Shown here one piece after another: positions 1 through 64,000 of a stretch of DNA of 64,000 nucleotides; the first letter of the stretch is position 1, and each line of letters begins with the position of its first letter. The position numbers were made by a program, and so were the translations under genes. This stretch comes from a virus, in the IMG/VR virus record IMGVR_UViG_3300023314_000001, positions 1-64,000 of that record. One strand, 5' to 3'. The notes beneath the pieces were generated by a model. That model was not told where the DNA came from and made no database searches. It saw only the letters and a list, made by a program, of their open reading frames with translations.

Positions 1-4
1 AAAA

Positions 5-505
5 CTAAGAAAACATTTTACCTGTAGACAAAAACTCATATTCATTAGCAATAAGAGTTTCTTTAATAGCTTCACTAGATAGTCTATATTCTAAATCAAT
101 TTCTAACATCTTTAAATAACATTTAAGTAAGTCATGAAGAAACTGTTTTTCTCTGTCATCAAAATAATCATAAAAATCTTGCGCTCTTATTTCTTTTTCT
201 GCTTCATCAAATTCTATAATAAATTGCTTAGCTAATAAATAAGTTTCACAATTTTCTCCGTGATGCTCAATTATATTTTTTGCTGTTGTATACCCACCGT
301 TATAAAACTTGCCTGTAATCTCTTTTCTATCTAAATCAAAAGATTCTATATGCGCTTCTATTACTTGAATATCTAAGTAAATATCTTCCCACCAATAGTG
401 ACAGACATTTATATCTTGATAGTTTTCTAATGCTTTTTGCTGTGCTTCTTTGTTTAACTCATTAAAAGTATAAACCTTTGTTCTAATTGTTCTCATATTT
501 GGCAC
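5..505 (-). CDS. conserved hypothetical protein (uncharacterised phage/plasmid family)
   Basis: 166-aa ORF co-oriented with the leftward gene array. The N-terminal VYTFNELNKEAQQKALENY and C-terminal ANEYEF motifs recall an uncharacterised family seen on plasmids and phages (from memory only). Confidence 0.6.
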   Translation of the reverse strand: MPNMRTIRTKVYTFNELNKEAQQKALENYQDINVCHYWWEDIYLDIQVIEAHIESFDLDRKEITGKFYNGGYTTAKNIIEHHGENCETYLLAKQFIIEFDEAEKEIRAQDFYDYFDDREKQFLHDLLKCYLKMLEIDLEYRLSSEAIKETLIANEYEFLSTGKMFS

Positions 506-637
506 GCCTTTTTAATCTGAAGCGTCTAACAGTATTAAATTATTGTTTTAGTGTCTTAAATCAGCTAAAAATAGCTTTAAATTGTTTGTTGTAAGTAGGT
601 TGTAATTAAAATCCGCGAAAAAGAAATAAAAGAACAG

Positions 638-922
638 TTATAAATCTAAATTATCTAAATACGTACTAGGGAATTCCCACTCTAAACAGTCAAACATATC
701 ACTAGTAAAAGATTCTACATCATTCCCGTAAGTTGTTTCTGTTTCTTCTAAATATTCTGCAACCATTGCATACAAATCCTGATATGTAAATGTATCGTCT
801 AGGTCTTCTGCATTCTCAGGTATATAACAAACGCTATTAGGATTGTTTTTAAATGCGTTATAATCTTTATAAACTATTCCATTATAGTTGTCAGTTTCTA
901 AATAAGTTTTTAATGTTGTCAT
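638..922 (-). CDS. hypothetical small acidic protein
   Basis: 94-aa ORF, strongly D/E-rich, in the co-oriented early array. Confidence 0.6.
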   Translation of the reverse strand: MTTLKTYLETDNYNGIVYKDYNAFKNNPNSVCYIPENAEDLDDTFTYQDLYAMVAEYLEETETTYGNDVESFTSDMFDCLEWEFPSTYLDNLDL

Positions 923-1042
923 TTTTCTTTTATTTAATTGTTAAAAATTGTTAAGGTTTAAATTTAAGTATTCTCCTATATAAGTTCGAAGCCTGACCGA
1001 TGGGTCATATTTTTAGTATTTTAGAAGGAATAAATGTTTGTG

Positions 1043-1060
1043 GGTGGGGTTGTCCTCACC
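1043..1060 (-). terminator. possible stem-loop after a small ORF (no U-run)
   Basis: GGTGGGG-TTGT-CCTCACC forms a 7-bp stem with one G.T pair, 24 nt downstream of the stop at 1084. There is no T-run on the transcribed strand, so termination is uncertain. Confidence 0.3.
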
Positions 1061-1083
1061 TTTAGACACCTCTAAATATCTTT

Positions 1084-1227
1084 TTAGCTTTGACAAACAT
1101 CAATGATAGCAAGGTCTTGTCTGATTTCCTCTAGTAAAGCTATTGCATCTTTATAGTCTTTGTTTTGTATTGCTTCTATAGATAGGTTTATATCTTCTAT
1201 TAGTTCTTTTAGGTCTAGTTTGTACAT
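1084..1227 (-). CDS. hypothetical small protein (47 aa, below the ORF-track cutoff)
   Basis: Hand translation gives MYKLDLKELIEDINLSIEAIQNKDYKDAIALLEEIRQDLAIIDVCQS. It fills an otherwise empty gap, and a GC-core element lies 27-33 nt upstream. Confidence 0.4.
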   Translation of the reverse strand: MYKLDLKELIEDINLSIEAIQNKDYKDAIALLEEIRQDLAIIDVCQS

Positions 1228-1289
1228 AATTTAACTGTTTTTATTTCTTTTTTGCGCGCCTTTATGTCGTGTTCCTTTACATATATACA

Positions 1290-1493
1290 CTATAATACGA
1301 CATTTGCCACTTTATAGACTATGTAATCAATAGTTTCATAAGGAATATCTCTGTATAAGGTTCTAGTTGATATACTTAATAAGGCTGATACTTGTGTTTT
1401 GAACCTATAAATAGTTATTTCCTTGGTATTTTTATTTAGTACTGCATACTTTAATGCTCTTTTAAGTACTTTCTTATTGTCTTTATGTCGCAT
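1290..1493 (-). CDS. small helix-turn-helix DNA-binding protein (putative regulator)
   Basis: 67 aa. The segment ALLSISTRTLYRDI resembles the (S/T)xxTLYR recognition helix of resolvase or excisionase-type HTH domains. A TACATTTG -7-like box lies at 1522-1529 on this strand. Confidence 0.5.
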   Translation of the reverse strand: MRHKDNKKVLKRALKYAVLNKNTKEITIYRFKTQVSALLSISTRTLYRDIPYETIDYIVYKVANVVL

Positions 1494-1549
1494 TCATTAG
1501 CTTATATGGTTAATAATACGACAAATGTAATAATATTATTTGAATTAAA

Positions 1550-1861
1550 CTAAATAAATTTTTCTTTGTCGTTATTCATTGGTAAAATAAAATCTAACAG
1601 GTTACTAAATACTATAGGCGTTTCAGGTGCTAATAAGTTAAACCCTTCTTTTACATACCATGTTCTTGTTGTTTCTATTGCAGTTAACAGTTCTTTGTTA
1701 ATTTCTTTTTTCCGCAATAACTCATTTGCTAGTTCGTGTTTACCTCTAAAACAATTATCACAAAAGCAATTTTCAGATTTTATTGGTTTGTCATACTCTT
1801 CATAGTTAGGATTACGTTTGTCGTATATACATAACTGTTCTTTTATTTGTTGTGTAGTCAT
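1550..1861 (-). CDS. hypothetical protein with Cys cluster
   Basis: 103-aa ORF containing NCFCDNCFRG. Its start overlaps the upstream stop (ATGA). Confidence 0.65.
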   Translation of the reverse strand: MTTQQIKEQLCIYDKRNPNYEEYDKPIKSENCFCDNCFRGKHELANELLRKKEINKELLTAIETTRTWYVKEGFNLLAPETPIVFSNLLDFILPMNNDKEKFI

Positions 1862-2133
1862 TTTCTTTCTGTTTTTAAATCTTTTTCGCGGAAATTGTTA
1901 TACTTATCTTTAATAAGTTTGATAGCTATTAATTTACCTGTTCCTAAATCTTCATAACAAATGAAGTTAATATTTGTAAGTAATAAATCCCACGTCTTAA
2001 AGCTTTTTATTAAATCGTCTGTATAATATTCTAGTATTATATTTTGTGCCTTTTTAGTATGGTTTACCGCTTGTTTTAAACTCCTCTTATAACTTATATG
2101 TAAAGATAAAAGTTTTCTTTGTGCATCTTTCAT
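1858..2133 (-). CDS. hypothetical protein
   Basis: 91-aa ORF with 4-nt overlaps to both neighbours. Confidence 0.65.
   Translation of the reverse strand: MKDAQRKLLSLHISYKRSLKQAVNHTKKAQNIILEYYTDDLIKSFKTWDLLLTNINFICYEDLGTGKLIAIKLIKDKYNNFREKDLKTERK
1882..1896. repeat. GC-core dyad element TTTTTCGCGGAAATT
   Basis: T-run/CG-core/A-run element, 26-30 nt upstream of the ATG at 1861 and inside the 3' end of the upstream gene. Confidence 0.6.
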
Positions 2134-2375
2134 ACCTCTATATTTTTAAATTTTCCTATCTCTGTTACTGCTTCCAAACTTGTTTTAAGTTCTTTGTCTA
2201 GTCTGTTGTTTATTTCTGTTTGTATTTCTTTGAACAGTTGTATAGCTTGTTTAGGTGTTTTTTCGTCGAATATTGAAGTAACTATTTTACTTACTTTTAT
2301 TTCGTTGTCTTTTTTAACTGTTTCTATTTTCTTTTTGCGCAAATAAGCTTGGCATTTTTTAATAAGTTTTTCCAT
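2130..2375 (-). CDS. hypothetical protein (K/E-rich, helical)
   Basis: 81-aa ORF in the array. Confidence 0.6.
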   Translation of the reverse strand: MEKLIKKCQAYLRKKKIETVKKDNEIKVSKIVTSIFDEKTPKQAIQLFKEIQTEINNRLDKELKTSLEAVTEIGKFKNIEV

Positions 2376-2401
2376 TGTTTTAGTTTTTATTTTTCGAGGA
2401 A

Positions 2402-2578
2402 TTAAGGGTTAAATATAATTTTAATATCCATTCTATGAAAAATTGAGTTATCATTTAGAGCAAAATAATAATTATCTGTTGCTATTATTTCCCCCTCTTC
2501 ACCATTATATAGTTTAACTCTCATACCCTCTCTTAATTCAGGGTATTGTTCTGCTGAATAATCTGTACAATCTAACAT
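2402..2578 (-). CDS. hypothetical small protein (58 aa, below the ORF-track cutoff)
   Basis: Hand translation gives MLDCTDYSAEQYPELREGMRVKLYNGEEGEIIATDNYYFALNDNSIFHRMDIKIIFNP. It fills the 2376-2582 gap. Confidence 0.5.
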   Translation of the reverse strand: MLDCTDYSAEQYPELREGMRVKLYNGEEGEIIATDNYYFALNDNSIFHRMDIKIIFNP

Positions 2579-2582
2579 AACT

Positions 2583-2834
2583 CTAACTATTAAATAATTG
2601 TTTTACTTCATTTCTATTCGCAAACAAACCATATAAAATAAAGTCTTCGCTTTTGTCTCTGTCTCCTATTAAGATTGTCTTACTGTCTTTTACTCTTTTT
2701 ATGAAGTATTGTTTAGTGCTGTTTTTCTTTATTAGTTTGAAAGATTTTGTTGATTGGACGGAAAGAACTGTTATTTCTTTGTTTTTATTTTTTTCCGCGA
2801 AATCCAATTTGTCTAAATATTCTTTAAGTTTCAT
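2583..2834 (-). CDS. hypothetical protein
   Basis: 83-aa ORF whose start overlaps the upstream stop. Confidence 0.6.
   Translation of the reverse strand: MKLKEYLDKLDFAEKNKNKEITVLSVQSTKSFKLIKKNSTKQYFIKRVKDSKTILIGDRDKSEDFILYGLFANRNEVKQLFNS
2791..2803. repeat. GC-core dyad element TTTTCCGCGAAAT
   Basis: Same family, but inside the 5' end of 2583..2834. Confidence 0.5.
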
Positions 2835-3067
2835 GATTTTAATTCTTTACGGTTTATTACTCTAGTCGCATATCCTGTTAGTTTATATTCTGCAAGGTCA
2901 TGTCTTACTAATGATATTCTTTGCTTATGTTTTCCATCAACTTTTGGGTATTCGTGAAACTCTTTTGGTTCGCCTTGTGAGTTTGTTTCGTACTCGCTAA
3001 CATCTTCCCACCCTTGACCGTAATTTTGTTGTATTACTTTTAAGTAATTGTATTTATTTGTTCTCAT
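2831..3067 (-). CDS. hypothetical protein
   Basis: 78-aa ORF. The QQNYGQGWEDV motif recalls an uncharacterised mobile-element family. Confidence 0.6.
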   Translation of the reverse strand: MRTNKYNYLKVIQQNYGQGWEDVSEYETNSQGEPKEFHEYPKVDGKHKQRISLVRHDLAEYKLTGYATRVINRKELKS

Positions 3068-3344
3068 AATTATCTGTTTTAATTGTTTTTATGCCGTTAT
3101 AAATACCTTCTAAGTAAGCGGTCATTACTTTTAATGAGCGTCTTGAGCAAGTTGCAGTCTCACCGAACGCGCCTCTATGCCCGCCATTTGTAATATTTAC
3201 ATTAATTAATCTGTAACCTCCGTAATGCGATGCGTACTCAATTTCTAAATAATAGTCAAAACCTTTGTCAATTGCCCCCTGTTTAGTTATTGCTAAATTT
3301 GTTAAGTGTGCAATGTCTGCTAATATAAGTTGTAAATTTTTCAT
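3054..3344 (-). CDS. hypothetical protein
   Basis: 96-aa ORF. Confidence 0.6.
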   Translation of the reverse strand: MKNLQLILADIAHLTNLAITKQGAIDKGFDYYLEIEYASHYGGYRLINVNITNGGHRGAFGETATCSRRSLKVMTAYLEGIYNGIKTIKTDNYENK

Positions 3345-3451
3345 ATATTTAGTATTTAAATAAGTTTTTATTATTTCCGCATAAAAAATTTGAAATAGAA
3401 TCGTACTTTACATACAATACTACAATGATAATAAATAAAGTAATCATAATG

Positions 3452-3568
3452 TTAGAATTTAGAAGTTAAATAATTTAATATATATTCTGTTACTGGAATT
3501 GCTACAACTATAAAGATAATTAAACCTATTAGTAACAACATTCCTTGTCTTTCGTTTGATAGTTTCAT
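3452..3568 (-). CDS. small single-pass membrane protein (38 aa)
   Basis: Hand translation gives MKLSNERQGMLLLIGLIIFIVVAIPVTEYILNYLTSKF, with one clear hydrophobic helix. Confidence 0.35.
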   Translation of the reverse strand: MKLSNERQGMLLLIGLIIFIVVAIPVTEYILNYLTSKF

Positions 3569-3603
3569 AACTGTTTTCTTTTTTAGTTTTTATTTGCCGA
3601 AAA

Positions 3604-3789
3604 TTAAACAAAAAATTGCAGAGGTACTAAAGTATAGACTTTTTTACCCCCACTCATTTTATATTTACCTATACCAATAAGATGTGCATTAGCGCTATTA
3701 TAATTTTTCTTACCTAGTTCAATTGCTTTGTCTTTTGATAGATTATAAATTGTACTTTCATGATCTATTCTTAAAAAATAATCTTTCAT
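3604..3789 (-). CDS. hypothetical protein
   Basis: 61-aa ORF. Confidence 0.55.
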   Translation of the reverse strand: MKDYFLRIDHESTIYNLSKDKAIELGKKNYNSANAHLIGIGKYKMSGGKKVYTLVPLQFFV

Positions 3790-3791
3790 AG

Positions 3792-4064
3792 TTATTTATT
3801 TATAAGTTTATATTCCTTCAATGTTATTGAATTACCCTCACAATCAAAGTAAATAGTATAACGATTGTCTGCACAATAATTCTTTTTAACTAAGTAATGA
3901 GCTTTCGCACTCTTATTGTCATTAATGATTAACTTAACGTAATAAAGTGTAATATAATTATTAAACATTTGGATTCTATAACCGTAATCTTTCTTAGTTA
4001 CTTTTGTTACTCTAGTTCCTTGTGTTTCTATTGGTTCTACTTTTAATAATTGATTGTAGTTCAT
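3792..4064 (-). CDS. hypothetical protein
   Basis: 90-aa ORF, 2 nt from its neighbour. Confidence 0.6.
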   Translation of the reverse strand: MNYNQLLKVEPIETQGTRVTKVTKKDYGYRIQMFNNYITLYYVKLIINDNKSAKAHYLVKKNYCADNRYTIYFDCEGNSITLKEYKLINK

Positions 4065-4094
4065 AATAATAAGTTTTAAATGAGTATTGTTTTT

Positions 4095-4280
4095 CTAAAA
4101 TCTTTCAACTGTTATTTTTATAGGTTGGTTGTTAACTACGCCTTCACAAATATATGCAAAATAATCTCCGCATCTTTCAATCCACCAATCAAAGGTTATA
4201 GTTCCACCTTTTGAAGTAATATAATAGTCTTTTATTAAACTAAGCTCTGTATTTTCGGTTAATGATACATTAATATTCAT
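4095..4280 (-). CDS. hypothetical protein
   Basis: 61-aa ORF. Confidence 0.55.
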   Translation of the reverse strand: MNINVSLTENTELSLIKDYYITSKGGTITFDWWIERCGDYFAYICEGVVNNQPIKITVERF

Positions 4281-5260
4281 AATAATATTATTTGAGTTAT
4301 TGTTTTGTTCCCCCGCTCCAATTCCATTGATAGTAAATTAAACTACTGCGAGGGATAATATTTTATAGAGGTTTCATTATTTAAAGTTGCAAGAAACTCT
4401 TTAATACAACTTAGTGCTTTCTAGGACGGCGTAAAAGCTTACAAAGAATTCCTAATTAATACTAAGTTAATAAGGCTTTGTTACTCTAAGGCTGACAATC
4501 CAACACTATTACAATATGTCAAAGAATTCGCTTCGCTTTGGTTATCCCGTTGGTATTAATTCGGGCAAAGATACAACTAAGAAAGAGTATTATTATTTTG
4601 ATCTCTTTCACTTGGTAAAGGTAATTTAAAAATAATTAAAATAAAACTTGCACAATAAAAAAGATTTTTGTATAAGGCTGTTTCAATTACTTAAAGAACG
4701 TTGTCGTTAGTATTCCTTAGCGACATTACAAATATAGGTCGAACATTTAAATAAAAATGCGTAAATAAATTTTTTTATATGAAAAGATTTTCGTATACGC
4801 GTGTGTGTTCATTATATAAGAGCGTTCATTTAAACTGAACAATAACAGATTTCGCGCAAAAAACAGTTAAAAACAAAAACGGCAATTAAATTGATTTTCA
4901 AAAACACATATTATTATATAGAATAAAGACAAACAAAGAAAGTGACAAAATAAATATTCTATAGAAATAAGTATAAATAAGAAATATAAGAATAGATGAC
5001 AAGCTAAAAACACAAAGAAAAAACTTGAAAAAGTGAAACGTAAAATTAGGCTTTCTAAGAAATTTGATTTGGTTTTGATACCAAAGTATGCGGGTAGGGA
5101 GAACTTTTGTAATCGCCTGGATATCAACACTGTAGGTCATTTCTTACAGATGCACGTCTGCAATTTTCTTTAAAAAACAAAACCCCTCACAAAATTTATT
5201 GCGGGGGTACATTTTAATTGAAACTCGAAGGCAGGGGTATTTCTGATATGGGGGTTCTAT
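4281..5260. other. roughly 1-kb region without a credible ORF (candidate ncRNA, origin or packaging region)
   Basis: The only ORFs (4867..5130 and 4898..5140) are two overlapping frames of a pyrimidine-only strand. The left half (4300-4620) is visibly GC-richer. The right half (4860-5140) is A/G-only on the plus strand. Hairpins and short repeats are present. Confidence 0.6.
5170..5209 (-). terminator. rho-independent terminator after 5261..5695
   Basis: On the minus strand the sequence reads ACCCC-CGCAA-TAAATT-TTGTG-A-GGGGT. That is about 10 bp of stem with one bulge, followed by TTTGTTTTTT. Confidence 0.7.
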
Positions 5261-5695
5261 TTAGTATACTGGGCTATTATATTTAAGTATGGGTTGCCAG
5301 TGAGTGTGGTTGGTGTATGTAAGGTTTTGTACGGGTATTACATATTCAAGACCATCTATTCTTCTGCACCATACATGATCAAGTTCTATGTCTGTTCTTT
5401 GAAAGTATTCATTATCTGGTAAGTCTTCTAAACTGTAAATATTAATCCAGCCATTATTATGTTGAAATTCTTTTAATTCTATTGGTCTCCAGAAATGTCC
5501 TTTGTCTGACATATATGTTTCTAGCTTACCATCGTCTTTGTAGAATCCTAGTTCGTTTAATGTTTTGTGATTTATTTTTTCTTCGCCCGAACTATAATCT
5601 ATTCTGGTACACCATCCGTCTTTATCTATAAATTCTTTTACTAAGTCGTAATTATCTTTATAGGCTTCTTTAATCAACTGTTCTTTTGTTTTCAT
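5261..5695 (-). CDS. hypothetical protein
   Basis: 144-aa ORF followed by a terminator. Confidence 0.7.
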   Translation of the reverse strand: MKTKEQLIKEAYKDNYDLVKEFIDKDGWCTRIDYSSGEEKINHKTLNELGFYKDDGKLETYMSDKGHFWRPIELKEFQHNNGWINIYSLEDLPDNEYFQRTDIELDHVWCRRIDGLEYVIPVQNLTYTNHTHWQPILKYNSPVY

Positions 5696-5713
5696 TTATT
5701 TTTCCCGCGATTT

Positions 5714-5857
5714 TTATAAATAATAGTATTTGTTATAGAGCATCCACATACATTGTAGAGCTTCTTCTTTAGTTTTACCCGCTCCTTGAAAAGTTAGTTT
5801 TTCAGATCTTATAGTTGCTGTAATACAATGAGCTAATTTTTGATATTTTATTTTCAT
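5714..5857 (-). CDS. hypothetical small protein (47 aa)
   Basis: Hand translation gives MKIKYQKLAHCITATIRSEKLTFQGAGKTKEEALQCMWMLYNKYYYL. It has an ATGA overlap with the exonuclease stop. Confidence 0.45.
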   Translation of the reverse strand: MKIKYQKLAHCITATIRSEKLTFQGAGKTKEEALQCMWMLYNKYYYL

Positions 5858-6651
5858 TCTTTTTCCGCCGAAATTAAAAATTCATGCAGCTTTTTGTTCC
5901 ATCTAGCATCATAGATAGCAGAATGCTCGTTTTCTTGTTTTGGGTAACTAGGGTGATTTTTTAAATCTAATTGTATATCTCCTCCTTCTACAATACCTAA
6001 ATAAGCTTCTTGATCAAATAATTGTTTTAAATCTCGACAATACTTGGGAAAACCTTTAGGTAAATTAATCATATTTCCAAATAACCAACAGAAAACAACC
6101 CAATCATAGTCCGCATAGTAAGCATAGAATTCTGGCTTAACTTTTTCATCATTTGAGATAACATCAAAATATTCATCCGAAGTTCCTAAATGCCAATTAT
6201 AAAATTCATCATTGGGGTCTAAAGTAAACCGTAATACTTCTGCTTTTATTTGATTATTAGTTTTACCATATTTTATTAAAAGTTTTCTCAGATTGTTAAA
6301 CGTGAACTTATGTTCTGGCGCATCTATGTAAATACCAAGCCTTATAGCTTTTTGTATGTGATTCCACTCTTTGTTATGAAGTTCGTTGTATATTGGTCTT
6401 AAAACATTGTCACGAATCCAGTAGTCTTTTATCCAATGCCCGTTTCTATGTTGATCACTTTGTTGTGAACGATTCCAAGCTTCTTTTAAATTAAAGTCTT
6501 TTGATATAAGGTATAGCTCTCGACCATCTTCACAAACTATTCCAATTGAAATCAAATCAATTGTATCTGGTGTTTCTTTTCTGAATAAACTAATTGGAAA
6601 TTTTTCTTTTTGTTTTCCTTCTAGGAATTCTGTATCTAGGTAGTATTTCAT
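5854..6651 (-). CDS. DEDDh-type 3'-5' exonuclease (DnaQ/RNase T-like)
   Basis: N-terminal YLDTEF matches ExoI D-x-E. C-terminal HSAIYDARW matches ExoIII H-x4-D. The 265-aa length is typical of phage Rv2179c-like exonucleases. Confidence 0.8.
   Translation of the reverse strand: MKYYLDTEFLEGKQKEKFPISLFRKETPDTIDLISIGIVCEDGRELYLISKDFNLKEAWNRSQQSDQHRNGHWIKDYWIRDNVLRPIYNELHNKEWNHIQKAIRLGIYIDAPEHKFTFNNLRKLLIKYGKTNNQIKAEVLRFTLDPNDEFYNWHLGTSDEYFDVISNDEKVKPEFYAYYADYDWVVFCWLFGNMINLPKGFPKYCRDLKQLFDQEAYLGIVEGGDIQLDLKNHPSYPKQENEHSAIYDARWNKKLHEFLISAEKE
5861..5875. repeat. GC-core dyad element TTTTCCGCCGAAATT
   Basis: Lies 4-18 nt upstream of the ATG at 5857, inside the last codons of the exonuclease gene. 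Confidence 0.6.
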
Positions 6652-6776
6652 ATATTTCTTTTTCTTTTAAAACTAGCTCTTACTAAATTGAAATCATATT
6701 TGTAAAACATTTGTTGTCTAAATATGGTACATAGTAAGCAGCTTATTATTAGGTTTAAATTTTCTATTTTTCTCAT
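6648..6776 (-). CDS. hypothetical small protein (42 aa)
   Basis: Hand translation gives MRKIENLNLIISCLLCTIFRQQMFYKYDFNLVRASFKRKRNI. It has an ATGA overlap with the exonuclease start. Confidence 0.35.
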   Translation of the reverse strand: MRKIENLNLIISCLLCTIFRQQMFYKYDFNLVRASFKRKRNI

Positions 6777-6780
6777 TCTT

Positions 6781-6795
6781 TTTTCGCGCGAAATT
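6781..6795. repeat. GC-core dyad element TTTTCGCGCGAAATT (contains the perfect 12-bp palindrome TTTCGCGCGAAA)
   Basis: Spans the stop codon of 6794..7183, 5-19 nt upstream of the ATG at 6776. Confidence 0.65.
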
Positions 6796-7183
6796 AAATA
6801 ATTGTTGGTGTTTTATAGTATTGATTTTTATACTCATATCCACACGAAGTAACTTTACTTTCTTGTTTAGAGATCTCTTCTACTTCAAGAGTGAAAATTG
6901 AACCCACCATCATAACTTGTTTTACTTTTACAAAAACTTTAGTAGTTGTCTCTTCATATCCCCTAGTATTATCATAATATTTATAATCATCCTGGACTTT
7001 TTCAGTGTAGTAAGGATTGGACGAAAAAACAGTTTTATAACTTTCACTTTTTACATTTAAAGAAATAAATTTTGTTTCTGTATTTGTCTGAGTTATTACT
7101 CCTGAAGCTTCTATATTTGTTTCAGAGTGATTATTTACTTCTTGCGTTGTAGTTCTTCTGTCTACTATTGTACTGTTAAACAT
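6794..7183 (-). CDS. hypothetical protein (T/S/E-rich)
   Basis: 129-aa ORF. Confidence 0.6.
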   Translation of the reverse strand: MFNSTIVDRRTTTQEVNNHSETNIEASGVITQTNTETKFISLNVKSESYKTVFSSNPYYTEKVQDDYKYYDNTRGYEETTTKVFVKVKQVMMVGSIFTLEVEEISKQESKVTSCGYEYKNQYYKTPTII

Positions 7184-7188
7184 TATTT

Positions 7189-7362
7189 TTAGTTTTTTAA
7201 TTCCGCGAAAATAATTCCTTGCATAATCTTTTTAAGAGAAGCTATTCCATTATCTCTCCCAGCTTCTGAACTGTAGTCTTCACTGTAAACTACTATTTGG
7301 CCATTTTGTGCTTTTACTACAAAATAATACATTCCGTTTTTTCTTTGTTTGCTTTCTATCAT
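7189..7362 (-). CDS. DUF1508/YegP-like small protein (57 aa, below the ORF-track cutoff)
   Basis: Hand translation gives MIESKQRKNGMYYFVVKAQNGQIVVYSEDYSSEAGRDNGIASLKKIMQGIIFAELKN. The pattern F-x-L-x-A-x-NG-x-I-x6-Y-x7-GI-x-S resembles one YegP repeat. Confidence 0.55.
   Translation of the reverse strand: MIESKQRKNGMYYFVVKAQNGQIVVYSEDYSSEAGRDNGIASLKKIMQGIIFAELKN
7199..7213. repeat. GC-core dyad element AATTCCGCGAAAATA
   Basis: Lies 16-30 nt upstream of the ATG at 7183. Confidence 0.6.
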
Positions 7363-7366
7363 ACTA

Positions 7367-7384
7367 TTTATTTCGCGCGATTTA
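7367..7384. repeat. GC-core dyad element TTTATTTCGCGCGATTTA
   Basis: Lies 5-22 nt upstream of the ATG at 7362, overlapping the last codons of 7368..7643. Confidence 0.6.
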
Positions 7385-7643
7385 GTAACTCTTTTATTTT
7401 ACGACTGTCAATTCCTGTAACTATGCCCAACTCATATTCTTTTAATATAATTTCAAGAACTTCTAAAGCTTCCTGACCGCAAACGATTAAATTAAAATCT
7501 CTGGAAACCTCTTCTTCTCTTTCATCTTGGTTTTCCTCAGTTGTATCTTCATCATCAATTGATTTTGTACAGATTAGTCTGCCGTCTTGATTATAGATTG
7601 ATGTGTCTGACCAATTATGTTCTACTATTTGCCATTTATCCAT
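7368..7643 (-). CDS. hypothetical small acidic protein
   Basis: 91-aa ORF with an acidic run, DDEDTTEENQDEREEE. Confidence 0.6.
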   Translation of the reverse strand: MDKWQIVEHNWSDTSIYNQDGRLICTKSIDDEDTTEENQDEREEEVSRDFNLIVCGQEALEVLEIILKEYELGIVTGIDSRKIKELLNRAK

Positions 7644-7662
7644 ATTATTTTTCTTTATTTAA

Positions 7663-7677
7663 TTTTTTGCGGAAAAG
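7663..7677. repeat. GC-core dyad element TTTTTTGCGGAAAAG
   Basis: Intergenic, 20-34 nt upstream of the ATG at 7643. Confidence 0.55.
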
Positions 7678-7762
7678 CCTTTCTTCAATTCTATTTATTA
7701 TTTTATATAATTCGTATCTGACTTGGTCAGCCTCGGCTCCAAATTGTCCATGTAAGTCATGA

Positions 7763-8230
7763 CTAATTTGTGCTAATTCTTCTTTTATTCTTTCGTATTT
7801 CATAATATTCTTTTAACTGTTTAATTCTTGTTTCTATATGTTCTGTGATCCAATTATATTCTGGTTTTTCAACTTTTTTGCCGCCGTAATCATAATAATG
7901 GGATAACGGTAAATTAATATTAGCAATATCTTTAGGCCTTAGCTTTAATTTTAAGTCGATTGCTTTTTTAATTTTGTCCTGAAATAATTCTGGAGAAATG
8001 TCTAATATTTTTTCACTTTCTTTTCCAAGTTTTTTAGCGGAAAATCCATGACACTCTCTTAGATGATCATTTAAAGTTGTCTGCCAATACCAATAACCTT
8101 CAATAGAATTAAACCAACCATGTTGGGTTTGTATTGGTGAATAACTAAAATTACTAAGCCATCTTCCTATTTCTGTTTTACCTTTGGAGTAAATGTTTAT
8201 ATGTGTTTCTCCGTCAATACCTTCTATCAT
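7763..8230 (-). CDS. hypothetical protein with NADAR-like motifs (tentative)
   Basis: 155 aa. WLSNFSYSPIQTQHGWFNSIEGYWYW followed by AKKLGKE resembles the NADAR/YbiA core (LSNF..P......F.S.EhYyq ... aKklGr). The gene has its own promoter and an upstream terminator. Confidence 0.35.
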   Translation of the reverse strand: MIEGIDGETHINIYSKGKTEIGRWLSNFSYSPIQTQHGWFNSIEGYWYWQTTLNDHLRECHGFSAKKLGKESEKILDISPELFQDKIKKAIDLKLKLRPKDIANINLPLSHYYDYGGKKVEKPEYNWITEHIETRIKQLKEYYEIRKNKRRISTN

Positions 8231-8234
8231 TTTA

Positions 8235-8264
8235 CAAATTTAGTAATTATTTTTGAATTGACAA
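8235..8264 (-). promoter_or_regulatory. Bacteroidota-type promoter (TTG-N19-TAAATTTG) for 7763..8230
   Basis: The minus strand reads TTG(8264-8262)-19 nt-TAAATTTG(8242-8235)-TAAA-ATG(8230). Only 4 nt separate the -7 box from the start codon. Confidence 0.65.
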
Positions 8265-8290
8265 AATATTTTCTTATTTATTTTTGCTCG

Positions 8291-8319
8291 AAATAAAAAA
8301 TCCCTCAATTAAGAGGGAC
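8291..8319 (-). terminator. rho-independent terminator after 8333..8620
   Basis: TCCCTC-AATTAA-GAGGGA forms the stem-loop. It is followed on the minus strand by TTTTTTATTT. Confidence 0.8.
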
Positions 8320-8332
8320 TGTGGATTTAGTA

Positions 8333-8620
8333 TTAAGAGTTACAAACTGGATGATCAATTTTAGGATTAAATACTAGTTCGCTAGTTCTATTAATATTTA
8401 CAAATTGTTTGAGTAATTCAGTATCTATATTATTAGTTAAAGTATCTATAGTATTTAAAATCCCTTCTGAATAAACTATTTCTTGATCTTTGTATTTATT
8501 TTCTGAATCTATTTTTAAATCTTTTAAAATCTCACCATTTAAATTAAAATGATAATTATTATTTTCTTTAACTCTGATTAGGATTGCTTCTAATCGGTCT
8601 TTAACCTCTTCTAACGTCAT
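8333..8620 (-). CDS. hypothetical protein
   Basis: 95-aa ORF, last gene before the terminator. Confidence 0.6.
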   Translation of the reverse strand: MTLEEVKDRLEAILIRVKENNNYHFNLNGEILKDLKIDSENKYKDQEIVYSEGILNTIDTLTNNIDTELLKQFVNINRTSELVFNPKIDHPVCNS

Positions 8621-8693
8621 TTTTAAGTGTTTTAATTAATTATTATTTGTTTTTGATAGTTGCGTATAACTTGATGTATTTTAGTATCTTAAA

Positions 8694-9161
8694 TCAAAGA
8701 TTTATTAAGTGGTAATCCTTTTCATATAATACTACATCTCTACCTTGTTTAAAACGTTTCAATTGTTTTTCTGTTAATCCTAATTTTTTAAGTTTTTTAA
8801 AATATCTTTTATTTTCTTTTTTATCCTGCGCTAACAATATCTTCTCATCTATACAATCGTCTTTACGGAAATTGTAGGTTTGTCTGTCACCTTTATGTAT
8901 TAATATGTAGTCTAAATCTTTATAAGTTAACGAACCTTTGTAATCTAATAGTAAATCAACTCCCGCAGAACACAAACAATTTGTTAATGTTATTTTTATA
9001 TTATCCTTTAAAGAATTAAAAAACTCAACTAAACATCTCATAGCTGAAGTTAATCCACCATGTGTGGAAAACCAAAGATTTATATCTTCTTGACCTTCTA
9101 ACTTTTCCATTAAATTATTTACAGACTCTACTGTTATCTCTTCATCAAATAAGTAATACAT
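8694..9161 (-). CDS. ClpP-like (S14/crotonase-fold) serine peptidase, short form
   Basis: By eye it aligns to E. coli ClpP. FSTHGG matches INSPGG. NCLCSAG matches GQAASMG (Ser65 candidate). LIHKG matches MIHQP (His89 candidate). GRDVVL matches RDRFL. Confidence 0.6.
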   Translation of the reverse strand: MYYLFDEEITVESVNNLMEKLEGQEDINLWFSTHGGLTSAMRCLVEFFNSLKDNIKITLTNCLCSAGVDLLLDYKGSLTYKDLDYILIHKGDRQTYNFRKDDCIDEKILLAQDKKENKRYFKKLKKLGLTEKQLKRFKQGRDVVLYEKDYHLINL

Positions 9162-10376
9162 TTATATAATTTTATTAATTGCTTCCTCTATTGTATTTGA
9201 TTCTATAAAAAACTCTTGTAATTGTGCCGCAGAGTGAGTTTCATTGTAATTTTCTAATTCTCTCTTTTCGCCGAAAAACAATTCTAACATTCCTTCAACA
9301 TCTTCTTTTTTAGGATTATTAAAAGTTATTTTTTTATCCATTCTACCACATCTTGTCAAAGCACTATCTAATTGATCGGCATGATTACTGGTAAAGAATG
9401 TGCAAATACCTTTCTTAGAATAAGCTCCATCGAGAACATTTAAAACTGTTGAGAAATTTATTTTATCATTTATTTTTTCTCTATCATCCACTACACAATC
9501 TATATCTTCAAGTAGTAAAAAAGTATTTTCTTTTATGGTATTGAAGGCCATTCTTAACTGATCTGAATCTGTAAGAGATGCTATATTTAAAGAGTAAACA
9601 TCTTTACCTAACTTTTGAGCTATTGATAGTATAGTAGTAGTTTTTCCGTTTCCAGGAATTCCATCTGCTAAATACCCTCTTCTGTAAGGGATACCCCTTT
9701 CCAAGTAATACTCTTTAGACTCGAAGAAATTATTTATATCATCTAATAGTTCTATTTTTTCCGAATTAAAAATCTTGTCAAAAGGTTTTACTTCTATAAC
9801 TCCTGTTTTATCCCAGCCATTATAATTTCTATAGTCATATAAGTAACTCTGTGTTTTCTTTTTCTGCTTTGAATTATAGTCATTAACCACTTCATTTAAA
9901 AGACTTTTCAAAGTATTTCTATTGAAATAAGTAGTAAGTGTGTAACTTTCAATATGAGCGTTTTCTAGATAACTTGCATTTTCCATTTTTTCACGAGAAG
10001 ACTCTAAAAACACAGGAGTTCTATTTTGCCAAAAATAAAAAGCAGACTCAAAATTATTTTCTTTTACAGAATAAGTTCTTTCATCATCTCTTGATCCAAT
10101 GCTATCATGATCATCTCGTTTAACAGATAAAATTACTTTTTTATATTTATCAGAATGATTATCTCTAAGCCACTCATTAAAAATATTATATATTTCTGTC
10201 TTAGACTCAATTCGCATAGTATAAGAAAACTGTCTTTTTATTCTCCCCCAAATCCAAGGGAAAAAAGATTTAAGCCAAAAACCTAATGCCGATAAAACAG
10301 CTATAGCAGCGCCACCCTTGAAAAATTCATTATTATGTAATTGTTCTACTACAAACTGTTTTACTTGTTCTATCAT
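9162..10376 (-). CDS. membrane-anchored BCS1-type AAA+ ATPase
   Basis: N-terminal hydrophobic helix GGAAIAVLSALGFWLKSFFPWIW, Walker A GIPGNGKTT, Walker B FLLLEDID, TSN sensor and LTRCGRMD second region of homology. Confidence 0.8.
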   Translation of the reverse strand: MIEQVKQFVVEQLHNNEFFKGGAAIAVLSALGFWLKSFFPWIWGRIKRQFSYTMRIESKTEIYNIFNEWLRDNHSDKYKKVILSVKRDDHDSIGSRDDERTYSVKENNFESAFYFWQNRTPVFLESSREKMENASYLENAHIESYTLTTYFNRNTLKSLLNEVVNDYNSKQKKKTQSYLYDYRNYNGWDKTGVIEVKPFDKIFNSEKIELLDDINNFFESKEYYLERGIPYRRGYLADGIPGNGKTTTILSIAQKLGKDVYSLNIASLTDSDQLRMAFNTIKENTFLLLEDIDCVVDDREKINDKINFSTVLNVLDGAYSKKGICTFFTSNHADQLDSALTRCGRMDKKITFNNPKKEDVEGMLELFFGEKRELENYNETHSAAQLQEFFIESNTIEEAINKII

Positions 10377-10379
10377 ACT

Positions 10380-11111
10380 TTATTTTATTTTTGTTCCCGC
10401 CCAAAATCCCCCAGCTATTGCAACAGGTATTAATATCTTGTCAAATACACTCTTAGTTTTAAGTTTTTTATTTTCTCTTTCAAGGCCTTTATTTAAATCA
10501 GACTGCACACTATTTAATTTGGCAGAGGCTTCCAAACTTTTCTCCGTAGCTTTTAAACTAATATCTTTGTCTCTAAGTTGTTCATCTTTCAAATTAATAA
10601 CACTATCTTTAGAGGCTAATTGTAAATCTTTTTCTTTTATAATATCTTGCGCTGTATTAGCGTCAGCAATAGTTTCAAGAATTTGGTAAGTCATTGGAGG
10701 TCTAACATCAACAGAATTAGGTGTAGCTGAAGCATCTTTAGATCTATAATTGTAATTTAGAGCTTCGGACACTTCAACTAAGTTTTTATTTCTAATTACT
10801 TCTTTCTGTTTTTTATTTGATTCCTGCAAAGCTAGAACTTTTTTCTCACTGTCTTTAGCTTTTTTTTGGAATTCATTAATCAACCGTTCTTTTTTCTCGT
10901 TTTCTTGGCGAAGAGAATCTCTCACTCTAAGTCTGTCTAGCTCAAAAACCTTAACTCCGTCTTGCAATTTTTTAACTTGATCTTTTAGGATTTCATTTTT
11001 CCCTGCCTGGAATTTCTGTTGATTACTTACACAACTTTTTACGCCGAAAAAAATTAGAACCAGCACTATACCTAATGCTGGCCACTTGTACTTATTTATT
11101 ATTTCTTTCAC
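10380..11111 (-). CDS. coiled-coil membrane protein (TM helix at each end)
   Basis: 243 aa with an apparent GTG start. N-terminal WPALGIVLVLIFFGV and C-terminal ILIPVAIAGGFWAG hydrophobic segments flank a long K/E/Q-rich helical region. Confidence 0.65.
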   Translation of the reverse strand: MKEIINKYKWPALGIVLVLIFFGVKSCVSNQQKFQAGKNEILKDQVKKLQDGVKVFELDRLRVRDSLRQENEKKERLINEFQKKAKDSEKKVLALQESNKKQKEVIRNKNLVEVSEALNYNYRSKDASATPNSVDVRPPMTYQILETIADANTAQDIIKEKDLQLASKDSVINLKDEQLRDKDISLKATEKSLEASAKLNSVQSDLNKGLERENKKLKTKSVFDKILIPVAIAGGFWAGTKIK

Positions 11112-11226
11112 TTTTTCCCAGCTTTAACGCAATTAGAATTCTTTTTACTGAATAATCTAGACCCATTAGGAAATCTAGCATTTAAAATTTGTCGTAATGT
11201 AATAATTTCTTTCATTTTTATGTTTT

Positions 11227-11466
11227 TTATAATTCCCACCTTAATATTTGTGATTCTGCTATATATACTTCTCCATCTCTTTCCATTAGCCCGCCGACAA
11301 CTAAAATATCATCAACTTTAACTGGTGTATCTGTAAGACCTTCTCCAATAGCAATCACCTTAACTCTATTTTTGAAAACACCTATTTTATCCATAACTGT
11401 TTCTTTATGCATGACTTTCTCAACTAAAATAAGTTCTCCAAAAACTCTATATTTCTTCTTGTCCAT
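11227..11466 (-). CDS. groES: GroES/Cpn10-like co-chaperonin
   Basis: 79 aa. The pattern GELILVEKV ... VKVIAIGEG ... VKVDDILVV follows the Cpn10 pattern (DRVLVk ... G.VvAvG.G ... vkvGD.Vl). Confidence 0.55.
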   Translation of the reverse strand: MDKKKYRVFGELILVEKVMHKETVMDKIGVFKNRVKVIAIGEGLTDTPVKVDDILVVGGLMERDGEVYIAESQILRWEL

Positions 11467-11584
11467 TTACTTCAACGTTTTTAATTGTATTTTCATAAAG
11501 GTCTCTAAACCATTTGATGTCTTCTGAATAGTTTCCAGTGGCTTCAGGATTCATTTCATAAATGTCACCGTTTTCTAGAAACAT
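11447..11584 (-). CDS. hypothetical small protein (45 aa)
   Basis: Hand translation gives MFLENGDIYEMNPEATGNYSEDIKWFRDLYENTIKNVEVNGQEEI. It fills the gap and overlaps the groES-like start by 20 nt. Confidence 0.35.
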   Translation of the reverse strand: MFLENGDIYEMNPEATGNYSEDIKWFRDLYENTIKNVEVNGQEEI

Positions 11585-11585
11585 G

Positions 11586-11864
11586 TTATACGTCGATTTC
11601 ATTTGTGTCATAACTTTTGGTGTTTAGTATTTGAAATAAATCATTGAATTCATTTACTCCAATATCTTCTAATTTGCAATTAATCTGTATTCTAACTCTG
11701 TCTTTGCCCATTTTAGCTTTGAAAAATAGTTTTTCTTTAACCGTTTCAAAAGCTAGAAACTTGCATTCTACTCCTAGCTTTTTCTTGGTATTGACTATTT
11801 CTTGCTTTAAATATTCGGCTTGAAATTGATGAACTCCGTTCTTTATTCTATTCATTCGGTACAA
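11586..11864 (-). CDS. hypothetical protein
   Basis: 92-aa ORF. Confidence 0.6.
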   Translation of the reverse strand: MYRMNRIKNGVHQFQAEYLKQEIVNTKKKLGVECKFLAFETVKEKLFFKAKMGKDRVRIQINCKLEDIGVNEFNDLFQILNTKSYDTNEIDV

Positions 11865-12282
11865 CTTCTAATTTTGATTTCTGAGCTTCTTCCATTTCGG
11901 CAATAAGTGTGTCCATGTGAACTGCTTTACCTGCGTCTATTCCACGATCATGAATTATAAATCTGTTTTCTAGCGCTTTCATTACAATTGCTGTAGGATC
12001 TCCCACATAAGCTTCAACTAAATTATTGGCCGACATAAAAGCTACAGGATCAAAAACTTTAGTTACTTTTCCAGAATCAATATCTTCTTGTTTTGGTGAT
12101 AATACAATATCATCTCCTTGCCAATAGCGATATTTTAAAGGCCTAACCATTTTTACATTTTCATTAAACAGTCTCTCCACTGATGCTGCCATGATTGCAA
12201 ATTCCTCTCCAGTTATTTCTATTTTCTGATCAGATCGGAATCCTGAATTATACTGCGTTAATTCTTCTTTTTCTTCGTTCAT
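11848..12282 (-). CDS. hypothetical protein
   Basis: 144-aa ORF sharing its boundary base (12282) with the upstream gene. Confidence 0.65.
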   Translation of the reverse strand: MNEEKEELTQYNSGFRSDQKIEITGEEFAIMAASVERLFNENVKMVRPLKYRYWQGDDIVLSPKQEDIDSGKVTKVFDPVAFMSANNLVEAYVGDPTAIVMKALENRFIIHDRGIDAGKAVHMDTLIAEMEEAQKSKLEVVPNE

Positions 12283-13178
12283 TAATTATAAATTTGTATG
12301 TTTAATTCTTTTATTAAAGCTTCGTGCTTTTCTCTTGTGTCTAAAGGTGTTCCATCTAGTTTATTATAAATATAAAGCTCTGTATCATAAACTAAGAACC
12401 TGTGTAATTTACCATGACCCGAAACGTCTAATTCAAAAACATCTTTTGCGTATTCTAAATTATAATTCCAGTGATGTAATTGATTACCTTCAACTATTTT
12501 TTGTATTAACTGACTCCTATTCCTAGCTTTATACTTCTCAGGATACTTATTTCTGTGGTTATTCATACTTTTAGATTTCATTTCAGGAGTTGGTTTATGT
12601 TTCTCCTTATAGTCTAATCTATAATACTTTTCCCTGTGCCTTTCTCTTTCTTTATCTAAACCTTCTGGCGTAGAGATTTTCAATTCCAGTTGTTTTTTAC
12701 TATCTTCTTTTGTACAGGTTTTACACTTACCTAATAATCCGTCGGACATTTGAGGATGTTTGTAGTACTCTGTTAATAATTTCATATTATCGCACCTAAA
12801 ACATATCTTAGCTTCCTTAATTAAAGTTTCAAATATATCTTCAGTTAATAATCCCTCGTTACAAGGATTAGGGTCGTGATAAAGTTTTCCATTTTTATAA
12901 ATACACACATGATTTGCTCCTCTGTTTGTCTTACCAACTACCATATAAAATGAATCGTCATATAAATGTCCTGAAATAGTTCTCCAAAACCAACCTCTTT
13001 CTTTTAACCAAGTTTGTAATTGAATATTCCAATCTTCTTCTTTAAATTTCTCCTGAATTTGAATTACATCTTCAGGAGAATCTAAGTCTAAAAAACAAGC
13101 TATTACAGTTGGGAAACAATTACCTAAAACTTCTGGTGGGGCATGTATTCTTGTTTGTTTTAACTTCTTCATTATCAA
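12282..13178 (-). CDS. two-domain protein: N-terminal Cys/His peptidase-like region and C-terminal Zn-ribbon/HNH-like region
   Basis: The N-terminus has GNCFPTVIAC ... NHVCIY ... HDPNP, a papain-like Cys-His arrangement. The C-terminus has CFRCDN ... CKTC followed by LHHWNYN ... GHGKLH, which looks like HNH. Confidence 0.35.
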   Translation of the reverse strand: MIMKKLKQTRIHAPPEVLGNCFPTVIACFLDLDSPEDVIQIQEKFKEEDWNIQLQTWLKERGWFWRTISGHLYDDSFYMVVGKTNRGANHVCIYKNGKLYHDPNPCNEGLLTEDIFETLIKEAKICFRCDNMKLLTEYYKHPQMSDGLLGKCKTCTKEDSKKQLELKISTPEGLDKERERHREKYYRLDYKEKHKPTPEMKSKSMNNHRNKYPEKYKARNRSQLIQKIVEGNQLHHWNYNLEYAKDVFELDVSGHGKLHRFLVYDTELYIYNKLDGTPLDTREKHEALIKELNIQIYN

Positions 13179-13182
13179 TCAC

Positions 13183-13908
13183 TTAAGCAAATGGTAAATC
13201 TTGATAGTCATCTTCTTTCACATTTGTTGCGGGTTCAAATGCATCCGTTGGACTTGCTTTAGGGATTTCAGTTTTTTTCGTCTGTTGTTCAGCAGATGGG
13301 GTAGATTCACCTTGAACCCATTTTAACCTATCAGTTTGTGTCTTTATTACTTCTAATAAATAGTCATTTTTAGCTTCCAAAGACACAGCAGTAGGTTTAT
13401 TTTTATCTAATGCATCTTTTTTCCAAACTATAGCAGGAATATCTCCTGGAACTAGTTTACCTTCTTTATCATAATACGCGTTTGTAAGGCCTTTTAATTT
13501 TTCACCATCAATACTAACTGTAATTCCAATTTTAGAATATTTATCTCCATCTGGAACAAAATTCCAACCTTTTATATTAATGTTTTGACCTTTGTTTAAC
13601 TTATAAAGTACTTTTGTCAAACTTTCAGCATATGTGTCAACATTACTTTTTTGATCTAAGATATCAACTGGGACATAATATACATTATCTCCATCTTTAA
13701 TATTTAGAGATATTTGTTTTCCAAATTTGCCATCATAAATAGAAGCAGATTCCAATACTCCTGAAATACCTTCTTTATAGTATTTTCTATACGAAACATT
13801 ACCAGTTGAGGATGTATGTTTATCATACCCCGTTTTTTCATCTTTTGAATAATCAAAAAATTGACCACTTCCAAACTCTAATTGCAAATAATTTTTTTCA
13901 ATTGCCAT
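13183..13908 (-). CDS. putative non-canonical ssDNA-binding protein
   Basis: 241 aa in the recombination/replication neighbourhood. A low-complexity linker is followed by the C-terminal acidic tip EDDYQDLPFA, resembling the bacterial SSB tip DDDIPF. Confidence 0.45.
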   Translation of the reverse strand: MAIEKNYLQLEFGSGQFFDYSKDEKTGYDKHTSSTGNVSYRKYYKEGISGVLESASIYDGKFGKQISLNIKDGDNVYYVPVDILDQKSNVDTYAESLTKVLYKLNKGQNINIKGWNFVPDGDKYSKIGITVSIDGEKLKGLTNAYYDKEGKLVPGDIPAIVWKKDALDKNKPTAVSLEAKNDYLLEVIKTQTDRLKWVQGESTPSAEQQTKKTEIPKASPTDAFEPATNVKEDDYQDLPFA

Positions 13909-13952
13909 TTTTACCTAACTTTATTTAATTGTTTTTATTAATTTATTGTATA

Positions 13953-13965
13953 CAAATATAGTGAT
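13953..13965 (-). promoter_or_regulatory. -7 box TATATTTG with AATCAC extension, upstream of the SSB-like gene
   Basis: The minus strand reads AATCACTATATTTG, 45 nt upstream of the ATG at 13908. The same AATCACTAYATTT core occurs at 16262-16274 and 23690-23702. No well-spaced -33 TTG was found. Confidence 0.4.
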
Positions 13966-13966
13966 T

Positions 13967-14416
13967 CTATTTGACAAATCCTAATTTATTTTTTATTTTC
14001 CCGCAAAAAATATTTAAATCTAATCTTAATCTATCAAACCAGGTCATTTCAAGAAAATCAATAAAACTGTCTATTTCATCCGATGTTTCTGTAACGGTTA
14101 TTGTTAAGTCATCTTTTAAAAATACTGTTGTTAATCCTCTGTCTGTTACGGCCAACTTGATATCATCTAAATAAACCATTATTTCAGTGTAGATTTCTTC
14201 AAAGTCTTCATCTTCTAACTCAATACCTTTGTCTTGCTTATTTAGTCTTTCTTCTAGTTCTTCAGGTAATTTTATACCCATGTCTTCATACCAATCTACT
14301 GTTTTACCGTTGTCACAAGTTGGTGTTCTAATAGAGTCTCCTTGTTCTAATTTCTTTTCGGCCGATTCCGTCAAAACTTCTCCAAAACCAGTTAGCATTA
14401 ATCTCTTTCTTTTCAT
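13967..14416 (-). CDS. hypothetical acidic protein
   Basis: 149-aa D/E-rich ORF. Confidence 0.6.
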   Translation of the reverse strand: MKRKRLMLTGFGEVLTESAEKKLEQGDSIRTPTCDNGKTVDWYEDMGIKLPEELEERLNKQDKGIELEDEDFEEIYTEIMVYLDDIKLAVTDRGLTTVFLKDDLTITVTETSDEIDSFIDFLEMTWFDRLRLDLNIFCGKIKNKLGFVK

Positions 14417-15340
14417 CTATTTTTTATTTCTTAAATGTATCTCTAATCGACTTACTGCGTTCCAGGCTGCTGCAACTAAATGATCTTCATCGGAATCTTC
14501 TCCAATCCCTAAAGCATGTCTGAATTCTGCATTACTATATTCAAAATCTCCATTTTCAACTCTTGAGAAGTTTTCCCAATCATCTCCTTTTTCGTATTTT
14601 TTGTGGCCAGCTAATGATCTTAAAGATAAAGCTTCAATTGCATTCTTCATCTGCTTACAGTAAGTGAATATAGGTGCTTTTTCAACTGTTTTGGACTCTT
14701 TTTTGCCGAATTTAGGAAGGTCTTCTACAGTAAACTTCTCAGGACTATTGAAATCACCATTATACATATTTACTAAATATGTGAGGTAGTCATTTGGAAA
14801 TTCTGGCAAATCTATTTTAGTTCCGTATGTCTCTTTAGATTTCTTTACTTTTTCTTCTAAAGATTTTTCTGGAAATTTATGATGCCTTATACTATGTCCT
14901 GTTATAGCGTTGTAAGCGTCTAGTGGGTCTTGATCATTAAGATCTACAGACTTAATATTTTTTATATCAACAACATAAAAAGGCTCAATATTCTTATTTG
15001 GTATAGTTGAATCTTGGACTTTTTCAAAAACTGTTCCTCCTGTGTGTGACGTGTTTTTTAAATGTTCCAGTAGTTCTTTTTCATCTTCGGCCAACATAAT
15101 TTTTGTTATGTCTTCTATGCTATTGTGCGATTTAAAATTCAATATATTACTTCTTAATTTTTCTAATTCCTGTTTTTCTTCTAGTTTTTTTGCGGAACTT
15201 TTAAACCAATATGGTATTTCAACTACTTCATCCAAGAAAAATGGTTCATTAAATTTTATAGTGCCTTCAACCCCATTAAAAACTTGCCTGTTAAATTCCT
15301 CTTCCGTTACTTGTTTACCGTTAATTTCGTATTTTGCCAT
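14417..15340 (-). CDS. hypothetical protein with C-terminal MazG-like / dATP-dGTP diphosphohydrolase-type helical domain (tentative)
   Basis: The C-terminus HKKYEKGDDWENF ... FRHALGIGEDSDEDHLVAAAWNAVSRLEI resembles the KY..g.nW / RH ... D.e..HL.a..wN motif set of phage NTP pyrophosphohydrolase-like domains. Confidence 0.35.
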   Translation of the reverse strand: MAKYEINGKQVTEEEFNRQVFNGVEGTIKFNEPFFLDEVVEIPYWFKSSAKKLEEKQELEKLRSNILNFKSHNSIEDITKIMLAEDEKELLEHLKNTSHTGGTVFEKVQDSTIPNKNIEPFYVVDIKNIKSVDLNDQDPLDAYNAITGHSIRHHKFPEKSLEEKVKKSKETYGTKIDLPEFPNDYLTYLVNMYNGDFNSPEKFTVEDLPKFGKKESKTVEKAPIFTYCKQMKNAIEALSLRSLAGHKKYEKGDDWENFSRVENGDFEYSNAEFRHALGIGEDSDEDHLVAAAWNAVSRLEIHLRNKK

Positions 15341-15557
15341 TTATTTTTGTTTATTATTTCCACTTCGTATTCGCGCGATAAAAAATTAAAAATCCCCTAA
15401 AAACAGTAAACACTAACTGTTACCTTTCGATTGCTTGCTATCTGCTATGCGTGTCATTCTCTCACAGAATCTCTAATAAGCGGGAACTTAAATTGACCTA
15501 AAAGCAGATCTTACGGTATGCAAATTAAGTACTGTAAATTTACAATTAATTTTTTAA
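15341..15557 (-). promoter_or_regulatory. long GC-richer 5' leader/intergenic region with hairpins
   Basis: 217 nt between the PhoH stop and the next ATG. It holds a TAAATTTA box near 15536-15543, hairpin AACAGT-N8-ACTGTT (15402-15421) followed by a T-run on the minus strand, hairpin ATTCT-CTCAC-AGAAT, and a GC-core element at 15368-15387. Confidence 0.4.
15368..15387. repeat. GC-core dyad element TATTCGCGCGATAAAAAATT
   Basis: Intergenic, 28-47 nt upstream of the ATG at 15340. Confidence 0.55.
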
Positions 15558-16241
15558 TTACGCAACTTTTTGCTCACCTTTTTCTAAATAATCTATAATT
15601 TGTGTTAGAATAGGATTTCTATGATTAGATTTTAATGTTTTATAACCTACTAAGCCAGAATTTTCTAACTTCATAGCCTCATAAATACAACTGTTTTTAC
15701 CTATTTGTTTATCGACCTGTTCTTTAGAACCACAAAAAATCATTTTACTACCATTACCTAAACGCGTCAAAATCGTTCTAAAATCAGCGTAAGACATATC
15801 TTCATATTCATCCACAATAACCACACTGTCAATAAATGTACAACCTTTTGCCACCTCAATAGGCATGATTTTAACTAATCCCTCTTTCAACATTTTATCT
15901 GTTGTTTCTTTACCTTGACATACTTCCATATTTTGAGTGATTGGGAAGGTGTAAGGTGCCATTTTTTCCTCTAATGTTCCAGGAAGTGCAGCTAGAGAGT
16001 TTTTAATCATGGGGCGTGTGATCCAGATATTATTGAATTGTTTCTTTCTAAAAGCTGTTAATGCTGTGTGAACAGCCGCTAAAGATTTCCCTGAACCAAA
16101 ATCGCCGTGAAGAAAACAAACATCAAATTCATAAAATAATTTTACAAACTCTTTTTGCTCTTCATTTAAATCTACCTTCAACTTAGGCTCTGTTTTAAGA
16201 ACTCTTTTTTCTTTATTTTCCTTCTTCGGTGAATTTACCAT
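15558..16241 (-). CDS. phoH: PhoH-family ATPase
   Basis: Walker A GDFGSGKS, Walker B VVIVDEYED, and the GSKEQVD and HRNPILTQI motifs typical of PhoH-like proteins. Confidence 0.85.
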   Translation of the reverse strand: MVNSPKKENKEKRVLKTEPKLKVDLNEEQKEFVKLFYEFDVCFLHGDFGSGKSLAAVHTALTAFRKKQFNNIWITRPMIKNSLAALPGTLEEKMAPYTFPITQNMEVCQGKETTDKMLKEGLVKIMPIEVAKGCTFIDSVVIVDEYEDMSYADFRTILTRLGNGSKMIFCGSKEQVDKQIGKNSCIYEAMKLENSGLVGYKTLKSNHRNPILTQIIDYLEKGEQKVA

Positions 16242-16261
16242 ATTTTATTATTTAGTGAAGT

Positions 16262-16292
16262 AAATGTAGTGATTTAGTTTGAGATAAACAAA
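16262..16292 (-). promoter_or_regulatory. promoter TTG-N20-TACATTTA for phoH
   Basis: The minus strand reads TTG(16292-16290)-20 nt ending AATCAC-TACATTTA(16269-16262), 20 nt upstream of the ATG at 16241. It is nearly identical to the element at 23690-23720. Confidence 0.55.
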
Positions 16293-16295
16293 TAT

Positions 16296-16583
16296 TTATT
16301 CATCTTTTATTTCATTTTTTGTATAAAATATATTCCAATAATCATCTCCTCCAAAATCTGACCTAACTAAAACTGCTGTTAACTCTTCTTTTCTGATTAT
16401 TTGTTTGTACTCATTTGAATAATCAGAGTCGTCTTTATCTTTTCCATATTGTATTTCTTCCCCAAAATCTTCCCAATAATCTTCTGGACACTCTTGTATT
16501 ACATAGTTTCCAAAATATTCACATTCAAAATACTGAGATAAGGCTTCTAAAGAACTGTTATAATTTTCTATTAATTTATTCAT
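16296..16583 (-). CDS. hypothetical small acidic protein
   Basis: 95-aa ORF rich in D/E/Y. Confidence 0.6.
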   Translation of the reverse strand: MNKLIENYNSSLEALSQYFECEYFGNYVIQECPEDYWEDFGEEIQYGKDKDDSDYSNEYKQIIRKEELTAVLVRSDFGGDDYWNIFYTKNEIKDE

Positions 16584-16881
16584 TTACTTCCTCCCACTCA
16601 TAAGTTACTACTTCTTTTTGTTTAACTCGGATCAGTGATGTGTAATCAGTGTCAAAACCATCATCTTCACTCCAAATAACATTATTAGTCCTCCAAGTTC
16701 CTATATATTTTTCAAAATCTTTAATATCAGGAAAATGCTTACTATCTTCTTCTATGAATTCAATAATCTCGTCTCTATAAAAACTGCTACCTCGTCTGTG
16801 ATCCATATTCTCTTCAATAGAGAATTCTACGATATCATCAAATAATGTTGGTTCTTCTTGGTATGTTACTTTGTTTATCAT
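16576..16881 (-). CDS. hypothetical small acidic protein
   Basis: 101-aa ORF rich in D/E, with an 8-nt overlap to the downstream gene. Confidence 0.6.
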   Translation of the reverse strand: MINKVTYQEEPTLFDDIVEFSIEENMDHRRGSSFYRDEIIEFIEEDSKHFPDIKDFEKYIGTWRTNNVIWSEDDGFDTDYTSLIRVKQKEVVTYEWEEVNE

Positions 16882-16890
16882 ATTTTTTTC

Positions 16891-17325
16891 TTATTTATTT
16901 TCTTTTTTCGCGGGATTTAGATGTTTAGAATACACAGTAGCCTTGCACCAAAAATTGTAAAAATCTTCACTGATAAGACTGTCCGAACAATATATAGCCT
17001 GACTTTCATAGTATGTTAATTCTGCTTTTGAGTAGCACCAACGGATAATTTCTTTAGAATATTGATCTCCATTTTTAATGTCTTCCAGCAAAGATTTAGA
17101 ACTACCACAATAATCAGTAAATGGATAGACTCCTTTAGATTGTCCTTTCTTTATACCACTTGTATAATTAGGTTTCATTATTGTCTTTCTACCTATGTAT
17201 CTCTTATTTTTACTTAAGTTGGTTATTTCATATATAAATCCTAGAGCATTTGGCTCGCAGTCTTTAATATTTTTAACCTCTTTTCCTTTATAAAACCAAT
17301 TTATTGTTTCTTTTTTTACGGCCAT
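16891..17325 (-). CDS. GIY-YIG nuclease-domain protein (Seg-like)
   Basis: GFIYEITNLSKNKRYIGRK matches the GIY-x10-YIG motif. A downstream conserved Glu context (LTYYESQAI) is also present. Confidence 0.6.
   Translation of the reverse strand: MAVKKETINWFYKGKEVKNIKDCEPNALGFIYEITNLSKNKRYIGRKTIMKPNYTSGIKKGQSKGVYPFTDYCGSSKSLLEDIKNGDQYSKEIIRWCYSKAELTYYESQAIYCSDSLISEDFYNFWCKATVYSKHLNPAKKENK
16903..16918. repeat. GC-core dyad element TTTTTTCGCGGGATTT
   Basis: Lies in the last codons of the GIY-YIG gene, 22-37 nt upstream of the ATG at 16881. It shares the 14-mer TTTTTTCGCGGGAT with the copy at 18021. Confidence 0.6.
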
Positions 17326-17477
17326 TTTTCGTTGTATTGTTCTATATTATAACTCCATCCAAATTTTGGTAATTGCCTTTCGTAAACATATATTACTCCT
17401 CTACCTAAGTCAAAAATATATCTGTTGTAAAACCATTCTCCTCCTTTAAATTTTCGCCACCATTTAAATCTGTTCAT
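17316..17477 (-). CDS. hypothetical small protein (53 aa)
   Basis: Hand translation gives MNRFKWWRKFKGGEWFYNRYIFDLGRGVIYVYERQLPKFGWSYNIEQYNEKWP. It overlaps both neighbours by a few codons. Confidence 0.45.
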   Translation of the reverse strand: MNRFKWWRKFKGGEWFYNRYIFDLGRGVIYVYERQLPKFGWSYNIEQYNEKWP

Positions 17478-17781
17478 ACTTACCATATCTTAATTCATAC
17501 TCTTCTTTTGTGAATATTTTAAATTTCACTTTATTTATTTTATATTCTTTTTCGCCGAAACTTGTAGAATAAATATTGGCCACAGAAGAAATAAACTTAT
17601 AAGTTTCCTCAGACATAGGAATTGTCATAAATTGAGGTAGAATTGATTCTGGATTTACTGTGTCAAAGTACATTCCTCTTTTCATTTCATCCATAATTCT
17701 GTACATATCTTCTTCTGAGTGAATTTTTGGCTCAATATGTATTTGAATAGGAACTGTTTCTGTTATTGCGTAGTATTTCAT
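17464..17781 (-). CDS. hypothetical protein
   Basis: 105-aa ORF. Confidence 0.6.
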   Translation of the reverse strand: MKYYAITETVPIQIHIEPKIHSEEDMYRIMDEMKRGMYFDTVNPESILPQFMTIPMSEETYKFISSVANIYSTSFGEKEYKINKVKFKIFTKEEYELRYGKYEQI

Positions 17782-17936
17782 TTATTTTTATTTGAAATTA
17801 AGTAAGAGATTCCCATTAATACTATAACAAGAGCCGAAATCACAATACTTTCAAAGAGACTTAAGTTTCCTGCAACTTGATGAAATAATAACATTATTTG
17901 AATCAGTGTTATTAATATTATAATTAATTGTTTCAT
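17778..17936 (-). CDS. small two-helix membrane protein (52 aa)
   Basis: Hand translation gives MKQLIIILITLIQIMLLFHQVAGNLSLFESIVISALVIVLMGISYLISNKNK. It has an ATGA overlap with the downstream gene. Confidence 0.45.
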   Translation of the reverse strand: MKQLIIILITLIQIMLLFHQVAGNLSLFESIVISALVIVLMGISYLISNKNK

Positions 17937-17954
17937 TTTTGGTTATTTTTAAAA

Positions 17955-18239
17955 TTACAATGTTACTTTATTTATTCGTTCTAACTTTTCTCTTAACTGC
18001 TCTAAAACTTCTATATCATCTTTTTTCGCGGGATCAAAAACTGAAAGCAAAGAATAAGTTTTATACAAAGTAATTCCAATATTAAATTTATCATCTTCAA
18101 TATCATTTGTAATGTCATCAAATAAGTCTAAAACAATATCTGAATATGGAATCTCTGATTTATACCAAATTTCTGCTTTTAATTCTCCTATTTCTGCAAT
18201 TGTGTCTTTCATCTCTTTGTAGTATTCTAAGTATTCCAT
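17955..18239 (-). CDS. hypothetical acidic protein
   Basis: 94-aa ORF, directly adjacent to the upstream gene's stop. Confidence 0.6.
   Translation of the reverse strand: MEYLEYYKEMKDTIAEIGELKAEIWYKSEIPYSDIVLDLFDDITNDIEDDKFNIGITLYKTYSLLSVFDPAKKDDIEVLEQLREKLERINKVTL
18021..18035. repeat. GC-core dyad element TTTTTTCGCGGGATC
   Basis: Same 14-mer as at 16903, here internal to 17955..18239. Confidence 0.5.
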
Positions 18240-18686
18240 TTATCTATTATTTCTATCTCTAACTAAAGTAATATAAGAGTTAATATCTTCTCTTAAATCG
18301 GCCACATTTGTAAAATTTTCTTTGTGTGTTGTTCTTTGATTTAAGAATTCTTTATATTGTTTTGTTGCGGCGGCAAATTTTTCAGCATTACTTATAGCAG
18401 GAGCTTTATCATACATCGGCTTTTCTCCTTCACTCCAAACATATTCATCCTTTACCATAGCAACTGCTATTCTCATTTTGATAGCCGTCGCACCTTTATC
18501 TGATCGCATCTCGCTGGCATTCAACATCTTAGTGTGCCAATATCTTAAATCTGATTTTAAATCTACGAATCTATGTTGAAATTCAAGGAGGGTTTCTTTG
18601 TTATTATCCCCTGTTAAAGAAAAGTTTTTAAAATTATCTTTTATTTCATAAAACTCAGTTATAATTTCTTCAAGTGGTCTTATCAT
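18240..18686 (-). CDS. hypothetical protein (recombination-mediator candidate by position only)
   Basis: 148-aa helical ORF with a 4-nt overlap to the recombinase gene immediately upstream. Confidence 0.6.
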   Translation of the reverse strand: MIRPLEEIITEFYEIKDNFKNFSLTGDNNKETLLEFQHRFVDLKSDLRYWHTKMLNASEMRSDKGATAIKMRIAVAMVKDEYVWSEGEKPMYDKAPAISNAEKFAAATKQYKEFLNQRTTHKENFTNVADLREDINSYITLVRDRNNR

Positions 18687-19666
18687 AATTGTTGTTTTAA
18701 AAATTCAAAATCTTCTGGATTTGCTTTTAAATGCTTTATAAAGTTATCCATTCCTTGTACTTTTTGTTCTTCACTATTTACATCAGGAAAAGTTGTCCAT
18801 CCACCGCCAGATACTTTAGCTATATCTAATTCACAAAATAACTGTGCATATTCATCAACTTCATTAAATCCTCCATCATAATAAAAGTTAAGAGTAATGA
18901 CTTCTTTTGGATTATAAGGTGCTAATTTAGATTTCTTGATTCTTACATCTAATTTATGACCTATTGGATTTTTATCCTCATCTAAAATAATATCTTTTTT
19001 AGTCAGCTCTAAAATTAGATTAGACATTGTATACTGCCACATACCACGGGAAAGTTTTCTTGGATCACCCATAGAGCCTGGATCTAATTTATAACTAGTC
19101 AGTCCAATTATCGCAATATCTCTTTTTACACAGTTTCCCTCAATTATTGGCATTCTAGCTGTAAATTTACGAGCTTCTACCGCCATGTTATTATCTTCAG
19201 CTGATTTAGCCTCTACAACAGATGATACAAAAATAGGAATAGAATCTAAAACAATAACTCCAACCTCATCTGCTGTTGCTATCGCTTCAACTGTATCTAA
19301 CATATTTTCTAAATTTCTGCTTTTCTCTGGTAAAAAATATTCTTTTTTAACACCCATTCTGTCTAGGTATGATTGATCCATAGTTCCTTCGGCATCCCAA
19401 AACATACCTATTTTACCAAGCCTTTCGTTTGAATCTTTAATAGCTTTTAAAGCAATTGATGTCTTACCAGTTCCTCCATCAGCAATTATTGTATTATAAC
19501 CTCCTAAGACAAACCCCCCTCCAGTTCTATAGTCTAAATAAGGACTTCCTGTAGAAACTGTTTTTTTAATTAAATAACCTTCTTTTTTATCTTTTAATAA
19601 AGAAATTTTATCATCTTCTTTTTTATCTTTATTTAATTTTTTTAAAACATCTTGTAGACTCGCCAT
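18683..19666 (-). CDS. RecA/UvsX-family recombinase
   Basis: STGSPYLDYRTGGGF..GGYNTIIADGGTGKTS matches RecA sTGs..LD.alG.GG.p.G...E..G.e.sGKT. Walker B is VIVLDSIP. Length is 327 aa. Confidence 0.75.
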   Translation of the reverse strand: MASLQDVLKKLNKDKKEDDKISLLKDKKEGYLIKKTVSTGSPYLDYRTGGGFVLGGYNTIIADGGTGKTSIALKAIKDSNERLGKIGMFWDAEGTMDQSYLDRMGVKKEYFLPEKSRNLENMLDTVEAIATADEVGVIVLDSIPIFVSSVVEAKSAEDNNMAVEARKFTARMPIIEGNCVKRDIAIIGLTSYKLDPGSMGDPRKLSRGMWQYTMSNLILELTKKDIILDEDKNPIGHKLDVRIKKSKLAPYNPKEVITLNFYYDGGFNEVDEYAQLFCELDIAKVSGGGWTTFPDVNSEEQKVQGMDNFIKHLKANPEDFEFLKQQL

Positions 19667-20044
19667 TTATTCGTATTTATCGGTTATTTTATAATTAATT
19701 TTTTCTGTTATTTGATCTTTTATTTCTGCGAAAATTTCTTTTATTTTTGGATAAATCTTCATTTCTTTTACTTTATCAATTGACCAGCTATCAAAATTAG
19801 TGTGGCATTGTGAAGCAGAATATTGACCGCATAAATATATAATATTTAAATCATTTGTATTTATAGACTTAAAGTAAGACTTTGGTAAAACATGTGCAAT
19901 TTCAGAAACGTCCCCTTTCAACTTATTTCCACATTCTTCGCAGTATTTTGTTTTTGCAATTTCTATATGTTTTTGAAAAAATTCTGGAAAATCTTTACGT
20001 TCTTCCTTTCTTTTATCTAAAGCTTTTTTACTATATCTTTTCAT
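19667..20044 (-). CDS. HNH/NinG-like Zn-binding nuclease (start moved from 20065 to the ATG at 20044)
   Basis: CEECGNKL ... EIAHVLPKS ... LCGQ..SQCH arrangement. The track start at 20065 would overlap the tRNA 3' end (20057), whereas the in-frame ATG at 20044 (MKRYSKK) avoids it. Confidence 0.5.
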   Translation of the reverse strand: MKRYSKKALDKRKEERKDFPEFFQKHIEIAKTKYCEECGNKLKGDVSEIAHVLPKSYFKSINTNDLNIIYLCGQYSASQCHTNFDSWSIDKVKEMKIYPKIKEIFAEIKDQITEKINYKITDKYE

Positions 20045-20056
20045 ATTTTTATTTTG

Positions 20057-20130
20057 TGTCCACAACAGGGCTCGAACCTGTGACCTGATGATTATGAGTC
20101 ATCTGCTCTAACCAACTGAGCTATGTGGAC
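20057..20130 (-). tRNA. tRNA-Met (anticodon CAT; could also be a lysidine-modified Ile type)
   Basis: The 74-nt sequence GTCCACATAGCTCAGTTGGTTAGAGCAGATGACTCATAATCATCAGGTCACAGGTTCGAGCCCTGTTGTGGACA folds as a cloverleaf. It has a 7-bp acceptor stem, GCTC/GAGC D stem, GATGA/TCATC anticodon stem with loop CTCATAA, and ACAGG/CCTGT T stem with loop TTCGAGC. No CCA is encoded. G1-C72 pairs, so it is not initiator-like. Confidence 0.9.
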
Positions 20131-20178
20131 TTTAATTATGTAAATTTACAACTTTTATTTGACATACACACCTGTTTT

Positions 20179-20358
20179 TTAGTTTTTTATTTCGCGCCAA
20201 ATAAATATTGGTTCTTTAAATATATTTGTATAATCATATTTAGGATTCTTCACTGTCATCCACTTTTTATCACATCTCTTACATCTGCATCTTGTTGGTT
20301 GTGACTTTGAATCATAACTGTATTTGTGCCCTATTATTTTACAGATTAATTTTTTCAT
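20179..20358 (-). CDS. small Zn-ribbon protein (59 aa, just below the ORF-track cutoff; DUF1660-like)
   Basis: Hand translation gives MKKLICKIIGHKYSYDSKSQPTRCRCKRCDKKWMTVKNPKYDYTNIFKEPIFIWREIKN. It has an ATGA overlap with the upstream gene. Confidence 0.5.
   Translation of the reverse strand: MKKLICKIIGHKYSYDSKSQPTRCRCKRCDKKWMTVKNPKYDYTNIFKEPIFIWREIKN
20184..20207. repeat. GC-core dyad element TTTTTTATTTCGCGCCAAATAAAT
   Basis: Lies in the last codons of 20179..20358 (sense TGGCGCGAAATAAAAAACTAA), upstream of the tRNA. Confidence 0.55.
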
Positions 20359-20726
20359 TTTAATACACTTATTATTTCTTCCCTTAACTTATCGTCTTTT
20401 GTTTCTTTTTTAAGCCATAGAAGATATTTTCGGTCTAGATCTTTAATTTCTGCGAGATTTTTTCCAGAGTATTTACCAAAATTAAAAGTTATATAGACCT
20501 TTTCTTCCTTATTTAATACACTTTCTTCACGAGGTTTAAACTGTTTCTTATTTCTCTTAATATAGGCCTCAATTACTGTTCTGTATTCAGCACTGTCTGA
20601 TTCTCCGCTCGCCCACAACAATTCGTTATTTTCATTTAAATAGTAGTGAGCGAAGTTTACAAACCAATTGCTGGAAGAATCTTTAAACTGTTTTATCTGA
20701 ACCTTGTATTCTTTCTTTGTGGCCAA
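20355..20726 (-). CDS. protein with C-terminal DUF3820-like domain
   Basis: FGKYSGKNLAEIKDLDRKYLLWL matches the FGKYkGk.l.ei...d..Yl.Wl signature. Confidence 0.55.
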   Translation of the reverse strand: MATKKEYKVQIKQFKDSSSNWFVNFAHYYLNENNELLWASGESDSAEYRTVIEAYIKRNKKQFKPREESVLNKEEKVYITFNFGKYSGKNLAEIKDLDRKYLLWLKKETKDDKLREEIISVLK

Positions 20727-20728
20727 AA

Positions 20729-21220
20729 CTACCTCAATAAAGAATAAATTTTATCACATAACTCTTGATTCTCATCTTCTCCTAATGAATCAGGATCTTC
20801 ATCTAATCTTTCTTCTATATTATCTGTGAATTTAGCGATAAAACTATGATTACAGTCAACACCATTAGGATTATTTATTAAAAACTCTTTTACTTTTTTC
20901 TCATCTTTCTCAATTTCAAAAGTATCTTCGGTCATTATTCCATAAACTTCTGAATGTTTACCCCATATTTCGCCAAAGTAAACTTCTCTTCCTAAAAGTA
21001 TTTCCTTAATTTTCAATGCATTTTCTAAAGGTAGTGCCCTTCTTTCTGTTACATCTCCTCCTCTACCTTCCCAACACATTTGAAGAATAACTAATTTGTC
21101 TTCTTTAAGTTTAATTTCACTGCACTTTTCGGTGATAATCACTAAGGACAAAAACTCACCATTAATTTCAATTCCGTCTTTTTTATATTTTATGCTCATA
21201 ATTTTATAATAATGTTTCAA
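20729..21220 (-). CDS. hypothetical protein
   Basis: 163-aa ORF. Confidence 0.65.
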   Translation of the reverse strand: MKHYYKIMSIKYKKDGIEINGEFLSLVIITEKCSEIKLKEDKLVILQMCWEGRGGDVTERRALPLENALKIKEILLGREVYFGEIWGKHSEVYGIMTEDTFEIEKDEKKVKEFLINNPNGVDCNHSFIAKFTDNIEERLDEDPDSLGEDENQELCDKIYSLLR

Positions 21221-21413
21221 GTTCTGAAATAAATACTTTTCTTAAATTATACTCTTTTTCAAGATTATCAATTGACTGTTTTATATCTTCAGCGTGATTA
21301 TCCGAAAATCTGCTTAAATCTATTTGATTTAATTCATTAAGTTCATGAAAAACTTCTCCTGCTATAAGTCTGTGGTCGGATATTAATTGTTGTAATTTTT
21401 TCATATTATTCAT
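21204..21413 (-). CDS. hypothetical protein
   Basis: 69-aa helical ORF overlapping both neighbours. Confidence 0.55.
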   Translation of the reverse strand: MNNMKKLQQLISDHRLIAGEVFHELNELNQIDLSRFSDNHAEDIKQSIDNLEKEYNLRKVFISELETLL

Positions 21414-22173
21414 TTATCAATATTTTCCAATTATACATAGATTGATATACTAAAGGTTCAATCTTATCTCTCCATTGGTCAGCTAATCTTTTTATATACT
21501 TTTCTTTTTCAAATTTATACTTTTCAAAAGCCTCTTCTAAGGTTATATAAGGACTAAATGATTTAGGTTTACCTTCTAAACTTATATTAACCATAAAACA
21601 GTTATTTCTTGTATTATATACTACTCCTGTAGGTAATTGTTTATTTTTAATAACTTTTTTTACAAACACATAGTTTATAGATTTAGGAACAAAACTGCAA
21701 GTTTTAGGACTATATATCTTATTTCCTCTTACTTTTATATCTTTGTCTAAATCCCAAGAATTATCCATATATGGTTTCCAATTTTCCTCGTGCCATTTTG
21801 CAAAGTTTTGAAAACACTTCCACTCGTCGCAAACCATCACGTCTTTGTAGGTTGGAAATTTTTCTTTATACTTAGGACAATTAGTTCGTTCAAGTATAGA
21901 TTGCCATTTTTCGTAATTTTTGTTTGGCTTTCTACCTGTGTGTGCCTTGTATTTCCCTATCCCTATACACCCAACACCAAAAACGGATGGGTGAAAAGGA
22001 TTCTTGATAGACCCACTCTTAATATGTTGATAACTTAAACCAGATAAAATGGTGTTTCTTGTATCATCAAATGTAACTTGACAGTTCATTTTACCATCAT
22101 ACTTTGTAATTTTCATTGAGTATCCTTCATTACTAATATGAATCTCTCCAAGTCTATTTATAAATTTACCCAC
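21406..22173 (-). CDS. AP2-domain homing-endonuclease-like protein
   Basis: The N-terminus (SNEGYSMKITKY ... IKNPFHPSVFGVGCIGIGKY) is typical of free-standing phage endonucleases. The C-terminal LPTGVVYNTRNNCFMVNISLEGKPKSFSPYITLEEAFEKY fits an AP2/ERF-type DNA-binding domain. Confidence 0.5.
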   Translation of the reverse strand: MGKFINRLGEIHISNEGYSMKITKYDGKMNCQVTFDDTRNTILSGLSYQHIKSGSIKNPFHPSVFGVGCIGIGKYKAHTGRKPNKNYEKWQSILERTNCPKYKEKFPTYKDVMVCDEWKCFQNFAKWHEENWKPYMDNSWDLDKDIKVRGNKIYSPKTCSFVPKSINYVFVKKVIKNKQLPTGVVYNTRNNCFMVNISLEGKPKSFSPYITLEEAFEKYKFEKEKYIKRLADQWRDKIEPLVYQSMYNWKILINE

Positions 22174-22175
22174 TA

Positions 22176-22448
22176 TTATTCAGTTTTAAAATAACCACAG
22201 TAATTAAATTTCTTATGCCAATGGCAAAGATACATAAACTGGCCTTTTTCATTAACATACAAGTGTCGAGGCTTTCTTAATTTTCTAGACCTTATCACTA
22301 TTCCTTGAGATACAAGCTCTTTGAATTGCTCAAATTCACACAAATCACATACCTCTCTAATTTTTTGTACCTCGATTATTTGCTCATAAGTATATCCGTA
22401 AAACTCTAGCCTATTTTTATATTTTTCCCAATTTTCTCTAAATTCCAT
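22176..22448 (-). CDS. hypothetical protein (Cys/His-containing)
   Basis: 90-aa ORF with CDLCE ... CHWHKKFNYC. Confidence 0.55.
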   Translation of the reverse strand: MEFRENWEKYKNRLEFYGYTYEQIIEVQKIREVCDLCEFEQFKELVSQGIVIRSRKLRKPRHLYVNEKGQFMYLCHWHKKFNYCGYFKTE

Positions 22449-22602
22449 TTATAATCTTTTTTATTTATTTCTTCTATTGAATATATTTTAATTTTAAACA
22501 AATTTACAAATTATTTTTTAATTTACCTAATTTTTAAGTAATTATTTTTAGTTTTTATTCCGCCGTGGAAATTTTTAATACCATCTATATCACAGTAATA
22601 TT

Positions 22603-23535
22603 TTAACTGTTTTGATTCATCCAGAAATCAATCATATCAAACTGTAAATACTGTTTCTTTTTATAATCATTATTTACTTTAACTTCTTTTTCCGCCGAAA
22701 CCACTTCTTTAATATTATTAACTGTTGAAAAGGTAGAAACTGTTTCTTCCACTAAATATCCTTTTCTATACAATTGATTATTATCAAGCATACGTGAATT
22801 TTTAAGTTGTAAATAGTAATCGTAAGACATCTTCTCAATTTTATTGAATTGTCTTTCAGTTGTAATTAAACCTTTCTTTTTAAGCTTATTTTTCCAGTAA
22901 GATCCACTAGATTTTAAGTTTTTAATATTATTTTCCGCGCCGTGTTTCAAAACAGCAAAACCTTGAACAGATAAAACAGTTTTCTCGTTTAAAGTAAATT
23001 CTCCAAATCTTTTGCTCATAGCTTTAGCGGCCTTTAATTGTGCAGAAGTTTTTGGATCAATACCTTGTGATATTATTTCGCTTCGAGTTAGTTTTTTTCT
23101 ATATTGTTTTTGCTCTTCCAATTGTTTAGCGTGAACACGAACCAGCATTACATTAGTAGCTGTATCCGTAACATTTTTACCAATTTCAATAGGGACTAAT
23201 TTATAGCTATTGTAAAGGTCTTTAGTTTTTTGATTACCCAATAACACAAAATCCCCATTATCATCGATAAAACATAAGCCCATTTCAATTAAAACAGGTA
23301 CATATTTTTCAATAGTGTGGAGACTTAAGTTAGTTTTAGCTCTTAATAAAGAGTAACCAGAAATATTTTTATTATTTTTTGATTTATAAGAGTAATATTT
23401 AATTCCATTATCTCTATAATACTTTAAAATACTGTATACAGCAATAAGCTTATCACCTGAAAGACCAGGAAGTTCATTTCCTTTAGTCCACAAGTCAAAG
23501 TAAAGCTTAGATGCTAATCTGAATATTTTTTTCAT
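22603..23535 (-). CDS. hypothetical protein, possible winged-helix DNA-binding or replication-initiation factor (start moved to the ATG at 23535)
   Basis: The track start at 23559 is a TTG. An in-frame ATG lies 8 codons later (MKKIFRL). It is the first gene of the leftward block. Winged-helix-like segments (LIAVYSILKYY, HTIEKYVPVLIEMGLCFID) are only weak evidence. Confidence 0.6.
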   Translation of the reverse strand: MKKIFRLASKLYFDLWTKGNELPGLSGDKLIAVYSILKYYRDNGIKYYSYKSKNNKNISGYSLLRAKTNLSLHTIEKYVPVLIEMGLCFIDDNGDFVLLGNQKTKDLYNSYKLVPIEIGKNVTDTATNVMLVRVHAKQLEEQKQYRKKLTRSEIISQGIDPKTSAQLKAAKAMSKRFGEFTLNEKTVLSVQGFAVLKHGAENNIKNLKSSGSYWKNKLKKKGLITTERQFNKIEKMSYDYYLQLKNSRMLDNNQLYRKGYLVEETVSTFSTVNNIKEVVSAEKEVKVNNDYKKKQYLQFDMIDFWMNQNS

Positions 23536-23578
23536 ATTATAAAAACGCAAAAAGCCCAAATCAAACAGAACAACTAAA

Positions 23579-23655
23579 CTAGGAATCGTTGAACATATTG
23601 TTTGAAAAGGACTATTTTGTTTTCTATATTTTCTAATCTATATCAGGATTCCTAG
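23579..23655. repeat. 9-bp perfect inverted repeat CTAGGAATC / GATTCCTAG separated by 59 nt
   Basis: Arms lie at 23579-23587 and 23647-23655, inside the roughly 150-nt leader of 22603..23535. Confidence 0.7.
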
Positions 23656-23689
23656 TGCTAATATAAAACGGTATTTTTATTTCAGGGTG

Positions 23690-23720
23690 TAAATGTAGTG
23701 ATTATTTTTGACATATACAA
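23690..23720 (-). promoter_or_regulatory. promoter TTG-N20-TACATTTA for the leftward block
   Basis: The minus strand reads TTG(23720-23718)-20 nt ending AATCAC-TACATTTA(23697-23690). It shares AATCACTACATTTAC with the phoH promoter. Confidence 0.55.
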
Positions 23721-23856
23721 ATTAATTCAGTAGAAATTAGTGATGATTTTTAAAGAAGTTCTTTAGGCTTCAAAACCCCCACTTATAGTACGCCCTCTCA
23801 CGATCTACTTAATTTTAACGCAAATATACAAAATAAAAATCTAATACACAAATTAA

Positions 23857-24111
23857 TTAATTTTCATTAAAATCTTTTTCTTCGCCGCTATCGAAAACTT
23901 CGGGCTTAAAAAGAAATAAATTATAAAAGAACAGTTTAAGACTCTCAGCATAAACAGATTCACTAACATTCTTACTCTCATATTTTCTAAATAAAGAAAA
24001 AGTAAGAGCTTTAATAAATTCTATATTCTGTTCTCTATACTGAAATGAAACGTCACTATAACTGATATAATGATTCCATATACGAGAATAAAAGTCTTCG
24101 TAACTAAGCAT
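23857..24111 (-). CDS. hypothetical protein
   Basis: 84-aa ORF. TATATTTG lies on its strand at 24135-24128, 16 nt upstream of the ATG. Confidence 0.55.
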   Translation of the reverse strand: MLSYEDFYSRIWNHYISYSDVSFQYREQNIEFIKALTFSLFRKYESKNVSESVYAESLKLFFYNLFLFKPEVFDSGEEKDFNEN

Positions 24112-24259
24112 TTTCTTTTGGTTTTAAATGTGAAGCAAATATACAAAAACAGAATCAAAATAAAAAATTACTTACTTTTAGACAGCTCCCATACAAAATA
24201 TTTTTGACATACTATCTTAATAAAAAGTTAAAAGTGTAGGATATATCATTTTAATAGCC

Positions 24260-24267
24260 TAAGTTTG
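24260..24267 (+). promoter_or_regulatory. -7 box TAAGTTTG for the rightward operon
   Basis: TAAGTTTG fits TAnnTTTG, 17 nt upstream of the ATG at 24285. No clean -33 TTG at the canonical spacing. Confidence 0.4.
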
Positions 24268-24284
24268 TACTTTATTACTAGTAA

Positions 24285-24734
24285 ATGGACGAAAAAGATA
24301 AAATAATTAAGGAGCTAGAAGCAAAACTTTTGAAGTTTAAGGAGCCATTAAACGCGCTTAATTTGAAAGTAGATTCTAAAAATAAAATAGAGAGATTAGA
24401 TAAGTTTTTAACCGCTTATTCCGAGTTAAGAATGACCGAAGAAAATAAATTGCTTCCTTCTCAAAAGCCTATTTTACTTTATTATTTATTAAAAGGTATT
24501 TCAGAAGATGTGATTCAGCTTTTAATTGAAGATAATCCCGAAAGAGCAAAAGTAAAGAAAGGTAAACAATTGACAAGAAATCATCTTCACGCCATTAATA
24601 AGAAATTAAGAGATAGAGGATATTTAGTGCGCGACGAAAAAAACTATCAAAAATTTAAATTGTCGCCAGATTTAGAAACAATAAGAAAGAAAGTCTTAGA
24701 TGAAGACTGTAAATTAATTTTAATGACGTTTTGA
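24285..24734 (+). CDS. hypothetical protein (possible DNA-binding regulator)
   Basis: 149-aa ORF, first gene of the rightward block, basic and helical. Confidence 0.6.
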   Translation: MDEKDKIIKELEAKLLKFKEPLNALNLKVDSKNKIERLDKFLTAYSELRMTEENKLLPSQKPILLYYLLKGISEDVIQLLIEDNPERAKVKKGKQLTRNHLHAINKKLRDRGYLVRDEKNYQKFKLSPDLETIRKKVLDEDCKLILMTF

Positions 24735-25195
24735 AACAACTGAGTTATTTAGATGACATATTAAAAGAAGTATTTAGAAAACATAAATTAACTTATGATT
24801 ACAAACAATGTTTAGATGGAGTTAATTGGATGTTTGAATATATTGTCCAGGAAACAAAAAACCCAGAAGTATTTGCAATAAATTTACCTTATTTAGGCCA
24901 TTTATATAAAAACCAAAACTTCTTAATAAACAGCAAAAAATTCATGGAAGTTGGATCTGAACCATATAAAAAAGTGGAAGATCAAATACAACAGATAAAA
25001 AGATTTGGAGACGAGAACGGTTGGGGAACGCCTCATTTAAAATTACCATTGTTTTTTACTTTCAATAAATATATTTGTGAAAGATTTGAAATAACAGAAA
25101 CGGCCAGAAGAATGCATAAACCAAGTCATCAAATATACGCCGCAACAGAATACATACAAAACAAAGAATATAAAAGATTAACCGAAAATAAATAA
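24731..25195 (+). CDS. hypothetical protein (TTG start as listed)
   Basis: 154-aa ORF. The TTG overlaps the upstream TGA, and the next in-frame ATG is 33 codons later. Confidence 0.55.
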   Translation: MKQLSYLDDILKEVFRKHKLTYDYKQCLDGVNWMFEYIVQETKNPEVFAINLPYLGHLYKNQNFLINSKKFMEVGSEPYKKVEDQIQQIKRFGDENGWGTPHLKLPLFFTFNKYICERFEITETARRMHKPSHQIYAATEYIQNKEYKRLTENK

Positions 25196-25203
25196 AAATA
25201 AAA

Positions 25204-26856
25204 TTGGAGAATAGAGTAGTTTACGGCCAAGAAGCCAGAAAGTTATTGAAAGAAGGAGTAGATTTAGTTGCAAATGGAGTTAAAGTTACTCTTGGTAAAC
25301 AAGGGTTAAATGTAATGTGCGTAAGAGATTTACTTTTACCTATATTAACAAAAGACGGAGTATCTGTATCTAAAGAAATTGAATCTGAAAATCCTATAAT
25401 TAACGCAGGAGCATCACTAGTAAAACAGGTTTCAAATCAAACAAATGAGGGAGCTGGGGATGGAACCACTTCTAGTGTAGTACTTGCACAGGCTATTGTT
25501 CATGAAGCAGATTTTGTTTTAAACACTGGGAAAGTAAATGCAATATCATTAAAAAGAGGACTAGATTTAGCTTTAGATTTCTCTTTAAAACATTTAAAAA
25601 CTTTATCTAGAAACTCAAGTAATTTAAAAACACTTAAAAGCATAGCAAATGTTTCTACAAATGGAGATGAAGAAATATCTGATTTAGTTGTTGAAGCTTT
25701 CAGAAAAGTAGGCAAAAGTGGAGCAATAAAGGTAGAAGAAACAGATGATATCACTTCCTCTGTAGAATCATCTTTAGGGTATGAATTAGATGTACCATTT
25801 TCTTTGGCGGAATTTATCAATGACCGAGAAAAGTTTGAAGCTGTTTTTGAAGATATGAATGTTTTAATTTACCAAGGACACCTAAAAGATAAAAGACAGT
25901 TAAATAAAGCTATTGAATTATCAACAACTAAGGATGAAAATGGAGAATTAGGAGTATTTGAAGGACTTTTAATTATTTGTGATAACATTTCTGGCCATGT
26001 TCAAAAAGAGATTTTAGAGTTTAGTTATCAAGGATTTAAAATGATGAATTTAAGATCACCTTCTTTCGGAGTAAGAAAAAATGAAACACTTAAGGATATA
26101 GCTGCTTTAATAGGAGCAAAAGTCTACAGTGAGGACTTAGGCGATGATTTAGACAATGTTACCTTAGAAGGGCTAGGACACATTGATAAAGTAATTTCAG
26201 ACGCTAATAAGTCAGTTTTAATCGGCGGAAAAGGAAATCAAGAAGAAATCAAAGAAAGAACAGCAATTGTAAAACAACAAATTAAAAACATCACTGGAGG
26301 TAAAAAAGAAACAGAATATGTAAAAGAAAGATATTCTAAATTAACCAAAGGAGTTGCTGTAATTAAAGTAGGTGGATATTCCGCGCCAGAAAAAAGAGAA
26401 AAGACAGACAGAGTAGAAGACGCTCTATGCGCAGTTAAAGCTTGTTTAGAAGAAGGATATGTAGCTGGTGGAGGTGTAACCTATTTAAACATATCAACTG
26501 CTCTTAAATCGGCTAAAATAGAGACTAGAAATAAAGATGAACAAAAAGGAGTTGAAGTTTTAATAAGATCACTTGAATACCCATTTACTCAAATTTTAGA
26601 AAACGCGGGAATAAAATATAAAAGTAGATTCTTCTGGAAAAATAAATTTATAGAAAGGATAGAAAAACAAGAATACGGTTATGGAATAGATTTAGAAAAT
26701 AATGATTTTACAGATTTATTTGAAAGAGGAATTATTGACCCAACAAAAGTAGAAAGACTAGCTCTTCAAAATGCAGTATCTATTTCAGGAACATTCTTAA
26801 CTTTAGGAGCAATTACTTATAATAACGCATCAATATTTACAGCAAATGGAAAATAA
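25204..26856 (+). CDS. groEL: GroEL/Cpn60-family chaperonin (TTG start)
   Basis: VVYGQEARKLLKEGV aligns to GroEL VKFGNDARVKMLRGV. The ATP motif is GAGDGTTSS, and AVKACLEEGYVAGGGV is also present. Length is 550 aa with no C-terminal GGM tail. Only TTG is available between the upstream in-frame stop (25189) and the conserved N-terminus. Confidence 0.9.
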   Translation: MENRVVYGQEARKLLKEGVDLVANGVKVTLGKQGLNVMCVRDLLLPILTKDGVSVSKEIESENPIINAGASLVKQVSNQTNEGAGDGTTSSVVLAQAIVHEADFVLNTGKVNAISLKRGLDLALDFSLKHLKTLSRNSSNLKTLKSIANVSTNGDEEISDLVVEAFRKVGKSGAIKVEETDDITSSVESSLGYELDVPFSLAEFINDREKFEAVFEDMNVLIYQGHLKDKRQLNKAIELSTTKDENGELGVFEGLLIICDNISGHVQKEILEFSYQGFKMMNLRSPSFGVRKNETLKDIAALIGAKVYSEDLGDDLDNVTLEGLGHIDKVISDANKSVLIGGKGNQEEIKERTAIVKQQIKNITGGKKETEYVKERYSKLTKGVAVIKVGGYSAPEKREKTDRVEDALCAVKACLEEGYVAGGGVTYLNISTALKSAKIETRNKDEQKGVEVLIRSLEYPFTQILENAGIKYKSRFFWKNKFIERIEKQEYGYGIDLENNDFTDLFERGIIDPTKVERLALQNAVSISGTFLTLGAITYNNASIFTANGK

Positions 26857-27274
26857 TGAAATTTTAGAAAATTTACAAGAAAAAATAATAAAGTTAAACA
26901 AGATTCTAGAAAAAATTAGAATTGAGAATAATGGAGAAGTTACACAAGAATACTTACAAACTAGAGAAAAATACTTCAATAAAATATCAGTATTAAGAAA
27001 AAGACAATTAAAAATTATATCCTGTGAGACTACAAAGTTACTTTCTAATATGAAAGACATAGTTTCAGATTCCAATTATGGGCTAAAAAATTATTTAATA
27101 AATACAAATGAAATTCTTTTAAAGAAATACAGGCAAATTAGAGAAATTGCTATTAAAGATATAGATAAAAATATAGCAGAGTTAGAAACTAAGATAAAAG
27201 AGGATATTTTTTATAAGAATATAGTTTGTGAAGAAAATGTCATATGTGAATTAAAATTTGAAGATGAAAAGTAA
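26846..27274 (+). CDS. hypothetical coiled-coil protein
   Basis: 142-aa K/E/I-rich ORF overlapping the groEL end by 11 nt. Confidence 0.6.
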   Translation: MENNEILENLQEKIIKLNKILEKIRIENNGEVTQEYLQTREKYFNKISVLRKRQLKIISCETTKLLSNMKDIVSDSNYGLKNYLINTNEILLKKYRQIREIAIKDIDKNIAELETKIKEDIFYKNIVCEENVICELKFEDEK

Positions 27275-27569
27275 ATTCTTAAAGTTGTCAACTTGGAAGA
27301 TGATCCTTAATTCTAGATTAATTGCTTACAAAAATAGTAAGGAGCCTTGGTGTAAAGAACGAAGAGAAATCTGTAAAAATTGTGAATATAATAGTAAAAA
27401 TAAAAGCGATTTATCTTTTAAAGAAAAATTATTTATGTCTTTACAAATAACAAAATCAATATGCACCGCGTGTTTTTGTTCAGTTGCTCGAAAGACTTTA
27501 ATTAAGCAAAGTTCGTGCGGATTAGAAGAAATAGATTTAACTCCAAAATGGCGCGAAAAAGAAAACTAA
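27258..27569 (+). CDS. hypothetical Cys-rich protein
   Basis: 103 aa with CKERREICKNCEYN ... CTACFCSV ... SSC. Confidence 0.55.
   Translation: MKMKSKFLKLSTWKMILNSRLIAYKNSKEPWCKERREICKNCEYNSKNKSDLSFKEKLFMSLQITKSICTACFCSVARKTLIKQSSCGLEEIDLTPKWREKEN
27549..27561. repeat. GC-core element TGGCGCGAAAAAG (rightward block copy)
   Basis: In the sense strand it reads TGGCGCGAAAAAGAAAACTAA at the end of 27258..27569, 21-33 nt upstream of the ATG at 27582. It parallels the 20191 copy on the other strand. Confidence 0.5.
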
Positions 27570-27581
27570 AAACAAAATAAT

Positions 27582-27911
27582 ATGCAAGTAATAGACAAAC
27601 AAACAAATACAGAAATAGAGAAATCAACAGATAGATACATTATCAATTTCGGCATTCTAAAAAAGAACCAAATAGCAAAAAGAACAGTTCAAATAAAAGG
27701 AAATAATTTAGAAGGGCTTACATCACAATCAGACTGTTCATGCACAGAAAGTAGCCCAGAAGTAATTGATAAAAACACAATTGAAATTGAATTACAATAC
27801 AAAAACACTCACATTACAAAACCATTTGATAAAAAAGTGTATTTAAATTTCCATGAAGACAAACAACCAAAAGTAGCAACAATTAATATTAAAGGACAAA
27901 TAACACTATAA
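27582..27911 (+). CDS. DUF1573-like protein (tentative)
   Basis: FGILKKNQIAKRTVQIKGNNLEGL ... SDCSCTE resembles the Bacteroidota DUF1573 pattern (fdfG.v..g ... N.G...L.i ... CgCT). Confidence 0.4.
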   Translation: MQVIDKQTNTEIEKSTDRYIINFGILKKNQIAKRTVQIKGNNLEGLTSQSDCSCTESSPEVIDKNTIEIELQYKNTHITKPFDKKVYLNFHEDKQPKVATINIKGQITL

Positions 27912-27915
27912 CATT

Positions 27916-28164
27916 TTGAATTACACACAAGAATCATTAAGAGCATTACAAGCACTAGGTCAAAAACATCAAGATATGAACCTAGGAGACTTGTTATTTA
28001 CAGCATTTCAAAAAGAGGCGGTAAAAAATGGAGTGTCGCTAAGCTTTCTAAGAAAACTATCTAGCGAGGATGCTTATACATTAGTAGAAAACGCAATCAA
28101 TACAGATTTCGCAGACGAACAATATACAGAAGAAGAATTTGAAAATTGGCAAAATAAAAAATAA
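27916..28164 (+). CDS. hypothetical protein (TTG start as listed; alternative ATG at 27976)
   Basis: 82-aa ORF. Confidence 0.5.
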   Translation: MNYTQESLRALQALGQKHQDMNLGDLLFTAFQKEAVKNGVSLSFLRKLSSEDAYTLVENAINTDFADEQYTEEEFENWQNKK

Positions 28165-28674
28165 ATGAACAAATTTTACGACATAATAATCGCAAAACAC
28201 AAAGAATACTTACTTTATAATGAATTTCTAGAAAAAACTAAACTTGATTTCAAAGATAAAAGACAATCCGCGGTAGAAAAAGTTTATCAACTAAATTTCA
28301 ATGAAAGCAAAGAAGTAGAAGAACTGATTGTTCCAGAAGAATTCACTAACTTACTTTACGATTTAAAAATAGAAGAAACAATATACATGCAAGATCTACA
28401 AAATATATTCTACACTCTATACTTAAACGTAAAAACTTATTTAGAAATTGGAGACGGAATGATATTACCAAAAGAAATTACAGAATTATGTGAGAGCTTA
28501 GAGTATTTAATTCCTAAACCATTCTTCGTAGTAGACAGTAAACTTTCGGCAAAAGAAACTGAAAAAGGAAGACTACAGCAAAGAAAAGAAAGCTTAACTA
28601 AAGGCCTTGAATTAGAGCAAATTAAAAACATAGTCTTGCAAGCAATTAAAGCGCAGGAAAATACGAAAAAATAG
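28165..28674 (+). CDS. hypothetical protein
   Basis: 169-aa ORF abutting the upstream stop. Confidence 0.6.
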   Translation: MNKFYDIIIAKHKEYLLYNEFLEKTKLDFKDKRQSAVEKVYQLNFNESKEVEELIVPEEFTNLLYDLKIEETIYMQDLQNIFYTLYLNVKTYLEIGDGMILPKEITELCESLEYLIPKPFFVVDSKLSAKETEKGRLQQRKESLTKGLELEQIKNIVLQAIKAQENTKK

Positions 28675-28680
28675 AAACAA

Positions 28681-28716
28681 ATCCCTCTAAGTAAAAATAC
28701 ACTGAGGGATTTTATA
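28681..28716 (+). terminator. possible terminator or attenuator
   Basis: ATCCCTC-16 nt-GAGGGAT followed by TTTTATAAT. Confidence 0.5.
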
Positions 28717-28726
28717 ATATAAAAAT

Positions 28727-29863
28727 ATGCCAAGGAATAGAAAAACTCGAACAAAAGAACAGTTTATAAAAGAATGTGAAAAATTACACGGACAGTTATA
28801 TGACTACACTTTAACCGATTATAAAAACTGCAAAGAAAAAGTAAAAATAGTTTGTAAAACCCACGGAGTTTTTGAATTAATAGCGGACAATCATCAAAGA
28901 AAAGACGGGTGTCCAACTTGCAGAAAAGAAAAATCAATTGCCGAAAGAAAAGCATCTTTTATTAAAAGAGCTAAAGAAATACATGGAGACACATATGACT
29001 ACTCTTTAGTTAATTATATAAAAAATCAAGATAAAGTTACCCTGATATGTAATGTGCATGGAGAATTTTTACAAAAGCCTCTAAACCATCTGCAAGGAAA
29101 TGGTTGTAATAAATGTAATATTCAAAAAAGATTTGATGATAGATTAACAACCGATGAATTTATTAAAAAGGCTAAACTTATTCACGGAGATACATATTTA
29201 TATAATAAAACAAAATATGTAAGGTTTGATGATCCTGTTACGATTGAATGTAAACACCACGGTATTTTTGAACAAAAACCTACTAATCATATAAAAGGAG
29301 CGGGTTGTATTAAGTGCGGTATAAATAAAATTTCAAATAAATTTATAAGCAATACGAAAGACTTTATAAGTAAGGCTATAAAAATTCATGGTAATAGGTA
29401 CGACTATAAAGACATAGAATATACTCACAGCAGACAAAAAGTTAAAATTAAATGCAGTACACATGGAACTTTTGAGCAAACTCCTTCAACTCATTTAAAA
29501 GGTTCTGGATGTCAAAAATGCGCTTCTTTGATTAATGTATATAAGAGAGAAGATTATATAAAGCTATCAAAAAATGCCATTTTATATTTAGTATTATTAG
29601 AATTTGGGGATGAAAAATTTTATAAAATAGGGAAAACAAAAAATACAACAAACGAAAGATTATCTAACAACACTTCTATATATAAACATATAGTAGTGAA
29701 TGAGTATTTGGATACTTCAGGAACTATTTTTGACTTGGAAATAGAGTTGCATAACAAATATTTGGAATATAAGTATAAACCAAAAGTTATTTTTGCAGGA
29801 CATACAGAATGTTATAATTTAGATTTACCAATAGAAGAAATTATAAAATTAAATACTAAATAA
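28727..29863 (+). CDS. free-standing homing-endonuclease-like protein: four Zn-ribbon repeats plus a T5orf172 (GIY-YIG superfamily) domain
   Basis: Four tandem copies of about 55 aa fit F-I-x-[KR]-A-x-x-[IL]-H-G-x-x-Y-D-Y ... C-x-x-H-G-x-F ... H-[LI]-x-G-x-G-C-x-x-C. These are followed by ILYLVLLEFGDEKFYKIGKTKNTTNERL, which fits the T5orf172 signature. Confidence 0.65.
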   Translation: MPRNRKTRTKEQFIKECEKLHGQLYDYTLTDYKNCKEKVKIVCKTHGVFELIADNHQRKDGCPTCRKEKSIAERKASFIKRAKEIHGDTYDYSLVNYIKNQDKVTLICNVHGEFLQKPLNHLQGNGCNKCNIQKRFDDRLTTDEFIKKAKLIHGDTYLYNKTKYVRFDDPVTIECKHHGIFEQKPTNHIKGAGCIKCGINKISNKFISNTKDFISKAIKIHGNRYDYKDIEYTHSRQKVKIKCSTHGTFEQTPSTHLKGSGCQKCASLINVYKREDYIKLSKNAILYLVLLEFGDEKFYKIGKTKNTTNERLSNNTSIYKHIVVNEYLDTSGTIFDLEIELHNKYLEYKYKPKVIFAGHTECYNLDLPIEEIIKLNTK

Positions 29864-29864
29864 T

Positions 29865-32597
29865 ATGGCAGATGATTTTGTCGGGAGGTTTATAAAAGAG
29901 CATAAAGAATACTTCTCTAGGAATGAAAAGATTATAGAATCTAATACTTGGAATGAAGTAGAGAATTATAATAATACTTTAAGTAGTTTTGCAGAACAAG
30001 TTTTACAAATATCTAATAGTAATAAAAAGGATAAAGAAAAGCAGATTAAAGAATTACAAAAAGAAATAAAGCTATACACAGATTCTGCAAAGAAAACTAA
30101 AGAGGCTTTATTTAAACAAGAGAATGAACTTACAAGTTCTATATTAGGACGTTTGTCGGCTTTTATAAAAGAAGCTGAAAGTAGCGGAGATAGAAAAAAT
30201 GAAAGAGTCCAACCGTTCATAGACTTGACAGTAAAGATTATTAATTTACACATTAATAAGTGCAATAAATACTTGGCTTATAACTTAGATGCTATAAATC
30301 AATCAGTGGATAATGAGCAGGAAGCAGAGTACAGATCTAGTGAAATTGTATTTCAAGATGAAGTTTTCACGTCAAAGATTAAAATACAAGATGATTTACA
30401 TAAATTAAATATATCAGGAGATATAGACAACGTAAAAATAACATTCTTTAAAGACCAAAAAGCAACTATCCCTATGATAGATGTTTTGAAAACCTACAGT
30501 AGTGAAATTAGAGAATTAACTAAAAAATTAAATCTACCTAAAAAAGTAGGAGATATTGAATTCTATATACATAAAGAAAAAAGAGAAGAAGAAACAGGAA
30601 TACAGGAGATACCTCAATGGGAAGAAAAGAAGCATTTTTGGGAGCAAAAATCAGAGGTATTAAATTTTTGGTATAATGAGTGGCTTAAAATCACATTAGG
30701 ATTTACAGTAGACGGATACTTCTTTCATCCTTGGTTATACTACCATCTTAATTTTTATAAAACTTTAATTCCGCAAAAAGACGGAACAGAGCCAGTAATA
30801 AATCCCACATTTAGGGATAATGAACAATATCTTGCGGAGCTACTTAAAAAATGTGATGAAGTTAAGAATAGAGGGATACTACTATACGGAACCAGACGTT
30901 ATGGTAAATCCGTTACCATGTCGTCTGTATGTGAGTGGAAAGCATTAATTAAAGATAACGCATCTACAGCAATAACTTCAGGATCAGCAGGAGATTTAGC
31001 AGAACTCACCCATAAGATGAGAACTTCTATGAAATTTAAAGTACCTGCGTTTCAACTTCCTGTACAAAAGCAAGAGTGGGATGGAGGAATAGTGGAATTA
31101 GGGTTAAAATGGGACTCTTCTACTTTAATAGAACATTCCAGACACACAATTAAAAACTTAAGTGGTGGGGCTACAACATCAACACAAAAGACAGCTGGAG
31201 GGGCTCCGAGCATCTTCCTTATAGAAGAAATAGGAAAAACCGCTTGGGAAAAAGCATATTTAGCCGCTATACCATCTTTTGAAACCCCAGATGGATTTAA
31301 GACTACAATTATTGCAGTGGGGACTTCTGGAGAAGCTTCTTTGTCTAAAGATGCCATGAAAGCAGTCTCTAATCCTTCATCTTTTAAGTTTTTAGAAATG
31401 GATTGGGATTTACTAGAGAAACACATTCCACCTGAAGCAATAACTTGGAAAAGAAGAACATTTGCCAATTTTGTACCAGCACAGATGGCATACAAGACTG
31501 GTTTTAAAAGAATAGAAAGGAGATTTGGAGATTTCTTAGGAATTGAATCAGAATATTTGAATAAAATAATTATACATCAAACAGATTGGGTTAATAATAC
31601 TAGAGTGTTACTTGAGGCGCGAAAAGAAGTTGAAAAAGATGCTTTAAAATTACAACAAGAAACAATACAATACCCTATTGACCCTGAAGAATGTTTCTTA
31701 TCCGCAGAGAAGAATCCATTCCCATATATGGAAGCAATCAAAAGAAAACAGTATTTAATAGAAACAGGTAAATGGGATAGAAGAAGAGTATTATATAAGG
31801 ATGATAAAGGTAAACTAAAAGCTCAAATATCTACGATGCCTTTAATTGAGTATCCTCATAAAGGAGGGATAGCGGACGCACCTTTGCTTATATTTGAAGA
31901 TATTCCTGAAACACCTCCCGTAGATAATCTTTATATTTCAAGTTTTGACGATGTAAAGCAAGATGATTCTGATACAGATTCACTTATATCTTTCCAAATA
32001 TGGAAGATGAAAACATTTGGAGATGAATGGGGAGGAAGACTAGTCTTATCCTGGACTTTGAGACCTGAAAATAGAAGACCAATGTATGAAAAATGGCTAC
32101 TACTCCAACAAGCTTATAATGCAAAAGCATTCCCTGAAAATGAAGATATGGGTTATAAATCATTTCTAGAAACAAAACATTTAGATGAGAGATGGTTAAT
32201 AAGCGCTGTTGACTTTACATCAGCTATGAATATAAATAGTAATCAAAAAAGAAAATACGGATGGACACCAAGACAATCTAAAAGAGTCTTATTAGGTCTT
32301 ATGAAAGATAAGATGGAAGACCCAGTATTTGCAGGAAGTGATGAAGAAGGTGACATAGAAATCATGGGTGTTCAGCAAGTAGATGACATAGGGTTACTAG
32401 AAGAAATTATAAATTACAAAGAAGATGTCAATGTAGATAGAATTTCAGCAGCATTAGGAGCTGTAGGTTGGATGCACTATTTAGAAATCAACTGGATATT
32501 ACCGAAACAAGTTAGAGAACAAACAGAAGAAGAGAAAAATCGAGTATTTAGAAAATCTCCAATTAGAGGAGGAAGAGGTGGTAGAACAAGACTCTAA
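29865..32597 (+). CDS. terL: terminase large subunit with a roughly 290-aa N-terminal coiled-coil extension
   Basis: Walker A-like LLYGTRRYGKS, Walker B-like IFLIEEIGK, and a C-terminal acidic nuclease-like motif ISSFDDVKQDD. It lies immediately upstream of the portal candidate. Confidence 0.75.
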   Translation: MADDFVGRFIKEHKEYFSRNEKIIESNTWNEVENYNNTLSSFAEQVLQISNSNKKDKEKQIKELQKEIKLYTDSAKKTKEALFKQENELTSSILGRLSAFIKEAESSGDRKNERVQPFIDLTVKIINLHINKCNKYLAYNLDAINQSVDNEQEAEYRSSEIVFQDEVFTSKIKIQDDLHKLNISGDIDNVKITFFKDQKATIPMIDVLKTYSSEIRELTKKLNLPKKVGDIEFYIHKEKREEETGIQEIPQWEEKKHFWEQKSEVLNFWYNEWLKITLGFTVDGYFFHPWLYYHLNFYKTLIPQKDGTEPVINPTFRDNEQYLAELLKKCDEVKNRGILLYGTRRYGKSVTMSSVCEWKALIKDNASTAITSGSAGDLAELTHKMRTSMKFKVPAFQLPVQKQEWDGGIVELGLKWDSSTLIEHSRHTIKNLSGGATTSTQKTAGGAPSIFLIEEIGKTAWEKAYLAAIPSFETPDGFKTTIIAVGTSGEASLSKDAMKAVSNPSSFKFLEMDWDLLEKHIPPEAITWKRRTFANFVPAQMAYKTGFKRIERRFGDFLGIESEYLNKIIIHQTDWVNNTRVLLEARKEVEKDALKLQQETIQYPIDPEECFLSAEKNPFPYMEAIKRKQYLIETGKWDRRRVLYKDDKGKLKAQISTMPLIEYPHKGGIADAPLLIFEDIPETPPVDNLYISSFDDVKQDDSDTDSLISFQIWKMKTFGDEWGGRLVLSWTLRPENRRPMYEKWLLLQQAYNAKAFPENEDMGYKSFLETKHLDERWLISAVDFTSAMNINSNQKRKYGWTPRQSKRVLLGLMKDKMEDPVFAGSDEEGDIEIMGVQQVDDIGLLEEIINYKEDVNVDRISAALGAVGWMHYLEINWILPKQVREQTEEEKNRVFRKSPIRGGRGGRTRL

Positions 32598-32639
32598 AAT
32601 TAAGTAATTTGTTAAAACTATTATTTATGTGTAAATTTG
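32596..32639 (+). promoter_or_regulatory. late promoter copy 1 (AAAATTAAGTAATTTG-N20-TAAATTTG)
   Basis: -33 TTTG at 32608-32611, 20-nt spacer, -7 TAAATTTG at 32632-32639. The ATG at 32662 follows 22 nt later. Confidence 0.7.
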
Positions 32640-32661
32640 CGGATTAACTACACATAAATAT

Positions 32662-35448
32662 ATGAACCCATTTGACACGTCATTTTTATCTGGTTTTGGA
32701 CAAGGAGGTGATTTCTCATCTGCTTTACCGACCCAAACACTTTTAGAATCTCAGAAAAACGACAAGTGGATTCAGATGACATTAGACCGTTTGGAGCAGA
32801 TCGCGGTAAAACAATATAACCGTAATATAGAGTTCAACAGCTACTACGAAATGGTTCGCGGAAATTTAATATACTCCGATTATGGGTTAGAAGATTTCTC
32901 CAAAGAGATTATAAGATTGCGAGGAGAAACAGATTACCCAGTTCATGCTAAACATTATGACTTCTTAGGAATTATATGTAACCAAATTGAATCAGATTGG
33001 ATTACAAGCAAGGCCGCATTTAGAATAGACAATACAGATCCCGTTTCACAAAATGATTTTACTAGAGATCAAGACAGCAAATTATGGGAATTCACTCAAA
33101 AGAATTTTAATCTAGAATTAGAACGTAAATTACTTGCAAGAGGAATAGTAGTAAATGAAGACAGACAGTTTCAATCTGAACAGGAAATGCAAGCTTATGC
33201 TCAGGAACTACAACAGCAAAAAGATCAACTTGTCCCACCAGAAGCAATTCAGGAGGCAATGTTTAAAAACTGGAAAACAACAGCTACTGAGTGGGCGGAA
33301 AAAACATATGAATTAGATCAAGACCGTTTCGGAATGGAGAAAATGAGCCGTCAAGAGATGGTTGATAGACTTCTAACAGGAAGATGGTTTAGACATTATC
33401 ATATAGGATACGACTATTACAAGCCAGAAAGATGGCATCCCTGTCAAGTATCTTTTTCAGAAGATTTAGACATAGAATATCCACAAGATGCAGAATACGT
33501 ATCTTTCTTGACTCAAATGTCACCATCTAAATTCTTAAATAGATTCGGCGACAAAATAGATGAAGACACTCAAAAAAGATTGATGGGTTATTACAACCAA
33601 AATCAAAGTGGAGGATATAGTGGAGGAGCGTCTGTCAATCAAGTAATACAAAACAACTTCGGCCAAGTACAACAATTACCATTTGCAGGATTTCATGATT
33701 ATGAATTAGGTCTTGAATTTCAAGACACATTTGGAGTTCCTATGGGAGAATCAACAGTTGTAGTAGACGGCCAACAAAAAGTAGTACCATCTTGGTATTC
33801 ACCATTAGCAAGAGGCGGAGGATTTTTAAATCAAAATACAATGAGCGAATTACGTTCAGACATTGATTTAAGATCGGACACACTTCAAGTAACAGAATCA
33901 TATTGGCGTTCATATAAAAGAGTTGGTATTTTAAATTATATCAATGAAGATGGATATATGGATCAGGTTTTCACAACAGATGATTTACTTCCAGAATTTT
34001 TAAAAGAAAATGAAATTACCACACTTAGAAAAATCTCTTTAGAAGAGGCTGAACTAAGAATGGAACCCAATACAATTGCATACACCTGGATACCTGAAAT
34101 TAGGTGGGGCGTAAAAGCAAAATCTCACAACAGTTATTTAGATAAAGATTTATATATTGGCGGAAAAGCACTACCATTCCAAATTAAAGGAACAATGGAT
34201 GGTGGAAGTAATATATATGATGCTAAAATACCAGTGGCAGGATATATAGGAGACTCAATCGCTAAAAAGCTACGTCCATATATAATCAAACATAATATCG
34301 TTTTAAATCAAATATATTCACTTCTTGAAAAGGAATTAGGAACATTCTTTCTATTTGATATTAAATACTTACCTTCAGAATATAAAGGCTCAGGAAATAC
34401 AAGACAGGCTTTAGAGCAAATGTACGATTTAATTCAGGACATTGGAATTGTTCCTGTAGATACTTCGCGCCAAAACTTAGAAGGAGGGCAACCTGCAATG
34501 AACGCTTTTGCTACACAATCTATTGATTATACAGGAATGATTAACAATAGAATGAATTTAGCAGTTCAATTTAAATTGCAAGCTTTAGAGCAAATAGGTA
34601 TTACTCCGCAAAGAATTGGAACACCAGATCAGTATTCGACCGCAGAAGGAATAAAACAAGGAAATACAGCGTCATACGCACAAACAGAAGGGCTTTTCGC
34701 AGTACAAGCAGAAGCAGATAAAAGAGCAGCCTTATTACATTTAACTGTAGCACAATATTGTCAGAAAAACAATAAAGACTATTCATTCTTATATACTAAG
34801 TCTGATGGTGAGAAAGCTTTTATAGAATTATCGGATCAATTTTTTCAGGCGCGTGAATTCGGAATCAAGCTAGCTACTGATAGTAATTCTAAGAAAACTT
34901 TGGAGACATTAAGAGTAGCCCTTCTACAGAACAATACGGCGGGTGCGGATATATTAGATATGGCAGAAATTGTAACTTCTAATTCAATGACAGCTATCAT
35001 GGCTCACGCGAAACAAAATCGTATCGACGCCCAAAAAGCAACTCAACAACAACAAGCTCACGAACAAGAGTTGGCTGACAAACAAATCCAAGCGGCTGAT
35101 AAAGCATTACAGCTTAAATATGATCAAGAGACTAAAATACAAGATTCAAAAAATTCTACGGCCATAGAAGTCAAGCAAATTGATAGTTATGGTAAGATGT
35201 CAATCAATCAAGATGCAGATTCAAGTTTGTATGATAGATTAGATAAAGTTACACAACAAGCCCTTGATAACGATTATGCAAATGCTGATCTACAATTAAA
35301 GAGTCAAAATCTTCAAATTAAGCAAGAAGATATGAATGCAAGAAGAGAACAAGATGATAAAGAGTTCCAGCTTCGTGTACAGGAACTTACACAAAAGAAG
35401 GAGCGCGATAGAAATAATTTAGTAATCGCAAGTATAAACAAGAATTAA
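32662..35448 (+). CDS. portal protein candidate
   Basis: 928 aa, positioned directly after terL and before the scaffold and capsid candidates, with a Q/K/D-rich helical C-terminal tail. The call is positional. Confidence 0.6.
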   Translation: MNPFDTSFLSGFGQGGDFSSALPTQTLLESQKNDKWIQMTLDRLEQIAVKQYNRNIEFNSYYEMVRGNLIYSDYGLEDFSKEIIRLRGETDYPVHAKHYDFLGIICNQIESDWITSKAAFRIDNTDPVSQNDFTRDQDSKLWEFTQKNFNLELERKLLARGIVVNEDRQFQSEQEMQAYAQELQQQKDQLVPPEAIQEAMFKNWKTTATEWAEKTYELDQDRFGMEKMSRQEMVDRLLTGRWFRHYHIGYDYYKPERWHPCQVSFSEDLDIEYPQDAEYVSFLTQMSPSKFLNRFGDKIDEDTQKRLMGYYNQNQSGGYSGGASVNQVIQNNFGQVQQLPFAGFHDYELGLEFQDTFGVPMGESTVVVDGQQKVVPSWYSPLARGGGFLNQNTMSELRSDIDLRSDTLQVTESYWRSYKRVGILNYINEDGYMDQVFTTDDLLPEFLKENEITTLRKISLEEAELRMEPNTIAYTWIPEIRWGVKAKSHNSYLDKDLYIGGKALPFQIKGTMDGGSNIYDAKIPVAGYIGDSIAKKLRPYIIKHNIVLNQIYSLLEKELGTFFLFDIKYLPSEYKGSGNTRQALEQMYDLIQDIGIVPVDTSRQNLEGGQPAMNAFATQSIDYTGMINNRMNLAVQFKLQALEQIGITPQRIGTPDQYSTAEGIKQGNTASYAQTEGLFAVQAEADKRAALLHLTVAQYCQKNNKDYSFLYTKSDGEKAFIELSDQFFQAREFGIKLATDSNSKKTLETLRVALLQNNTAGADILDMAEIVTSNSMTAIMAHAKQNRIDAQKATQQQQAHEQELADKQIQAADKALQLKYDQETKIQDSKNSTAIEVKQIDSYGKMSINQDADSSLYDRLDKVTQQALDNDYANADLQLKSQNLQIKQEDMNARREQDDKEFQLRVQELTQKKERDRNNLVIASINKN

Positions 35449-35463
35449 TCTTACTTTTAAAAT

Positions 35464-35508
35464 AAGGGTGTATCTTACTAAAAAATTAAGGAAAATACAC
35501 CTTTTTCG
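35464..35508 (+). terminator. possible terminator after the portal gene
   Basis: AAGGGTGTAT-21 nt-ATACACCTTT forms a 10-bp stem with one G.T pair, running into TTTTT. Confidence 0.45.
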
Positions 35509-35510
35509 AT

Positions 35511-35554
35511 AAAATTAAGAAATTTGAATATCAGATAATAATAACATAAATTTG
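35511..35554 (+). promoter_or_regulatory. late promoter copy 2 (AAAATTAAGAAATTTG-N20-TAAATTTG)
   Basis: -33 TTTG at 35523-35526, 20-nt spacer, -7 at 35547-35554. The ATG at 35564 follows 9 nt later. Confidence 0.7.
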
Positions 35555-35563
35555 CACAATACA

Positions 35564-36682
35564 ATGCCACAAGAAAACCAAACAAGTACTTTAGACACAG
35601 CTTTATCCTTTGATGATTTACAAAAAGGATTTTCATTCTCACCACCAGATGAGACAACTCCAGAAAAACCTGACTTAACATTTGAACCTTTAGATTTAAG
35701 TGGAGAAAAAAAGGAAGAGGTAGTAGATCCACCAACAGAAGAAAAACCTGAAGAAACAGATCCTGAATTTAAACCATTAAGTTTAGAAACACCTAAAGAT
35801 AATTTTTACACAAACCTATTAAAAAAGAAACTTGAAAAAGGACTTTGGGAAGATGTGATTATTAAAGAGGGAGAAACAGAAACAAAACTTTCTGAAATTG
35901 AAGATCTAACAGAAGAAGAGTATCTTAAACTTGAAGAGGATCAGTTAGCTATTAAGAATGAGGACATTAAAGAAAAATATATTTCAATTGATGGAATCGC
36001 GGAAGAAAAAAAGCTAATTCTTGAAATTGTTAAAAATGGAGGAAACTTAGCAGAGTTATTTCAAAATGAGCAACAACTAGAGAAACCGTTTGATGAGAGT
36101 AAAGGATGGGATTTAGAAAATGAAAAACACCAGGAATCAATTGCTTATCAACATTATTTAAGTCAAGGAAATACACCGAGTAGAGCAAAACTATTAGTAG
36201 AAGAAGACAAGAAAGAATTTGTCTTAGATAGTGTGGCCAAACAAATTGTAGATTTTCATCAAAAAGCATATAGCGATAACTTAAATGAAATCAATAAAAA
36301 ACTAATTGAGGATAAGGCCGCGGAAAAAGAAAATTTAAAAGTTTACAGATCTGAGCTTACTAAAAAATATAAAGAAGATAAAGTACCAGAGCATGATATT
36401 AAGAAATTAGTAGATGCCGCCACAAAAGAAGATCAAAATGGAGAATTTGCTGTAGACACTATCTACGAAACAAAAATGAAAGACCCAATTGAAGCTTCAG
36501 AACTAATTTTCTTTTTAACTAATAAAGAACAGTATTTGCAACAAAAAATGCTGGAAACAAAAGTTAAAACAAATTTAAGTACAATGCGTACAATTAATAG
36601 AGCACCAAAAGATGCTGCACAAAAAGTCGCGCCAAAAGAAGAAAAACAAGAATCAGGATTTAGATTTAATATACCAACATAA
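35564..36682 (+). CDS. scaffolding protein candidate (start moved from the TTG at 35552 to the ATG at 35564)
   Basis: Highly acidic and helical, E/K-rich, lying between the portal and capsid candidates. The track start at 35552 lies inside the -7 box. Confidence 0.5.
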   Translation: MPQENQTSTLDTALSFDDLQKGFSFSPPDETTPEKPDLTFEPLDLSGEKKEEVVDPPTEEKPEETDPEFKPLSLETPKDNFYTNLLKKKLEKGLWEDVIIKEGETETKLSEIEDLTEEEYLKLEEDQLAIKNEDIKEKYISIDGIAEEKKLILEIVKNGGNLAELFQNEQQLEKPFDESKGWDLENEKHQESIAYQHYLSQGNTPSRAKLLVEEDKKEFVLDSVAKQIVDFHQKAYSDNLNEINKKLIEDKAAEKENLKVYRSELTKKYKEDKVPEHDIKKLVDAATKEDQNGEFAVDTIYETKMKDPIEASELIFFLTNKEQYLQQKMLETKVKTNLSTMRTINRAPKDAAQKVAPKEEKQESGFRFNIPT

Positions 36683-36703
36683 AAAACAAATAAACAAAAT
36701 AAA

Positions 36704-38419
36704 ATGAGCGTAACACAACTTCCTCCAAATATGCTGTACAACGGAGATATGATTGTACAGAGAACAGACAGAAAAACTATTCAGTCTATAGGAGGCCACT
36801 TTGACACAAGTTCAATCTCGGATTGGTACAAGCAAGATCCAGACAAGAACAATTTAGGATTAATTAAACTTTGGGGACAAGGTGCAATGGTAAACTATCC
36901 AATTTACACAGGATTGCTAGAGAAAAAAGCAATGCTTGAAGTAGATGGAGCAGACGGTAAAGTTTACTACGATGTTGCAATTAAAGACTCAGGAAAATGT
37001 GTAACTGTAAGAGATACTTCTTTGGAATATCCATATGCAGGTTTAGATAACTCAGTATTCAGAGTTGTTTTAAATAAACGTTATGAAGTGGGTGATGTAT
37101 TAGCACCATCTTTCTACAAATCTTCTGTACAAATTATGGTGACAGACAGAGAGGAAATTCAACAAGTAGTTGGTGGATGGAGCCTTCCTGTTATCTATGT
37201 AACAAATGACAAGAAAGCGAGCTATGATCAACAATACTTAAAAAGCGGAAGACAATATTTCAAAGTGTCGCAAAACATTTTAGGAGAGTACGGTACAAAT
37301 TATGGTAATTTTGATATGCCAGATATGCCTACAACTATGAAATGTATGTTCCAGCTTGGTAACATGTCAGGACACGAATTTTCAGTTACGGGTCGTGCAG
37401 ATATGAGAAAATTCTCAGGAGCAGCATCTACAACTAAAGAATACTTAGACGAACTTTTAGGAGACGTTGAAAGAAATGGTGAATTTGCAATTATGACCGA
37501 AGCTGTTAATGTAGGAGCTGGCGGGGTAATAAAAAAAGGAGCAAATCTAAGATTAGGAGCAGCAATGGAATTATTACTGCACAAATACCATCAGAAAGCA
37601 TTAAACACACAGTTCATGTTTCAAGACGCTGCTATTATTCCAGGAGCTAATGGAAGTGGAATCACAAGATTGAACGAAGGTCTTTACAAACAAATGCGTA
37701 GAGGTAAAATCATCACTTATGCTCGTCCAATGGGTATGACAAGAGCTGACGTTGCCGATGCAGTAGAATACTTATTTGTTAACAACCCTCTACCAGACGA
37801 ACAAAGAGAGGTTACTTTCAGCGTAGGTAAATATATGCAACAAAACTTCTTCGCCATTTTTAAAGAAGAGGTAAAACAACAAAATGAAGGACTCGGAGTT
37901 TGGAACGGAGCAGACAGAATTATTCCAAAATCACCAGTGTCAGGTTCAAGCTTAACAGAATTAGAATACAACGCAGTAAGATTTACGAAAGTTTACTTAC
38001 CAGGAATTGGAAATATCTCTGTAAAACATGATCCATCTTTAGATTACAGACCAGGAGAAGATCGTTTTATTAGTGGAATGCACCAAGGTGGATTAGCTCA
38101 TACAACTTATTCTGCGGTGATATGGGACGCTAGTGATCAAAAATTTTCGAATAATAGAAAAATGCCACAAGGAGCAACACTTATTGAAGGTGGAGATAAT
38201 GGTTCTAATGTGTATATTGTTAAGCCAAATGGATCGATGACGGTATGGGGAAGCGAGAATGGAAGATACGACAACATGAAAGCATCTGATATTGTTTCTT
38301 CAAACAAATTTCAAATGCAATCTTGGTGGATTTACTCAATGGTAGCAGGACTTGTCCTAGACAAGGGACGTTTTGTCATCATAGAATTAGATGAAAAAGC
38401 CCAAGCAGGGTTTAATTAA
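36704..38419 (+). CDS. major capsid protein candidate
   Basis: 571 aa immediately after the scaffold-like gene, with GCA/GGA-biased codon use and a strong hairpin terminator downstream. The call is positional. Confidence 0.55.
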   Translation: MSVTQLPPNMLYNGDMIVQRTDRKTIQSIGGHFDTSSISDWYKQDPDKNNLGLIKLWGQGAMVNYPIYTGLLEKKAMLEVDGADGKVYYDVAIKDSGKCVTVRDTSLEYPYAGLDNSVFRVVLNKRYEVGDVLAPSFYKSSVQIMVTDREEIQQVVGGWSLPVIYVTNDKKASYDQQYLKSGRQYFKVSQNILGEYGTNYGNFDMPDMPTTMKCMFQLGNMSGHEFSVTGRADMRKFSGAASTTKEYLDELLGDVERNGEFAIMTEAVNVGAGGVIKKGANLRLGAAMELLLHKYHQKALNTQFMFQDAAIIPGANGSGITRLNEGLYKQMRRGKIITYARPMGMTRADVADAVEYLFVNNPLPDEQREVTFSVGKYMQQNFFAIFKEEVKQQNEGLGVWNGADRIIPKSPVSGSSLTELEYNAVRFTKVYLPGIGNISVKHDPSLDYRPGEDRFISGMHQGGLAHTTYSAVIWDASDQKFSNNRKMPQGATLIEGGDNGSNVYIVKPNGSMTVWGSENGRYDNMKASDIVSSNKFQMQSWWIYSMVAGLVLDKGRFVIIELDEKAQAGFN

Positions 38420-38434
38420 TAAAAAGTAAAAATT

Positions 38435-38457
38435 CCCCTGACCTAAAAAATCAGGGG
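38435..38457. terminator. bidirectional terminator between convergent genes
   Basis: CCCCTGA-CCTAAAAAA-TCAGGGG, with T-rich flanks on both strands. Confidence 0.75.
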
Positions 38458-38465
38458 ATAATTAT

Positions 38466-38738
38466 TTATTCCCAATATTCTACAAATTCATAACCTCTAC
38501 TACTACAAAGACCAACTACTTGGTAATATCTTTTATTTTTCATATTGGAACTTACAGAAACATTGTAGTTAACACATTTATTAAGAAAGTCTATTTCTAA
38601 TAGTAAAGTATTCTGTAATTTTTTACAGTGCCAATATGCAGAATTTCCTTGATTTGTATCAGACCCATCTTTCATTATTACTGATATAATATTTGCAAAA
38701 TCAACTTCTTCTCTTGTATAACTTTCTTTTAATTCCAT
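38466..38738 (-). CDS. hypothetical protein; the only reverse-strand gene in the structural block
   Basis: 90-aa ORF with its own promoter (38768-38797) and the shared terminator. Confidence 0.6.
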   Translation of the reverse strand: MELKESYTREEVDFANIISVIMKDGSDTNQGNSAYWHCKKLQNTLLLEIDFLNKCVNYNVSVSSNMKNKRYYQVVGLCSSRGYEFVEYWE

Positions 38739-38767
38739 TTTTATAATTTTATTTAGATTTAACTCTG

Positions 38768-38797
38768 CAAATATAATACTTTTATTTTATAAAACAA
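38768..38797 (-). promoter_or_regulatory. promoter TTG-N19-TATATTTG for 38466..38738
   Basis: The minus strand reads TTG(38797-38795)-19 nt-TATATTTG(38775-38768). The next 6 nt (CAGAGT) match the leader of the promoter at 40194. Confidence 0.6.
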
Positions 38798-38800
38798 GAA

Positions 38801-38840
38801 AAAATAAATTTTGTTTTTAAATTTTTTATTCATATATTTG
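38801..38840 (+). promoter_or_regulatory. promoter TTG-N19-TATATTTG for the second homing endonuclease
   Basis: TTG at 38811-38813, TATATTTG at 38833-38840, then TGCT and the ATG at 38845 (4-nt spacer). Confidence 0.6.
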
Positions 38841-38844
38841 TGCT

Positions 38845-40179
38845 ATGAAATATACAACAGAAACATACATAGTAAAAGCAAACGAAGTACATAATAATAA
38901 ATACGATTACAGTAAGACTATTTTTAAATCTAAGGGACATATAATTATAACTTGCCCTTTACATGAAATAGACTTTCCAAAAAGAGTAGACCAACACCTT
39001 GAAGGTAAGGGGTGTCCTAAATGTATCTCAGAAGAAAAGTCCAAGAGAATGTCTATGTCGAAAGAAGAGTGCATAGAAAAGGCTATTTTAAAACATGGAG
39101 ATTTATATGAATACTCATCAATTGTGAATTTTACTCAGCAAAGAAACACTTATAAAATTATATGTAAAAAACATAACAAAGAGTTTCCTCTTAGATTTGA
39201 TAAACATATAGAAGGAAGAGGGTGTCCAGATTGTAGCCAAGAAAGAAGACAAAATATATTAAGAACACCATTGCCCGAGGTAATTGAAAAAATTAGAGAA
39301 GTACATGGAGACAAATACGGATTAGAAAATTTAAATTTTAAAGGCAGTAATTTTGAAATGTACCCTACTTGCAAAATACATGGGGATTTTAATGTTTGGC
39401 CTCAGCAATTTTTTAATGGCTCAAACTGCCCTAAATGTGGAGTAACTGTATCAAAAGCTGAGCAGGAAATAAATGACTTCTTAGAACAATTTATATCAAC
39501 CGAAACATCTAACAGAAGAATATTAAAAAATAGATTTGAATTGGACATTTATATCCCAACTTTAAAAGCAGCAGTAGAATTTAACGGTCTTTATTTTCAT
39601 TCTGATGAATTTCACAAAATGGATTCACACTTAAATAAGACAATGGAATGTCAAGGCAAAGGAATTAAATTGATTCATATATTTGAAGATGAGTGGAAAG
39701 ATAAAAAAGAAATTGTAAAATCACTGTTACTTGAATCTATAGACAAGACAGAAAATAAATTATCAGTTGAGGATTGTGAAATTAAAATAGCTGATCAAAA
39801 AGAATACAGAGAATTTCTGGAAATTAACTATATTGACGATTTTATAGAAGCAGACTTAATTGTGGGACTTTATTATAAAAACGAATTAGTTTCTCTAATC
39901 TCAGAAAAGAATAAAGAATTACTTCTTGTAAACAAACTAAACACTATTGTTGATAAAGGATTTGAGAAACTTTTAGAAAATTTTAAAGGAGAATACAAAA
40001 CTACAGTTGATTTAAGACGGAGTTATGGTGAACGTGAAAAAGCTTTAGGATTTAAATTAATTGAACAAACACCTCCTGCTTACTTTTTTACTAAGGGTCA
40101 AATGAGAACTAAAAAAGAAATTAAGGGTTATAATAAGATATATGATTGTGGCACTCTAAAATTAAGTAATTTGCTGTAA
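38845..40179 (+). CDS. free-standing homing-endonuclease-like protein: three Zn-ribbon repeats plus a PD-(D/E)xK (Vsr/DUF559-like) domain
   Basis: It has three copies of the same repeat type as 28727..29863. These are followed by RFELDIYIPTLKAAVEFNGLYFHS, typical of Vsr/DUF559-type restriction-fold nucleases. Confidence 0.6.
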   Translation: MKYTTETYIVKANEVHNNKYDYSKTIFKSKGHIIITCPLHEIDFPKRVDQHLEGKGCPKCISEEKSKRMSMSKEECIEKAILKHGDLYEYSSIVNFTQQRNTYKIICKKHNKEFPLRFDKHIEGRGCPDCSQERRQNILRTPLPEVIEKIREVHGDKYGLENLNFKGSNFEMYPTCKIHGDFNVWPQQFFNGSNCPKCGVTVSKAEQEINDFLEQFISTETSNRRILKNRFELDIYIPTLKAAVEFNGLYFHSDEFHKMDSHLNKTMECQGKGIKLIHIFEDEWKDKKEIVKSLLLESIDKTENKLSVEDCEIKIADQKEYREFLEINYIDDFIEADLIVGLYYKNELVSLISEKNKELLLVNKLNTIVDKGFEKLLENFKGEYKTTVDLRRSYGEREKALGFKLIEQTPPAYFFTKGQMRTKKEIKGYNKIYDCGTLKLSNLL

Positions 40180-40201
40180 TAAAAACATATTACTATATTT
40201 G
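40158..40201 (+). promoter_or_regulatory. late promoter copy 3 (AAAATTAAGTAATTTG-N20-TATATTTG)
   Basis: -33 TTTG at 40170-40173, 20-nt spacer, -7 at 40194-40201. The upstream half lies inside the last 8 codons of the endonuclease gene. Confidence 0.7.
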
Positions 40202-40226
40202 CAGAGTAAAACCAAAAAACAATACA

Positions 40227-41198
40227 ATGTCAAAAGAATTATTAGTTTATAAAAACGGTAATAAAGAATACTCAATTAAAATAGGAACATCTGATAAACC
40301 TTATACTTATCAAGTTATTCCAATGTATGATGCGGACGCATTAGATGGTTTTCAGAAAATGAGAACTACAAAAATTATTGATCCCAATGTTTATAATAGA
40401 GTTAGAGTTGCGACATTCGATAGTGAGAAAAACATGTACGATGTAGGTATCACCCACAACTCCAGAATTCTTACTAAATTATATCCAGACGAAAGTTTAA
40501 GAAAAGTAGCTTTACAAGATATTACAAAACTCATTATTAACCCACTTTTAGATTTTTACACTAAAGATCAAATTTTAGATTTTAAAAATTTTGAATTTTG
40601 GGATAATTTTACAGAAAACATTGAGCTAGATAATAGTTATAATACTTCTGATCCGCTTCAATTATTCAAATTATACTGCCTTATTTCTAAAGGGGATTTG
40701 TGCCCAATTGAATTTGAAAGTGAAGCTTACTACAAAGGGTCAGCACAATATGCAGTGGAGAATAAAGAATCTGTAGTTGATGTCGGCCAAAAAAGAAAAT
40801 TAGAAATTAGTCAGGCAACTACTAAATTCATTACATTATTATCTACTGATAAAGAAGGATTAACAGCTATTCTGGAGTGGATGGGAATTACAGGAGTTGT
40901 TGACAGTGGAGATGAACTTCTTAACGATATCTTTACTACATGGCTTTCTAAAGATGACAATCAAAATCCAAAAGCTTTCCTAGAAACTTATGCTAATTAC
41001 TATGAATCTGATTCTGGTAAAAAAGAGCTTGTAATGTTTAAAGATTTAAAACACTTACAAAGAGGTAAGAAAGTAATTAAAGGAATGAATGGCTTCTACT
41101 TAAATGACCATTTATTAGGAAAAGATTTAAAAGACGCAGCTAAAAATATTTTAAAAGACAATGGTTTATTAGAATTAGTATATGCCGCATTAGGATAA
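40227..41198 (+). CDS. virion structural protein candidate
   Basis: 323-aa ORF behind a late promoter. Confidence 0.6.
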   Translation: MSKELLVYKNGNKEYSIKIGTSDKPYTYQVIPMYDADALDGFQKMRTTKIIDPNVYNRVRVATFDSEKNMYDVGITHNSRILTKLYPDESLRKVALQDITKLIINPLLDFYTKDQILDFKNFEFWDNFTENIELDNSYNTSDPLQLFKLYCLISKGDLCPIEFESEAYYKGSAQYAVENKESVVDVGQKRKLEISQATTKFITLLSTDKEGLTAILEWMGITGVVDSGDELLNDIFTTWLSKDDNQNPKAFLETYANYYESDSGKKELVMFKDLKHLQRGKKVIKGMNGFYLNDHLLGKDLKDAAKNILKDNGLLELVYAALG

Positions 41199-41202
41199 AA
41201 AC

Positions 41203-41868
41203 ATGACAACAGAACAGTTCTACCAGAGTACAATTATAAAGCTTAATGAGAACGCCACCACCGATAAGATCAGTTTAGATAAAGGAAGGTTTTGCGTTTT
41301 AGCTAATAATGTAACTAACAGGCTTATAGAAGTGTTTCTAGACAGGAAATTTGAAGATGATATAAGATATATTCAGAAAATATTAGTTCATGATTTATCT
41401 ATACCATCTTCAAAAAAACTAAAAGACTTCACAGAATTCAGTCTACCTAAAGACTATTTTGATTTCTCTAACTTATTTTGCACGGCCACTAAAGATACCT
41501 GCGAAAGAAAAAAAGTAGATTGCTTCGAAATTAAAGATGATGACACTAATGGAATACTCAGAGATTCTAATAACAATCCATCTTTCAAGCACAGAGAAAC
41601 ACCTTTTAATTTAGCATCTGATAAAATCATTATCTACACTTCAGATGACTTCACCATCGATAGAGCAAATCTTTCTTACTATCGTTATCCAATACAAGTT
41701 GGTCTTAAAGACCCAGAAAATCCAGAGAGTGAGTTTAATTCAAATAATCCAGAATTCGACGATAAATTTATGAATAGAGTAATAGATTTATTGGCAGCAG
41801 AATTCTTATTGAATACGGACGATCCAAAATATCAAGCAGAAAAACAAAACGCAATAACAAAAAATTAA
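41203..41868 (+). CDS. virion structural protein candidate (possible head-tail connector)
   Basis: 221-aa ORF. The call is positional only. Confidence 0.55.
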   Translation: MTTEQFYQSTIIKLNENATTDKISLDKGRFCVLANNVTNRLIEVFLDRKFEDDIRYIQKILVHDLSIPSSKKLKDFTEFSLPKDYFDFSNLFCTATKDTCERKKVDCFEIKDDDTNGILRDSNNNPSFKHRETPFNLASDKIIIYTSDDFTIDRANLSYYRYPIQVGLKDPENPESEFNSNNPEFDDKFMNRVIDLLAAEFLLNTDDPKYQAEKQNAITKN

Positions 41869-41888
41869 TTTAAACAAAAAACAATAGA

Positions 41889-44147
41889 ATGGCAACAGCG
41901 GGAGCATTAGAGAGAGACTTTTTCATCCTAGATGGTAAGACTCTAACAACAGGTGGTTCTTTAAATGTAACTAATGGCGTACTAGCCATTGTTAGTAACG
42001 ATAATAAAGAGCTTACACAAAACGGAAGAAAAGTTTACTCAACTTTCACAGGACAATCAAAAGATAAATCATTCGATTTGCTTGTAGGAGCGTTCGACAA
42101 ACCAGTGTCTCAATACACTACAAATAAAGCATATGAGAGCCAGACTTTCAGAATTGCAGATATTGAGGATATTAGAGTAGAGGTTCCAAATAGAACAGGT
42201 ATCGAAGTAGATGATTTTATCATAGGATACAATGGAAAACCAGGAACAGAAATTATAATAGGAGAAAGAACTTCTACAGGAATTGACATTACTCTTTGCG
42301 GAGATCCAATGTATAATTTAGGTTATAAAGAAGGTGAAACAACTATTAGATTAGATTTACAATATCCTTATCTTGACGATGACGGAGTATGTATTGATTG
42401 CGCCAATGGTGTAGTTACAATGCAAGAACTAGTTGAAAGAGCTGTGGCTGAATTTAACGCTACAAAATTATTGGGTGGTGTACCTGTAACAGATTATGTT
42501 GACGCATTAGTTGTTAATAGTCTAAACGGAGCATTAGAAGATACTGTTGATTATCAATATTACAATTTAACTTTATTTGATAATGGAGATTCAACAGCCT
42601 TGGCCAGAGTACAAGCACAATACCCACTTTATAAAGTTGTAAGAACGGATGAAGTTTCAGGTGATCAAACAGTTTATACTTTACAAGCTCCAGTGGGAAC
42701 ATCAATTCCTGCTTATACAACAAGTTTAGCTTCTAAAATTAAAGGATGTGATACTTGCCCAGCAGGATACACAGAAATTGCAGCAGGATTTGTTTATTCT
42801 ATTGCTTTAGAAGATGACGGAGCAAGTTTAGTAACTACAATTGATGATTTACCAGGATTTGTATCAGGCACAGCAGTTAAAATTGGTGGTTCAGTTGCAG
42901 GTGTAGGAACATACACAGTGGTGGTAACAGCAGAGTTAACAGACGCACAAATTACAACATTCAGAGCTATTTCTGCACCAGCTTCAACAGCGGTATTTGA
43001 TTTGGCAGGAGAAGTTCAAGCAGTTTGTTCTAATGCAACTACAGTTTCTACTGCGTGGGTATTAGGAGATATTTGTCAATCAACTACTAAAGCATATACA
43101 ATCACAATTGCAGATGATGAGTGTGGTGGAGATATTATAGCAGAATTACAAGAAGCTTATCCTGATTTAACAATTGCAATTGATACAGTTAATTTATCAA
43201 GAACAGCAACACTAACAGGTACTTCAGGGACAGCTACAATTACAATTGGCGGTATTCCTTATACAGCTACATTTGCTACAGATTTAGCTACTACAGCCGC
43301 TAACTTTATTACAGCTAATAAAGCCGCAATTGAATTAGCAACAGGAGGAACGATAACGTCTAGTGGAGCAACAATTATTTTAGTAGCGCCATCAGCAACA
43401 TATCCAGGATTCTCTATCGCAACAGCTACAGGCACATTGGCAGGTACAGTTGCAGCAGCAGTGGGATCAGGAGCACAAATAAGTTCTTTATGTCAAACTA
43501 CTTATAGAACTAATGTACCAACAAATATTGTTTGTGAAGAGTGTTCAGACGAGTTCAGAGCTCTATTTACAGCAGAAGCACCTAAAAACTACGGTTTAAA
43601 TGTTTGGGAAACAGCTATTGATGAGTACGATGCAGCAGCAAAAATGGGTATCCGTTTCAGAGGTAAACCTTTTACAATGTCAGGATCAGAAGAGTACAGA
43701 GATGATATGCCATTTTACGCAACTTCTACTCGTATTTCTGTAGCAGGTGGTCAAGCAACATACATTGCAGAGAACTGGGAATCAAGTAAATTTCCTTTCA
43801 AAGTAAAAGTATTATCTATTGCCGCAGATCCAGAAGCACTAGGAGGTTACTTATATAACAGAGAAGATCAGGCCAGATACAATTTAGATGGTGTTGAGAG
43901 ATTTGTAGGTAATAACTACGGTAAATGGTTATGGGGACAAGAGTCAAGACTTAGAGGTTTAGCTCAGTATATTCAATATACAATTACAATTAGACCTCAA
44001 TTCTATTACAAATTGCTACCACATTCTTCAGTTAAAACAAATCTTAATATTATTGTTGAAGTTGGCCGACAAGCCGCAGTAGAGACCCTTATTAACCAAC
44101 TTGCCTCAGCAGCTCAATTACACGCTGTACAAGCATTTGCAAAATAA
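41889..44147 (+). CDS. abundant virion protein candidate of unassigned role
   Basis: 752 aa, A/T/G-rich, ending at the strongest terminator in the window. Confidence 0.6.
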   Translation: MATAGALERDFFILDGKTLTTGGSLNVTNGVLAIVSNDNKELTQNGRKVYSTFTGQSKDKSFDLLVGAFDKPVSQYTTNKAYESQTFRIADIEDIRVEVPNRTGIEVDDFIIGYNGKPGTEIIIGERTSTGIDITLCGDPMYNLGYKEGETTIRLDLQYPYLDDDGVCIDCANGVVTMQELVERAVAEFNATKLLGGVPVTDYVDALVVNSLNGALEDTVDYQYYNLTLFDNGDSTALARVQAQYPLYKVVRTDEVSGDQTVYTLQAPVGTSIPAYTTSLASKIKGCDTCPAGYTEIAAGFVYSIALEDDGASLVTTIDDLPGFVSGTAVKIGGSVAGVGTYTVVVTAELTDAQITTFRAISAPASTAVFDLAGEVQAVCSNATTVSTAWVLGDICQSTTKAYTITIADDECGGDIIAELQEAYPDLTIAIDTVNLSRTATLTGTSGTATITIGGIPYTATFATDLATTAANFITANKAAIELATGGTITSSGATIILVAPSATYPGFSIATATGTLAGTVAAAVGSGAQISSLCQTTYRTNVPTNIVCEECSDEFRALFTAEAPKNYGLNVWETAIDEYDAAAKMGIRFRGKPFTMSGSEEYRDDMPFYATSTRISVAGGQATYIAENWESSKFPFKVKVLSIAADPEALGGYLYNREDQARYNLDGVERFVGNNYGKWLWGQESRLRGLAQYIQYTITIRPQFYYKLLPHSSVKTNLNIIVEVGRQAAVETLINQLASAAQLHAVQAFAK

Positions 44148-44169
44148 ATAATTTCCAATTAATGATCAA

Positions 44170-44204
44170 AGGAGAGAAGGCTAAAATTTTCTCTCCTTTT
44201 TTAT
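44170..44204 (+). terminator. rho-independent terminator
   Basis: AGGAGAGAA-10 nt-TTCTCTCCT forms a 9-bp stem, followed by TTTTTTAT. Confidence 0.85.
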
Positions 44205-44216
44205 AAAACCTACTCA

Positions 44217-44615
44217 ATGAATTGGATAGAAAATATAGTACTTTATTGGAAGGATTTTTCTTTAGTTGCACTACCTGTGGCCGCGTGGTTTACAGCAAAA
44301 AAGTCTAGAGACATTAAAGAAAAAACAGATGAAGTAAGTTTAGCGTCTCAAGTTGTAGATATCTACAAAAAGATGATTGATGATGTTACTAAGAGAGTTG
44401 AAAGTCTAGAAAAGTCTAATGCTGACTTGACTCACAAGTATGGCGAAATGCTTTTAAGAAATGCAATACTTGAAGAAAGAGCAGAATCCTATGAAGCTAA
44501 ATATAAAACTCTTGAGAAGGATTATACAAAATTAAAATCTGATCACGATAAACTCCACAAAGAAAATAAAGAAATCAGAAAAGAATTAGAAGAGATTAAA
44601 AACGGGAATATATGA
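44217..44615 (+). CDS. membrane-anchored coiled-coil protein (spanin or holin-accessory candidate)
   Basis: N-terminal hydrophobic helix FSLVALPVAAWF followed by about 100 aa of K/E-rich coiled coil, upstream of the endolysin. Confidence 0.5.
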   Translation: MNWIENIVLYWKDFSLVALPVAAWFTAKKSRDIKEKTDEVSLASQVVDIYKKMIDDVTKRVESLEKSNADLTHKYGEMLLRNAILEERAESYEAKYKTLEKDYTKLKSDHDKLHKENKEIRKELEEIKNGNI

Positions 44616-44866
44616 AACTAATAGATGACACTCTAAAAAATAAAGATGGGATTTGGTCTAGAAAAAGCCTAACCATCCTAGTCACTTTTATTTTTGTATT
44701 ATTGTTAGGGACTTTCATTGTAATTTCAGATAAAATTTTACAGAAAGAAGTGAATCACTATGCAATAGATGTCTTTAATTCTTTACTTTTATTTTTAACA
44801 GCATTATTAGGAATAACGGAAGTTAGTAAGAAGATATTAAATAAGGAAATACCAGCAGAAGAATGA
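44612..44866 (+). CDS. holin candidate (two TM helices)
   Basis: 84 aa with two hydrophobic segments, LTILVTFIFVLLLGTFIVI and LLLFLTALLGI. It has 4-nt overlaps with both neighbours. Confidence 0.55.
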   Translation: MKLIDDTLKNKDGIWSRKSLTILVTFIFVLLLGTFIVISDKILQKEVNHYAIDVFNSLLLFLTALLGITEVSKKILNKEIPAEE

Positions 44867-45384
44867 TAAAAGAAGAGGATTATAAAAAATTAGCAGTAGA
44901 ATTTGATGTTCCTGCTACTAACATTAAAAAAGTTGTTAAAGTAGAATCGGGCGGTCAAGGGTTTTCAAAAGAAACAGGAAAGATTATTATTCAATTTGAA
45001 CCCTCCTGGTTTAAGAGAAAGGCACCTTATACACCAAGTGGATTATGGAGTTTAAATAAAGTAGAAAAACAAACAGCTGAGTGGATTGCATTTAATGATG
45101 CTTTTTCTAAAAACAAAGAAGCGGCAATGGAATCAACTTCTGTGGGGTTGATGCAAGTGATGGGATTTCATTATAAATTATTAGGATTTAAAACAGTTGG
45201 GGACATGTGGGATTATGCAAAAGAATCTGAGTTAAATCAATTAAGATTAGGTCTTAGATTTATAAAATCAAATACAAAAATGTACAAAGCTTTAAAATTA
45301 AGTGACTGGGAAACATTTGCTTATTATTATAATGGAGCACAATATAAAAAATTCGATTACGCAAACAGATTAGCAAAAGCATAA
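44863..45384 (+). CDS. endolysin, N-acetylmuramidase (PF11860/DUF3380-type)
   Basis: VKVESGGQGF ... IIIQFEPSWF ... SVGLMQVMGFHYKLLGF ... DWETFAYYYNG closely follows the family signature (VEs.g.GF ... ilFE.h.F ... sWGlfQimGfn ... dW..fA..YNG). Confidence 0.9.
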   Translation: MIKEEDYKKLAVEFDVPATNIKKVVKVESGGQGFSKETGKIIIQFEPSWFKRKAPYTPSGLWSLNKVEKQTAEWIAFNDAFSKNKEAAMESTSVGLMQVMGFHYKLLGFKTVGDMWDYAKESELNQLRLGLRFIKSNTKMYKALKLSDWETFAYYYNGAQYKKFDYANRLAKA

Positions 45385-45395
45385 AAAATAAAACA

Positions 45396-45557
45396 ATGAA
45401 CGAATACATAGCATTAGGGATTATAGCATTAATATTTGCAACATTAATTATTATATTTAAAAACAAAAAAACTAAAAAAGTAGATGATAAACCTAAATCG
45501 GCTGATACAGGCTTACCAACGCCTCCTAAACCACCTAAAGACAAAGAGCCAGATTAG
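45396..45557 (+). CDS. small membrane protein with Pro/Lys-rich tail (53 aa; spanin-like candidate)
   Basis: Hand translation gives MNEYIALGIIALIFATLIIIFKNKKTKKVDDKPKSADTGLPTPPKPPKDKEPD. Confidence 0.45.
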   Translation: MNEYIALGIIALIFATLIIIFKNKKTKKVDDKPKSADTGLPTPPKPPKDKEPD

Positions 45558-45915
45558 TTTATTAATTTTATCTTTGATCACCCTAGTCTCCTGTAAACAA
45601 ATAAGTGGATATCTCTGTGGACATAATATAGAAGTTTGGTATGAGTACTTTGTGATAGTGGAGAGAATTTCAATGCTGTTTTTATTATTAAGTGTTTTTA
45701 AATCCATCAGAGATAAATACTGGTTACTATCAGAATTAATACTCTTATTTTTACTGCAAGATATTATAGACAGATTATTTTTTGATATTAAGCATGTAAC
45801 TATAAATGACTACATAACAGTGAACCTTCTTTTTATAATTTCAGCAATAAAATATATAAACAAAATTAAAAACAAAAATAATGACAATAGTAGAACAAAT
45901 AAACAGACTATATAA
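45484..45915 (+). CDS. multi-pass membrane protein with a lipobox-like LVSC (start uncertain)
   Basis: SLLILSLITLVSCKQ resembles a lipoprotein signal, and hydrophobic segments follow. The listed ATG overlaps the preceding small ORF in another frame. Confidence 0.4.
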   Translation: MINLNRLIQAYQRLLNHLKTKSQISLLILSLITLVSCKQISGYLCGHNIEVWYEYFVIVERISMLFLLLSVFKSIRDKYWLLSELILLFLLQDIIDRLFFDIKHVTINDYITVNLLFIISAIKYINKIKNKNNDNSRTNKQTI

Positions 45916-46171
45916 TTATAATTCTGCAAGCAAACTAAAAAAACTGTTTACTGATTTATATAATAGTGTTTCAAAACCTTCAGCTACAATAGATAAAATA
46001 ACACCTACAACTAATCTTCCAGCAGTACCTGCAACATTTGCAGATTTACCAGCAGCAAGAACAGCAGTAGATGCACAAAGAACAGCTGTAGAAATTAGGT
46101 TAGATAATGCAGAGGCTAAGATAGATGAAATAATTACAAAATTAAAAGCTTCTGGCACAATTTCAGAATAA
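45881..46171 (+). CDS. hypothetical structural protein
   Basis: 96-aa ORF. Confidence 0.5.
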   Translation: MTIVEQINRLYNYNSASKLKKLFTDLYNSVSKPSATIDKITPTTNLPAVPATFADLPAARTAVDAQRTAVEIRLDNAEAKIDEIITKLKASGTISE

Positions 46172-46173
46172 AC

Positions 46174-46743
46174 ATGGACAATTATAAATTTTATAGAAAA
46201 GACAATTACATAGTTCTTTCAAATGAGTTTACTAAAGAAACTTTCTATGGATTTGTAAAAGAAGTTCTAGTAGGTAAGTCTAACTTAAATAAGCCTCACT
46301 ATAGATTCTTTAATATTAAAGATTGGAATAGTGATACACCTTTATTAATTACACAACTTTTAGAAGAAGATGGAAGTCCTTACACTCAAATTGATTTTGA
46401 AGAATTCTATAGACAGAATACTGGAAATTTTAATGGGGGCGGGACAGCCCCAGGAGTTCAGTCTGTTACAGGCACAGGAGTAGATAATACAGATCCATCA
46501 AATCCTGTAATAGTGTTAACACGAAATCAAGGGATGCAAAACATAATTTTAGACGGAGCTTCCACAGTCTACAGTATTCCTCATGGATTAGGGGTTTTAC
46601 CCGTATTTGCGTATGCAGGAAGAGGAGATTCTACAAACTTTGATGTTTTTAATACAACTTGGAATACTACAAATATAATAATAACTTATGAAAATCCTCC
46701 ATTATCAGGGAGTTTAGAAATTAACTGGATAGCACTTAAATAA
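46174..46743 (+). CDS. tail fibre-associated protein candidate
   Basis: 189-aa ORF with the Gly-rich linker GGGTAPGVQSVTGTG. Confidence 0.55.
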   Translation: MDNYKFYRKDNYIVLSNEFTKETFYGFVKEVLVGKSNLNKPHYRFFNIKDWNSDTPLLITQLLEEDGSPYTQIDFEEFYRQNTGNFNGGGTAPGVQSVTGTGVDNTDPSNPVIVLTRNQGMQNIILDGASTVYSIPHGLGVLPVFAYAGRGDSTNFDVFNTTWNTTNIIITYENPPLSGSLEINWIALK

Positions 46744-46766
46744 CTTAAATAAATATAATTTTTTAA

Positions 46767-48473
46767 ATGGCATACTCTATAATCTCAGTAGAGAATTTAG
46801 TAGAATTAAAGACAAGACGTGGTAATTCAACAAATACCACAATGGCAACAGTTTTAGGACTAAATTATCCAACAGTGGAGGCTTTTGCAGTGTATGTTTG
46901 GGATAATTTATCTACCGCAACACCAGATGATAGCCAAATAGTACAACCAACAGTTAATGGAATCCCCACAGGAAGATGGTTTAAAGTAGACATTGGAATA
47001 GATACCGCTTTAATTATTGCAGCTTTAGGATATGTCCCTTACGATGCTTCTAACCCACTAGGTTTTATTTCATCGTTTATAGAAACAGATCCGATTTGGA
47101 CAGGTGTGGCAAGTAACTATAGAACAAAAGCTCAGAATGATTTATTATATGAACCCATATTTTCAAAAAATACTGCGTTCAATAAGAATTTTGGGATAAC
47201 GGCAGGAACAACAACTGAGGGAAATGATTCGAGAATATTAAACGGCCAAACAGCTTTTGGATGGGGAAATCACTCAGGATTATACCCTCTAATTTCAGGA
47301 GCTTATTCTGACCCAATCTGGATTGTAAACTTAGCTTATAGTAAATTAACAGGAGCACCAACAATTCCAACTAATAATAATCAGCTAGTAAATGGAAATG
47401 GATATATAACACAATCTTCCACTAATACATTGACTAATAAAAGTGGAAATATATCTCAGTGGACAAACGATAGTGTATATTTAACCAGCGTACCCGCTCA
47501 ATCTTTTAGCAGTTTGACAGGAAAACCAACGACAATATCGGGATATGGTATAACAGATTTTAATAGTTTAGGAGATTCAAGATGGAGTTTATTAGGTCAC
47601 ACTCATTCATTTTCTTCACTAACTTCTAAACCAACAACATTAAGTGGATATGCAATAACAGATGCTTACCCTTTAACAGGAAATCCAAGTAGTTTCTTAA
47701 CTGGAATAACTTCTGGGCAAGTGACAACAGCATTAGGCTATACACCTGTACCAGACAATAGGACAATAAACGGAGTTACATTAACTTCAAATATATTACT
47801 TACTAAATCAGATATAGGATTAGGTAATATAGACAACACGTCTGATTTAAATAAACCAATAAGTACAACCACACAAACAGCATTAAATGCCAAACAAAAC
47901 ACTTTAGTAAGCGGTACAAATATTAAAACTGTAAACGGTAATACACTTCTAGGTTCAGGAGATTTAACTGTAGGTAATACTTACACAGCAGGTACAGGAA
48001 TATCTATAGTAAGCAACGTAGTAACAAATACTATTCCTGATCAAACAGTAATATTAACCGCAGGAAATAGAATATCAATAACAGGCACTTATCCAAATTT
48101 TACAATAGGTTATATTGAGCCAAATATAAATATAATAACAAGTAAGACATTAAACAGTAATTTCACTATAAGTTCTACAAAACAAGCAGTTGTTAGTTAC
48201 ACTTTAACAGTTACGGTGACAAATCCACTTTTAGCAGGAAGCTCAACAGCGAATGTATTTTTAGAGTATTCAACTAATGGAGGAACGACTTGGCTTTTAC
48301 CATCACAAAATGGAAATCTAAGTTCTGTGGCATTAGCAGTAGCGGTAGCAATAACCAGTGGACAAACAAGCACAGTAAACGGAATTATACCAGCAAACGC
48401 TTTAGTGAGATTGAGAACAACAACAACAGGAACAGCATCAGTAACTTATGTAACTGGTACAGAAATATACTAA
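46767..48473 (+). CDS. tail fibre protein
   Basis: Two copies of the phage tail-fibre repeat, SLTGKPTTISGYGITD and SLTSKPTTLSGYAITD, in a T/S/N/G-rich sequence. Confidence 0.8.
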   Translation: MAYSIISVENLVELKTRRGNSTNTTMATVLGLNYPTVEAFAVYVWDNLSTATPDDSQIVQPTVNGIPTGRWFKVDIGIDTALIIAALGYVPYDASNPLGFISSFIETDPIWTGVASNYRTKAQNDLLYEPIFSKNTAFNKNFGITAGTTTEGNDSRILNGQTAFGWGNHSGLYPLISGAYSDPIWIVNLAYSKLTGAPTIPTNNNQLVNGNGYITQSSTNTLTNKSGNISQWTNDSVYLTSVPAQSFSSLTGKPTTISGYGITDFNSLGDSRWSLLGHTHSFSSLTSKPTTLSGYAITDAYPLTGNPSSFLTGITSGQVTTALGYTPVPDNRTINGVTLTSNILLTKSDIGLGNIDNTSDLNKPISTTTQTALNAKQNTLVSGTNIKTVNGNTLLGSGDLTVGNTYTAGTGISIVSNVVTNTIPDQTVILTAGNRISITGTYPNFTIGYIEPNINIITSKTLNSNFTISSTKQAVVSYTLTVTVTNPLLAGSSTANVFLEYSTNGGTTWLLPSQNGNLSSVALAVAVAITSGQTSTVNGIIPANALVRLRTTTTGTASVTYVTGTEIY

Positions 48474-48474
48474 A

Positions 48475-49008
48475 ATGGAAACAGTAGGTAAAATACATAT
48501 AGATTTTGAAGTTTTTGAAACAGGTAATGCAAAAATTTTATCCGTAGCCGATACAAGCGATTGGCTATATGCGGAAAATAAACCAAGTTACATATCAATA
48601 AAAATTCCAGGCTCTTCAAAATACAAAACAGTTTCTTTTAAAAAGTGGGCGGTAAATAATTTTAACTCTCATAATTTAGGAATATCATGTTTAAAAGGTG
48701 ATTGTACAAAAGAAACTTATGTAAACTTACCTGATGGCATTTACACCATTAAATTACTTAGCGGGTATGAAGATATAGAGAAAGAGAAATATTACCTTAA
48801 AACAGATGAAATAGACTTAGAAATAGCAAAGTCACTAACTCAAATAGGCTTTGATTTTACAGATCAAACAGAAAAACAAATAAAACCTTTTCAAAAAATA
48901 GATCAATTTTTATCTGTTGCTAAATCATGGACTAAATTAGGAGATTTTGTCAAGGCTGACAGATATTTTCAAGAAGCTAGTTCCCTATTTGATAAACAAA
49001 AATGCTAA
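48475..49008 (+). CDS. hypothetical structural protein
   Basis: 177-aa ORF. Confidence 0.6.
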   Translation: METVGKIHIDFEVFETGNAKILSVADTSDWLYAENKPSYISIKIPGSSKYKTVSFKKWAVNNFNSHNLGISCLKGDCTKETYVNLPDGIYTIKLLSGYEDIEKEKYYLKTDEIDLEIAKSLTQIGFDFTDQTEKQIKPFQKIDQFLSVAKSWTKLGDFVKADRYFQEASSLFDKQKC

Positions 49009-49009
49009 T

Positions 49010-49321
49010 ATGACAACTCTGCAAAAAATAAAAAATTTAATTTGGTTCAATCAACCTGAAAAACTAAAACCAATCCTTTTAGATTTATATAACAGGTCAG
49101 AAGGGTCTAAGTTAACGCAAGATGAAATAGATGCTTTGGATAATTCAAATTCTCCTAGTGAACTAAATCCATTTGCAACTATTAGTGAAGTTTACAATAT
49201 ATTAAACGGCACAAGTATTACCTTACCTACTTTCGCAGATAATGCTTCAGCAATATTAGGAGGTTTAGAAACAAGTAGGTGGTATAAAACTCCAGCAGGT
49301 GATTTAAAAACAGTAGTGTAA
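49010..49321 (+). CDS. hypothetical protein (start moved from 48947 to the ATG at 49010)
   Basis: The in-frame ATG (MTTLQKIK) sits 1 nt after the upstream stop. The listed start would overlap by 62 nt. Confidence 0.55.
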   Translation: MTTLQKIKNLIWFNQPEKLKPILLDLYNRSEGSKLTQDEIDALDNSNSPSELNPFATISEVYNILNGTSITLPTFADNASAILGGLETSRWYKTPAGDLKTVV

Positions 49322-49656
49322 TGGGACAAGAAAGTTTAGAAAAAATAAATATTGTAAATTACTTATTACAATGGGAACAAAACCTACTAGAAGAAAATGA
49401 TAAACAGTATTTGAAAGATCATTTTATGTTAGGGGAAGGCGCAAATAAGGATAAGCTAGCATTTTATAGACTATATATAAAAACTTTTTCAATGAAAAAT
49501 TGTGAATTGTCAGAATGGGTTTGGAAAAAAATAAATGGTACTTTAGGGAATCCTAAGAGGTGTGATATGGAAAAAATAAAACTATTTAGAGAATGTTGTC
49601 CAAAAAACGTAACAAATATATATAATAACTACGACTGGAAAAGTACGGAGTGGTAA
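49321..49656 (+). CDS. hypothetical protein
   Basis: 111-aa ORF. Confidence 0.55.
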   Translation: MGQESLEKINIVNYLLQWEQNLLEENDKQYLKDHFMLGEGANKDKLAFYRLYIKTFSMKNCELSEWVWKKINGTLGNPKRCDMEKIKLFRECCPKNVTNIYNNYDWKSTEW

Positions 49657-49665
49657 AAATAAAAA

Positions 49666-52600
49666 ATGGCAAAAGAAGTTAAAAATTACAAATTAAAAGC
49701 TCTACCAACGAAACCGATTCCCGATGCTATATTATACATAAAGGCAGACGGAGATTCAGCTATTTCTACGTATATAACAGATATAAATGGAATACCTTAC
49801 CCTTTAAAGGATGATGCTTCATCAGGGGGGGTACAAAGTGTTTTTAATATAGATGGTACTATATCTGTAATAGGCACAACCGATGTTAAAGTTAGTATTC
49901 AATCTAGTATTTTAAGCACAATAAACTCCGCATTACAACCAGGAGATTTACCAAATACAAAAGCTGAATTTAATTCTCAATTATCTGATGGAGATTTCTT
50001 ATTTGTCGGAGATGTAATACCATATACGGATGAAGAAGCACAGAATGCTGTAGGTAATATATTTATAGATAGTAATACGATTGATATAACTTATGATGAT
50101 TTAACTCCAAGTATATCTGCAATTGTAAAACCAAATTCAATAACACCAACTGAGTTAGCAGATAATATAAACTTAACAGAGTTTGTAAATAATGCGGGTT
50201 TTGAAAATACATCTCAATTAAATACAAGGGACACTAATAATAGAAATAGAGCTAATCATACAGGAACACAAGCTATTTCAACAGTTGTTAATTTACAGAG
50301 CTCTTTAGATTCTAAGTTAGATAAAGGAGGATACATTGGCACAGCCCAAACATTATCTGATGCAATTGATGCAATTTTTGTTCCAGATCAATTAATTTCG
50401 GCTATAGCTCCTACAAGATCAGTAAATACTTTTACCTACCCAGCTTTAGGGTATACAGCTTTAATTAACAAGACTCTGAGAACAAATCCTGCTCAGTTTG
50501 TTACAACTATTACGGCTACTTCAACGACTAATCATAAAAGAGTTGATTTGATTTATTTTAAGTCAAACAATACCTTAGATAAACTTATCGGCACTGAGGA
50601 TTTAATTAGTGCGCCAAGACCAGATGTACCCGCAGGATCAGTTGGTGTCTCATTTATAAATGTTTTTGGAAATGTAATTGAAACCCCTACGCCAATTACA
50701 AATGAAATTTCGATTCAAGATACATTAGGAGTTGAGAAATTTACAATAACAGATTACATTAGATTTAGAGGAGTTGGGTTTGACCTTAGTACAAAACAAA
50801 TAAATATAGAGTCGTTGGTACCGTTTACCGTGTTTATAGACACTGTTAATGGCGATGACTTTACTGGACAAATAGAAAATAAGTCAAGACCATTTAAAAC
50901 GGATTCGGCTGCATATAATTCCCTCCCAACAGATGACGGAACAGACTGGACTATATCTTATATAGATTTAAATGTTACACGACAAATGTCAGTAATACCT
51001 AATAGGAATATAATAATAGAATGTAACAACACAGGTATATTTGATTTCTCAGGAATATCTAGTGGATTTATATCCAGTATGTCGTCAGATAAAAAGTTTA
51101 CATTTAATGCCCCTAATTGTGAATTTAGATTTATAAATAACGCTCTATCCAGCGCTGTTTATTTTACCAGTGGAATTTTAGAATTAAATATTAATTGTAC
51201 GTTATTAAACATACAAGCGAATGGTGTGTTTGATGGTAATTTCTTTGTAAGCAGTAAAACAAGTATAGAGATCTCTACAATTAGAATGAATTATGTTGCT
51301 AAATTGTTTTGTCCCTTAAATTCAAGTTCGGTTCTGGATGCAAATATTGATAGATTAGAGATTTTCAAAGGAACACTTTCTTTGTTTTATAATAATTATA
51401 TAGTTATAAACACTTTATATTCTACAATTACTGGCAGAAGTTTAATATATAATCAATTTTCACCCAGTATGTTTGATATCACGGTAAGAGGTATAGATCA
51501 AAACAGTTCTGGGGAATTATATTTTGTTAGTGGAGTTGGTACAGGAGTGTTAAAACTATATGATTTTAAAATTCCAAATCTTTTAGACTTAATATGTACA
51601 GGTAAGAATTTTTATACTGAGGGTAATTTAACTACTGATTCTAAGCCAATAACAATAATAGATGGAGCATGTAATTTTAAACTAAGAAATTTTAGCGGAA
51701 AATTACCCCTACTTCAATTTAGTGTCGATACATCAGTTGTATGGGTACTGGAAAATAGTGTGATAAATGTGCCTGCTACTTTTATAGATGCTCAAAATAT
51801 TCCAAACAAAGGTGATATTGATTTTAAAATTTTTAATTCGGTTATTACACAAGATACACCTTCTCAAATATTTAAAAATGTAAACTCGACAGGAAATAAT
51901 TTTAAAATTACTCAAACAGGATCATTTGCTACAAATGCAACTTCCATAGGTAGAAATGTAAGTTTGATATTTTCTAGTTTAACTTTCAAAGAGAAAAAAA
52001 ATGAAATAATAGTTAGAGACAAAATAGATATTATAAATAAGGTATTAAGTTCGTCTATAAAATATATTATAGACGGGGATTTAGTATTGGTTTCTGGGGA
52101 ATACATCCAAGTTCCAATTACAGGTTTAGATTTAGGGGGCTATGGATTTGATACCTCCTCAATTAGTAAAAACATATCGGGACAAAGCATTTTTATAAGT
52201 CCTGCTGGTAATAGTGGGAATTTTGTCACCAAGGATATTTCATATTTTCCAGGACAAGGAACGGTATTTAATCTAGTGGACTCAAATGGTACTCACGCAA
52301 TAGAGCTGAATGACGTTAATTTTCAGGGCGTGTCAGGGTCTTCTTTAGGCACTTTAAGTGGGTATAGACAATTTACAGGAACAACATGTGGGTTTTACGG
52401 ATTGTCAGACGGAATGACGTTAGAAGGAAATTGGAGTGGTTTTAAATTAACAAATAGTAATATTATTGGTTTTGGTTCATCTGGAACATTATTTAAAAAA
52501 GGCACAAGTACTCTGTTTTCAAATAGATTTTATATAGACTTGAATATACAGATTTCAACAGGGTCGGTTATTTGTGATTTTTTAGATATTAATTTTACAA

Positions 52601-52884
52601 ATGATAAATCATTACAAGTCGTAAACTGCTATACTAAAGTGAATGGAATTATTAATGACGCTACAACAAGTATAACATTTCCTAATATTACACCATATTC
52701 TTCAAAATCGTATTTTGTAAACAATATAGGTATTAAAAACAGCAATAACATGCCTTATGGTATTAGTACTGCAAATATGCAAACTTATGCAAATGATACT
52801 GACGCGGCTTCTGGTGGAATAGTTGCTGTAGGAGACACTTATATAGAAACTTTAACTGGATATTTTAAAAAGAGGCTTACATAA
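49666..52884 (+). CDS. large tail fibre or tailspike-like protein
   Basis: 1072 aa. RANHTGTQAISTVVNLQSSLDSKLDK is a motif common in phage fibres, and a long N/S/T/I-rich region suggests a beta-helix. Confidence 0.65.
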   Translation: MAKEVKNYKLKALPTKPIPDAILYIKADGDSAISTYITDINGIPYPLKDDASSGGVQSVFNIDGTISVIGTTDVKVSIQSSILSTINSALQPGDLPNTKAEFNSQLSDGDFLFVGDVIPYTDEEAQNAVGNIFIDSNTIDITYDDLTPSISAIVKPNSITPTELADNINLTEFVNNAGFENTSQLNTRDTNNRNRANHTGTQAISTVVNLQSSLDSKLDKGGYIGTAQTLSDAIDAIFVPDQLISAIAPTRSVNTFTYPALGYTALINKTLRTNPAQFVTTITATSTTNHKRVDLIYFKSNNTLDKLIGTEDLISAPRPDVPAGSVGVSFINVFGNVIETPTPITNEISIQDTLGVEKFTITDYIRFRGVGFDLSTKQINIESLVPFTVFIDTVNGDDFTGQIENKSRPFKTDSAAYNSLPTDDGTDWTISYIDLNVTRQMSVIPNRNIIIECNNTGIFDFSGISSGFISSMSSDKKFTFNAPNCEFRFINNALSSAVYFTSGILELNINCTLLNIQANGVFDGNFFVSSKTSIEISTIRMNYVAKLFCPLNSSSVLDANIDRLEIFKGTLSLFYNNYIVINTLYSTITGRSLIYNQFSPSMFDITVRGIDQNSSGELYFVSGVGTGVLKLYDFKIPNLLDLICTGKNFYTEGNLTTDSKPITIIDGACNFKLRNFSGKLPLLQFSVDTSVVWVLENSVINVPATFIDAQNIPNKGDIDFKIFNSVITQDTPSQIFKNVNSTGNNFKITQTGSFATNATSIGRNVSLIFSSLTFKEKKNEIIVRDKIDIINKVLSSSIKYIIDGDLVLVSGEYIQVPITGLDLGGYGFDTSSISKNISGQSIFISPAGNSGNFVTKDISYFPGQGTVFNLVDSNGTHAIELNDVNFQGVSGSSLGTLSGYRQFTGTTCGFYGLSDGMTLEGNWSGFKLTNSNIIGFGSSGTLFKKGTSTLFSNRFYIDLNIQISTGSVICDFLDINFTNDKSLQVVNCYTKVNGIINDATTSITFPNITPYSSKSYFVNNIGIKNSNNMPYGISTANMQTYANDTDAASGGIVAVGDTYIETLTGYFKKRLT

Positions 52885-52897
52885 TAAAAATAAAACA

Positions 52898-53347
52898 ATG
52901 GCAAAAAATTGCGGAAATAAAATAAGTAATACATGTGGGGCAAGAAAAAATTCAGCGTGTATAGACTTCGAAGGAACTCCTAACTCACAATCAGAATTAG
53001 TAGAAGAAACATGTTTAGATCAAGAACAAGTAACTCAGGATTTATACGACCAAGTAGGAGAAATAAAGACCGAAATAGATTTATCAGCTTTGGGAGAGTT
53101 ATGTCTTTCATATACACTCGAAGAAGGAAAAGTAATTGTAAAAAATGTTTTAGCTAAATTTGAGGAAGTCATTTGTGGCCTGCAAGAAAGAATAGCAGAA
53201 CTAGAAACAGAACCTATTTGTTCAAAACCAATTGGAGAATGTATAGATGTAATAGGTTGTTTGGTTGATCCATGTGATAATTCTATTTTAACATTAGGAG
53301 ATTGGATGAAAATAGTAGCAGAAAAAATTTGTATAAATAATGGATAA
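52898..53347 (+). CDS. Cys-rich structural protein (paralogous N-terminal module 1)
   Basis: 149 aa, 12 Cys by eye, with a central coiled coil (LQERIAELE). Confidence 0.55.
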   Translation: MAKNCGNKISNTCGARKNSACIDFEGTPNSQSELVEETCLDQEQVTQDLYDQVGEIKTEIDLSALGELCLSYTLEEGKVIVKNVLAKFEEVICGLQERIAELETEPICSKPIGECIDVIGCLVDPCDNSILTLGDWMKIVAEKICINNG

Positions 53348-53356
53348 TTTAAAAAT

Positions 53357-53602
53357 ATGAGCTGTCAAGAGTCAATAATACCTGTTTTAATAGAAGATGA
53401 GTGCCACGGAGAAAACATAAGTACTACTTGTGTCATTAAATCCGCCGCTATAACATACTTATCACTACCTCCAAACTCGACATTAACAGAAATATTAGAT
53501 GCTTATTTACTTTCATTAGTAGATGCAAGAAATAGAATACTAGTTTTAGAAGCGCAAGGAGCAAACTTTGAAACAAGAATAACCGCGTTAGAGAACGCAT
53601 AA
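53357..53602 (+). CDS. small Cys-containing coiled-coil protein (module 2)
   Basis: 81 aa. STTCVIKSAAI ... LTEILDAYLLSLVDARNRILVLE parallels the neighbouring proteins. Confidence 0.55.
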   Translation: MSCQESIIPVLIEDECHGENISTTCVIKSAAITYLSLPPNSTLTEILDAYLLSLVDARNRILVLEAQGANFETRITALENA

Positions 53603-53614
53603 CAATAATAATTT

Positions 53615-55048
53615 ATGTGCACTAATTGCCAAAAAAATAATTGTGGATGTCAACCAGAGCCTACATTCAGTCTTTGTAATCCACTTTGTCCTCCAGAACC
53701 TTGTACATGCCCAGTTGTAGATTTGTCAACAGATTGTATTGTTTTGGCACAGGATTTAGAATGTTCTGGTGTCTTAGCAGGAACAGTTTTTACAGAGGCT
53801 GTGCAACAGCTTGACGAGTACATTTGTACAGCTATTGCAGAACTAATCGCATCTATTAATTTAATTAATGTAGGAACAGGGGCTCAAATATATAAAGGTG
53901 TTGATGGAATCGGACGAAAAGAGTTAAAAACAATAACATCTGATGGATCAATTGTAATTACTCCAAGTACTAATGAAATACAGTTATCCGTTTCTTTACC
54001 TGAACTACAAGATTTACAAAGTGTATTGGATACTGGTAATACTGCTACTCAAGGAACTACTGGTTCATATGAAATGACAGATCAATATTTTAAAGCTTCA
54101 ATAACTATAAATCCAGGTGCAAATATGCAAACTGGAGGATTTGATGTTGGAGGAAATGTTGTTCAAATGGGAGGTTCTTATGGTCACGATGGTATTTTTG
54201 ATATCGGAAGTGTAACATTAAGTGGTGGTATTCTTGAATTAAGACAACAGATTGATTTTGCTAATAATAAAAAAATTAGAGTGGGATTTGAAACTCCTCT
54301 ATATAATGATGTCAATTTATTATTTCCAAATGGAACAGGATCAGGAACAAGAGTATTAGCAACTGTAGATCAAATACCAACAATTGATGGGAGCGAAACC
54401 AAGATATCTAATGGAACAAATACTACAGTTACAGGTAATGGTACAATTGCAACTCCATACCAAATTGCAGTTAATGGCTCCGAAACCAAAGTAAATGCAG
54501 GAACTAATGTAACAATAACAGGAAATGGAACTACAGCGACTCCTTACATAATTAATTCAATTGCCACAGGAGCTTCTACGGTAATAAATGCAGGAACGAA
54601 TATTTCAGTTACAGGTGCGGGAACATCGGGATCACCATTTGTAATAAGTAACACACAAGTTATAGATGGATCTGAAACCAAATTAAATAGCGGGATAACT
54701 ACAGTAGTGACAGGAAACGGAACTACTGCAACTCCATATACTGTAGAAACAGTTAACTTACAAAAAGCAATAACTGCAAATTACACTGTATTGGCCGCAG
54801 ATAACAACTATAGTATTAAAATTAATAATGGAGCAACACCAATCACAATTACAGTTCCAGCAGGGTTACCTTTAAACTTCTTTGCAGGGTTTACCCAAAA
54901 AGGAACAGCCGACGTAACATTTGTAGGATCTGGAACAACTATAACTAATCCAATTGGTTTAAAAATTAAAGGCCAAGGTTATGCTGTAGGACTAGAACAA
55001 ATAGGTACAAGTAACTCTTTTGACCTGATTGCTGACACTAAAGCTTAA
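53615..55048 (+). CDS. fibre-like protein with Cys-rich N-terminus (module 3) and four tandem repeats of about 30 aa
   Basis: The N-terminus is MCTNCQKNNCGCQPEPTFSLCNPLCPPEPCTCP. The repeats fit DGSETK-x-N-x-GTN-x-T-x-TGNGT-x-ATPY. Confidence 0.65.
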   Translation: MCTNCQKNNCGCQPEPTFSLCNPLCPPEPCTCPVVDLSTDCIVLAQDLECSGVLAGTVFTEAVQQLDEYICTAIAELIASINLINVGTGAQIYKGVDGIGRKELKTITSDGSIVITPSTNEIQLSVSLPELQDLQSVLDTGNTATQGTTGSYEMTDQYFKASITINPGANMQTGGFDVGGNVVQMGGSYGHDGIFDIGSVTLSGGILELRQQIDFANNKKIRVGFETPLYNDVNLLFPNGTGSGTRVLATVDQIPTIDGSETKISNGTNTTVTGNGTIATPYQIAVNGSETKVNAGTNVTITGNGTTATPYIINSIATGASTVINAGTNISVTGAGTSGSPFVISNTQVIDGSETKLNSGITTVVTGNGTTATPYTVETVNLQKAITANYTVLAADNNYSIKINNGATPITITVPAGLPLNFFAGFTQKGTADVTFVGSGTTITNPIGLKIKGQGYAVGLEQIGTSNSFDLIADTKA

Positions 55049-55051
55049 TAT

Positions 55052-55372
55052 ATGAATAATATAAAAAAACTAATTTTTAAGACTCAAACAGAAAATGAAA
55101 CTCCGCCAGTTAATACATCAGCTTATTATTCAGGAACATATGTGTGTACTGGAGGATTTGTTGATATAAGTTCCCCTATATTAAGAGGGAATATATATTA
55201 TGTAGGAGATTTTGGAGATTTGTCAGTCACAGGTGTATTTACAGATCCTGCTTTAACAATACCAGTTCCCTATACATATATAAGAACTGAAACGACACCT
55301 CGATATTTTATGTTTGTTAATACCACAACAGGTAGTGTGGGGTCAGTGCAAGGAGAAGGGGATACATGTTAA
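55052..55372 (+). CDS. hypothetical protein
   Basis: 106-aa ORF followed by a terminator. Confidence 0.55.
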   Translation: MNNIKKLIFKTQTENETPPVNTSAYYSGTYVCTGGFVDISSPILRGNIYYVGDFGDLSVTGVFTDPALTIPVPYTYIRTETTPRYFMFVNTTTGSVGSVQGEGDTC

Positions 55373-55405
55373 AAATATAGGTTTTTGGTCATCCTATATT
55401 CAACG

Positions 55406-55435
55406 AGGAGGGTAGAAATGCTCTCCTTTTTGTTT
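55406..55435 (+). terminator. rho-independent terminator
   Basis: AGGAGGG(T)-AGAAAT-(G)CTCTCCT forms a 7-8 bp stem including G.T pairs, followed by TTTTGTTT. Confidence 0.75.
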
Positions 55436-55479
55436 AAAATTAAGTAATTTGTTAAAGTAATTAAATATCACTAAATTTG
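55436..55479 (+). promoter_or_regulatory. late promoter copy 4 (AAAATTAAGTAATTTG-N20-TAAATTTG)
   Basis: -33 TTTG at 55448-55451, 20-nt spacer, -7 at 55472-55479, then CAAC and the ATG at 55484 (4-nt spacer). Confidence 0.7.
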
Positions 55480-55483
55480 CAAC

Positions 55484-56149
55484 ATGAGTAATAATGAAAT
55501 CACAGATATTGTACTTGACACATTAAAGGCTAATTCAAAAGATAGCAGAATTAGCAGAAGACTTGTTTTATTTACTTTAGAAAGTAAAGCAAAATTCTAT
55601 ATTAGTCAGAAGTTAAATGATAAAAGCTTATACAGAGAAGCAAATATTTATAAAGAAATACCTTGTGTTAAATTCAAAAGCATTGATATTATAAAATGCC
55701 CAATAGTTGAATTTAAAACTTGCAAAACTTTAATGAGAAGTGTAGATAAAATCCCAGAATTAATTTGGTCTAAGTATGGACACACATTAAAAGAAATTAC
55801 AAGCATTGATGGCTCTTTTACATTTGACCCCATAACTGCCACACAGTACAGAAAGAATCAACAAAGGTCGGGAAAAACAAATAAGAAATACTTTTATGTT
55901 AAAGATGGATATGTTTACATTCCAGATTATGAATTTTACACAGGAAACTTATATCTGATTTCTCAGGACTTATATGAGTTAGAGCAAATATCAGAATGCA
56001 GTGAGAATAAATGCGACTCTGTGTGGGATTTTGAATTTATTTGCCCTAATAAAATGGAAGAAGTGGTGATACAGGATACTTTAAAACAGTTATCTTTAAC
56101 TAAGCAAATTCAAGAAGATACAAATCCGAATTTAAATCCTAATGGCTAA
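55484..56149 (+). CDS. hypothetical structural protein
   Basis: 221-aa ORF behind a late promoter. Confidence 0.6.
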   Translation: MSNNEITDIVLDTLKANSKDSRISRRLVLFTLESKAKFYISQKLNDKSLYREANIYKEIPCVKFKSIDIIKCPIVEFKTCKTLMRSVDKIPELIWSKYGHTLKEITSIDGSFTFDPITATQYRKNQQRSGKTNKKYFYVKDGYVYIPDYEFYTGNLYLISQDLYELEQISECSENKCDSVWDFEFICPNKMEEVVIQDTLKQLSLTKQIQEDTNPNLNPNG

Positions 56150-56738
56150 GAAATATTTAAAAAGAGATGCTGTAAAAAGGGTGTTTAGATGCACTAATCA
56201 TAAAAAACAAATACCCCCTACAAGACAGCTTCCTGAACCTTTGTACGAAGAAAGTACTAAATTTCTAAAATCTGAATTAATATTTTCTCCTAGAGCACAT
56301 AAGTTTTACAGACAGAAAACAAAATATAATAAACGAATAGCTAAACAAAAATTATTCTTTCTAATGCGAGAATGCCTTAAAGAAATTAAGAAAAGGATGT
56401 TAGAAAATGAAGCAGGTGTCTTCATAGAAGGTTTTGGTTATTTTTGTATGATGAGGCATCCAGAGAGAAAAATAAGAAATTTTTATATTGATGGATATGT
56501 AGTAAAAGGTAAATATCTTCAAACTATGGGATGTATGTATAGTCCAGTTTTTATGCCGATAAGAAAAGATAGCTCTATGCAACAATGGACTATGGATAAA
56601 GCATTTGATCAACGACTCATCAACAGTTTAAAAAACAGACTTAGAAAAAAAAGTAAAAAATATAGAATGTCATTTATGTTATTGAATAACTTATATGGCC
56701 GAGAAAATTCTAAAATTGATCCCCCAATATTAAAATGA
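56142..56738 (+). CDS. hypothetical basic protein
   Basis: 198-aa K/R-rich ORF with overlapping junctions. Confidence 0.6.
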   Translation: MAKKYLKRDAVKRVFRCTNHKKQIPPTRQLPEPLYEESTKFLKSELIFSPRAHKFYRQKTKYNKRIAKQKLFFLMRECLKEIKKRMLENEAGVFIEGFGYFCMMRHPERKIRNFYIDGYVVKGKYLQTMGCMYSPVFMPIRKDSSMQQWTMDKAFDQRLINSLKNRLRKKSKKYRMSFMLLNNLYGRENSKIDPPILK

Positions 56739-57604
56739 CAACATTAAAAAATGTACTGGCCGACATAACATCAGATTTAAAAATGTACGATGAAATGGGA
56801 TTGATTGATGACATCTCATTAAAACTATTCTTATTAAATGAACTAAAAGGTTTTGGCGGTAATGTTATGGAAGTATACCCTCATGTATTACAAATTAAAA
56901 ACGGGCAAGCTACTTTACCTGATAACTTTTTTTCGCTTACTAAAGCTGTAAAAACAAATCCAATAGGGTGTGTTCCAGAAGCAGATTGTGACGAGCCAGA
57001 ACTAATAAACAGTTATTTTTATAGAGTTAGAAAAGAAGCCTCTGAGATTTGGGATAATGGGTCAAAAATATTAGAAGGAGATTATAAGTATGTAGAAGAG
57101 AAAACTTATTTTTTTAATAAAGATTTAAAAGCTAATTTTTACTATGGAAATAACACTATTTTAAAATTAGTTCCTGGATTTGATAAAAGTAAATTAGATT
57201 TAAAATGTGAAAATGTGTATGTTAAATCATCACCTTATCATATAAATATTATAAATAATACTTTACAAACAAATTTTTCAAAAGGGTTTATATATATCTG
57301 GTATCAAGGGCTATTAGTTGATGAAGACGAAGAAATTATTTTACCCGAAGACCCAAATAAAAATATTTATAAGTACCTTATTTCCTCAGGAAAAGCAAAA
57401 GTATTTGAATTGGTTTGGGCAAATGACGATGACGCAAACGTACTAACTAAATTACAGTTTTATAAAGGAGAGTCACAAAAAGACAAAACGGCTGCCTTAG
57501 CACAAGTAAGGTTTAATTCTATCACAGGAGAAAATTGGGATGAGGGGTTAAAACAAAGAAGAGATAAGAGATTTAGAAAATTCAATAATTTCGGCAGAGG
57601 TTAA
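56735..57604 (+). CDS. hypothetical structural protein
   Basis: 289-aa ORF. Confidence 0.6.
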   Translation: MTTLKNVLADITSDLKMYDEMGLIDDISLKLFLLNELKGFGGNVMEVYPHVLQIKNGQATLPDNFFSLTKAVKTNPIGCVPEADCDEPELINSYFYRVRKEASEIWDNGSKILEGDYKYVEEKTYFFNKDLKANFYYGNNTILKLVPGFDKSKLDLKCENVYVKSSPYHINIINNTLQTNFSKGFIYIWYQGLLVDEDEEIILPEDPNKNIYKYLISSGKAKVFELVWANDDDANVLTKLQFYKGESQKDKTAALAQVRFNSITGENWDEGLKQRRDKRFRKFNNFGRG

Positions 57605-57626
57605 CAATTAAAAATAAAGTACAGTT

Positions 57627-60600
57627 TTGACTAAACCAGATATAAAATTCAATCAACCTCAAAGAGGATTAAATAGAGATCAATATAATTTAGGAGAAGC
57701 TGATTACTCAACTCTTTTGAATGGCCTTTTTGATGGAATAGATGGAGGAAGTTTCACTTTAACTAATGAAATGTCTAATTTACTTTCCTCTAGATTTAAA
57801 GCAGGATTTAAAGTAATTAATGGTACAAATGATATTTATTCCAACTCAACATATTTCTTTCTGGTAAATCCTACAACAGGTGTGGGAGAATTTGGGCAGA
57901 TAAAAAATGTTCAGCAAATTCAAAATATTGATGACTTACAGAATGATTGCGAAGGATGTGTAAAATACTTTGATTTAGCGGAACCATTAGAAAATATTAC
58001 GCAGACAGAATTAAATACATATGAAACATTACTTAATGATGAGTGTCATATATTAGCTGGGGAACCAGAAAAAGGATTTCAATTTTCCATTAACTCACCG
58101 ATTAAAAAAACAGTTATTAAAAATGAGAAGTGCGGTAAAACAATATACTTCACTGATGACAATACACCTCCTAGATACATAGTATTAGATAATTTACAGC
58201 AATATAAACAAACAGGAGATATTAATTGCGGAGTGGATGAAATAATTCCTACGTGTTTAGACGCAGACAAATTACTTATATTTAAAAGGTATAACTTACC
58301 TGAATTAACTCCAGTTTCAATTGAATTAGGAGGAAGACTTAAATTAGGCACATATGAGTTTTTAATTGCTTATACAGATCAATTAGGCAATGAAATATCA
58401 GAATATACTTCTATAACTAATCCTATTCAAATATTTGACAGAAATAATGTCACTTTAACCCAAGCAGAATTAGGAACACCAACTAATTTTTCTATTAAAC
58501 TTCAAGTTGGAAATTTAGATAAAAGATTTACACATTATAAAATTGCAGTTATTCAAACAACTTTAGAGGATGTTGGAGTGACACGATTTTTCGTAGAAGG
58601 AATCCACAATATAAACGACACTACAGTTATTTATGGAGGGGAACAAAATAAACAAACAATTGAATTATCTGATTTAATTAGAGAAAATTTATATATCCAA
58701 CGTTGGGAATTTTTAACTGAGAGTAATAATTCATTAATAGGGGCGGGAATAACAACTGAAAAAGAAATAAACCTGCAACCTATAGTTAATTTACTAGGAT
58801 CTTTTTTAAAGTGGCAAACACATATAGCTAAAGAAGACTTATATAAAGATGGAGTAAAAGACTCACTGTATTTATCTATCAATAGAGATGAAGTAGTGCC
58901 TTACTCTATAAGATTTTTATTAGAAGGTGGATATAAAACATCTTTATTTCCTTTAATTAATAGAAATGCAAAAGAAAGTGACTTAATAGAAGTGCCTGTC
59001 ACCAACAAAGATAGAGTTTCTATAGAGTCAAATAAAAGTGCTTGTAATTCAACAGACAGAACTAAATATTGGCAATACTATAATACAGCAACTGAAGATG
59101 AAGATTTTTGTTCTTCTGACTCTTTGGAAATAGTTGAAGTACAGGAAGACATTCAAAAAAACTGTGTTTATCAAAATGTTATTACTACGCCAGGCGCAAC
59201 GTTCAGTATAGAAACAACTCAGAATTATGTAGATTTAACAACTTTTATAACTGATACTATTACTAATGGTGATTGCTTAACATATGCAAATTGTCCATCT
59301 CCTTCCGATCCAAATTCTTATCCTTTCTGTAATTATTTTGATATAGACTGTTATACTAATTTAAATTGCACACCAAATTATAATAATTGTGAAGCGCCTA
59401 TATTAGATGATGAAGAATTAATTGTAGGAGCAATTGTGGGAGAATCTGCTACTATGGTGGACGCTATTTTTCCAACAGAATATGTTAAAACAAAACCTCC
59501 GCAAACTTGTACAATTTACGAGTTAGATACAAGCACAGGGAATCCAAAAAGAAATACAGATTTTGAGAATGCTTTTATGCAATGTGTATTGGCAATACCA
59601 CCAAGACCGCGTATTGCATTTTACAGAACTCTTCAATTTGAAAATTTAGAATGCACGTACGCTGATGCAATTGCAGAGATTACACCTACAAGTAGTTTTA
59701 ATCAAGGATATTTTCATGATTATTATGGCGCGTCAACAATAGCAGAATTACAAACAACAAAAGACACAGTTGCTTCAGGGGCAGAATGGACAAATAAACT
59801 ACACAAAGGGGTTTTATGGTTTAAGGGAGATATATTAAGCAGAGATAGATTCGTATTAGAAGTGTCTAAAATAAAAGAACTACAAGACACAGATGATATT
59901 TCAGCAGGAACTAATATCAGGGTTTCGATTTATAATAAATGTAATTCAACAACACCTTTATATTCTAAAGTAGTAGATGCAGGGCAAGGAGAGATGCTAT
60001 TTTTTCAAAAAGCAGATAACTCTTTAGATTGGACTATTACTAATGAAGCAGGAACTTCTACAAATATAGGGCAAATTTCAGGTCAAAACTTTTATGTAGC
60101 TATCGATGCTAAAATCATAAGTCAAGTTAATTGTGACCCAGCAGCAGTATATAGAACAGCACCTTTAAGCGGATGTTTTGCTGTAGTTATTAGAAGTAGA
60201 GAATATTCTAGAATAGATGTAACTTATGAATCTATAAGAATAGATAAAAAACAAACTTACACGGCAACTTGTACATTCAATAAACCTGTTGCAAATTCAT
60301 GTATAGCCACTCCATATAAAAAAGGAGATTTTGCTTATTGGGAAAGTCAAGAGATTTACCCCGATAATACTTCTTTATATGATTCTAGCACCTTAAAAAT
60401 AAAACCTGCGGATATAAACATTTTTCAAAGAGAAAAATTTGAATTAGAATTTGTAGAAGGCACAACTATTTCAGAGGTGTTTATACCTATTTTAGATTCA
60501 GAAGGCAATTACCAGTGGAAGAAAGACAGTGTTGAAAAACCTTTAGTAAATTTTACTTGTAGAAATATAAGACATTTTAAATTTCCTGATAATAAGGTTA

Positions 60601-63600
60601 GTCCTTTTATGTATGAAAATCCTCAATTGACTCAAAGTGATTCAGTGATATATCCATTAGGAATAACAATAGATGAAACCACAATAAATTCATTTTTAGA
60701 TATTGCGGTTAATAACGGACTACTTAACGAAGAAAAAAGAAATCAAATATCAGGATATGAAATATTCAGAGGAGATATAGCGCAAGATAGAAGTATAATG
60801 TCTTCGGGGCTTATATTTGATATGAGAAAGTACACAGATGACAATGACAAAACACAGTCTATTTATTATTCTAATTACCCTTATAATGATCTAGGAAGTG
60901 ATATTTTAAATTATTCAGATAGAAGCAGAACAACATTTATCCCACATCCTTACAATGGATTAAAGAATGATAAATTCACTTATCATAGTCCAGAAACAGA
61001 TTATTATAGATATACACTACCAACAGAATTATCTGTTCAGGGATATGTATTCGGCCAAACAGACAACAGTTATTTTAATGAAGTAAAAGATCATCCAAAA
61101 TTTGTAATATTAACAAGAAAAGCAAAAGATTTAGCAGGATTATTAGCAGGATTAGAAGTAGCCACAGAAGTAGCAGTACAATTGGCAAATGCAGGAGAGA
61201 ATTATAGAGTTGCAGCAGGATTTGTAGTATCTGTGAATCCAGCAGGTATTGTACTTTCTATTATAGCAGGAGCTTTATCAGCAATTAGTTCTGTAGTTGT
61301 AAATTATGGCCGACACCGATTAGACTGGATAAAAGCATTTAGAGATTTAGGGCAACCTGAAAACTTCTCTTCATATTTTCATTCTAGTGCTAAGTACAAT
61401 TACATGCAATTATTACAAGAAAATGGAAATCAAATCAGATCTTTATATTCGGCAAAATATTTAAAAGAAGGTAATTTTTCACAAGTAGATGATGTTACAG
61501 GAGAAAAAATAAGCATAAATAATTTAGACAGAGAAAAATCTGTTTTATTAACTTTAGGCGTTTCTAATACACTAAATTATCCTACAGAATACGTATCTTT
61601 TGATAATAATAAAATAGATACAAACACATCTTCTTTAACTATAGCAAGTCAAAATAATGCTTGTACTACAGGGATAAGTAAAGTAATAAAGAAAAATGTG
61701 GCCAACCCATACGTAGCTTTAAAAAACTACTTGCCTTCACAATACGGTACAATTAATTCTATAAAATGGTTGTCAACAGGATACAGAGGAGACTTGAAAA
61801 ACCCTAAAACAATATGCTTATCTATTTTTGGAGGGGACACTTTTATTTCCAGACACACACTTAAAAGAAAAATGCCGTTGTTTACAGACACAGCATTTGG
61901 TTTAGCTAGTTTAACTCCATTTAATTATAAATTTTATTCTAATATAGGAAGAGAACCTAGATTTTATGTAGATTATGAAGTAATGACAGACTATAGAAGA
62001 CAGTCTGCTTTATTCCCAGACATAGATTATGATTTAAAATTTGATTGTGAAACTAAACAAACTAATTACTATAGACCACCGAGCAAATTTTATCTGTATT
62101 ATTACGGAGTACCTAATTTCTTAACTGAAACTAGAATAAATACCTGGAATAGAACCGCCGAACCAACACTAGAAAGAAACTTTTATCCAAATACAGGAGA
62201 TACATCTGAATGGACACAAGAAAAAAACGTTTCAATTAAAAAAGGAGAATTTTTCTTCTATAATCAAATATACTCTAAACCTGTAACCACTACAGCATAT
62301 AGAACATTGTCAGATAATTTTGATCAGTCAGAAAGCGATTGTAGAAATGATAATCCTAATGGTATAATGTGGTCGCAACCAGATAATAGTGAAAACAATT
62401 ATAATGATCCTTACTTAAATTACAAACCATTAGACTTTTATGAGTTTGACAGTAAATATGGCAAACTAAAAGATATCCGCACAATTGAAAGAGAGCAAAT
62501 TCTAATTAGACAAGAAAATGCAACTTCTCTATTTAATGCTATTGATGTAGCTGTAGATGATGGTAAAAGAGCGGATTCAAGAAATTTATCTTCAGCTTTT
62601 GCAAGAAGACCGATGACCTATTCAGAAACAGATCTTGGATTTGGAGGAACGGGAAGTTCAGAATCCGTAAGTTGTGAGTTTGGCCATTATCATGTAGATG
62701 CTAAAAGAGGACAAGTTATTGAGATTCCAAGTGGCGGACAAGGAATGAACGAGATATCTAGTTTAATAAACGGTAAACCAAGCGGAATGAGAAATTGGTT
62801 TAAAGAACATCTTCCATTTAAAATACTAAAATCTCAAATAGCAAATATAAGCGATTTAGACACAGATAATGCAATAAATGGAGTTGGTATAGCTATGGGA
62901 TATGATAGTCGATTCAGACGTGTATTTATAACTAAAAAAGACTATATACCTAAAGTTGATCCATGTTTAAAATTTGATAAGAATATTGGTTTTTATACAG
63001 ACTGTGGAGAAAGTGAGATAACTTGTCCGATAGGATACGAATATAATCCAACAACAGAATTATGTGAAAAAATAACATTATCAGGAACCTTGTGTCCAGA
63101 TGGATATATTTATGATGAAGATATACAGACATGTACACTTTCAACGACAGTACCAGCAGATTGTGATTGTGAAGCTACAGTAGTTGCAACACCACCTTCT
63201 CAAAATATAAATAGTGGCCAAACAACAAACATCACTTTAAGTGGAGATCTAGGAGCACTTTTCACATGGACAGTAGTTCAAAGCGGAGTTACAGGAGCAA
63301 CAAGTGGATCAGGAACATCAATAACTGATTTATTAATTAATGATGGAATTACTTCGGGTACGGCTGTTTATACGATCACACCTACAATTGATGGATGTAT
63401 TTCAATTACAACAGTTGTTACAGTGACAGTTCAACCGCCAGCCATAAATTTTGATGTTGTTTCGACAAATTGGGGAACATTGTCTACAGTAAGTGCTTGG
63501 GAATCATTTTTCTTAACGCAATCTGGAACAACTTTTGCAACTATAACTAATTTTTCATTAACTGGCGGAAGAGTTAGATTTAGAATAAATACGGATGCAA

Positions 63601-64000
63601 CAAGCTTATTTTTAAATGGCAGAAATATAACTACTGTTAATATTATAAGTATAGCAACTCTTAGTACATTATTATTAACTGCAAACCAAATCGTAACATT
63701 TAATCCTATTGAAGCTTTACCAAGTGGATTGTCGGTATTGACTTTGCAAACTAACCAAATTGTAACATTTAATCCAACAATTCCATTACCTAGTAGTTTA
63801 AATACTTTAAATCTGGCTGTTAACCAAATTGTGACATTTAACCCTGCTATTGCTTTACCTGCTAACTTACAAAATTTAACTTTACAGTCTAACCAAATTG
63901 TGACATTTAACCCTACTTTACCATTACCTAGTAATTTAAAAAGTTTAACGTTATCTACAAATAAAATTGTAACATTCGATCCAACAATAGCCCTACCTTC
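57627..64000 (+). CDS. giant virion or adhesin-like protein, 5' portion only (more than 2124 codons, open at the window end)
   Basis: Hand translation in the frame starting at TTG 57627 (first in-frame ATG at 57771) is open to 64000. The frame was spot-checked at 58080, 59400, 60591, 62370 and 63996. An in-frame stop lies at 57615-57617. The ORF is not in the supplied track. It contains Cys-rich segments, a hydrophobic stretch, a PKD-like domain and at least 5 LRR units. Confidence 0.8.
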   Translation, partial: MTKPDIKFNQPQRGLNRDQYNLGEADYSTLLNGLFDGIDGGSFTLTNEMSNLLSSRFKAGFKVINGTNDIYSNSTYFFLVNPTTGVGEFGQIKNVQQIQNIDDLQNDCEGCVKYFDLAEPLENITQTELNTYETLLNDECHILAGEPEKGFQFSINSPIKKTVIKNEKCGKTIYFTDDNTPPRYIVLDNLQQYKQTGDINCGVDEIIPTCLDADKLLIFKRYNLPELTPVSIELGGRLKLGTYEFLIAYTDQLGNEISEYTSITNPIQIFDRNNVTLTQAELGTPTNFSIKLQVGNLDKRFTHYKIAVIQTTLEDVGVTRFFVEGIHNINDTTVIYGGEQNKQTIELSDLIRENLYIQRWEFLTESNNSLIGAGITTEKEINLQPIVNLLGSFLKWQTHIAKEDLYKDGVKDSLYLSINRDEVVPYSIRFLLEGGYKTSLFPLINRNAKESDLIEVPVTNKDRVSIESNKSACNSTDRTKYWQYYNTATEDEDFCSSDSLEIVEVQEDIQKNCVYQNVITTPGATFSIETTQNYVDLTTFITDTITNGDCLTYANCPSPSDPNSYPFCNYFDIDCYTNLNCTPNYNNCEAPILDDEELIVGAIVGESATMVDAIFPTEYVKTKPPQTCTIYELDTSTGNPKRNTDFENAFMQCVLAIPPRPRIAFYRTLQFENLECTYADAIAEITPTSSFNQGYFHDYYGASTIAELQTTKDTVASGAEWTNKLHKGVLWFKGDILSRDRFVLEVSKIKELQDTDDISAGTNIRVSIYNKCNSTTPLYSKVVDAGQGEMLFFQKADNSLDWTITNEAGTSTNIGQISGQNFYVAIDAKIISQVNCDPAAVYRTAPLSGCFAVVIRSREYSRIDVTYESIRIDKKQTYTATCTFNKPVANSCIATPYKKGDFAYWESQEIYPDNTSLYDSSTLKIKPADINIFQREKFELEFVEGTTISEVFIPILDSEGNYQWKKDSVEKPLVNFTCRNIRHFKFPDNKVSPFMYENPQLTQSDSVIYPLGITIDETTINSFLDIAVNNGLLNEEKRNQISGYEIFRGDIAQDRSIMSSGLIFDMRKYTDDNDKTQSIYYSNYPYNDLGSDILNYSDRSRTTFIPHPYNGLKNDKFTYHSPETDYYRYTLPTELSVQGYVFGQTDNSYFNEVKDHPKFVILTRKAKDLAGLLAGLEVATEVAVQLANAGENYRVAAGFVVSVNPAGIVLSIIAGALSAISSVVVNYGRHRLDWIKAFRDLGQPENFSSYFHSSAKYNYMQLLQENGNQIRSLYSAKYLKEGNFSQVDDVTGEKISINNLDREKSVLLTLGVSNTLNYPTEYVSFDNNKIDTNTSSLTIASQNNACTTGISKVIKKNVANPYVALKNYLPSQYGTINSIKWLSTGYRGDLKNPKTICLSIFGGDTFISRHTLKRKMPLFTDTAFGLASLTPFNYKFYSNIGREPRFYVDYEVMTDYRRQSALFPDIDYDLKFDCETKQTNYYRPPSKFYLYYYGVPNFLTETRINTWNRTAEPTLERNFYPNTGDTSEWTQEKNVSIKKGEFFFYNQIYSKPVTTTAYRTLSDNFDQSESDCRNDNPNGIMWSQPDNSENNYNDPYLNYKPLDFYEFDSKYGKLKDIRTIEREQILIRQENATSLFNAIDVAVDDGKRADSRNLSSAFARRPMTYSETDLGFGGTGSSESVSCEFGHYHVDAKRGQVIEIPSGGQGMNEISSLINGKPSGMRNWFKEHLPFKILKSQIANISDLDTDNAINGVGIAMGYDSRFRRVFITKKDYIPKVDPCLKFDKNIGFYTDCGESEITCPIGYEYNPTTELCEKITLSGTLCPDGYIYDEDIQTCTLSTTVPADCDCEATVVATPPSQNINSGQTTNITLSGDLGALFTWTVVQSGVTGATSGSGTSITDLLINDGITSGTAVYTITPTIDGCISITTVVTVTVQPPAINFDVVSTNWGTLSTVSAWESFFLTQSGTTFATITNFSLTGGRVRFRINTDATSLFLNGRNITTVNIISIATLSTLLLTANQIVTFNPIEALPSGLSVLTLQTNQIVTFNPTIPLPSSLNTLNLAVNQIVTFNPAIALPANLQNLTLQSNQIVTFNPTLPLPSNLKSLTLSTNKIVTFDPTIALP
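63660..64000 (+). repeat. tandem 69-bp coding repeat (23-aa leucine-rich repeats)
   Basis: AACCAAATYGTRACATTTAAYCC recurs at 63684, 63753, 63822 and 63891, with a degenerate copy at 63960. The period is exactly 69 nt. The peptide unit is L-x-L-x-x-N-Q-I-V-T-F-N-P-x-x-x-L-P-x-x-L. Confidence 0.85.

Follow-up and report, generated by a model that had tools for sequence, protein, structure and literature searches.

The early, leftward block of an uncultured Bacteroidota-type phage (29% GC) repeats a T-run/GC-core/A-run sequence at many gene junctions, which raises the question of whether this element is a genuine signal and, if so, at which level it acts. The window analysed is a 64,000-nucleotide stretch (positions 1 to 64,000 of IMG/VR record IMGVR_UViG_3300023314_000001), in whose first 24 kb the original prediction had counted about 27 copies by eye.

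The element is selected at the nucleotide level in the early block

With the strict pattern T{3,}[CG]{4,7}A{3,}, the early block (1-24.2 kb) holds 14 non-overlapping copies against 0.69±0.83 (maximum 4) in 300 dinucleotide shuffles, a roughly 20-fold excess, while the mirror pattern A3-S-T3, counted alongside, occurs 0 times. The ~40-kb structural block (24.2-64 kb) has only two strict copies, against 1.11 expected, and comparable sites are indeed few there. Since looser definitions yield 22-26 copies, the estimate by eye was reasonable. All the example strings quoted earlier were found in place, with one coordinate corrected from 5698 to 5699; the identical 14-mers at 16903 and 18021 are real, as is the 12-bp palindrome (TTTCGCGCGAAA at 6782-6793). 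The copies in the window are as follows, with sequences on the sense strand.

1248..1260, minus: weak T arm; GGCGCGC-AAAAAAGAA, then AAAAACAGTT; core end 26 nt upstream of ATG 1227
1706..1715, minus: within gene 1550-1861, away from starts; ttGCGGAAAAAAGAA
1882..1894, minus: last codons of gene 1858-2133 (...FREKDLKTERK*); TTTCCGCGAAAAAGAT; core end 25 nt upstream of ATG 1861
2332..2343, minus: within gene 2130-2375, ~38 nt from its 5' end; TTTGCGCAAAAAGAA; kept in relatives L001, L003 and L004
2788..2802, minus: within gene 2583-2834, ~39 nt from its 5' end; TTTCGCGGAAAAAAA; the homologous protein of L001 begins at an ATG directly after the element
3374..3388, minus: intergenic; ttttttatGCGGaaataataaaaa; 32 nt upstream of ATG 3344
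3593..3603, minus: TTTTCGGCAAAT; 27 nt before ATG 3568, the start of a conserved hydrophobic 38-aa ORF
4850..4863, minus: in ORF-free stretch 4281-5260; CTGTTTTTTGCGCGAAATCTG; outer CTG box on the upstream side
5699..5709, minus: intergenic; aaaatCGCGGGAAAAAtaa; core end 8 nt upstream of ATG 5695
5860..5873, minus: last codons of gene 5854-6651 (...SAEKE*); TTTCGGCGGAAAAAGA-ATGA; core end 7 nt upstream of ATG 5857
6779..6793, minus: intergenic, directly 3' of the TAA stop of gene 6794-7183; TTTCGCGCGAAAAAAGA-ATG; contains the 12-bp palindrome; 8 nt upstream of ATG 6776 (in relatives, 23 nt upstream of the same gene, with cores GCGCG or CGCG)
7199..7213, minus: degenerate (...FAELKN*), core 7203-7207; ttttCGCGGaattaaaaaac; 19 nt upstream of ATG 7183
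7367..7384, minus: degenerate (...NRAK*), core 7374-7379; aaatCGCGCGaaataaatagt-ATG; 11 nt upstream of ATG 7362
7663..7676, minus: last codons of gene 7645-7803 (...FRKKLNKEK*); TTTTCCGCAAAAAA; 25 nt upstream of ATG 7643
8279..8298, minus: degenerate; attttttatttCGAGCaaaaataaataag; core CGCGC in relatives; between terminator hairpin 8299-8320 and a canonical promoter (-7 box 8242-8235)
9265..9278, minus: in an AAA/BCS1-like gene whose 3' end is 107 nt away; TTTTTCGGCGAAAAGA; kept in 4 relatives
10393..10405, minus: last codons of gene 10380-11111; ttttGGGCGGGaacaaaaataaaataaagt-ATG; 19 nt upstream of ATG 10376
11036..11053, minus: degenerate; tttttttCGGCGtaaaaag; its T-run doubles as the U-tract of terminator-like hairpin 11058-11083
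13996..14010, minus: end of gene 13967-14416; TTTTTTGCGGGAAAAT; core end 39 nt before the canonical -7 box (TATATTTG, 13960-13953) of gene 13908
15368..15385, minus: intergenic, core 15372-15377; tttttatCGCGCGaatacg; 31 nt upstream of ATG 15340
16903..16914, minus: last codons of SegE-like endonuclease gene 16891-17325 (...PAKKENK*); atCCCGCGAAAAAAGAA; 27 nt upstream of ATG 16881
17548..17560, minus: in gene 17464-17781, whose 3' end is 89 nt away; TTTCGGCGAAAAAGAA; kept in 5 relatives
18021..18032, minus: in gene 17955-18239; 14-mer identical to the 16903 copy
20190..20201, minus: end of gene 20179-20358; TTTGGCGCGAAAT; core end 62 nt before tRNA-Met (20130); exact start of a homology block common to relatives
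22687..22700, minus: in gene 22603-23559, whose 3' end is 89 nt away; TTTCGGCGGAAAAAGAA
27549..27569, plus: sense-oriented copy in the rightward block, without a T arm; aaaatGGCGCGAAAAAGAAAACTAAAAAC; core 27550-27555, its end 26 nt before ATG 27582

Coding sequences contain 11 copies, compared with 2.56±1.36 in within-gene synonymous shuffles and 1.67±1.27 in pooled ones (P<0.002; overall a 4- to 7-fold excess), and the codons used there are rare, as had been noticed for GCG (GCG 33/267 Ala, CGC 9/270 Arg, CGG 3/270 Arg). T arms and A arms are paired around GC blocks (Fisher P=6e-4). These results confirm that the element is real and is selected at the nucleotide level in the early, non-structural leftward block.

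The element is clade-specific and biased towards gene junctions

The element is clade-specific. Its density is 0.4-0.9 per kb in a clade of ~130-145-kb IMG/VR phages. Other low-GC phage loci, ~3.4 Mb in all, have ~0.04 per kb, which is 12-fold less, and TSA and AST patterns are about equally frequent there; the element was not found in Cellulophaga phage phi4:1. Clade-wide, the first ATG of an ORF lies 3-40 nt downstream of 33 of the 90 non-redundant copies (37%), compared with 9% of random positions, and the element-to-ATG distance has its mode at 23-28 nt. A junction bias is also evident within genes, where 6 of 12 in-CDS copies fall in the last 35 nt (binomial P=3e-4). The claim that most copies lie 3-45 nt upstream of a start proved too strong, because only about half of those in the window (~13 of ~26) are within 45 nt.

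At 29% GC, runs of T and of A are frequent, and sites in close relatives are not more conserved than their flanks (88% versus 91% identity), the pattern class being mostly retained as the core sequence changes. Both facts would suit a functionless side effect of base composition or of coding in an AT-rich genome. Yet this reading is refuted by the dinucleotide-shuffle, synonymous-codon, arm-pairing, density and positional tests, and we regard it as extremely improbable.

A linear, asymmetric signal without RNA structure

The element is a linear signal of ~35-40 bp, in which a T-rich arm is followed by a GC-only block of 4-6 nt, invariably containing both CG and GC, and then by an A-rich arm. 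Early genes are encoded by the minus strand, and read in their sense direction the element is asymmetric: the pattern S4-7 A4-7 GA is present 13 times in the early block of the window against 0.81 expected, and its mirror once. T-enrichment extends to about -21 although the strand is otherwise A-rich, the base at -5 is C in 58 of 90 copies, and T-12/A-11 appear only at background frequency (7 of 90). Core length varies and base-specific information is low. Either arm may carry an outer box, CTGTTTTT...AAAAACAG, at +14..+16 counted from the core; on the coding strand this box is downstream of the core in 21 copies and upstream in 12. The original prediction of dyad symmetry survives in part: some palindromes are real, but only 4 of 40 cores are palindromic and the symmetry is mostly one of composition.

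Complementarity between the two arms of one copy is no higher than between arms taken from different copies, and the element folds with an MFE of -3.7, versus -4.5 for random 55-mers. It is neither a hairpin nor a terminator, in agreement with the earlier view that the element is not a hairpin-plus-U-run terminator.

The element is positionally equivalent to a Bacteroidia -7 box

Counted from the TTT[S] base, the ATG lies a median of 28 nt away, and the canonical TAHHTTTG boxes of these genomes are a median of 24 nt from theirs (Mann-Whitney P=0.14). Because the element sits where promoters sit in these organisms, a phage-specific transcription signal appears the most likely reading, although we hold it tentatively. 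In F. johnsoniae, 4-5 nt separate the -7 box from the TSS, and promoters carry AT-rich motifs at -18 and -28 (PMC6847099). One ortholog pair with 95%-identical protein shows a swap in exact register, in which L055 has tattcTTTTTCGCCGAAAAAtaaattt...ATG where L135 and L137 have agttgTATATTTGttaaagaaataaattt...ATG; the element stands in for the TATATTTG box, with TTTC on TTTG, GCCG on the 4-nt spacer and the first A on the predicted TSS. Similarly, gene 7643 is preceded by the element in the window and its L003 homologue by a canonical TAAATTTG box. Such substitution occurs in only 2 of 36 ortholog groups, and the exact-register swap is a single independent case. Canonical promoters of the phage also grade into the element (TAAATTTGCGGA at 32632, TATATTTGCG at 23828), a tRNA gene is preceded by a copy, and the leader after the element matches the A pattern of Bacteroidia initiation regions. 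The tolerated core length of 4-6 is what would be expected of box-to-TSS spacing, unlike a rigid dimer site. Sites had been judged too close to starts for -33 boxes, which is correct; setting a promoter role aside goes too far, since the geometry fits the -7 box/TSS position.

Counting against a promoter, ~60% of copies are start-distal, some deep within genes and others preceding a canonical -7 box by 38-51 nt, and in three copies the ATG follows after only 7-8 nt. Moreover, most sigma-recognised elements are base-specific, whereas this one is compositional (GC-only block, T and A tracts). With T-12/A-11 at background and mostly C at -5, host sigma-A should not use the element as described. 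The clade specificity, which speaks for the promoter reading, points to a phage factor and away from host housekeeping machinery. Among 57 early-block and 10 neighbouring-region proteins, no sigma-like, RNAP or transcription-factor domain was found, and four large early proteins have no sequence relatives in the PDB.

Operator, RNA-level and recombination readings

A phage DNA-binding protein may instead bind the T-arm/GC/A-arm dyad at many junctions, as at an operator or 'stoperator', and block elongating RNA polymerase or modulate neighbouring promoters, for example in shut-off or timing of early cassettes. The stoperators of Cluster A mycobacteriophages are a precedent (PMC9283540). The dyad-type composition with an outer box on either arm and in mixed orientation suits this reading, as do the many dispersed, clade-specific copies confined to the non-structural arm, some of them just upstream of canonical promoters (~-50 to -65) and one between a terminator and a promoter, a place expected to see little transcription. 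However, variable and rarely palindromic cores fit a rigid dimeric operator poorly, base-specific information is scant beyond the T/S/A classes, and distances to the -7 box (38, 39, 43, 44, 49 and 51 nt, counted by hand) are not phase-locked. Exact-register replacement by a -7 box is not predicted either. None of the early proteins showed a DNA-binding domain; the one at 1290..1493, earlier proposed as an HTH binder, has no HTH and no other Pfam or PHROG match. We consider an operator possible but less probable than a promoter-like signal.

The strand asymmetry would also agree with an mRNA-level element, where the U-run/GC/A-run is a processing site cutting the polycistronic early transcript into units with A-rich leaders, or a translational operator whose repressor binds near the initiation region, on the model of T4 RegB/RegA. 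The start-associated copies, 7-38 nt upstream of their starts, border a strong Bacteroidia initiation region on its 5' side, and copies lie inside the 3' ends of upstream genes in tightly packed operons, ATGA overlaps included; an exoribonuclease-like protein is encoded in the block. This is nonetheless unlikely: RNA structure is absent, orthologs differ in their spacing to the ATG (gene 6776, 8 versus 23 nt), in other regions of the genome the outer box is inverted with respect to the direction of transcription, and copies before the predicted TSS of a canonical promoter, just past a terminator, would scarcely appear in transcripts.

Mosaicism is strong in the early block, and 5' ends of homology blocks fall within 20 nt of a copy in 6 of 39 cases versus 1.6 expected (P=0.0065); at 2795 and 20193, the element marks the point where differing upstream sequences meet one shared downstream sequence. 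Micro-homology for swapping small gene cassettes among related phages, for which the PeSL cassettes of T4-type phages are a precedent (PMC2839356), could therefore be its role, and might coexist with that of a promoter. But breakpoints mostly track start codons in general (19/39), leaving a modest enrichment at the element; 3' ends are not enriched (2/30 versus 1.2 expected), the element offers merely ~12-16 nt of low-complexity sequence, and any conserved junction signal would passively yield the same pattern. We thus find a recombination linker quite improbable.

Discussion

In the promoter-like reading, the element would act as a DNA signal at the level of transcription. The last three T's of a T-rich arm of ~16 nt, together with the first G/C, would take the place of TTTG in the Bacteroidia -7 box, and the remaining 3-5 G/C bases would form a GC-only discriminator. 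Transcription would start in the A-run and produce a short, A/U-rich leader of ~8-28 nt, which could double as a translation-initiation region well suited to Bacteroidia (A at -13..-11, -8, -6 and -3). Because T-12/A-11 are missing and -5 is mostly C, not G, recognition would need a phage-encoded or phage-modified specificity factor; initiation by RNA polymerase at the element and the involvement of such a factor are what we infer from position and composition. For this clade of phages, the element would most likely, if tentatively, be a phage-clade-specific, promoter-like DNA signal for small early/middle gene cassettes.

Genome setting and host

The window has a GC content of 28-35%. Genes lie on the minus strand throughout 1-24.2 kb, the early block, whose products include a RecA-like protein, PhoH, an AAA/BCS1-like ATPase, an exoribonuclease-like protein and a SegE-like endonuclease, and which is also rich in small ORFs without family matches. 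From 24.3 kb on, genes are on the plus strand: first a short group including a GroEL-like gene, then terminase, portal and virion proteins. The DNA resembles that of cultured phages in one short stretch only, shared with Cellulophaga phages, and the nearest sequences are IMG/VR contigs of ~130-145 kb.

Features of the window (coordinates, strand, description)
32632, 35547, 40194, 55472 (plus) and 23828 (minus): near-identical host-type promoters, AAATTAAGTAATTTG-N19-TAnnTTTG
24260, 38833 (plus) and 24143, 22506, 13960, 8242, 4736, 4573, 1529 (minus): further TAnnTTTG boxes before other genes
8242-8228 (minus), 38833-38847 (plus), 55472-55486 (plus): TAnnTTTG, then exactly 4 nt, then ATG
25204-26856 (plus): GroEL-like phage chaperonin, tblastn matches to Cellulophaga and Bacteroides phages
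16891-17325 (minus), 19667-20044 (minus), 28727-29863 (plus), 38845-40179 (plus): homing-endonuclease-like genes (SegE-type GIY-YIG; weak HNH; DUF723/treble-clef/T5orf172-like)
14417-15340 (minus): dATP/dGTP diphosphohydrolase N-terminal domain (MazZ/DatZ-type)
20056-20130 (minus): tRNA-Met (CAT), in the middle of the early block
3452-3568 (minus): conserved 38-aa hydrophobic ORF MKLSNERQGMLLLIGLIIFIVVAIPVTEYILNYLTSKF, 27 nt downstream of an element copy
4281-5260 (minus): contains a terminator-like hairpin near 5205-5170, the -7 boxes at 4736 and 4573, and the element copy 4850-4863

Because the structural block carries textbook Bacteroidia promoters, AAATTAAGTAATTTG-N19-TAnnTTTG, together with ordinary hairpin-plus-T terminators, the host is very probably a member of the Bacteroidota. 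Members of this promoter family are placed at the head of structural-gene operons and of one leftward unit, so the late genes appear to be served by consensus host promoters. In Flavobacterium johnsoniae the -7 box reads T-12 A-11 H H T-8 T-7 T-6 G-5, followed by 4-5 nt to the transcription start site (TSS) (PMC6847099). At three genes of the window the box is followed by exactly 4 nt and ATG, and leaderless mRNAs are therefore predicted for them; such mRNAs are uncommon in F. johnsoniae, where 87% of leaders exceed 10 nt.

The early block is strongly mosaic, and the free-standing homing-endonuclease-like genes fit with this mosaicism. The MazZ/DatZ-type domain raises the question of a modified nucleotide pool. 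The ~1-kb stretch 4281-5260 holds no credible ORF, parts of it are kept in relatives, and it may encode one or more ncRNAs; an Rfam search of this stretch gave no match. A TTG-start ORF first called over the tRNA-Met gene is spurious, and another (3459-3611), overlapping the 38-aa ORF, is probably so.

The element is enriched in the early block and at gene ends

The original prediction had described a T-run/GC-core/A-run element concentrated at gene junctions of the early block, and each string that it quoted was recovered at its position within one base. With the strict pattern T{3,}[CG]{4,7}A{3,}, we found 14 copies in the leftward 24.2 kb compared with 2 in the remaining 39.8 kb; dinucleotide shuffles gave expectations of 0.69 ± 0.83 in the early block and 1.11 in the late block. 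The mirror pattern (A-run, GC, T-run) yielded 0 copies. T-richness on the 5' flank and A-richness on the 3' flank co-occur across all GC-only blocks of the early region (25 observed; odds ratio 3.8, P = 6e-4).

Within coding sequences there were 11 copies, whereas synonymous shuffles gave 2.6 (within-gene) or 1.7 (pooled), and 0 of 500 shuffles reached 11. The in-gene copies are unexplained by protein sequence and codon usage, and the codons that they employ, GCG, CGC and CGG, are the rarest in the block. Three copies are wholly intergenic, and half of the coding copies (6 of 12) lie in the last 35 nt of their gene (P = 3e-4). Both the enrichment and the junction bias proposed originally thus held up, and a by-product of base composition is excluded, since the shuffle and synonymous-codon nulls were exceeded. 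In relatives aligning across a site, identity is 88% over the site itself (10-12 nt) and 91% over its flanks, a divergence too low to reveal constraint. The core sequence varies while the pattern class usually persists, as at the junction before gene 6776, where CGCGCG, GCGCG and CGCG occur.

The element belongs to one phage clade

Four relatives, found via the AAA protein, carry 7-13 copies per 12-21 kb and 1-2 mirror copies. An exact 16-mer scan of IMG/VR returned the same group of 29-30% GC contigs as motif-rich (0.36-0.87 per kb), the remaining matches being single chance matches. In 21 kb of a remoter member, for which a neighbouring gene gives 68% protein identity, there are 11 copies and 0 mirrors. 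The element runs on for at least 20-30 kb past the left edge of the window in the 141- and 143-kb contigs.

Outside this group, the comparable 40.6-kb early region of Cellulophaga phage phi4:1 holds 1 copy against 0.9 expected. Two sets of loci from other phages, brought in through conserved proteins, gave ~0.04 copies per kb each: 159 loci (2.18 Mb; pattern 82, mirror 77) and 80 loci (1.29 Mb; pattern 67, mirror 44), so that pattern and mirror are about in balance there. A host-general signal is rejected on these counts. As phi4:1 and the control loci show no enrichment and the relatives do, the element belongs to one phage clade and not to Flavobacteriia phages or hosts generally. A literature search found no description of the motif.

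About 25 kb to the left of the window and in the same transcription block, the 141-kb relative encodes a 310-aa reverse transcriptase (RVT_1; locus L133, 3477-4409), which has ~195 IMG/VR relatives, mostly on ~43-kb contigs. Near it lie RNR subunits, a PolB-exo-like protein and a T7 gp5.9-like domain.

A GC-only core of variable length between T-rich and A-rich arms

On the coding strand the consensus reads ttTTT-[C/G][CG]3-5-AAAAA(G)AA. Of 40 non-redundant copies, 16 have a 4-nt core, 19 a 5-nt core and 5 a 6-nt core; these comprise 18 distinct core sequences, 4 of them palindromic, and every core contains a CG step and a GC step. The strand is otherwise 41% A; upstream of the core, T enrichment extends to about -21 and dips at -14/-15. 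This side is AT-rich with a ~10-nt periodicity, and the 3' side is nearly free of G and C, with A-tracts ~10 nt apart. In the window the long A-arm is nearly always downstream (S4-7 A4-7 GA, 13 vs 0.81 expected; mirror, 1); in loci left of the window, most copies have their long arm upstream. An outer ACAG box lies 14-16 nt from the core in ~14% of arms. There are 21 copies with this box downstream, 12 with it upstream (as CTGT) and 3 that have it on both sides; control words gave 0 and 2.

These arms bear on the possibility that the element is an operator or roadblock site for a phage protein, which we consider rather unlikely. Such a site would suit the dyad-like character of the arms, an outer box found in two placements and one copy situated between a terminator and a promoter. 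The variable core fits it poorly, however: a dimeric-repressor operator or stoperator calls for base-specific half-sites at fixed spacing, and these were not found among cores of 4-6 nt with 18 sequences and 4 of 40 palindromic, nor in an outer ACAG confined to +14..+16 in only ~14% of arms.

An RNA or DNA hairpin, or a cruciform, is ruled against by folding. Arms of the same copy form 7.4 pairs, compared with 8.3 for arms taken from different copies, and the MFE is -3.7 kcal/mol, compared with -4.5 for random 55-mers. An intrinsic terminator is rejected as well: the order T-run, GC, A-run is the reverse of a terminator, there is no hairpin, and a terminator-like hairpin precedes the T-run in 1 of 184 cases vs 0.9% of controls. 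A T-run that also serves as the U-tract of a terminator was seen in just two window copies, at 8279-8298 and 11036-11053. Rfam matches were to tRNA only, which rejects a known RNA family.

There is a slim chance that the element, instead of being a promoter, punctuates transcription in either direction without a hairpin. RNA polymerase would run from a long U/T-tract, with a weak hybrid and a T-rich non-template strand, into a GC-only clamp, and the opposite strand presents the mirrored arrangement. Polymerase arriving from either side would then pause or terminate unless a phage factor permitted passage, and expression of the early cassettes would depend on antitermination.

Position relative to start codons

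In 33 of 90 non-redundant copies, an ORF of at least 40 aa has its first ATG 3-40 nt downstream, as is the case for 9% of random positions. The distance from element to ATG is 7-38 nt, with 21 of 37 at 21-28 nt and a mode of 23-28. Further copies form a second group, 60-100 nt from the next start. For several of them a canonical promoter intervenes, its -7 box lying 38-51 nt downstream of the core. Other copies are intragenic, often within ~110 nt of the 3' end of the gene, and ~60% of all copies are not adjacent to a start.

When leaders were aligned on the ATG, A was found at -13..-11, -8, -6 and -3. A at these positions enhances initiation in F. johnsoniae (PMC6847099), and because of this match the 'A-run' of the original prediction and our 'box 2' largely represent a strong Bacteroidia translation-initiation region. 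We reject 'box 2' (AAAAACAGTT) as a second promoter element: its A-patch coincides with the A-rich zone (-14..-11) of the Bacteroidia initiation region. Nor is it element-specific, because AACAGTT is over-represented on the coding strand window-wide. This word is in 4- to 8-fold excess in both blocks (24 and 21 copies), and its reverse complement is far rarer on the coding strand (8 and 1); the excess may reflect codon or peptide bias or a polar signal. A Shine-Dalgarno-like site is rejected, as the distance to ATG varies between orthologs, the cores are not complementary to the anti-Shine-Dalgarno sequence, and Bacteroidia ribosomes ignore Shine-Dalgarno sequences.

The sense bias within the window would suit a processing or translational site acting at the RNA level, of the RegB/RegA type. 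Such a site is nevertheless improbable, given that the element has no structure, that its spacing to ATG is not conserved, that inverted copies exist and that some copies should escape transcription. Homology blocks between relatives begin within 20 nt of a copy in 6 of 39 cases, against 1.6 expected, and 19 of the 39 5' ends are simply at start codons; that the element is a recombination linker, possibly on top of a regulatory role, seems very unlikely.

A tentative promoter reading

Bacteroidia primary-sigma promoters consist of a -33 TTTG and a -7 TAnnTTTG, the latter revised to TAHHTTTG (Baez et al. 2019, PMC6847099). The element may, tentatively, be a phage-specific promoter-like signal that keeps part of this geometry. 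Its TTT[S] would occupy T-8..G-5, the remaining core would be the spacer between box and TSS, and the A-run would provide the start; a block of 3-5 nt followed by A would match the 4-5 nt between box and TSS. Like the TTTG of -7 boxes, TTT[G/C] of the element keeps the same distance to the start codon: its last base lies a median of 28 nt from the ATG, compared with 24 nt for canonical TAHHTTTG boxes of the same loci (P = 0.14). The implied leaders are predicted to be 8-28 nt long for the element and 0-27 nt for canonical boxes. In placement, the element thus resembles a -7 box both in its distance to ATG and in the 3-5 nt before the A-run, the TSS position being a predicted one.

In one ortholog pair, whose proteins are 95% identical and whose 27-nt leaders are the same, box and element are exchanged. 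Locus L055 of one relative has tattcTTTTTCGCCGAAAAA, and L135 and L137 of two others have agttgTATATTTGttaaagaaa; TTTC aligns with TTTG, GCCG covers the 4-nt spacer and the first A coincides with the predicted start. This exact-register swap is a single independent event. The homolog of gene 7643 has the element in the window and in relative L001, but a TAAATTTG box in relative L003, in a different register. The phage uses canonical boxes elsewhere, and some of its canonical promoters have a GC-rich spacer too, such as TAAATTTGCGGA at 32632. The promoter model tolerates a variable core length, and it would account for the element's place at the 5' edge of exchangeable cassettes and before the tRNA gene.

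T-12 and A-11 are nearly invariant in host promoters; of the 90 non-redundant copies, 7 have TA at these positions, which is no more than the TA background (0.105). TTT at -8..-6 follows from the search pattern itself; at the position after it, 32 of the 90 copies have G and 58 (64%) have C. A -33 TTTG at canonical spacing was not found with the element. Judged by sequence, the element falls outside the Bacteroidia sigma-A consensus class, because T-12/A-11 are at background, C stands at -5 in 64%, the spacer is GC-only and the -33 TTTG is absent. A sigma-70-type promoter scan gave fewer matches than in shuffles and was uninformative here.

The host holoenzyme as described should not use such an element, so the promoter reading needs a phage factor. 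Candidate genes for it would be those behind the canonical promoters at 24143, 23828 and 22506, namely ORFs 23857-24111, 22603-23559, 22176-22448 and 21406-22173. We found no sigma, RNA polymerase, HTH or other DNA-binding domain among ~57 early proteins (Pfam, PHROGs) and ten proteins of the neighbouring region, and PDB sequence searches with four large early proteins returned no relatives; as most early proteins have no matches whatever, these negatives amount to absence of evidence. The protein at 1290-1493 (minus), put forward earlier as an HTH regulator, has no Pfam or PHROG match; a host-type -7 box, TACATTTG, precedes it at 1529. We hold the promoter reading at this tentative level because T-12/A-11 and a factor are missing, ~60% of copies are off-start, the in-register swap is single and the conserved features of the element are compositional.

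Comparison with known systems

T4 has middle and late promoters, with the MotA box and the gp55 element TATAAATA, together with sigma appropriation. Like these promoters, the element would be a phage-specific class that keeps part of the host geometry while a phage element replaces a host one, and it is dispersed before many early/middle genes; unlike these, it shares no sequence similarity with them, and host phylum and sigma differ. No MotA-, AsiA- or gp55-like protein was found in the proteins searched.

PeSLs of T4-type phages combine a host-type early promoter with a stem-loop (Arbiol et al. 2010, PMC2839356). They likewise are short conserved regulatory sequences beside small variable ORFs in hyperplastic early regions (PMC2839356). 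PeSLs are found at insertion or replacement boundaries (PMC2839356), and the association of the element with breakpoints is modest; the element has neither stem-loop nor host-type box. The SAS of Cluster K mycobacteriophages is a well-conserved asymmetric 13-mer, 3-7 bp from the start, that holds the Shine-Dalgarno core (Pope et al. 2011, PMC3203893). SAS and ESAS share with the element a repeated, clade-specific occurrence in the non-structural arm only, upstream of many unrelated genes, an occasional overlap with the upstream stop codon and an unknown function, and the inverted repeats of ESAS also lack hairpin covariation (PMC3203893). The element, in contrast, is defined by composition, sits at 7-38 nt from the start, bears no relation to Shine-Dalgarno sequences and is off-start in ~60% of copies.

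Cluster A stoperators are 13-bp asymmetric, base-specific sites in one orientation, bound by a known repressor in temperate phages (PMC9283540, PMC6550527); the phage of the window looks lytic. Tens of these short lineage-specific sites, read by a phage protein, are dispersed through transcription units at gene junctions, as the element is (PMC9283540, PMC6550527). The element has no base-specific consensus, and no repressor was found among the proteins searched. Both stoperators and SAS/ESAS resemble the element in their genome-wide spread over the non-structural arm. Halovirus HF2 also has classes of short intergenic repeats, shown to be promoters, but it is archaeal, and its repeats are well conserved, 29 and 58 bp long, with AT-rich TATA-like motifs (PMC8707807). 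By analogy, the element would work most like a phage-specific promoter class such as T4 middle/late promoters, or like junction signals of the PeSL kind, dispersed along the genome. It lacks the features that define PeSLs, SAS/ESAS and stoperators.

Implications for Bacteroidota phages

Bacteroidota have an unusual sigma factor, -33/-7 promoters and translation without Shine-Dalgarno pairing, and to our knowledge almost nothing is known about the timing of gene expression in their phages. The element is most likely a lineage-specific, dispersed transcription signal of the phage early region. Its interest lies mainly in that no counterpart has been described for Bacteroidota phages and that 5'-end mapping can test it directly. 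A clade of ~140-kb marine-type phages appears to use textbook host promoters for structural genes and places a different, clade-specific signal before dozens of small early genes. If the element is an operator or a pause site, it would be a new case of genome-wide transcriptional punctuation beyond mycobacteriophages. If it is a promoter, a phage-encoded re-targeting of Bacteroidia RNA polymerase would be implied, comparable to MotA/AsiA or gp55 but in a new phylum. The signal would then offer a sequence handle to find the factor and to predict early/middle genes in phage genomes from metagenomes, and it could serve to build phage-inducible parts for expression in Bacteroidota.

Follow-up and report, generated by a model that had tools for sequence, protein, structure and literature searches.

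A short ClpP-family protein lacking the axial gate and a Bcs1-type AAA ATPase encoded side by side in a phi4:1-related phage

ClpP (MEROPS S14; PF00574) forms rings of 7-fold symmetry, and in the canonical enzyme the N-terminal loops and helix alpha-A serve axial gating and work with the ATPase partner. In FtsH, the AAA domain is fused to an M41 HExxH peptidase, while the IetAS system of host defence islands has a two-gene layout in which the AAA protein IetA is paired with the subtilisin-like serine protease IetS. Mitochondrial Bcs1 carries an N-terminal transmembrane (TM) anchor, a Bcs1-specific domain and a single classical AAA domain; as far as is known, it is a translocase of folded proteins rather than a ClpP-docking unfoldase, and heptameric Bcs1 rings have been cited (PMC7824862). 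BCS1 orthologs have been noted in jumbo phages (Iyer et al. 2021, PMC7824862), and the same work notes, separately from these, a patchy, non-virion phage ClpP, for which, as for ClpS, an action on host proteolysis has been suggested.

A co-directional gene string in a phi4:1-related phage

The window analysed here is a stretch of 64,000 nt (IMGVR_UViG_3300023314_000001, positions 1 to 64,000; all coordinates are window coordinates) from a phage of ~143 kb, whose kin are Cellulophaga phage phi4:1 and uncultured marine relatives. An initial annotation had described four ORFs at 8694-11466, and all four are present at exactly the coordinates claimed, on the minus strand, transcribed in the order 79-aa gene, coiled-coil gene, AAA gene and ClpP-like gene. 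They and the features around them are as follows.

11227..11466, minus strand: 79-aa small beta-rich protein (cluster c13), GroES-like identity unproven
11108..11239, minus strand: candidate small ORF of 35-43 aa; its stop codon and the GTG start codon of the coiled-coil gene overlap in GTGA
10380..11111, minus strand: 243-aa membrane protein (the coiled-coil protein) with a GTG start, a helix at both ends and a K/E/L-rich helical middle
9162..10376, minus strand: 404-aa Bcs1-family AAA ATPase with an N-terminal TM anchor (PF00004 and PF08740)
8694..9161, minus strand: 155-aa predicted divergent ClpP-family serine peptidase, N-terminally truncated (phrog_32912), from profile and fold matches
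8333..8620, minus strand: 95-aa ORF (cluster c6), no family match in Pfam or PHROG
8299..8320, minus strand: terminator-like hairpin and T-run right after the 95-aa ORF, 8 pairs, 4 GC, tail TTTTATTT
25204..26856, plus strand: phage GroEL (PF00118, 1.5e-56; NCBIfam GroEL, 4.8e-130)

The tight junctions reported among the last three genes of the string are real, with 3 nt separating the coiled-coil and AAA genes and 0 nt separating the AAA and ClpP-like genes. A gap of 115 nt lies between the 79-aa and coiled-coil genes and holds the putative small ORF, which is conserved at 69-88% amino-acid identity in four related loci (L010, L011, L020 and L022). At the other end, the 95-aa ORF is kept downstream of the position occupied here by the ClpP-like gene (hereafter the slot) in L004, L010, L011, L020 and L009, and it is probably the last gene in the transcription unit of the four-gene string. 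Four terminator-like sites were found in the region, compared with 1.0 expected from shuffles.

Pfam and NCBIfam confirm the GroEL gene that had been placed at 25204. In related loci (L003, L004, L012-14 and L027-30) GroEL adjoins the coiled-coil/ClpP-like neighbourhood directly upstream, and it is displaced in the window. This neighbourhood has an accessory or anti-defence flavour in the relatives (Acb3, Acb2/Tad1).

The Cpn10-like call for the 79-aa protein found no such backing. No sequence match was obtained in Pfam, NCBIfam or the PDB, hhalign against a GroES set gave 10% probability, and BLASTP against E. coli GroES, phi4:1 GroES and T4 gp31 returned nothing significant. The protein resembles GroES/Cpn10, T4 gp31 and phi4:1 gp096 in being small and predicted beta-rich, and a local GEG...VKVDD recalls the GNG...VKVGD of GroES; it is, however, ~18 residues shorter, where the mobile loop would be. 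Its AlphaFold2 model is all-beta (pLDDT 55.6), and the top 3 Foldseek matches are Cpn10 at non-significant scores (E=0.046-0.4, TMq ~0.4). Homologs fall into 15 clusters at >=71% identity; a single nr source names a 91%-identical homolog 'co-chaperonin'. The gene sits where relatives have GroEL and is absent from GroEL-adjacent loci; in the window GroEL lies ~14 kb away on the opposite strand, and the two adjoin in no locus examined.

The ClpP-like protein, the ATPase and the coiled-coil protein

Profile comparisons and a structural model identify the 155-aa protein as a genuine, very divergent ClpP-fold peptidase, as had been proposed, with Ser65, His89 and Asp142 in exactly the places assigned to the catalytic residues. 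Taken singly, the sequence has no Pfam match at E<=1 and, at ~17-20% identity to ClpP, lies below the PF00574 gathering threshold. A profile of 5 family sequences matches ClpP only in the PDB (E=0.004); with a 133-sequence profile, 102 PDB sequences were matched, the best at 2.6e-11, and all 60 of the 60 matches listed are ClpP. PF00574 itself is reached at E<=0.01 by 39 of the 133 family members. In an hhalign comparison with E. coli ClpP (93% probability), G35G36 aligns with G67G68, S65 with S97 and H89 with H122, and sequence inspection together with an HMMER alignment equates D142 with ClpP D171, placing the Ser-His-Asp residues and the Gly-Gly oxyanion motif at equivalent positions with a similar His-Asp spacing (52 residues in the phage protein, 48 in ClpP). 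The triad is conserved across the family: all 133 members have G35, G36, S65 and H89, and D142 is present in 119 (89%). The AlphaFold2 monomer model, of moderate confidence (pLDDT 75.5), shows the alpha/beta fold of ClpP; the best 50 Foldseek matches in the PDB are all ClpP (probability 1.00, TMq 0.55-0.67), and the BFVD structure matches begin with phi4:1 gp084, followed by viral ClpPs. Together, these comparisons point to a member of the ClpP (S14) superfamily that looks catalytically competent.

The protein departs from ClpP at both ends. The alignment begins at about ClpP residue 30, which leaves the protein without helix alpha-A and the axial loops at the N-terminus, and the C-terminus is ~9 residues shorter; the median length of the family is 166 aa, compared with about 195-210 for ClpP. 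Unlike ClpP, it is phage-borne, with no ClpX/ClpA-type partner gene nearby. The family comprises 531 representative clusters at 50% identity and corresponds to phrog_32912, labelled 'unknown function'; a pattern scan of 185,579 bacterial and archaeal species genomes found no member.

The neighbouring 404-aa protein had been described as a membrane-anchored BCS1-type AAA+ ATPase, a description borne out by Pfam, by alignment with yeast Bcs1 and by its TM segment; judged by sequence, it is a true Bcs1-family protein. It matches PF00004 (AAA; 3.4e-18, 66.8 bits, above the gathering score), PF08740 (BCS1_N; 1.5e-12, 48.3 bits against a cutoff of 28.1, residues 30-192) and phrog_7485 (7e-65), and yeast Bcs1 (6sh3) is matched at E=5.8e-39 over residues 3-392, near full length. 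A hydrophobic TM segment at ~17-42, followed by a basic GRIKRQF, is kept in L003 and L004 and aligns to the TM region of Bcs1. The Walker A (GIPGNGKT), Walker B (LLLEDID) and SRH (RCGRMD) motifs correspond to GPPGSGKT, LLLEDID and RPGRID in yeast Bcs1. The phage protein has the domain layout of mitochondrial Bcs1, but in a bacterial host without a Rieske/bc1 assembly context and as a single-gene cassette between the coiled-coil gene and the variable slot. The protein has homologs in 213 phage records; the genome here, at ~143 kb, is below the jumbo phages in which phage BCS1 orthologs were originally described (PMC7824862). The NCBIfam FtsH model scores 37.5 bits against a cutoff of 600, and the AAA domain alone matches IetA models weakly (1.9e-9), far less well than Bcs1.

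Hydrophobic helices lie at both ends of the 243-aa protein, as claimed (segments 8-31 and 222-242), and its 3.5-residue hydrophobic periodicity exceeds shuffles (p=0.0165), consistent with the coiled coil proposed for it. The hydrophobic segments are conserved in homologs and the N-terminus is conserved across 6 of them. The protein matches nothing in Pfam or PHROG, and its family is confined to the phage clade of the window (25 clusters at >=42% identity).

Presence, loss and exchange of the genes in relatives

To compare gene content, we tabulated 12 related loci that carry the coiled-coil gene, a small and phylogenetically clustered sample. The AAA gene is present in 7 and absent from 5. 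Next comes the slot, which is occupied by the ClpP-like gene in 8 loci and, in the other 4, by a gene for an unrelated HExxH protein. In L020, an AAA protein 98% identical to that of the window is followed by the HExxH protein; here and in L022 the AAA gene stands without a ClpP-like gene at the site, and a pattern-based scan of part of these 141-143-kb contigs found none elsewhere. Conversely, at least 10 loci carry the ClpP-like gene but no AAA gene (L009, L027, L030 and L012-L019), and in the isolated phage phi4:1 it lies between helicase and RecA genes, with no AAA gene. In L011 the AAA gene is truncated (303 aa, then a frame change) beside an intact ClpP-like gene. No short-ClpP gene was found within 4 kb of the Bcs1-like AAA genes of the distant phages PTm1, pT24, CcrColossus, NiceHouse or EliS-L02.

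The alleles are likewise incongruent. Between the window and L010, the AAA proteins are 97% identical and the ClpP-like proteins 60%; between the window and L004, the values are 68% and 79%; and between L020 and L022, the coiled-coil proteins are 97% and the AAA proteins 72% identical. On these values, alleles of adjacent genes recombine freely. Since the genes are swapped, lost and replaced independently in relatives, their pattern is more that of separate accessory genes than of a single protease machine. The co-directional string is real and lies in the accessory, non-structural arm of the phage genome, and we think it fairly likely that it is a series of independently exchangeable single-gene cassettes, set in a neighbourhood whose ancestral place is just downstream of the phage GroEL gene.

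Possible relations between ATPase and peptidase

The initial annotation had envisaged a ClpP-fold peptidase working with an unfoldase tethered to the membrane. The pair has superficial likenesses to FtsH and ClpXP, with a membrane-anchored, classical-clade AAA gene beside a peptidase gene and, in sister phages, an HExxH-motif protein in place of the peptidase. It differs in that the ATPase and peptidase genes are separate and not co-inherited, the AAA is of Bcs1 type, and no docking loops were found: a search of the AAA protein for a ClpP-docking loop gave a sole LGF, at residues 30-32 within the TM helix, and the N-terminal region of the ClpP-like protein is missing. An FtsH/ClpXP-like machine finds no support in the allele comparison or in synteny among relatives, a test that the initial annotation itself had set, each gene occurring without the other. 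A looser, facultative arrangement, in which a Bcs1-like ring feeds, or is capped by, a short ClpP-like ring to give an FtsH-like membrane protease of unusual parts, strikes us as unlikely. The 0-nt junction suggests translational coupling, and AAA/ClpP-like adjacency is kept in the window, L010, L003 and L004 although the proteins diverge to as little as 56-68% identity, so that a facultative interaction is possible. Bcs1 structures contain 7 chains (6sh3 and 6uko; PMC7824862 cites heptamers), which would match a 7-fold ClpP ring, and ATPase and serine-protease pairs do exist, as in IetAS, to whose ATPase the phage AAA is weakly similar; IetS is, however, a subtilase without the ClpP fold, and IetAS belongs to host defence rather than to phages. 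Against the arrangement stand the independent presence and absence of the genes, the replacement of cassettes, the decay of an AAA gene next to an intact ClpP-like gene, the incongruent alleles, the loss of the N-terminal loops and helix alpha-A, the burial of the only LGF in the TM helix, and the known role of Bcs1 in moving folded proteins rather than unfolding them (PMC7824862). More speculatively, in phages with both genes, a heptameric Bcs1-like ring and a 7-fold gate-less ClpP ring might combine into a symmetry-matched, membrane-anchored protease that extracts and destroys folded host envelope or defence proteins, with the HExxH protein of sister phages as an interchangeable proteolytic module; we regard this fuller version as very unlikely.

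An improbable alternative is that the coiled-coil protein is a membrane scaffold that pairs with a downstream putative peptidase, either ClpP-like or HExxH, the AAA being optional. The slot holds one or the other in 12/12 loci with the coiled-coil gene, and peptidase function there could therefore be selected; the 111-aa HExxH protein keeps HExxH and DE..AY..GW invariant in 5 homologs. Yet no link between this protein and any peptidase family could be detected, both slot genes occur together in L027, the ClpP-like gene is common without the coiled-coil gene (L012-L019), and the loci are few and phylogenetically clustered.

We give slightly less credence still to interference with host ClpP, whereby the short subunit would co-assemble or compete with the host protein and reprogramme or disable ClpXP/ClpAP proteolysis. 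The ClpP fold with a handle-length region kept between His89 and Asp142, the missing N-terminal gate and the proposed action of patchy phage ClpP and ClpS on host proteolysis (PMC7824862) are compatible with it; the invariance of Ser, His and Gly-Gly in all 133 family members, however, argues that catalysis itself is selected, and with only ~17-20% identity between the phage protein and cellular ClpPs, mixed rings are less likely.

A displaced prohead (capsid-maturation) protease is highly improbable: many phage ClpP-fold proteins are head-maturation proteases, some of them among the BFVD matches, and the window has no second ClpP-family ORF, but the gene, as the initial annotation had observed, lies outside the structural module, on the opposite strand and more than 20 kb from structural genes, sits among helicase and RecA genes in phi4:1, encodes no fused scaffold or capsid domain and is dispensable, other genes taking its place in the near-identical L020 and L022.

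Under the reading that we favour, a string of exchangeable accessory cassettes, the 404-aa AAA protein would be anchored in the inner membrane by its single N-terminal helix, its ATPase domain lying in the cytoplasm, and, by analogy with Bcs1, would most likely remodel or translocate a folded protein at the membrane. The 243-aa product is a clade-specific membrane protein with a helix at each end, more widespread than the AAA, and the 79-aa product a small, beta-rich protein. With the axial loops and helix alpha-A lost, the 155-aa protein would most likely be an ungated, ATPase-independent, self-compartmentalised peptidase acting on peptides or on unfolded host or phage proteins during infection, and it probably does not serve the adjacent AAA as its proteolytic chamber.

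These results urge caution, as tight junctions in phage accessory regions are not proof of a molecular machine. They also show that phages of ~140 kb can carry, as single-gene cassettes, the Bcs1-type AAA proteins that had until now been noted in jumbo phages. Our analysis defines a large, previously unannotated, phage-borne family of short ClpP-fold proteins in which the predicted catalytic centre is intact and the axial gate is absent, and which may therefore serve as a natural experiment on a ClpP core without its gating and ATPase-docking elements. In the abundant phages of marine Flavobacteriia, the short ClpP family is a candidate host-takeover or counter-defence protease.

Layout of the gene string

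Between positions 8333 and 11466, the window carries a run of same-direction open reading frames (ORFs) on the minus strand, listed here in the order of transcription.

11227-11466, minus strand: 79-aa ORF
11108-11239, minus strand: small ORF after the 79-aa gene, 35 aa from an internal ATG (MKEIITLRQ...)
10380-11111, minus strand: 243-aa coiled-coil membrane protein (cc), GTG start
9162-10376, minus strand: 404-aa Bcs1-type ATPase (AAA)
8694-9161, minus strand: 155-aa ClpP-like protein (short ClpP)
8333-8620, minus strand: 95-aa ORF
8320-8299, minus strand: terminator-like hairpin directly after the 95-aa ORF

The cc and AAA genes are separated by 3 nt, and AAA and the ClpP-like gene by 0 nt. 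The small ORF lies in the 115-nt gap behind the 79-aa ORF, and its stop and the GTG start of the next gene (243 aa) overlap as GTGA. It begins with residues similar to those at the N-terminus of the 243-aa protein and is kept as an ORF in four related phage loci (L010, L011, L020 and L022). The position of the hairpin suggests that five or six genes probably form one transcription unit. A sigma-70 promoter scan gave sites not above shuffle expectation, this promoter type probably being the wrong one for the likely Bacteroidota host. The left arm of the window is entirely minus-strand coding, with a strand switch at ~24 kb, and a plus-strand module encoding virion structural proteins begins near 30 kb. 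Megablast found no GenBank phage matching the region. The minus-strand arm also contains one tRNA-Met (CAT) gene (20056-20130, minus strand), and two HNH/homing-endonuclease-like genes lie within the structural module (28727-29863 and 38845-40179, both plus strand), matching phrog_681, phrog_559 and phrog_3339, with DUF4379/DUF723 zinc-finger motifs.

The 243-aa protein belongs to a family found solely in this phage clade, with a conserved hydrophobic helix at either end and a K/E/L-rich middle of 3.5-residue periodicity. It is unlikely to be a lipoprotein or unimolecular spanin, judging from the would-be lipobox: K or R stands at position -2, and L010 has Arg in place of the Cys. The 79-aa protein, initially annotated as GroES-like, is conserved among relatives, and searches with Pfam, NCBIfam, PDB, BLASTP and hhalign matched it to Cpn10 neither by sequence nor by profile. 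The best fold matches of its low-confidence AlphaFold2 (AF2) model are Cpn10, not significantly so. Weak Foldseek matches of the same low-confidence model (E>1) include 7ekq_R and 7ekq_P of the Chlamydomonas chloroplast ClpP complex, in which co-chaperonin-like subunits are bound to a ClpP core.

The Bcs1-type ATPase and the short ClpP

The other protein identifications in the initial annotation were largely right. At 66.8 bits for AAA and 48.3 bits for BCS1_N, the 404-aa protein exceeds both Pfam gathering scores, and its best PDB matches by phmmer are yeast Bcs1 (5.8e-39) and mouse Bcs1 (1.3e-23). The alignment spans residues 3-392, covering the transmembrane region, the Bcs1-specific domain and the AAA domain, and by sequence the protein is a bona fide Bcs1-family member. 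A hydrophobic segment at ~17-42 followed by basic residues indicates that the ATPase part is cytoplasmic. PADLOC reported generic AAA similarity only, to IetA and TRIP13. Among GenBank phages, 213 records include relatives, and BCS1 orthologs of jumbo phages have previously been noted, with the speculation that they act in membrane-proximal assembly or folded-protein translocation (Iyer et al. 2021, PMC7824862). The literature on phage Bcs1 function and non-structural phage ClpP function yielded nothing beyond this comparative note. By homology, the phage protein would most plausibly be a membrane-associated remodeller or translocase.

The ClpP fold of the 155-aa protein emerged from family profiles. 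Alone, the protein matched no Pfam or NCBIfam entry and gave weak PDB matches (E ~0.3), every one of them ClpP; a five-sequence profile matched ClpP alone (E=0.004). An exhaustive profile search delineated 531 representative clusters of median length 166 aa, and a 133-sequence profile matched 102 PDB sequences (best 2.6e-11), with ClpP accounting for 60 of the 60 listed. PF00574 was matched individually by 39 of the 133 family members. The 50 best PDB matches of the AF2 model (pLDDT 75.5) are exclusively ClpP, while in BFVD the model first matched gp084, the short ClpP of Cellulophaga phage phi4:1, and then viral ClpPs.

Alignment to E. coli ClpP with hhalign (93% probability) equates G35-G36 with G67-G68, S65 with S97 and H89 with H122; G35, G36, S65 and H89 are invariant in all 133 sequences, and 119 carry Asp142, whose 'G-x-D-V' surroundings correspond to 'E-R-D-R' of ClpP. 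The protein begins at approximately residue 30 of mature E. coli ClpP and so lacks both helix alpha-A and the axial loops of the N-terminus; the His-to-Asp (handle) segment is of normal length. N-terminal deletion variants of ClpP lead one to predict that the short ClpP has an ungated pore and cooperates poorly with Clp ATPases; on homology, it would most plausibly be an autonomous, ungated peptidase.

A pattern scan of 185,579 bacterial and archaeal species genomes recovered no relative of the short ClpP, and a metagenome scan added only seven further loci, mostly duplicates. Neither the window protein nor any of three distant members of the family, scanned singly against IMG/VR, gave a match, so the gene contexts sampled here exclude the deep branches of the family. 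The only non-Cellulophaga GenBank phage match of the window protein, at 26% identity, is in Acinetobacter phage MD-2021a, where it is a full-length annotated ClpP of 226 aa (L008:5908-6588) in a non-structural region, a few genes past a PhoH/PsiH gene. PhoH-like genes also lie directly behind the short ClpP in L017 and L019.

One machine or independent genes

The initial annotation had proposed that a membrane-tethered AAA+ unfoldase and the ClpP-fold peptidase form one coupled machine, and had listed a lack of synteny in relatives among its refutations; the proposal fails on this point. We compared 19 non-redundant related loci, oriented on the ClpP-like or cc gene, that have in common the backbone c4-c2-c1-[GroEL]-small ORFs-[cc]-[variable]-[slot]-c6/Acb3, where c1, c2, c4 and c6 (the 95-aa ORF) are gene clusters and the slot is the position downstream of cc/AAA. 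AAA is present in 7 of the 12 cc-bearing loci; elsewhere, a YunG-like gene (L009), an 86-aa ORF (L030) or nothing (L027) lies between cc and the slot. The AAA of L020 is 98% identical to that of the window, and the slot there has no ClpP-like gene, nor was one recovered from the contigs of L020 and L022 by the pattern scan that yielded the other loci. Conversely, the ClpP-like gene occurs unaccompanied by cc or AAA in L012-L019, phi4:1 included. Five distant phages with Bcs1-like AAAs have no short ClpP within 4 kb, and a search for synteny with Tenacibaculum jumbo phages found AAA alone in common. In L011 (4007-4997; = L023), AAA is broken: the frame changes after a 303-aa ORF, and residues ~302-367, the sensor and Arg-finger region, are absent. 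The ClpP-like gene beside it remains intact. The broken AAA may be a pseudogene, or the break may come from misassembly.

Pairwise identities of adjoining genes in related loci
Window vs L010: AAA 97%, ClpP-like 60%, cc 76%
Window vs L004: AAA 68%, ClpP-like 79%, cc 47%
L020 vs L022: AAA 72%, ClpP-like not present, cc 97%

The identities are incongruent for adjoining genes, implying that each gene behaves as its own recombination cassette. Together, the failure of synteny and the absence of structural elements of ClpP-ATPase coupling mean that the coupled machine is not borne out, and the string is most likely made up of accessory genes, independent of one another, within an early region that is hypervariable. 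A facultative interaction wherever AAA and the ClpP-like protein co-occur would fit their 0-nt junction, an adjacency kept across 56-68% divergence and a possible 7:7 symmetry; we consider it improbable. The displaced capsid-maturation role also suggested for the short ClpP, whose phi4:1 counterpart stands among helicase and RecA genes, is very unlikely. A large tRNA array lies close to the phi4:1 gene.

Slot alternatives, GroEL and counter-defence neighbours

Of the 12 cc-bearing loci, 8 have the ClpP-like gene in the slot and the other 4 have a 111-aa protein (phrog_1365) with an invariant HExxH. This protein (L028:4732-5055, L029:4732-5064, L027:8198-8521) has invariant IAHE[IV][IV]H and DE..AY..GW motifs and could, from these, be a minimal zincin. 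Ahead of it, L020 (5218-6071) and L022 (5209-6062) encode a 174-aa protein, phrog_4301, whose GSGVYRSVY...VIKIE motif is kinase-like. No relative of either protein turned up in Pfam or the PDB.

GroEL, confirmed in the window at 25204-26856 (plus strand), lies immediately upstream in L003, L004, L012-14 and L027-30; in L003 (4350-5837), L004 (3787-5352) and L027-L030, it is flanked by c1, a 54-aa gene, and cc. In the sub-clade of the window, it has shifted ~14 kb away, to the opposite strand, with the 79-aa gene (c13) in its former place. Genes matching Pfam Acb3 / Acb2_Tad1_hairpin, of anti-CBASS/anti-Thoeris type, adjoin the ClpP-like gene or lie near GroEL in relatives (L003:8474-9235, L009:5468-6229, L027:5219-5974; L004:3287-3604), marking the region as accessory and counter-defence.

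Neither the Bcs1-type AAA fold nor the ClpP fold is new, and phage examples of each have been noted before. What is new is the delineation of a large, unannotated family of gate-less short ClpPs with an intact active site, their residence downstream of phage GroEL, and the alternation of short ClpP and HExxH protein in one slot.

What the first reader, a model, noticed from the sequence alone, without database searches (positions are those of the whole stretch)
57627..64000. Giant ORF (more than 2124 codons, still open at the window edge) missing from the ORF track: modular virion or adhesin protein with Cys-rich, hydrophobic, PKD-like and LRR segments
Reading frame 0 from TTG 57627 (the stop just upstream is at 57615; the first ATG is at 57771) stays open to 64000. 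The supplied track shows nothing on the plus strand here, only short antisense ORFs, presumably because no stop codon lies in the window.

Modules seen by hand translation:
- an N-terminal approximately 450-aa region with a beta-rich repeat flavour (TIYFTDDNTPPRYIVLD);
- a Cys-rich stretch at about 59040-59420 (CNST..FCSSD..NCVYQ..GDCLTYANCPSPSDPNSYPFCNYFDIDCYTNLNCTPNYNNCE);
- an Ala/Gly/Val-rich hydrophobic segment at about 61120-61310 (LAGLLAGLEVATEVAVQLANAGENYRVAAGFVVSVNPAGIVLSIIAGALSAISSVVV) that could insert into membranes;
- EGF-like Cys spacing at about 62960-63170 (CPIGYEYNPTTELCEKITLSGTLCPDGYIYDEDIQTC);
- a Bacteroidota-type PKD-like domain at about 63160-63440 (TWTVVQSGVTGATSGSGTSITDLLINDGITSGTAVYTITPTIDGCISITTVVTVTVQP);
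- at least 5 perfect-period 23-aa leucine-rich repeats (63660 to the end).

LRR and PKD-like modules are host cell-surface adhesion modules. Their fusion to a possible membrane-active segment in a phage protein of more than 2100 aa is unusual. It may represent the receptor-binding or envelope-penetration device of a virion for which no tape measure, tube or sheath was recognised.
Basis: seen in the sequence. Interest (0 to 1): 0.7.

Follow-up and report, generated by a model that had tools for sequence, protein, structure and literature searches.

The report
Split giant crAss-type tail muzzle gene
The giant open reading frame is the large piece of a phage tail-tip "muzzle" protein of the crAss-like kind, here unusually split into two genes and carrying a swappable leucine-rich-repeat module that probably recognises the host surface.

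Summary
Frame 0 from TTG 57627 is open to the window edge (2,124 codons). A contig identical to the window (0 mismatches in 17,266 nt) closes it at 2,233 aa, 328 nt past the edge.

It is not an orphan adhesin. It is the crAss-type tail muzzle ("stabilization") protein of a ~143-kb phage related to Cellulophaga phages phi4:1/phi17:2. An AlphaFold model of residues 1-1160 has one significant PDB match, the PhicrAss001 muzzle (7QOK, E 2.6e-12). Profile-profile comparison with gp44 relatives gives 96.6% probability. Close homologues pass Pfam crAss_MUZ. CrAss ring-protein genes lie directly upstream. The phi4:1 homologue is annotated as found in virions by MS/MS.

The family is large (608 clusters at 50% identity).

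Three things appear to be undescribed:
- The gene is split. The last ~250 aa of the fold are made by a separate 313-aa gene 10 nt downstream. The break lies inside a Cys-rich stalk that displays PKD plus eight LRRs.
- The LRR block is a recombination cassette: dS 1.2 against 0.2-0.3 elsewhere, measured against a 93%-identical relative.
- A conserved hydrophobic helical hairpin is present that gp44 lacks.

Receptor binding and membrane insertion are inferred, not shown.

The parts
55484..56149 (+). Tail barrel ring protein gene (CrAss_Ring_2 type, 221 aa)
   Evidence: Pfam PF25702 at 94.8 bits, cutoff 27. 37% identical to phi4:1 gp045, matches a csAssE-Sib 'Ring protein', and matches PhicrAss001 Gp40, which is ring protein R2.
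56142..56738 (+). Small conserved ORF (198 aa) between the two ring genes; function unknown
   Evidence: phrog_35389. Homologous to phi4:1 gp044. Present at the same position in L004-L008.
56735..57604 (+). Probable tail barrel ring protein gene (CrAss_Ring_1 type, 289 aa), directly upstream of the muzzle gene as gp43 is in PhicrAss001
   Evidence: Pfam PF24228 at 26.3 bits, E 5.9e-6, just under the cutoff of 27. Orthologues in L006 and L007 carry PF24228. 31% identical to phi4:1 gp043, an MS/MS virion protein.
57627..64000 (+). MUZ-N, the large fragment of the split tail muzzle protein. 2,124 codons lie in the window; the complete protein is 2,233 aa, ending at window-equivalent 64328.
57669..58931 (+). 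Residues 15-435: ring-joining domain, first beta-propeller blades and an IG1-like domain
   Evidence: hhalign against the gp44 family: 96.6% probability, E 4.9e-10, aligned to gp44 11-387. Foldseek 7qok_A at E 2.6e-12. Domain names are from PMC10172136.
58932..61106 (+). Residues 436-1160: family-specific distal domain, beta-rich. It includes the conserved Cys cluster (residues 473-588, nt 59043-59390) and a more variable patch (residues 601-800).
   Evidence: The AlphaFold2 (AF2) model has pLDDT mostly 75-94 over residues 600-1050. No hhalign similarity to the gp44 crass domain. Only weak lectin/jelly-roll-like Foldseek hits. Conserved cysteines. dN is 0.057 in residues 601-800.
61116..61349 (+). 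Residues 1164-1241: conserved hydrophobic helical hairpin (an amphipathic helix, a Gly-rich turn, then a hydrophobic helix)
   Evidence: KD19 hydropathy 2.31. 74 of 88 relatives reach KD19 >=1.6, and the flanks are conserved. dN/dS is 0.02. Predicted as two long helices at pLDDT about 63-75. Absent from gp44, whose maximum KD19 is 1.07.
61350..62951 (+). Residues 1242-1775: the most conserved core, containing the later beta-propeller blades
   Evidence: Residues 1493-1730 align to gp44 965-1170 (hhalign E 8.7e-5). Pfam crAss_MUZ matches the equivalent region of P0011 and P0110. dN/dS is 0.01.
62964..63170 (+). Residues 1780-1848: outgoing Cys-rich stalk (two CPxGY...C units).
   Evidence: Cysteines at 1780, 1793, 1800, 1813, 1823, 1836, 1846 and 1848. 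The same stalk opens the insertions of fused relatives. No EGF Pfam hit.
63207..63437 (+). Residues 1861-1937: PKD-like (Ig-fold) domain
   Evidence: Pfam PKD_5 at E 5.4e-9, 36.3 bits, cutoff 25. This is the only confidently modelled part of the C-terminal half, at pLDDT 81-90.
63582..64000 (+). Residues 1986-2124: LRR cassette (an N-terminal flank plus the first five and a half of eight 23-aa repeats; the rest and the cap lie beyond the window)
   Evidence: Repeat register. 69-nt tandem repeat. PDB LRR hits. Against the sister phage, dS is 1.2 and dN 0.29, compared with 0.2-0.3 and <=0.03 elsewhere.

Best explanation
**What it is.** The ORF encodes MUZ-N, the large subunit of a two-gene version of the crAss-type tail muzzle protein. 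The phage is a ~143-kb relative of Cellulophaga phages phi4:1/phi17:2 and of the gut 'epsilon crAss-like' phages.

**Shown here.**
- Residues 15-435 are homologous in sequence profile and in predicted fold to the ring-joining domain, first propeller blades and IG1 of PhicrAss001 gp44.
- Residues ~1493-1775 correspond to later propeller blades.
- The genes just upstream are crAss ring-protein homologues.
- The ~250-aa end of the fold, which is fused in about 60% of relatives, is encoded here by a separate 313-aa gene (MUZ-C) 10 nt downstream.

**Inferred.**
- Six MUZ-N/MUZ-C pairs form the closed tip of the short tail. They dock on the ring barrel, act as the gate that retains DNA and cargo proteins, and open on host contact, as proposed for gp44.
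- At a surface loop equivalent to about gp44 residue 1170-1190, the chain leaves the propeller on a disulfide-rich stalk, displays a PKD domain and eight LRRs, and ends.
- MUZ-C starts with the returning half of the stalk and supplies the remaining blades and C-terminal domain. The two chains complement each other non-covalently or through disulfides.
- The PKD-LRR module is the host-surface recognition element. It is exchanged between close relatives by recombination.
- The conserved hydrophobic hairpin in the family-specific distal domain is either a buried core element or a stored membrane-insertion element released at infection. I put membrane insertion at about 35%.
For: **Identity.**
- phrog_37948 'virion structural protein' matches at E=0 over residues 9-1780.
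- 45% identity over residues 9-1778 to phi4:1 gp042, which the GenBank record annotates from MS/MS proteomics.
- The csAssE-Sib homologue is annotated 'Muzzle protein'.
- The AF2 model (pLDDT 76) has a single significant PDB hit, 7qok_A, at E 2.6e-12.
- About 30 crAss-like 'stabilization proteins' top the viral structure library, at E 1e-8 to 2e-55.
- hhalign of family against family gives 96.6% probability, E 4.9e-10.
- Pfam crAss_MUZ scores 139.6, 84.5, 72.2 and 55.9 bits in four homologues 45-59% identical to the query.
- Ring_2 and Ring_1 genes lie upstream, and synteny with phi4:1 gp045-gp042 holds.

**Split.**
- The C-module is absent from about 50 of 120 homologues, including every PKD-bearing one.
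- It is found as a separate ~310-aa gene in five contigs, with its own ATG. The giant gene ends in TAA, and in the two contigs checked the downstream gene lies in a different frame.
- Pfam crAss_MUZ spans the core/C-module junction in the fused P0110.
- The mapping to gp44 is colinear.
- Cys-rich stalks flank the insertions of fused relatives and match the MUZ-N linker and the MUZ-C N-terminus.

**Selection.** The core has dN/dS 0.01-0.09. The LRR block has dS 1.2 and dN 0.29.

**Hairpin conservation.**
Against: - The window protein itself does not reach Pfam crAss_MUZ in hmmscan. A family HMM finds nothing in PDB sequences.
- The C-terminal-half model is poor (pLDDT 51), and its Foldseek hits are generic. 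The blade count and the exact split point in the fold are therefore inferred only from alignments. One of these is weak: the C-module against gp44 1191-1320 gives E 3.5e-3 and 9% probability.
- The middle 800 aa have no detectable similarity to the gp44 crass domain, so the geometry of the tip may differ.
- There is no experimental evidence for this phage: no virion proteomics, no stoichiometry, and no binding or membrane data.
- The high dS in the LRRs could partly reflect repeat shuffling or misregistered repeats rather than import from another lineage.
Confidence: 0.7

Rival explanations
1. It is a lateral adhesin or tail-fibre-like receptor-binding protein (essentially the reader's view). 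It would not be part of the axial tail channel, and its similarity to muzzle proteins would be limited to a shared docking domain.
For: PKD and LRR modules are typical of adhesins. The middle 800 aa do not resemble gp44. There are weak lectin/CBM-like Foldseek hits.
Against: Homology to gp44 covers both the N-terminal 420 aa and the C-terminal propeller region colinearly, not just a docking domain. The gene sits where gp44 sits, right after the ring gene. No other muzzle candidate was noted among the neighbouring ORFs scanned, or in phi4:1 or csAssE-Sib.
Confidence: 0.06
2. It is an internal cargo or ejection protein, like T7 gp15/gp16 or the large virion proteins of N4-like phages. It would be expelled at infection, and its hydrophobic hairpin would build a trans-envelope conduit.
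For: It is very large, is present in virions in phi4:1, and has a conserved TM-grade hydrophobic hairpin. A tail-lysozyme-domain protein is encoded just downstream.
Against: The only significant structural matches are muzzle/stabilization proteins. A beta-propeller with displayed PKD/LRR domains is an external architecture. The cysteine-rich stalks suggest an oxidising, exposed location.
Confidence: 0.05
3. The two-gene arrangement is not real at the protein level. Either the stop is bypassed (recoding, frameshift, intron or intein-like joining), or it is an assembly or sequencing error or a decaying pseudogene.
For: crAss-like phages are known to recode TGA/TAG in late genes, including muzzle genes (PMC12386605). 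A homing-endonuclease-like ORF sits at the junction in two relatives.
Against: - The stop is TAA in all five contigs examined. The spacer is only 10-11 nt where no endonuclease ORF intervenes, and the downstream gene has its own ATG; in the two contigs checked it lies in a different frame.
- The arrangement recurs in independent assemblies whose MUZ-C proteins are only 43-86% identical.
- Both halves are under strong purifying selection.
- The LRR array ends in a proper C-terminal cap.
Confidence: 0.04
4. It is the muzzle, but the PKD-LRR module is not the specific receptor-binding determinant. It would mediate weak, general adherence to polysaccharide, capsule or mucus, or act as a structural brace. 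Specificity would reside in the separate fibre genes upstream.
For: Ig-like/PKD domains on phage surfaces often mediate non-specific glycan adherence (my own knowledge of the Hoc/BAM literature). Large fibre-like ORFs lie upstream, at 46767-48473 and 49666-52884. In PhicrAss001, dedicated fibres attach to hub proteins.
Against: The LRR block is the one segment that has been exchanged between phages whose muzzle genes are otherwise 97-100% identical in protein. This is the signature expected of a specificity determinant. Other relatives display quite different modules (VWA and others) at the same site.
Confidence: 0.2

Closest known systems
PhicrAss001 gp44 tail muzzle protein (PDB 7QOK; Pfam crAss_MUZ PF25731 and crAss_MUZ_C PF25729; Bayfield et al. 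2023, PMC10172136)
   Same: The N-terminal ring-joining domain, propeller blades and IG1 match by profile and by predicted fold. The later propeller region is colinear. The gene lies directly after the ring-protein gene. By inference it has the same role as a hexameric tail-tip gatekeeper.
   Different: - It is 2,233 + 313 aa in two genes, against 1,371 aa in one.
- The distal 'crass domain' is not recognisable.
- It has a hydrophobic hairpin that gp44 lacks.
- It has a stalk-mounted PKD-LRR display module at a loop near gp44 residue 1170-1190.
- The window protein alone does not reach the Pfam model.
Cellulophaga phage phi4:1 gp042 / phi17:2 homologue (genus Lightbulbvirus; phrog_37948)
   Same: 45% identity over residues 9-1778. 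The upstream genes gp045, gp044 and gp043 are the same. It has a hydrophobic segment at the same place. It is annotated as detected in virions by MS/MS.
   Different: gp042 is a fused single chain of 2,289 aa, with a different ~280-aa insertion and the C-module in the same polypeptide. It has no PKD or LRR.
Muzzle protein of gut phage csAssE-Sib (epsilon crAss-like; OR575929, PMC11054128)
   Same: 34-35% identity over most of the core. The depositors annotate it as a muzzle protein, with ring proteins upstream. The genome size class is similar (151 kb).
   Different: It comes from a different habitat (human gut). Its hydrophobic segment is weaker (KD19 1.51). Its C-terminal architecture was not analysed here.
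Phage T7 gp12 nozzle
   Same: According to PMC10172136, the ring-joining domain and seven-bladed propeller of gp44 resemble the T7 nozzle. By transitivity this protein belongs to the same broad class of podovirus tail-tip propeller proteins.
   Different: No T7 nozzle entry reached significance in the Foldseek PDB search. This protein is about three times larger, with large insertions.
phi29 gp9 tail knob with hydrophobic pore-forming loops (my own recollection of Xu et al. 2016; not checked here)
   Same: A tail-tip protein of a short-tailed phage carrying a stored hydrophobic element that could insert into the host membrane. This is a functional analogy for the hairpin at residues 1164-1241.
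   Different: There is no detected homology. Membrane activity here is purely hypothetical.
Bacterial LRR proteins (for example Leptospira LIC10831, PDB 4U06) and Bacteroidota PKD_5 domains
   Same: The LRR region hits 4U06 at E 5e-10. PKD_5 scores above the Pfam cutoff.
   Different: Here the modules are grafted on a Cys-rich stalk onto a phage tail-tip protein, and they terminate the polypeptide.

Membership tests
crAss-type tail muzzle protein (gp44 / crAss_MUZ) | Detectable sequence homology to canonical crassvirus muzzle proteins | tested here: met
   Family-against-family hhalign gives 96.6% probability, E 4.9e-10, with residues 15-435 aligned to gp44 11-387. Residues 1493-1730 align to gp44 965-1170 at E 8.7e-5. 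Four homologues 45-59% identical to the query pass Pfam crAss_MUZ at 56-140 bits, cutoff 27. Caveat: the window protein alone gives no crAss_MUZ hit at E<=0.1.
crAss-type tail muzzle protein (gp44 / crAss_MUZ) | N-terminal ring-joining domain plus beta-propeller with an inserted Ig-like domain (fold) | tested here: met
   The AF2 model of residues 1-1160 (pLDDT 76) has 7qok_A as its only PDB hit at E<=0.001: E 2.6e-12, probability 1.0, 402 columns. About 30 crAss-like stabilization proteins lead the BFVD search.
crAss-type tail muzzle protein (gp44 / crAss_MUZ) | Gene located immediately downstream of tail barrel ring-protein genes | tested here: met
   CrAss_Ring_2 (94.8 bits) lies at 55484-56149 and CrAss_Ring_1 (26.3 bits, borderline) at 56735-57604. 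In PhicrAss001, gp43 (R1) directly precedes gp44.
crAss-type tail muzzle protein (gp44 / crAss_MUZ) | Typical rather than defining: the whole propeller and C-terminal domain lie in one polypeptide | tested here: not met
   The C-module, corresponding to roughly gp44 1191-1320 and beyond, is a separate 313-aa gene 10 nt downstream. About 50 of 120 relatives share this split.
crAss-type tail muzzle protein (gp44 / crAss_MUZ) | Distal 'crass fold' domain inserted in IG2 | tested here: not met
   Residues 436-1229 show no hhalign similarity to the gp44 family (best E 0.07). The Foldseek alignment to 7QOK covers only 402 columns. A large distal domain exists, but it cannot be equated with the crass fold.
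crAss-type tail muzzle protein (gp44 / crAss_MUZ) | Hexamer closing the tail tip of the virion | not testable with these tools
   There is only indirect support: the phi4:1 homologue is annotated as an MS/MS-detected virion protein.
Leucine-rich repeat proteins | Tandem LxxLxLxxN-type repeats of 20-30 aa | tested here: met
   Eight in-register 23-aa repeats, five and a half of them in the window. 69-nt tandem repeat. 4U06 hit at E 5e-10. Pfam LRR_8 reaches only 21.2 bits against a cutoff of 27.
PKD_5 (PKD-like domain, PF19406) | Score above the Pfam gathering threshold | tested here: met
   36.3 bits against 25, residues 1861-1937. Well modelled as a beta-sandwich.
EGF-like domains | Match to an EGF family profile | tested here: not met
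   No EGF family at E<=0.1. In homologue P0058 there is only cEGF at E 0.35. The segment is better described as a lineage-specific Cys-rich stalk.
Membrane-inserting or pore-forming tail-tip elements (phi29 gp9-like) | A hydrophobic segment of transmembrane grade that is released and inserts into membranes | tested here: inconclusive
   Hydropathy is met (KD19 2.31) and the segment is conserved. Release and insertion cannot be tested. The model confidence is moderate to low.
Diversity-generating retroelement target | A template repeat near the variable region (and a reverse transcriptase) | tested here: not met
   There is no second copy of the LRR or PKD sequence in the window or in 26.7 kb of the sister contig. 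The LRR divergence includes saturated synonymous change, unlike adenine-directed mutagenesis. No specific search for a reverse transcriptase was made.

The most novel reading that the evidence does not exclude
This lineage builds its tail-tip beta-propeller from two polypeptides. The break lies inside a disulfide-rich stalk that projects a recombinationally swappable LRR receptor-binding cassette from the muzzle itself. Host recognition, gate opening and (through the conserved hydrophobic hairpin) outer-membrane penetration would then all be integrated in one assembly. That would identify the muzzle, rather than the fibres, as a primary host-range determinant in a large group of crAss-related Bacteroidota phages.
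Probability: 0.3. Interest if true: 0.65.

Novelty: new variant of a known kind. Interest (0 to 1): 0.45.

Why it matters
It is poorly understood how crAss-like and related Bacteroidota phages recognise and open their hosts. The PhicrAss001 structure paper only proposes that the muzzle contacts the cell surface.

This family offers natural experiments on that idea. One site on the muzzle carries different display domains in different lineages (PKD-LRR, VWA and others). The polypeptide is broken there in about 40% of members. In this phage the LRR block has been exchanged between near-identical genomes. Together these give a concrete, testable candidate for a host-range determinant.

The family also has cultured members (phi4:1 and phi17:2 on Cellulophaga baltica) in which the fused form could be compared with split forms.

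For genome annotation, the ~310-aa gene after 'giant structural protein' genes should be recognised as the muzzle C-terminal fragment.

Tried and rejected
- **Megablast of the ORF against 50,697 phage records:** no match. Only protein-level relatives exist.
- **phmmer and a family HMM against PDB sequences:** only LRR hits, or nothing. The muzzle link needed profile-profile and fold comparison.
- **BLASTP of the 289-aa upstream ORF against PhicrAss001 gp43:** nothing. The Pfam Ring_1 profile was needed.
- **AF2 of residues 1131-2124:** poor (pLDDT 51). Foldseek on it gave generic Ig and propeller hits, which I disregard.
- **Pfam on MUZ-C and on the intervening 194-aa ORF:** no family. 'Homing endonuclease-like' for that ORF rests only on its presence/absence polymorphism and on motifs I recognise by eye.
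- **Exact-match search for the window's last 60 nt in viral and metagenome contig collections:** nothing. The source genome was recovered instead through an exact-protein look-up.
- **Holmfeldt et al. 2013 (phi4:1 description):** not held. Podovirus morphology of phi4:1 is from my memory.
- **Considered and rejected:** tape measure (no such fold or context), DGR target, and stop-codon recoding (the stops are TAA).

Full report
**1. The observation**

The ORF tool omits the frame only because it does not list ORFs that run off the source.

The region is about 31% G+C. An open frame of 2,124 codons is therefore far beyond chance. TTG 57627 is the probable start. Homologues start at the equivalent codon (P0002 with ATG), and family conservation starts at residue 14, well upstream of the first ATG.

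**2. Closing the ORF**

An exact-identity look-up of the complete upstream 289-aa protein returned a 143,078-bp ENA metagenome contig (locus L008). Its sequence is identical to window 46735-64000, with 0 mismatches in 17,266 nt.

In that contig the gene ends with TAA at window-equivalent 64326-64328. The protein is 2,233 aa. It carries eight in-register 23-aa LRRs (residues 2000-2183) and a ~50-aa C-terminal cap.

**3. What the protein is**

- PHROGs places residues 9-1780 in phrog_37948, 'virion structural protein', at E=0.
- tblastn against GenBank phages finds Cellulophaga phages phi4:1 and phi17:2 at 45% identity over residues 9-1778. It also finds the gut phage csAssE-Sib at 35%.
- phi4:1 gp042 (2,289 aa) is annotated 'virion structural protein ... 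based on experimental MS/MS proteomics'.
- The csAssE-Sib homologue is annotated 'Muzzle protein', with 'Ring protein' genes upstream.

I treated that label as a lead and tested it in four ways.

- **Fold.** An AlphaFold2 model of residues 1-1160 (36-sequence alignment, mean pLDDT 76) has exactly one PDB match at E<=0.001. It is 7qok_A, the PhicrAss001 tail muzzle assembly, at E 2.6e-12, probability 1.0 and 402 columns. Against predicted viral structures, about 30 top hits (E 1e-8 to 2e-55) are crAss-like 'stabilization proteins'. That is the older name for the muzzle. They include the proteins of prototypical crAssphage and Cellulophaga phage phi14:2.
- **Profile against profile.** The giant family against a 14-member gp44 family gives 96.6% probability and E 4.9e-10. 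Residues 15-435 align to gp44 11-387. According to Bayfield et al. (PMC10172136), that stretch is the ring-joining domain, propeller blades 1-3 and IG1. Local hhalign adds residues 1493-1730 against gp44 965-1170 at E 8.7e-5.
- **Curated Pfam thresholds.** The window protein itself does not reach crAss_MUZ. Homologues 45-59% identical to it do, at 139.6, 84.5, 72.2 and 55.9 bits against a cutoff of 27. These hits cover both ends of the profile.
- **Context.** The ORF at 55484-56149 is a CrAss_Ring_2 protein (94.8 bits). The ORF directly upstream, 56735-57604, hits CrAss_Ring_1 at 26.3 bits, just under the cutoff of 27. Its orthologues in two relatives are above the cutoff. In PhicrAss001 the R1 ring gene gp43 directly precedes gp44. 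The block is syntenic with phi4:1 gp045-gp042.

I conclude with high confidence that this is a crAss-type tail muzzle protein. For phi4:1 that is my recollection of Holmfeldt et al. 2013, which is not held in the paper library.

**4. How common it is**

The exhaustive search with residues 1230-1780 finds 608 clusters at 50% identity with E<=1e-3, and 326 with E<=1e-30. Nearly all are 2,000-2,500 aa. 'Giant muzzle' proteins are thus a large and diverse family, and the size alone is not unusual. One member already carries the automatic name 'stabilization protein' in nr.

**5. The unexpected part: the gene is split**

In alignments of the family, conservation is continuous from residue 14 to about 1773 and then collapses. 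Most relatives end with a conserved ~250-aa module (YFxDVSWTIAYSP...GLWSHLLTN...SYQVFYG) that the window protein lacks.

Of 120 homologues, about 70 are 'fused'. They have the core, then either a 15-30-aa linker or a 140-540-aa insertion, then the C-module. About 50 lack the C-module, including every PKD-bearing member.

In the window's own genome and in four relatives, the C-module is encoded by a separate 307-313-aa gene just downstream.
- These proteins match the C-terminus of phi4:1 gp042 at E 1e-58 to 1e-70, and are 43-86% identical to each other.
- Each has its own ATG, and the giant gene ends in TAA in all five contigs.
- The spacer is 10-11 nt where nothing intervenes, and the frames differ in the two contigs I checked (L005, L008).
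- Recoding, readthrough and assembly error are therefore unlikely.

In the fused member P0110, Pfam crAss_MUZ spans the core/C-module junction in one stretch: residues 1566-1909 against profile positions 951-1212, with the junction at about residue 1850. The separate C-module aligns to gp44 1191-1320. That alignment is weak (E 3.5e-3), but it falls exactly where colinearity predicts. The break therefore corresponds to about gp44 residue 1170-1190, inside the C-terminal propeller region. MUZ-C most likely supplies the last blades and the C-terminal domain. This last step is inference, because the AF2 model of residues 1131-2124 was poor (pLDDT 51).

**6. Where the break lies**

They close it with a second cysteine-rich segment just before the C-module. 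One example is P0100, CNCPEGYTQVTIDDVVYC. This closely resembles the N-terminus of the separate MUZ-C proteins, such as MACNCPNTETCTQQTIGDQVVCNC in this genome.

The simplest reading is that one surface loop of the muzzle acquired a two-stranded disulfide-rich stalk that displays accessory domains. Those domains are VWA and others in fused forms, and PKD followed by LRR or other modules in split forms. In the split forms the chain is broken after the displayed domain. No EGF profile is matched.

**7. The LRR block is an exchanged cassette**

Against the closest relative (P0001 on contig L004, 93% identical overall), protein identity is 90-100% per 100-aa window across residues 1-2000, and 97-100% over most of the core. 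It drops to about 60% in the LRRs.
- Nei-Gojobori estimates give dS 0.19-0.34 and dN 0.002-0.027 for the regions upstream of the LRRs. Their dN/dS is 0.01-0.09.
- For residues 1986-2124 they give dS 1.2 and dN 0.29.
- A jump in synonymous as well as non-synonymous divergence indicates recombination or cassette replacement, rather than only point-mutational selection.
- No second LRR copy or template exists in the window or the sister locus, which argues against a diversity-generating retroelement.

A milder variable patch lies at residues 601-800 (dN 0.057).

**8. The hydrophobic segment**

Residues 1195-1227 reach a 19-residue Kyte-Doolittle mean (KD19) of 2.31.
- The segment is conserved. 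74 of 88 aligned relatives reach KD19 >=1.6.
- It sits between the conserved motifs HPKWVIL and GRYRYEWLKxFRDLG.
- Its dN/dS is 0.02.
- The weak model predicts two long helices, about 1164-1192 and 1205-1241.
- PhicrAss001 gp44 has nothing comparable; its maximum KD19 is 1.07.

I cannot tell whether this is a buried core element or a stored membrane-insertion device. The phi29 gp9 loops, which I recall from the literature, would be an analogue for the second possibility. I put membrane insertion at about one in three.

**9. Mechanism proposed**

Shown:
- homology, gene context, the split, and the conserved stalk;
- cassette exchange and purifying selection.

Inferred:
- Six MUZ-N/MUZ-C heterodimers dock on the ring barrel and close the tail, as the gp44 hexamer does.
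- The PKD-LRR modules project from the muzzle and engage a host-surface ligand.
- That engagement triggers the rearrangement which opens the gate for cargo proteins and DNA. Bayfield et al. propose this role for the gp44 crass domain.

**10. Novelty**

The protein's identity is known in kind, and relatives are annotated. The library search for 'muzzle protein' returns only four papers. In the passages I read, none mentions a split muzzle gene, a displayed LRR cassette or the hydrophobic hairpin. I therefore rate it a new variant of a known kind, of moderate interest.

Noticed in passing
window 25204-26856 (+): A 550-aa ORF is a full-length chaperonin: Pfam Cpn60_TCP1, E 1.5e-56, covering profile positions 1-485 of 490. 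So the phage encodes a GroEL-like protein.
   Followed up: no
L004 16703-17375, L007 12697-13485 (sister contigs, beyond the window edge): A 194- or 243-aa ORF sits between MUZ-N and MUZ-C in two relatives. The two copies are 53% identical to each other. It is absent from L005, L006 and the window's own genome L008. In L004 a remnant of the MUZ-C 5' end (ATGGTTTGTAATTGTC...) is left in the spacer. This behaves like a free-standing homing-endonuclease insertion, but there is no Pfam hit.
   Followed up: partly
window 38845-40179 (+) and 28727-29863 (+): There are two further nuclease-like mobile-element candidates inside the late gene block. One is an HNH/homing endonuclease (phrog_559, E 2e-67). 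The other is an ORF with DUF4379, DUF723 and MUG113 hits.
   Followed up: no
window ~24000: GC skew and AT skew change sign at about 24 kb. ORFs switch from the minus strand (1-23559) to the plus strand (24731 onward), giving two divergent transcription blocks.
   Followed up: no
window 20056-20130 (-): A single tRNA-Met (CAT) gene lies in the minus-strand block.
   Followed up: no
window 46767-48473 (+) and 49666-52884 (+): Two large ORFs lie upstream of the ring genes. The 568-aa one has many short tail-fibre and minor-tail PHROG hits. The 1,072-aa one (phrog_16509) is replaced by ORFs of different size in the close relative L004 (897 and 455 aa). These are probably variable fibre genes.
   Followed up: no
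window 59427-60026 (residues 601-800 of the muzzle): This is a second, milder variable patch within the otherwise highly conserved muzzle: dN 0.057 against <=0.027 elsewhere, and 79-81% identity to P0002 against 86-98% over the rest of the region upstream of the stalk. It may consist of exposed loops of the distal domain.
   Followed up: partly
L008 18548-20870 / L004 19120-21684 (just beyond the window): The genes after MUZ-C encode a large protein with an N-terminal Phage_lysozyme2 (tail lysozyme) domain (E 1e-28). It is a likely ejected cell-wall-degrading cargo protein.
   Followed up: no
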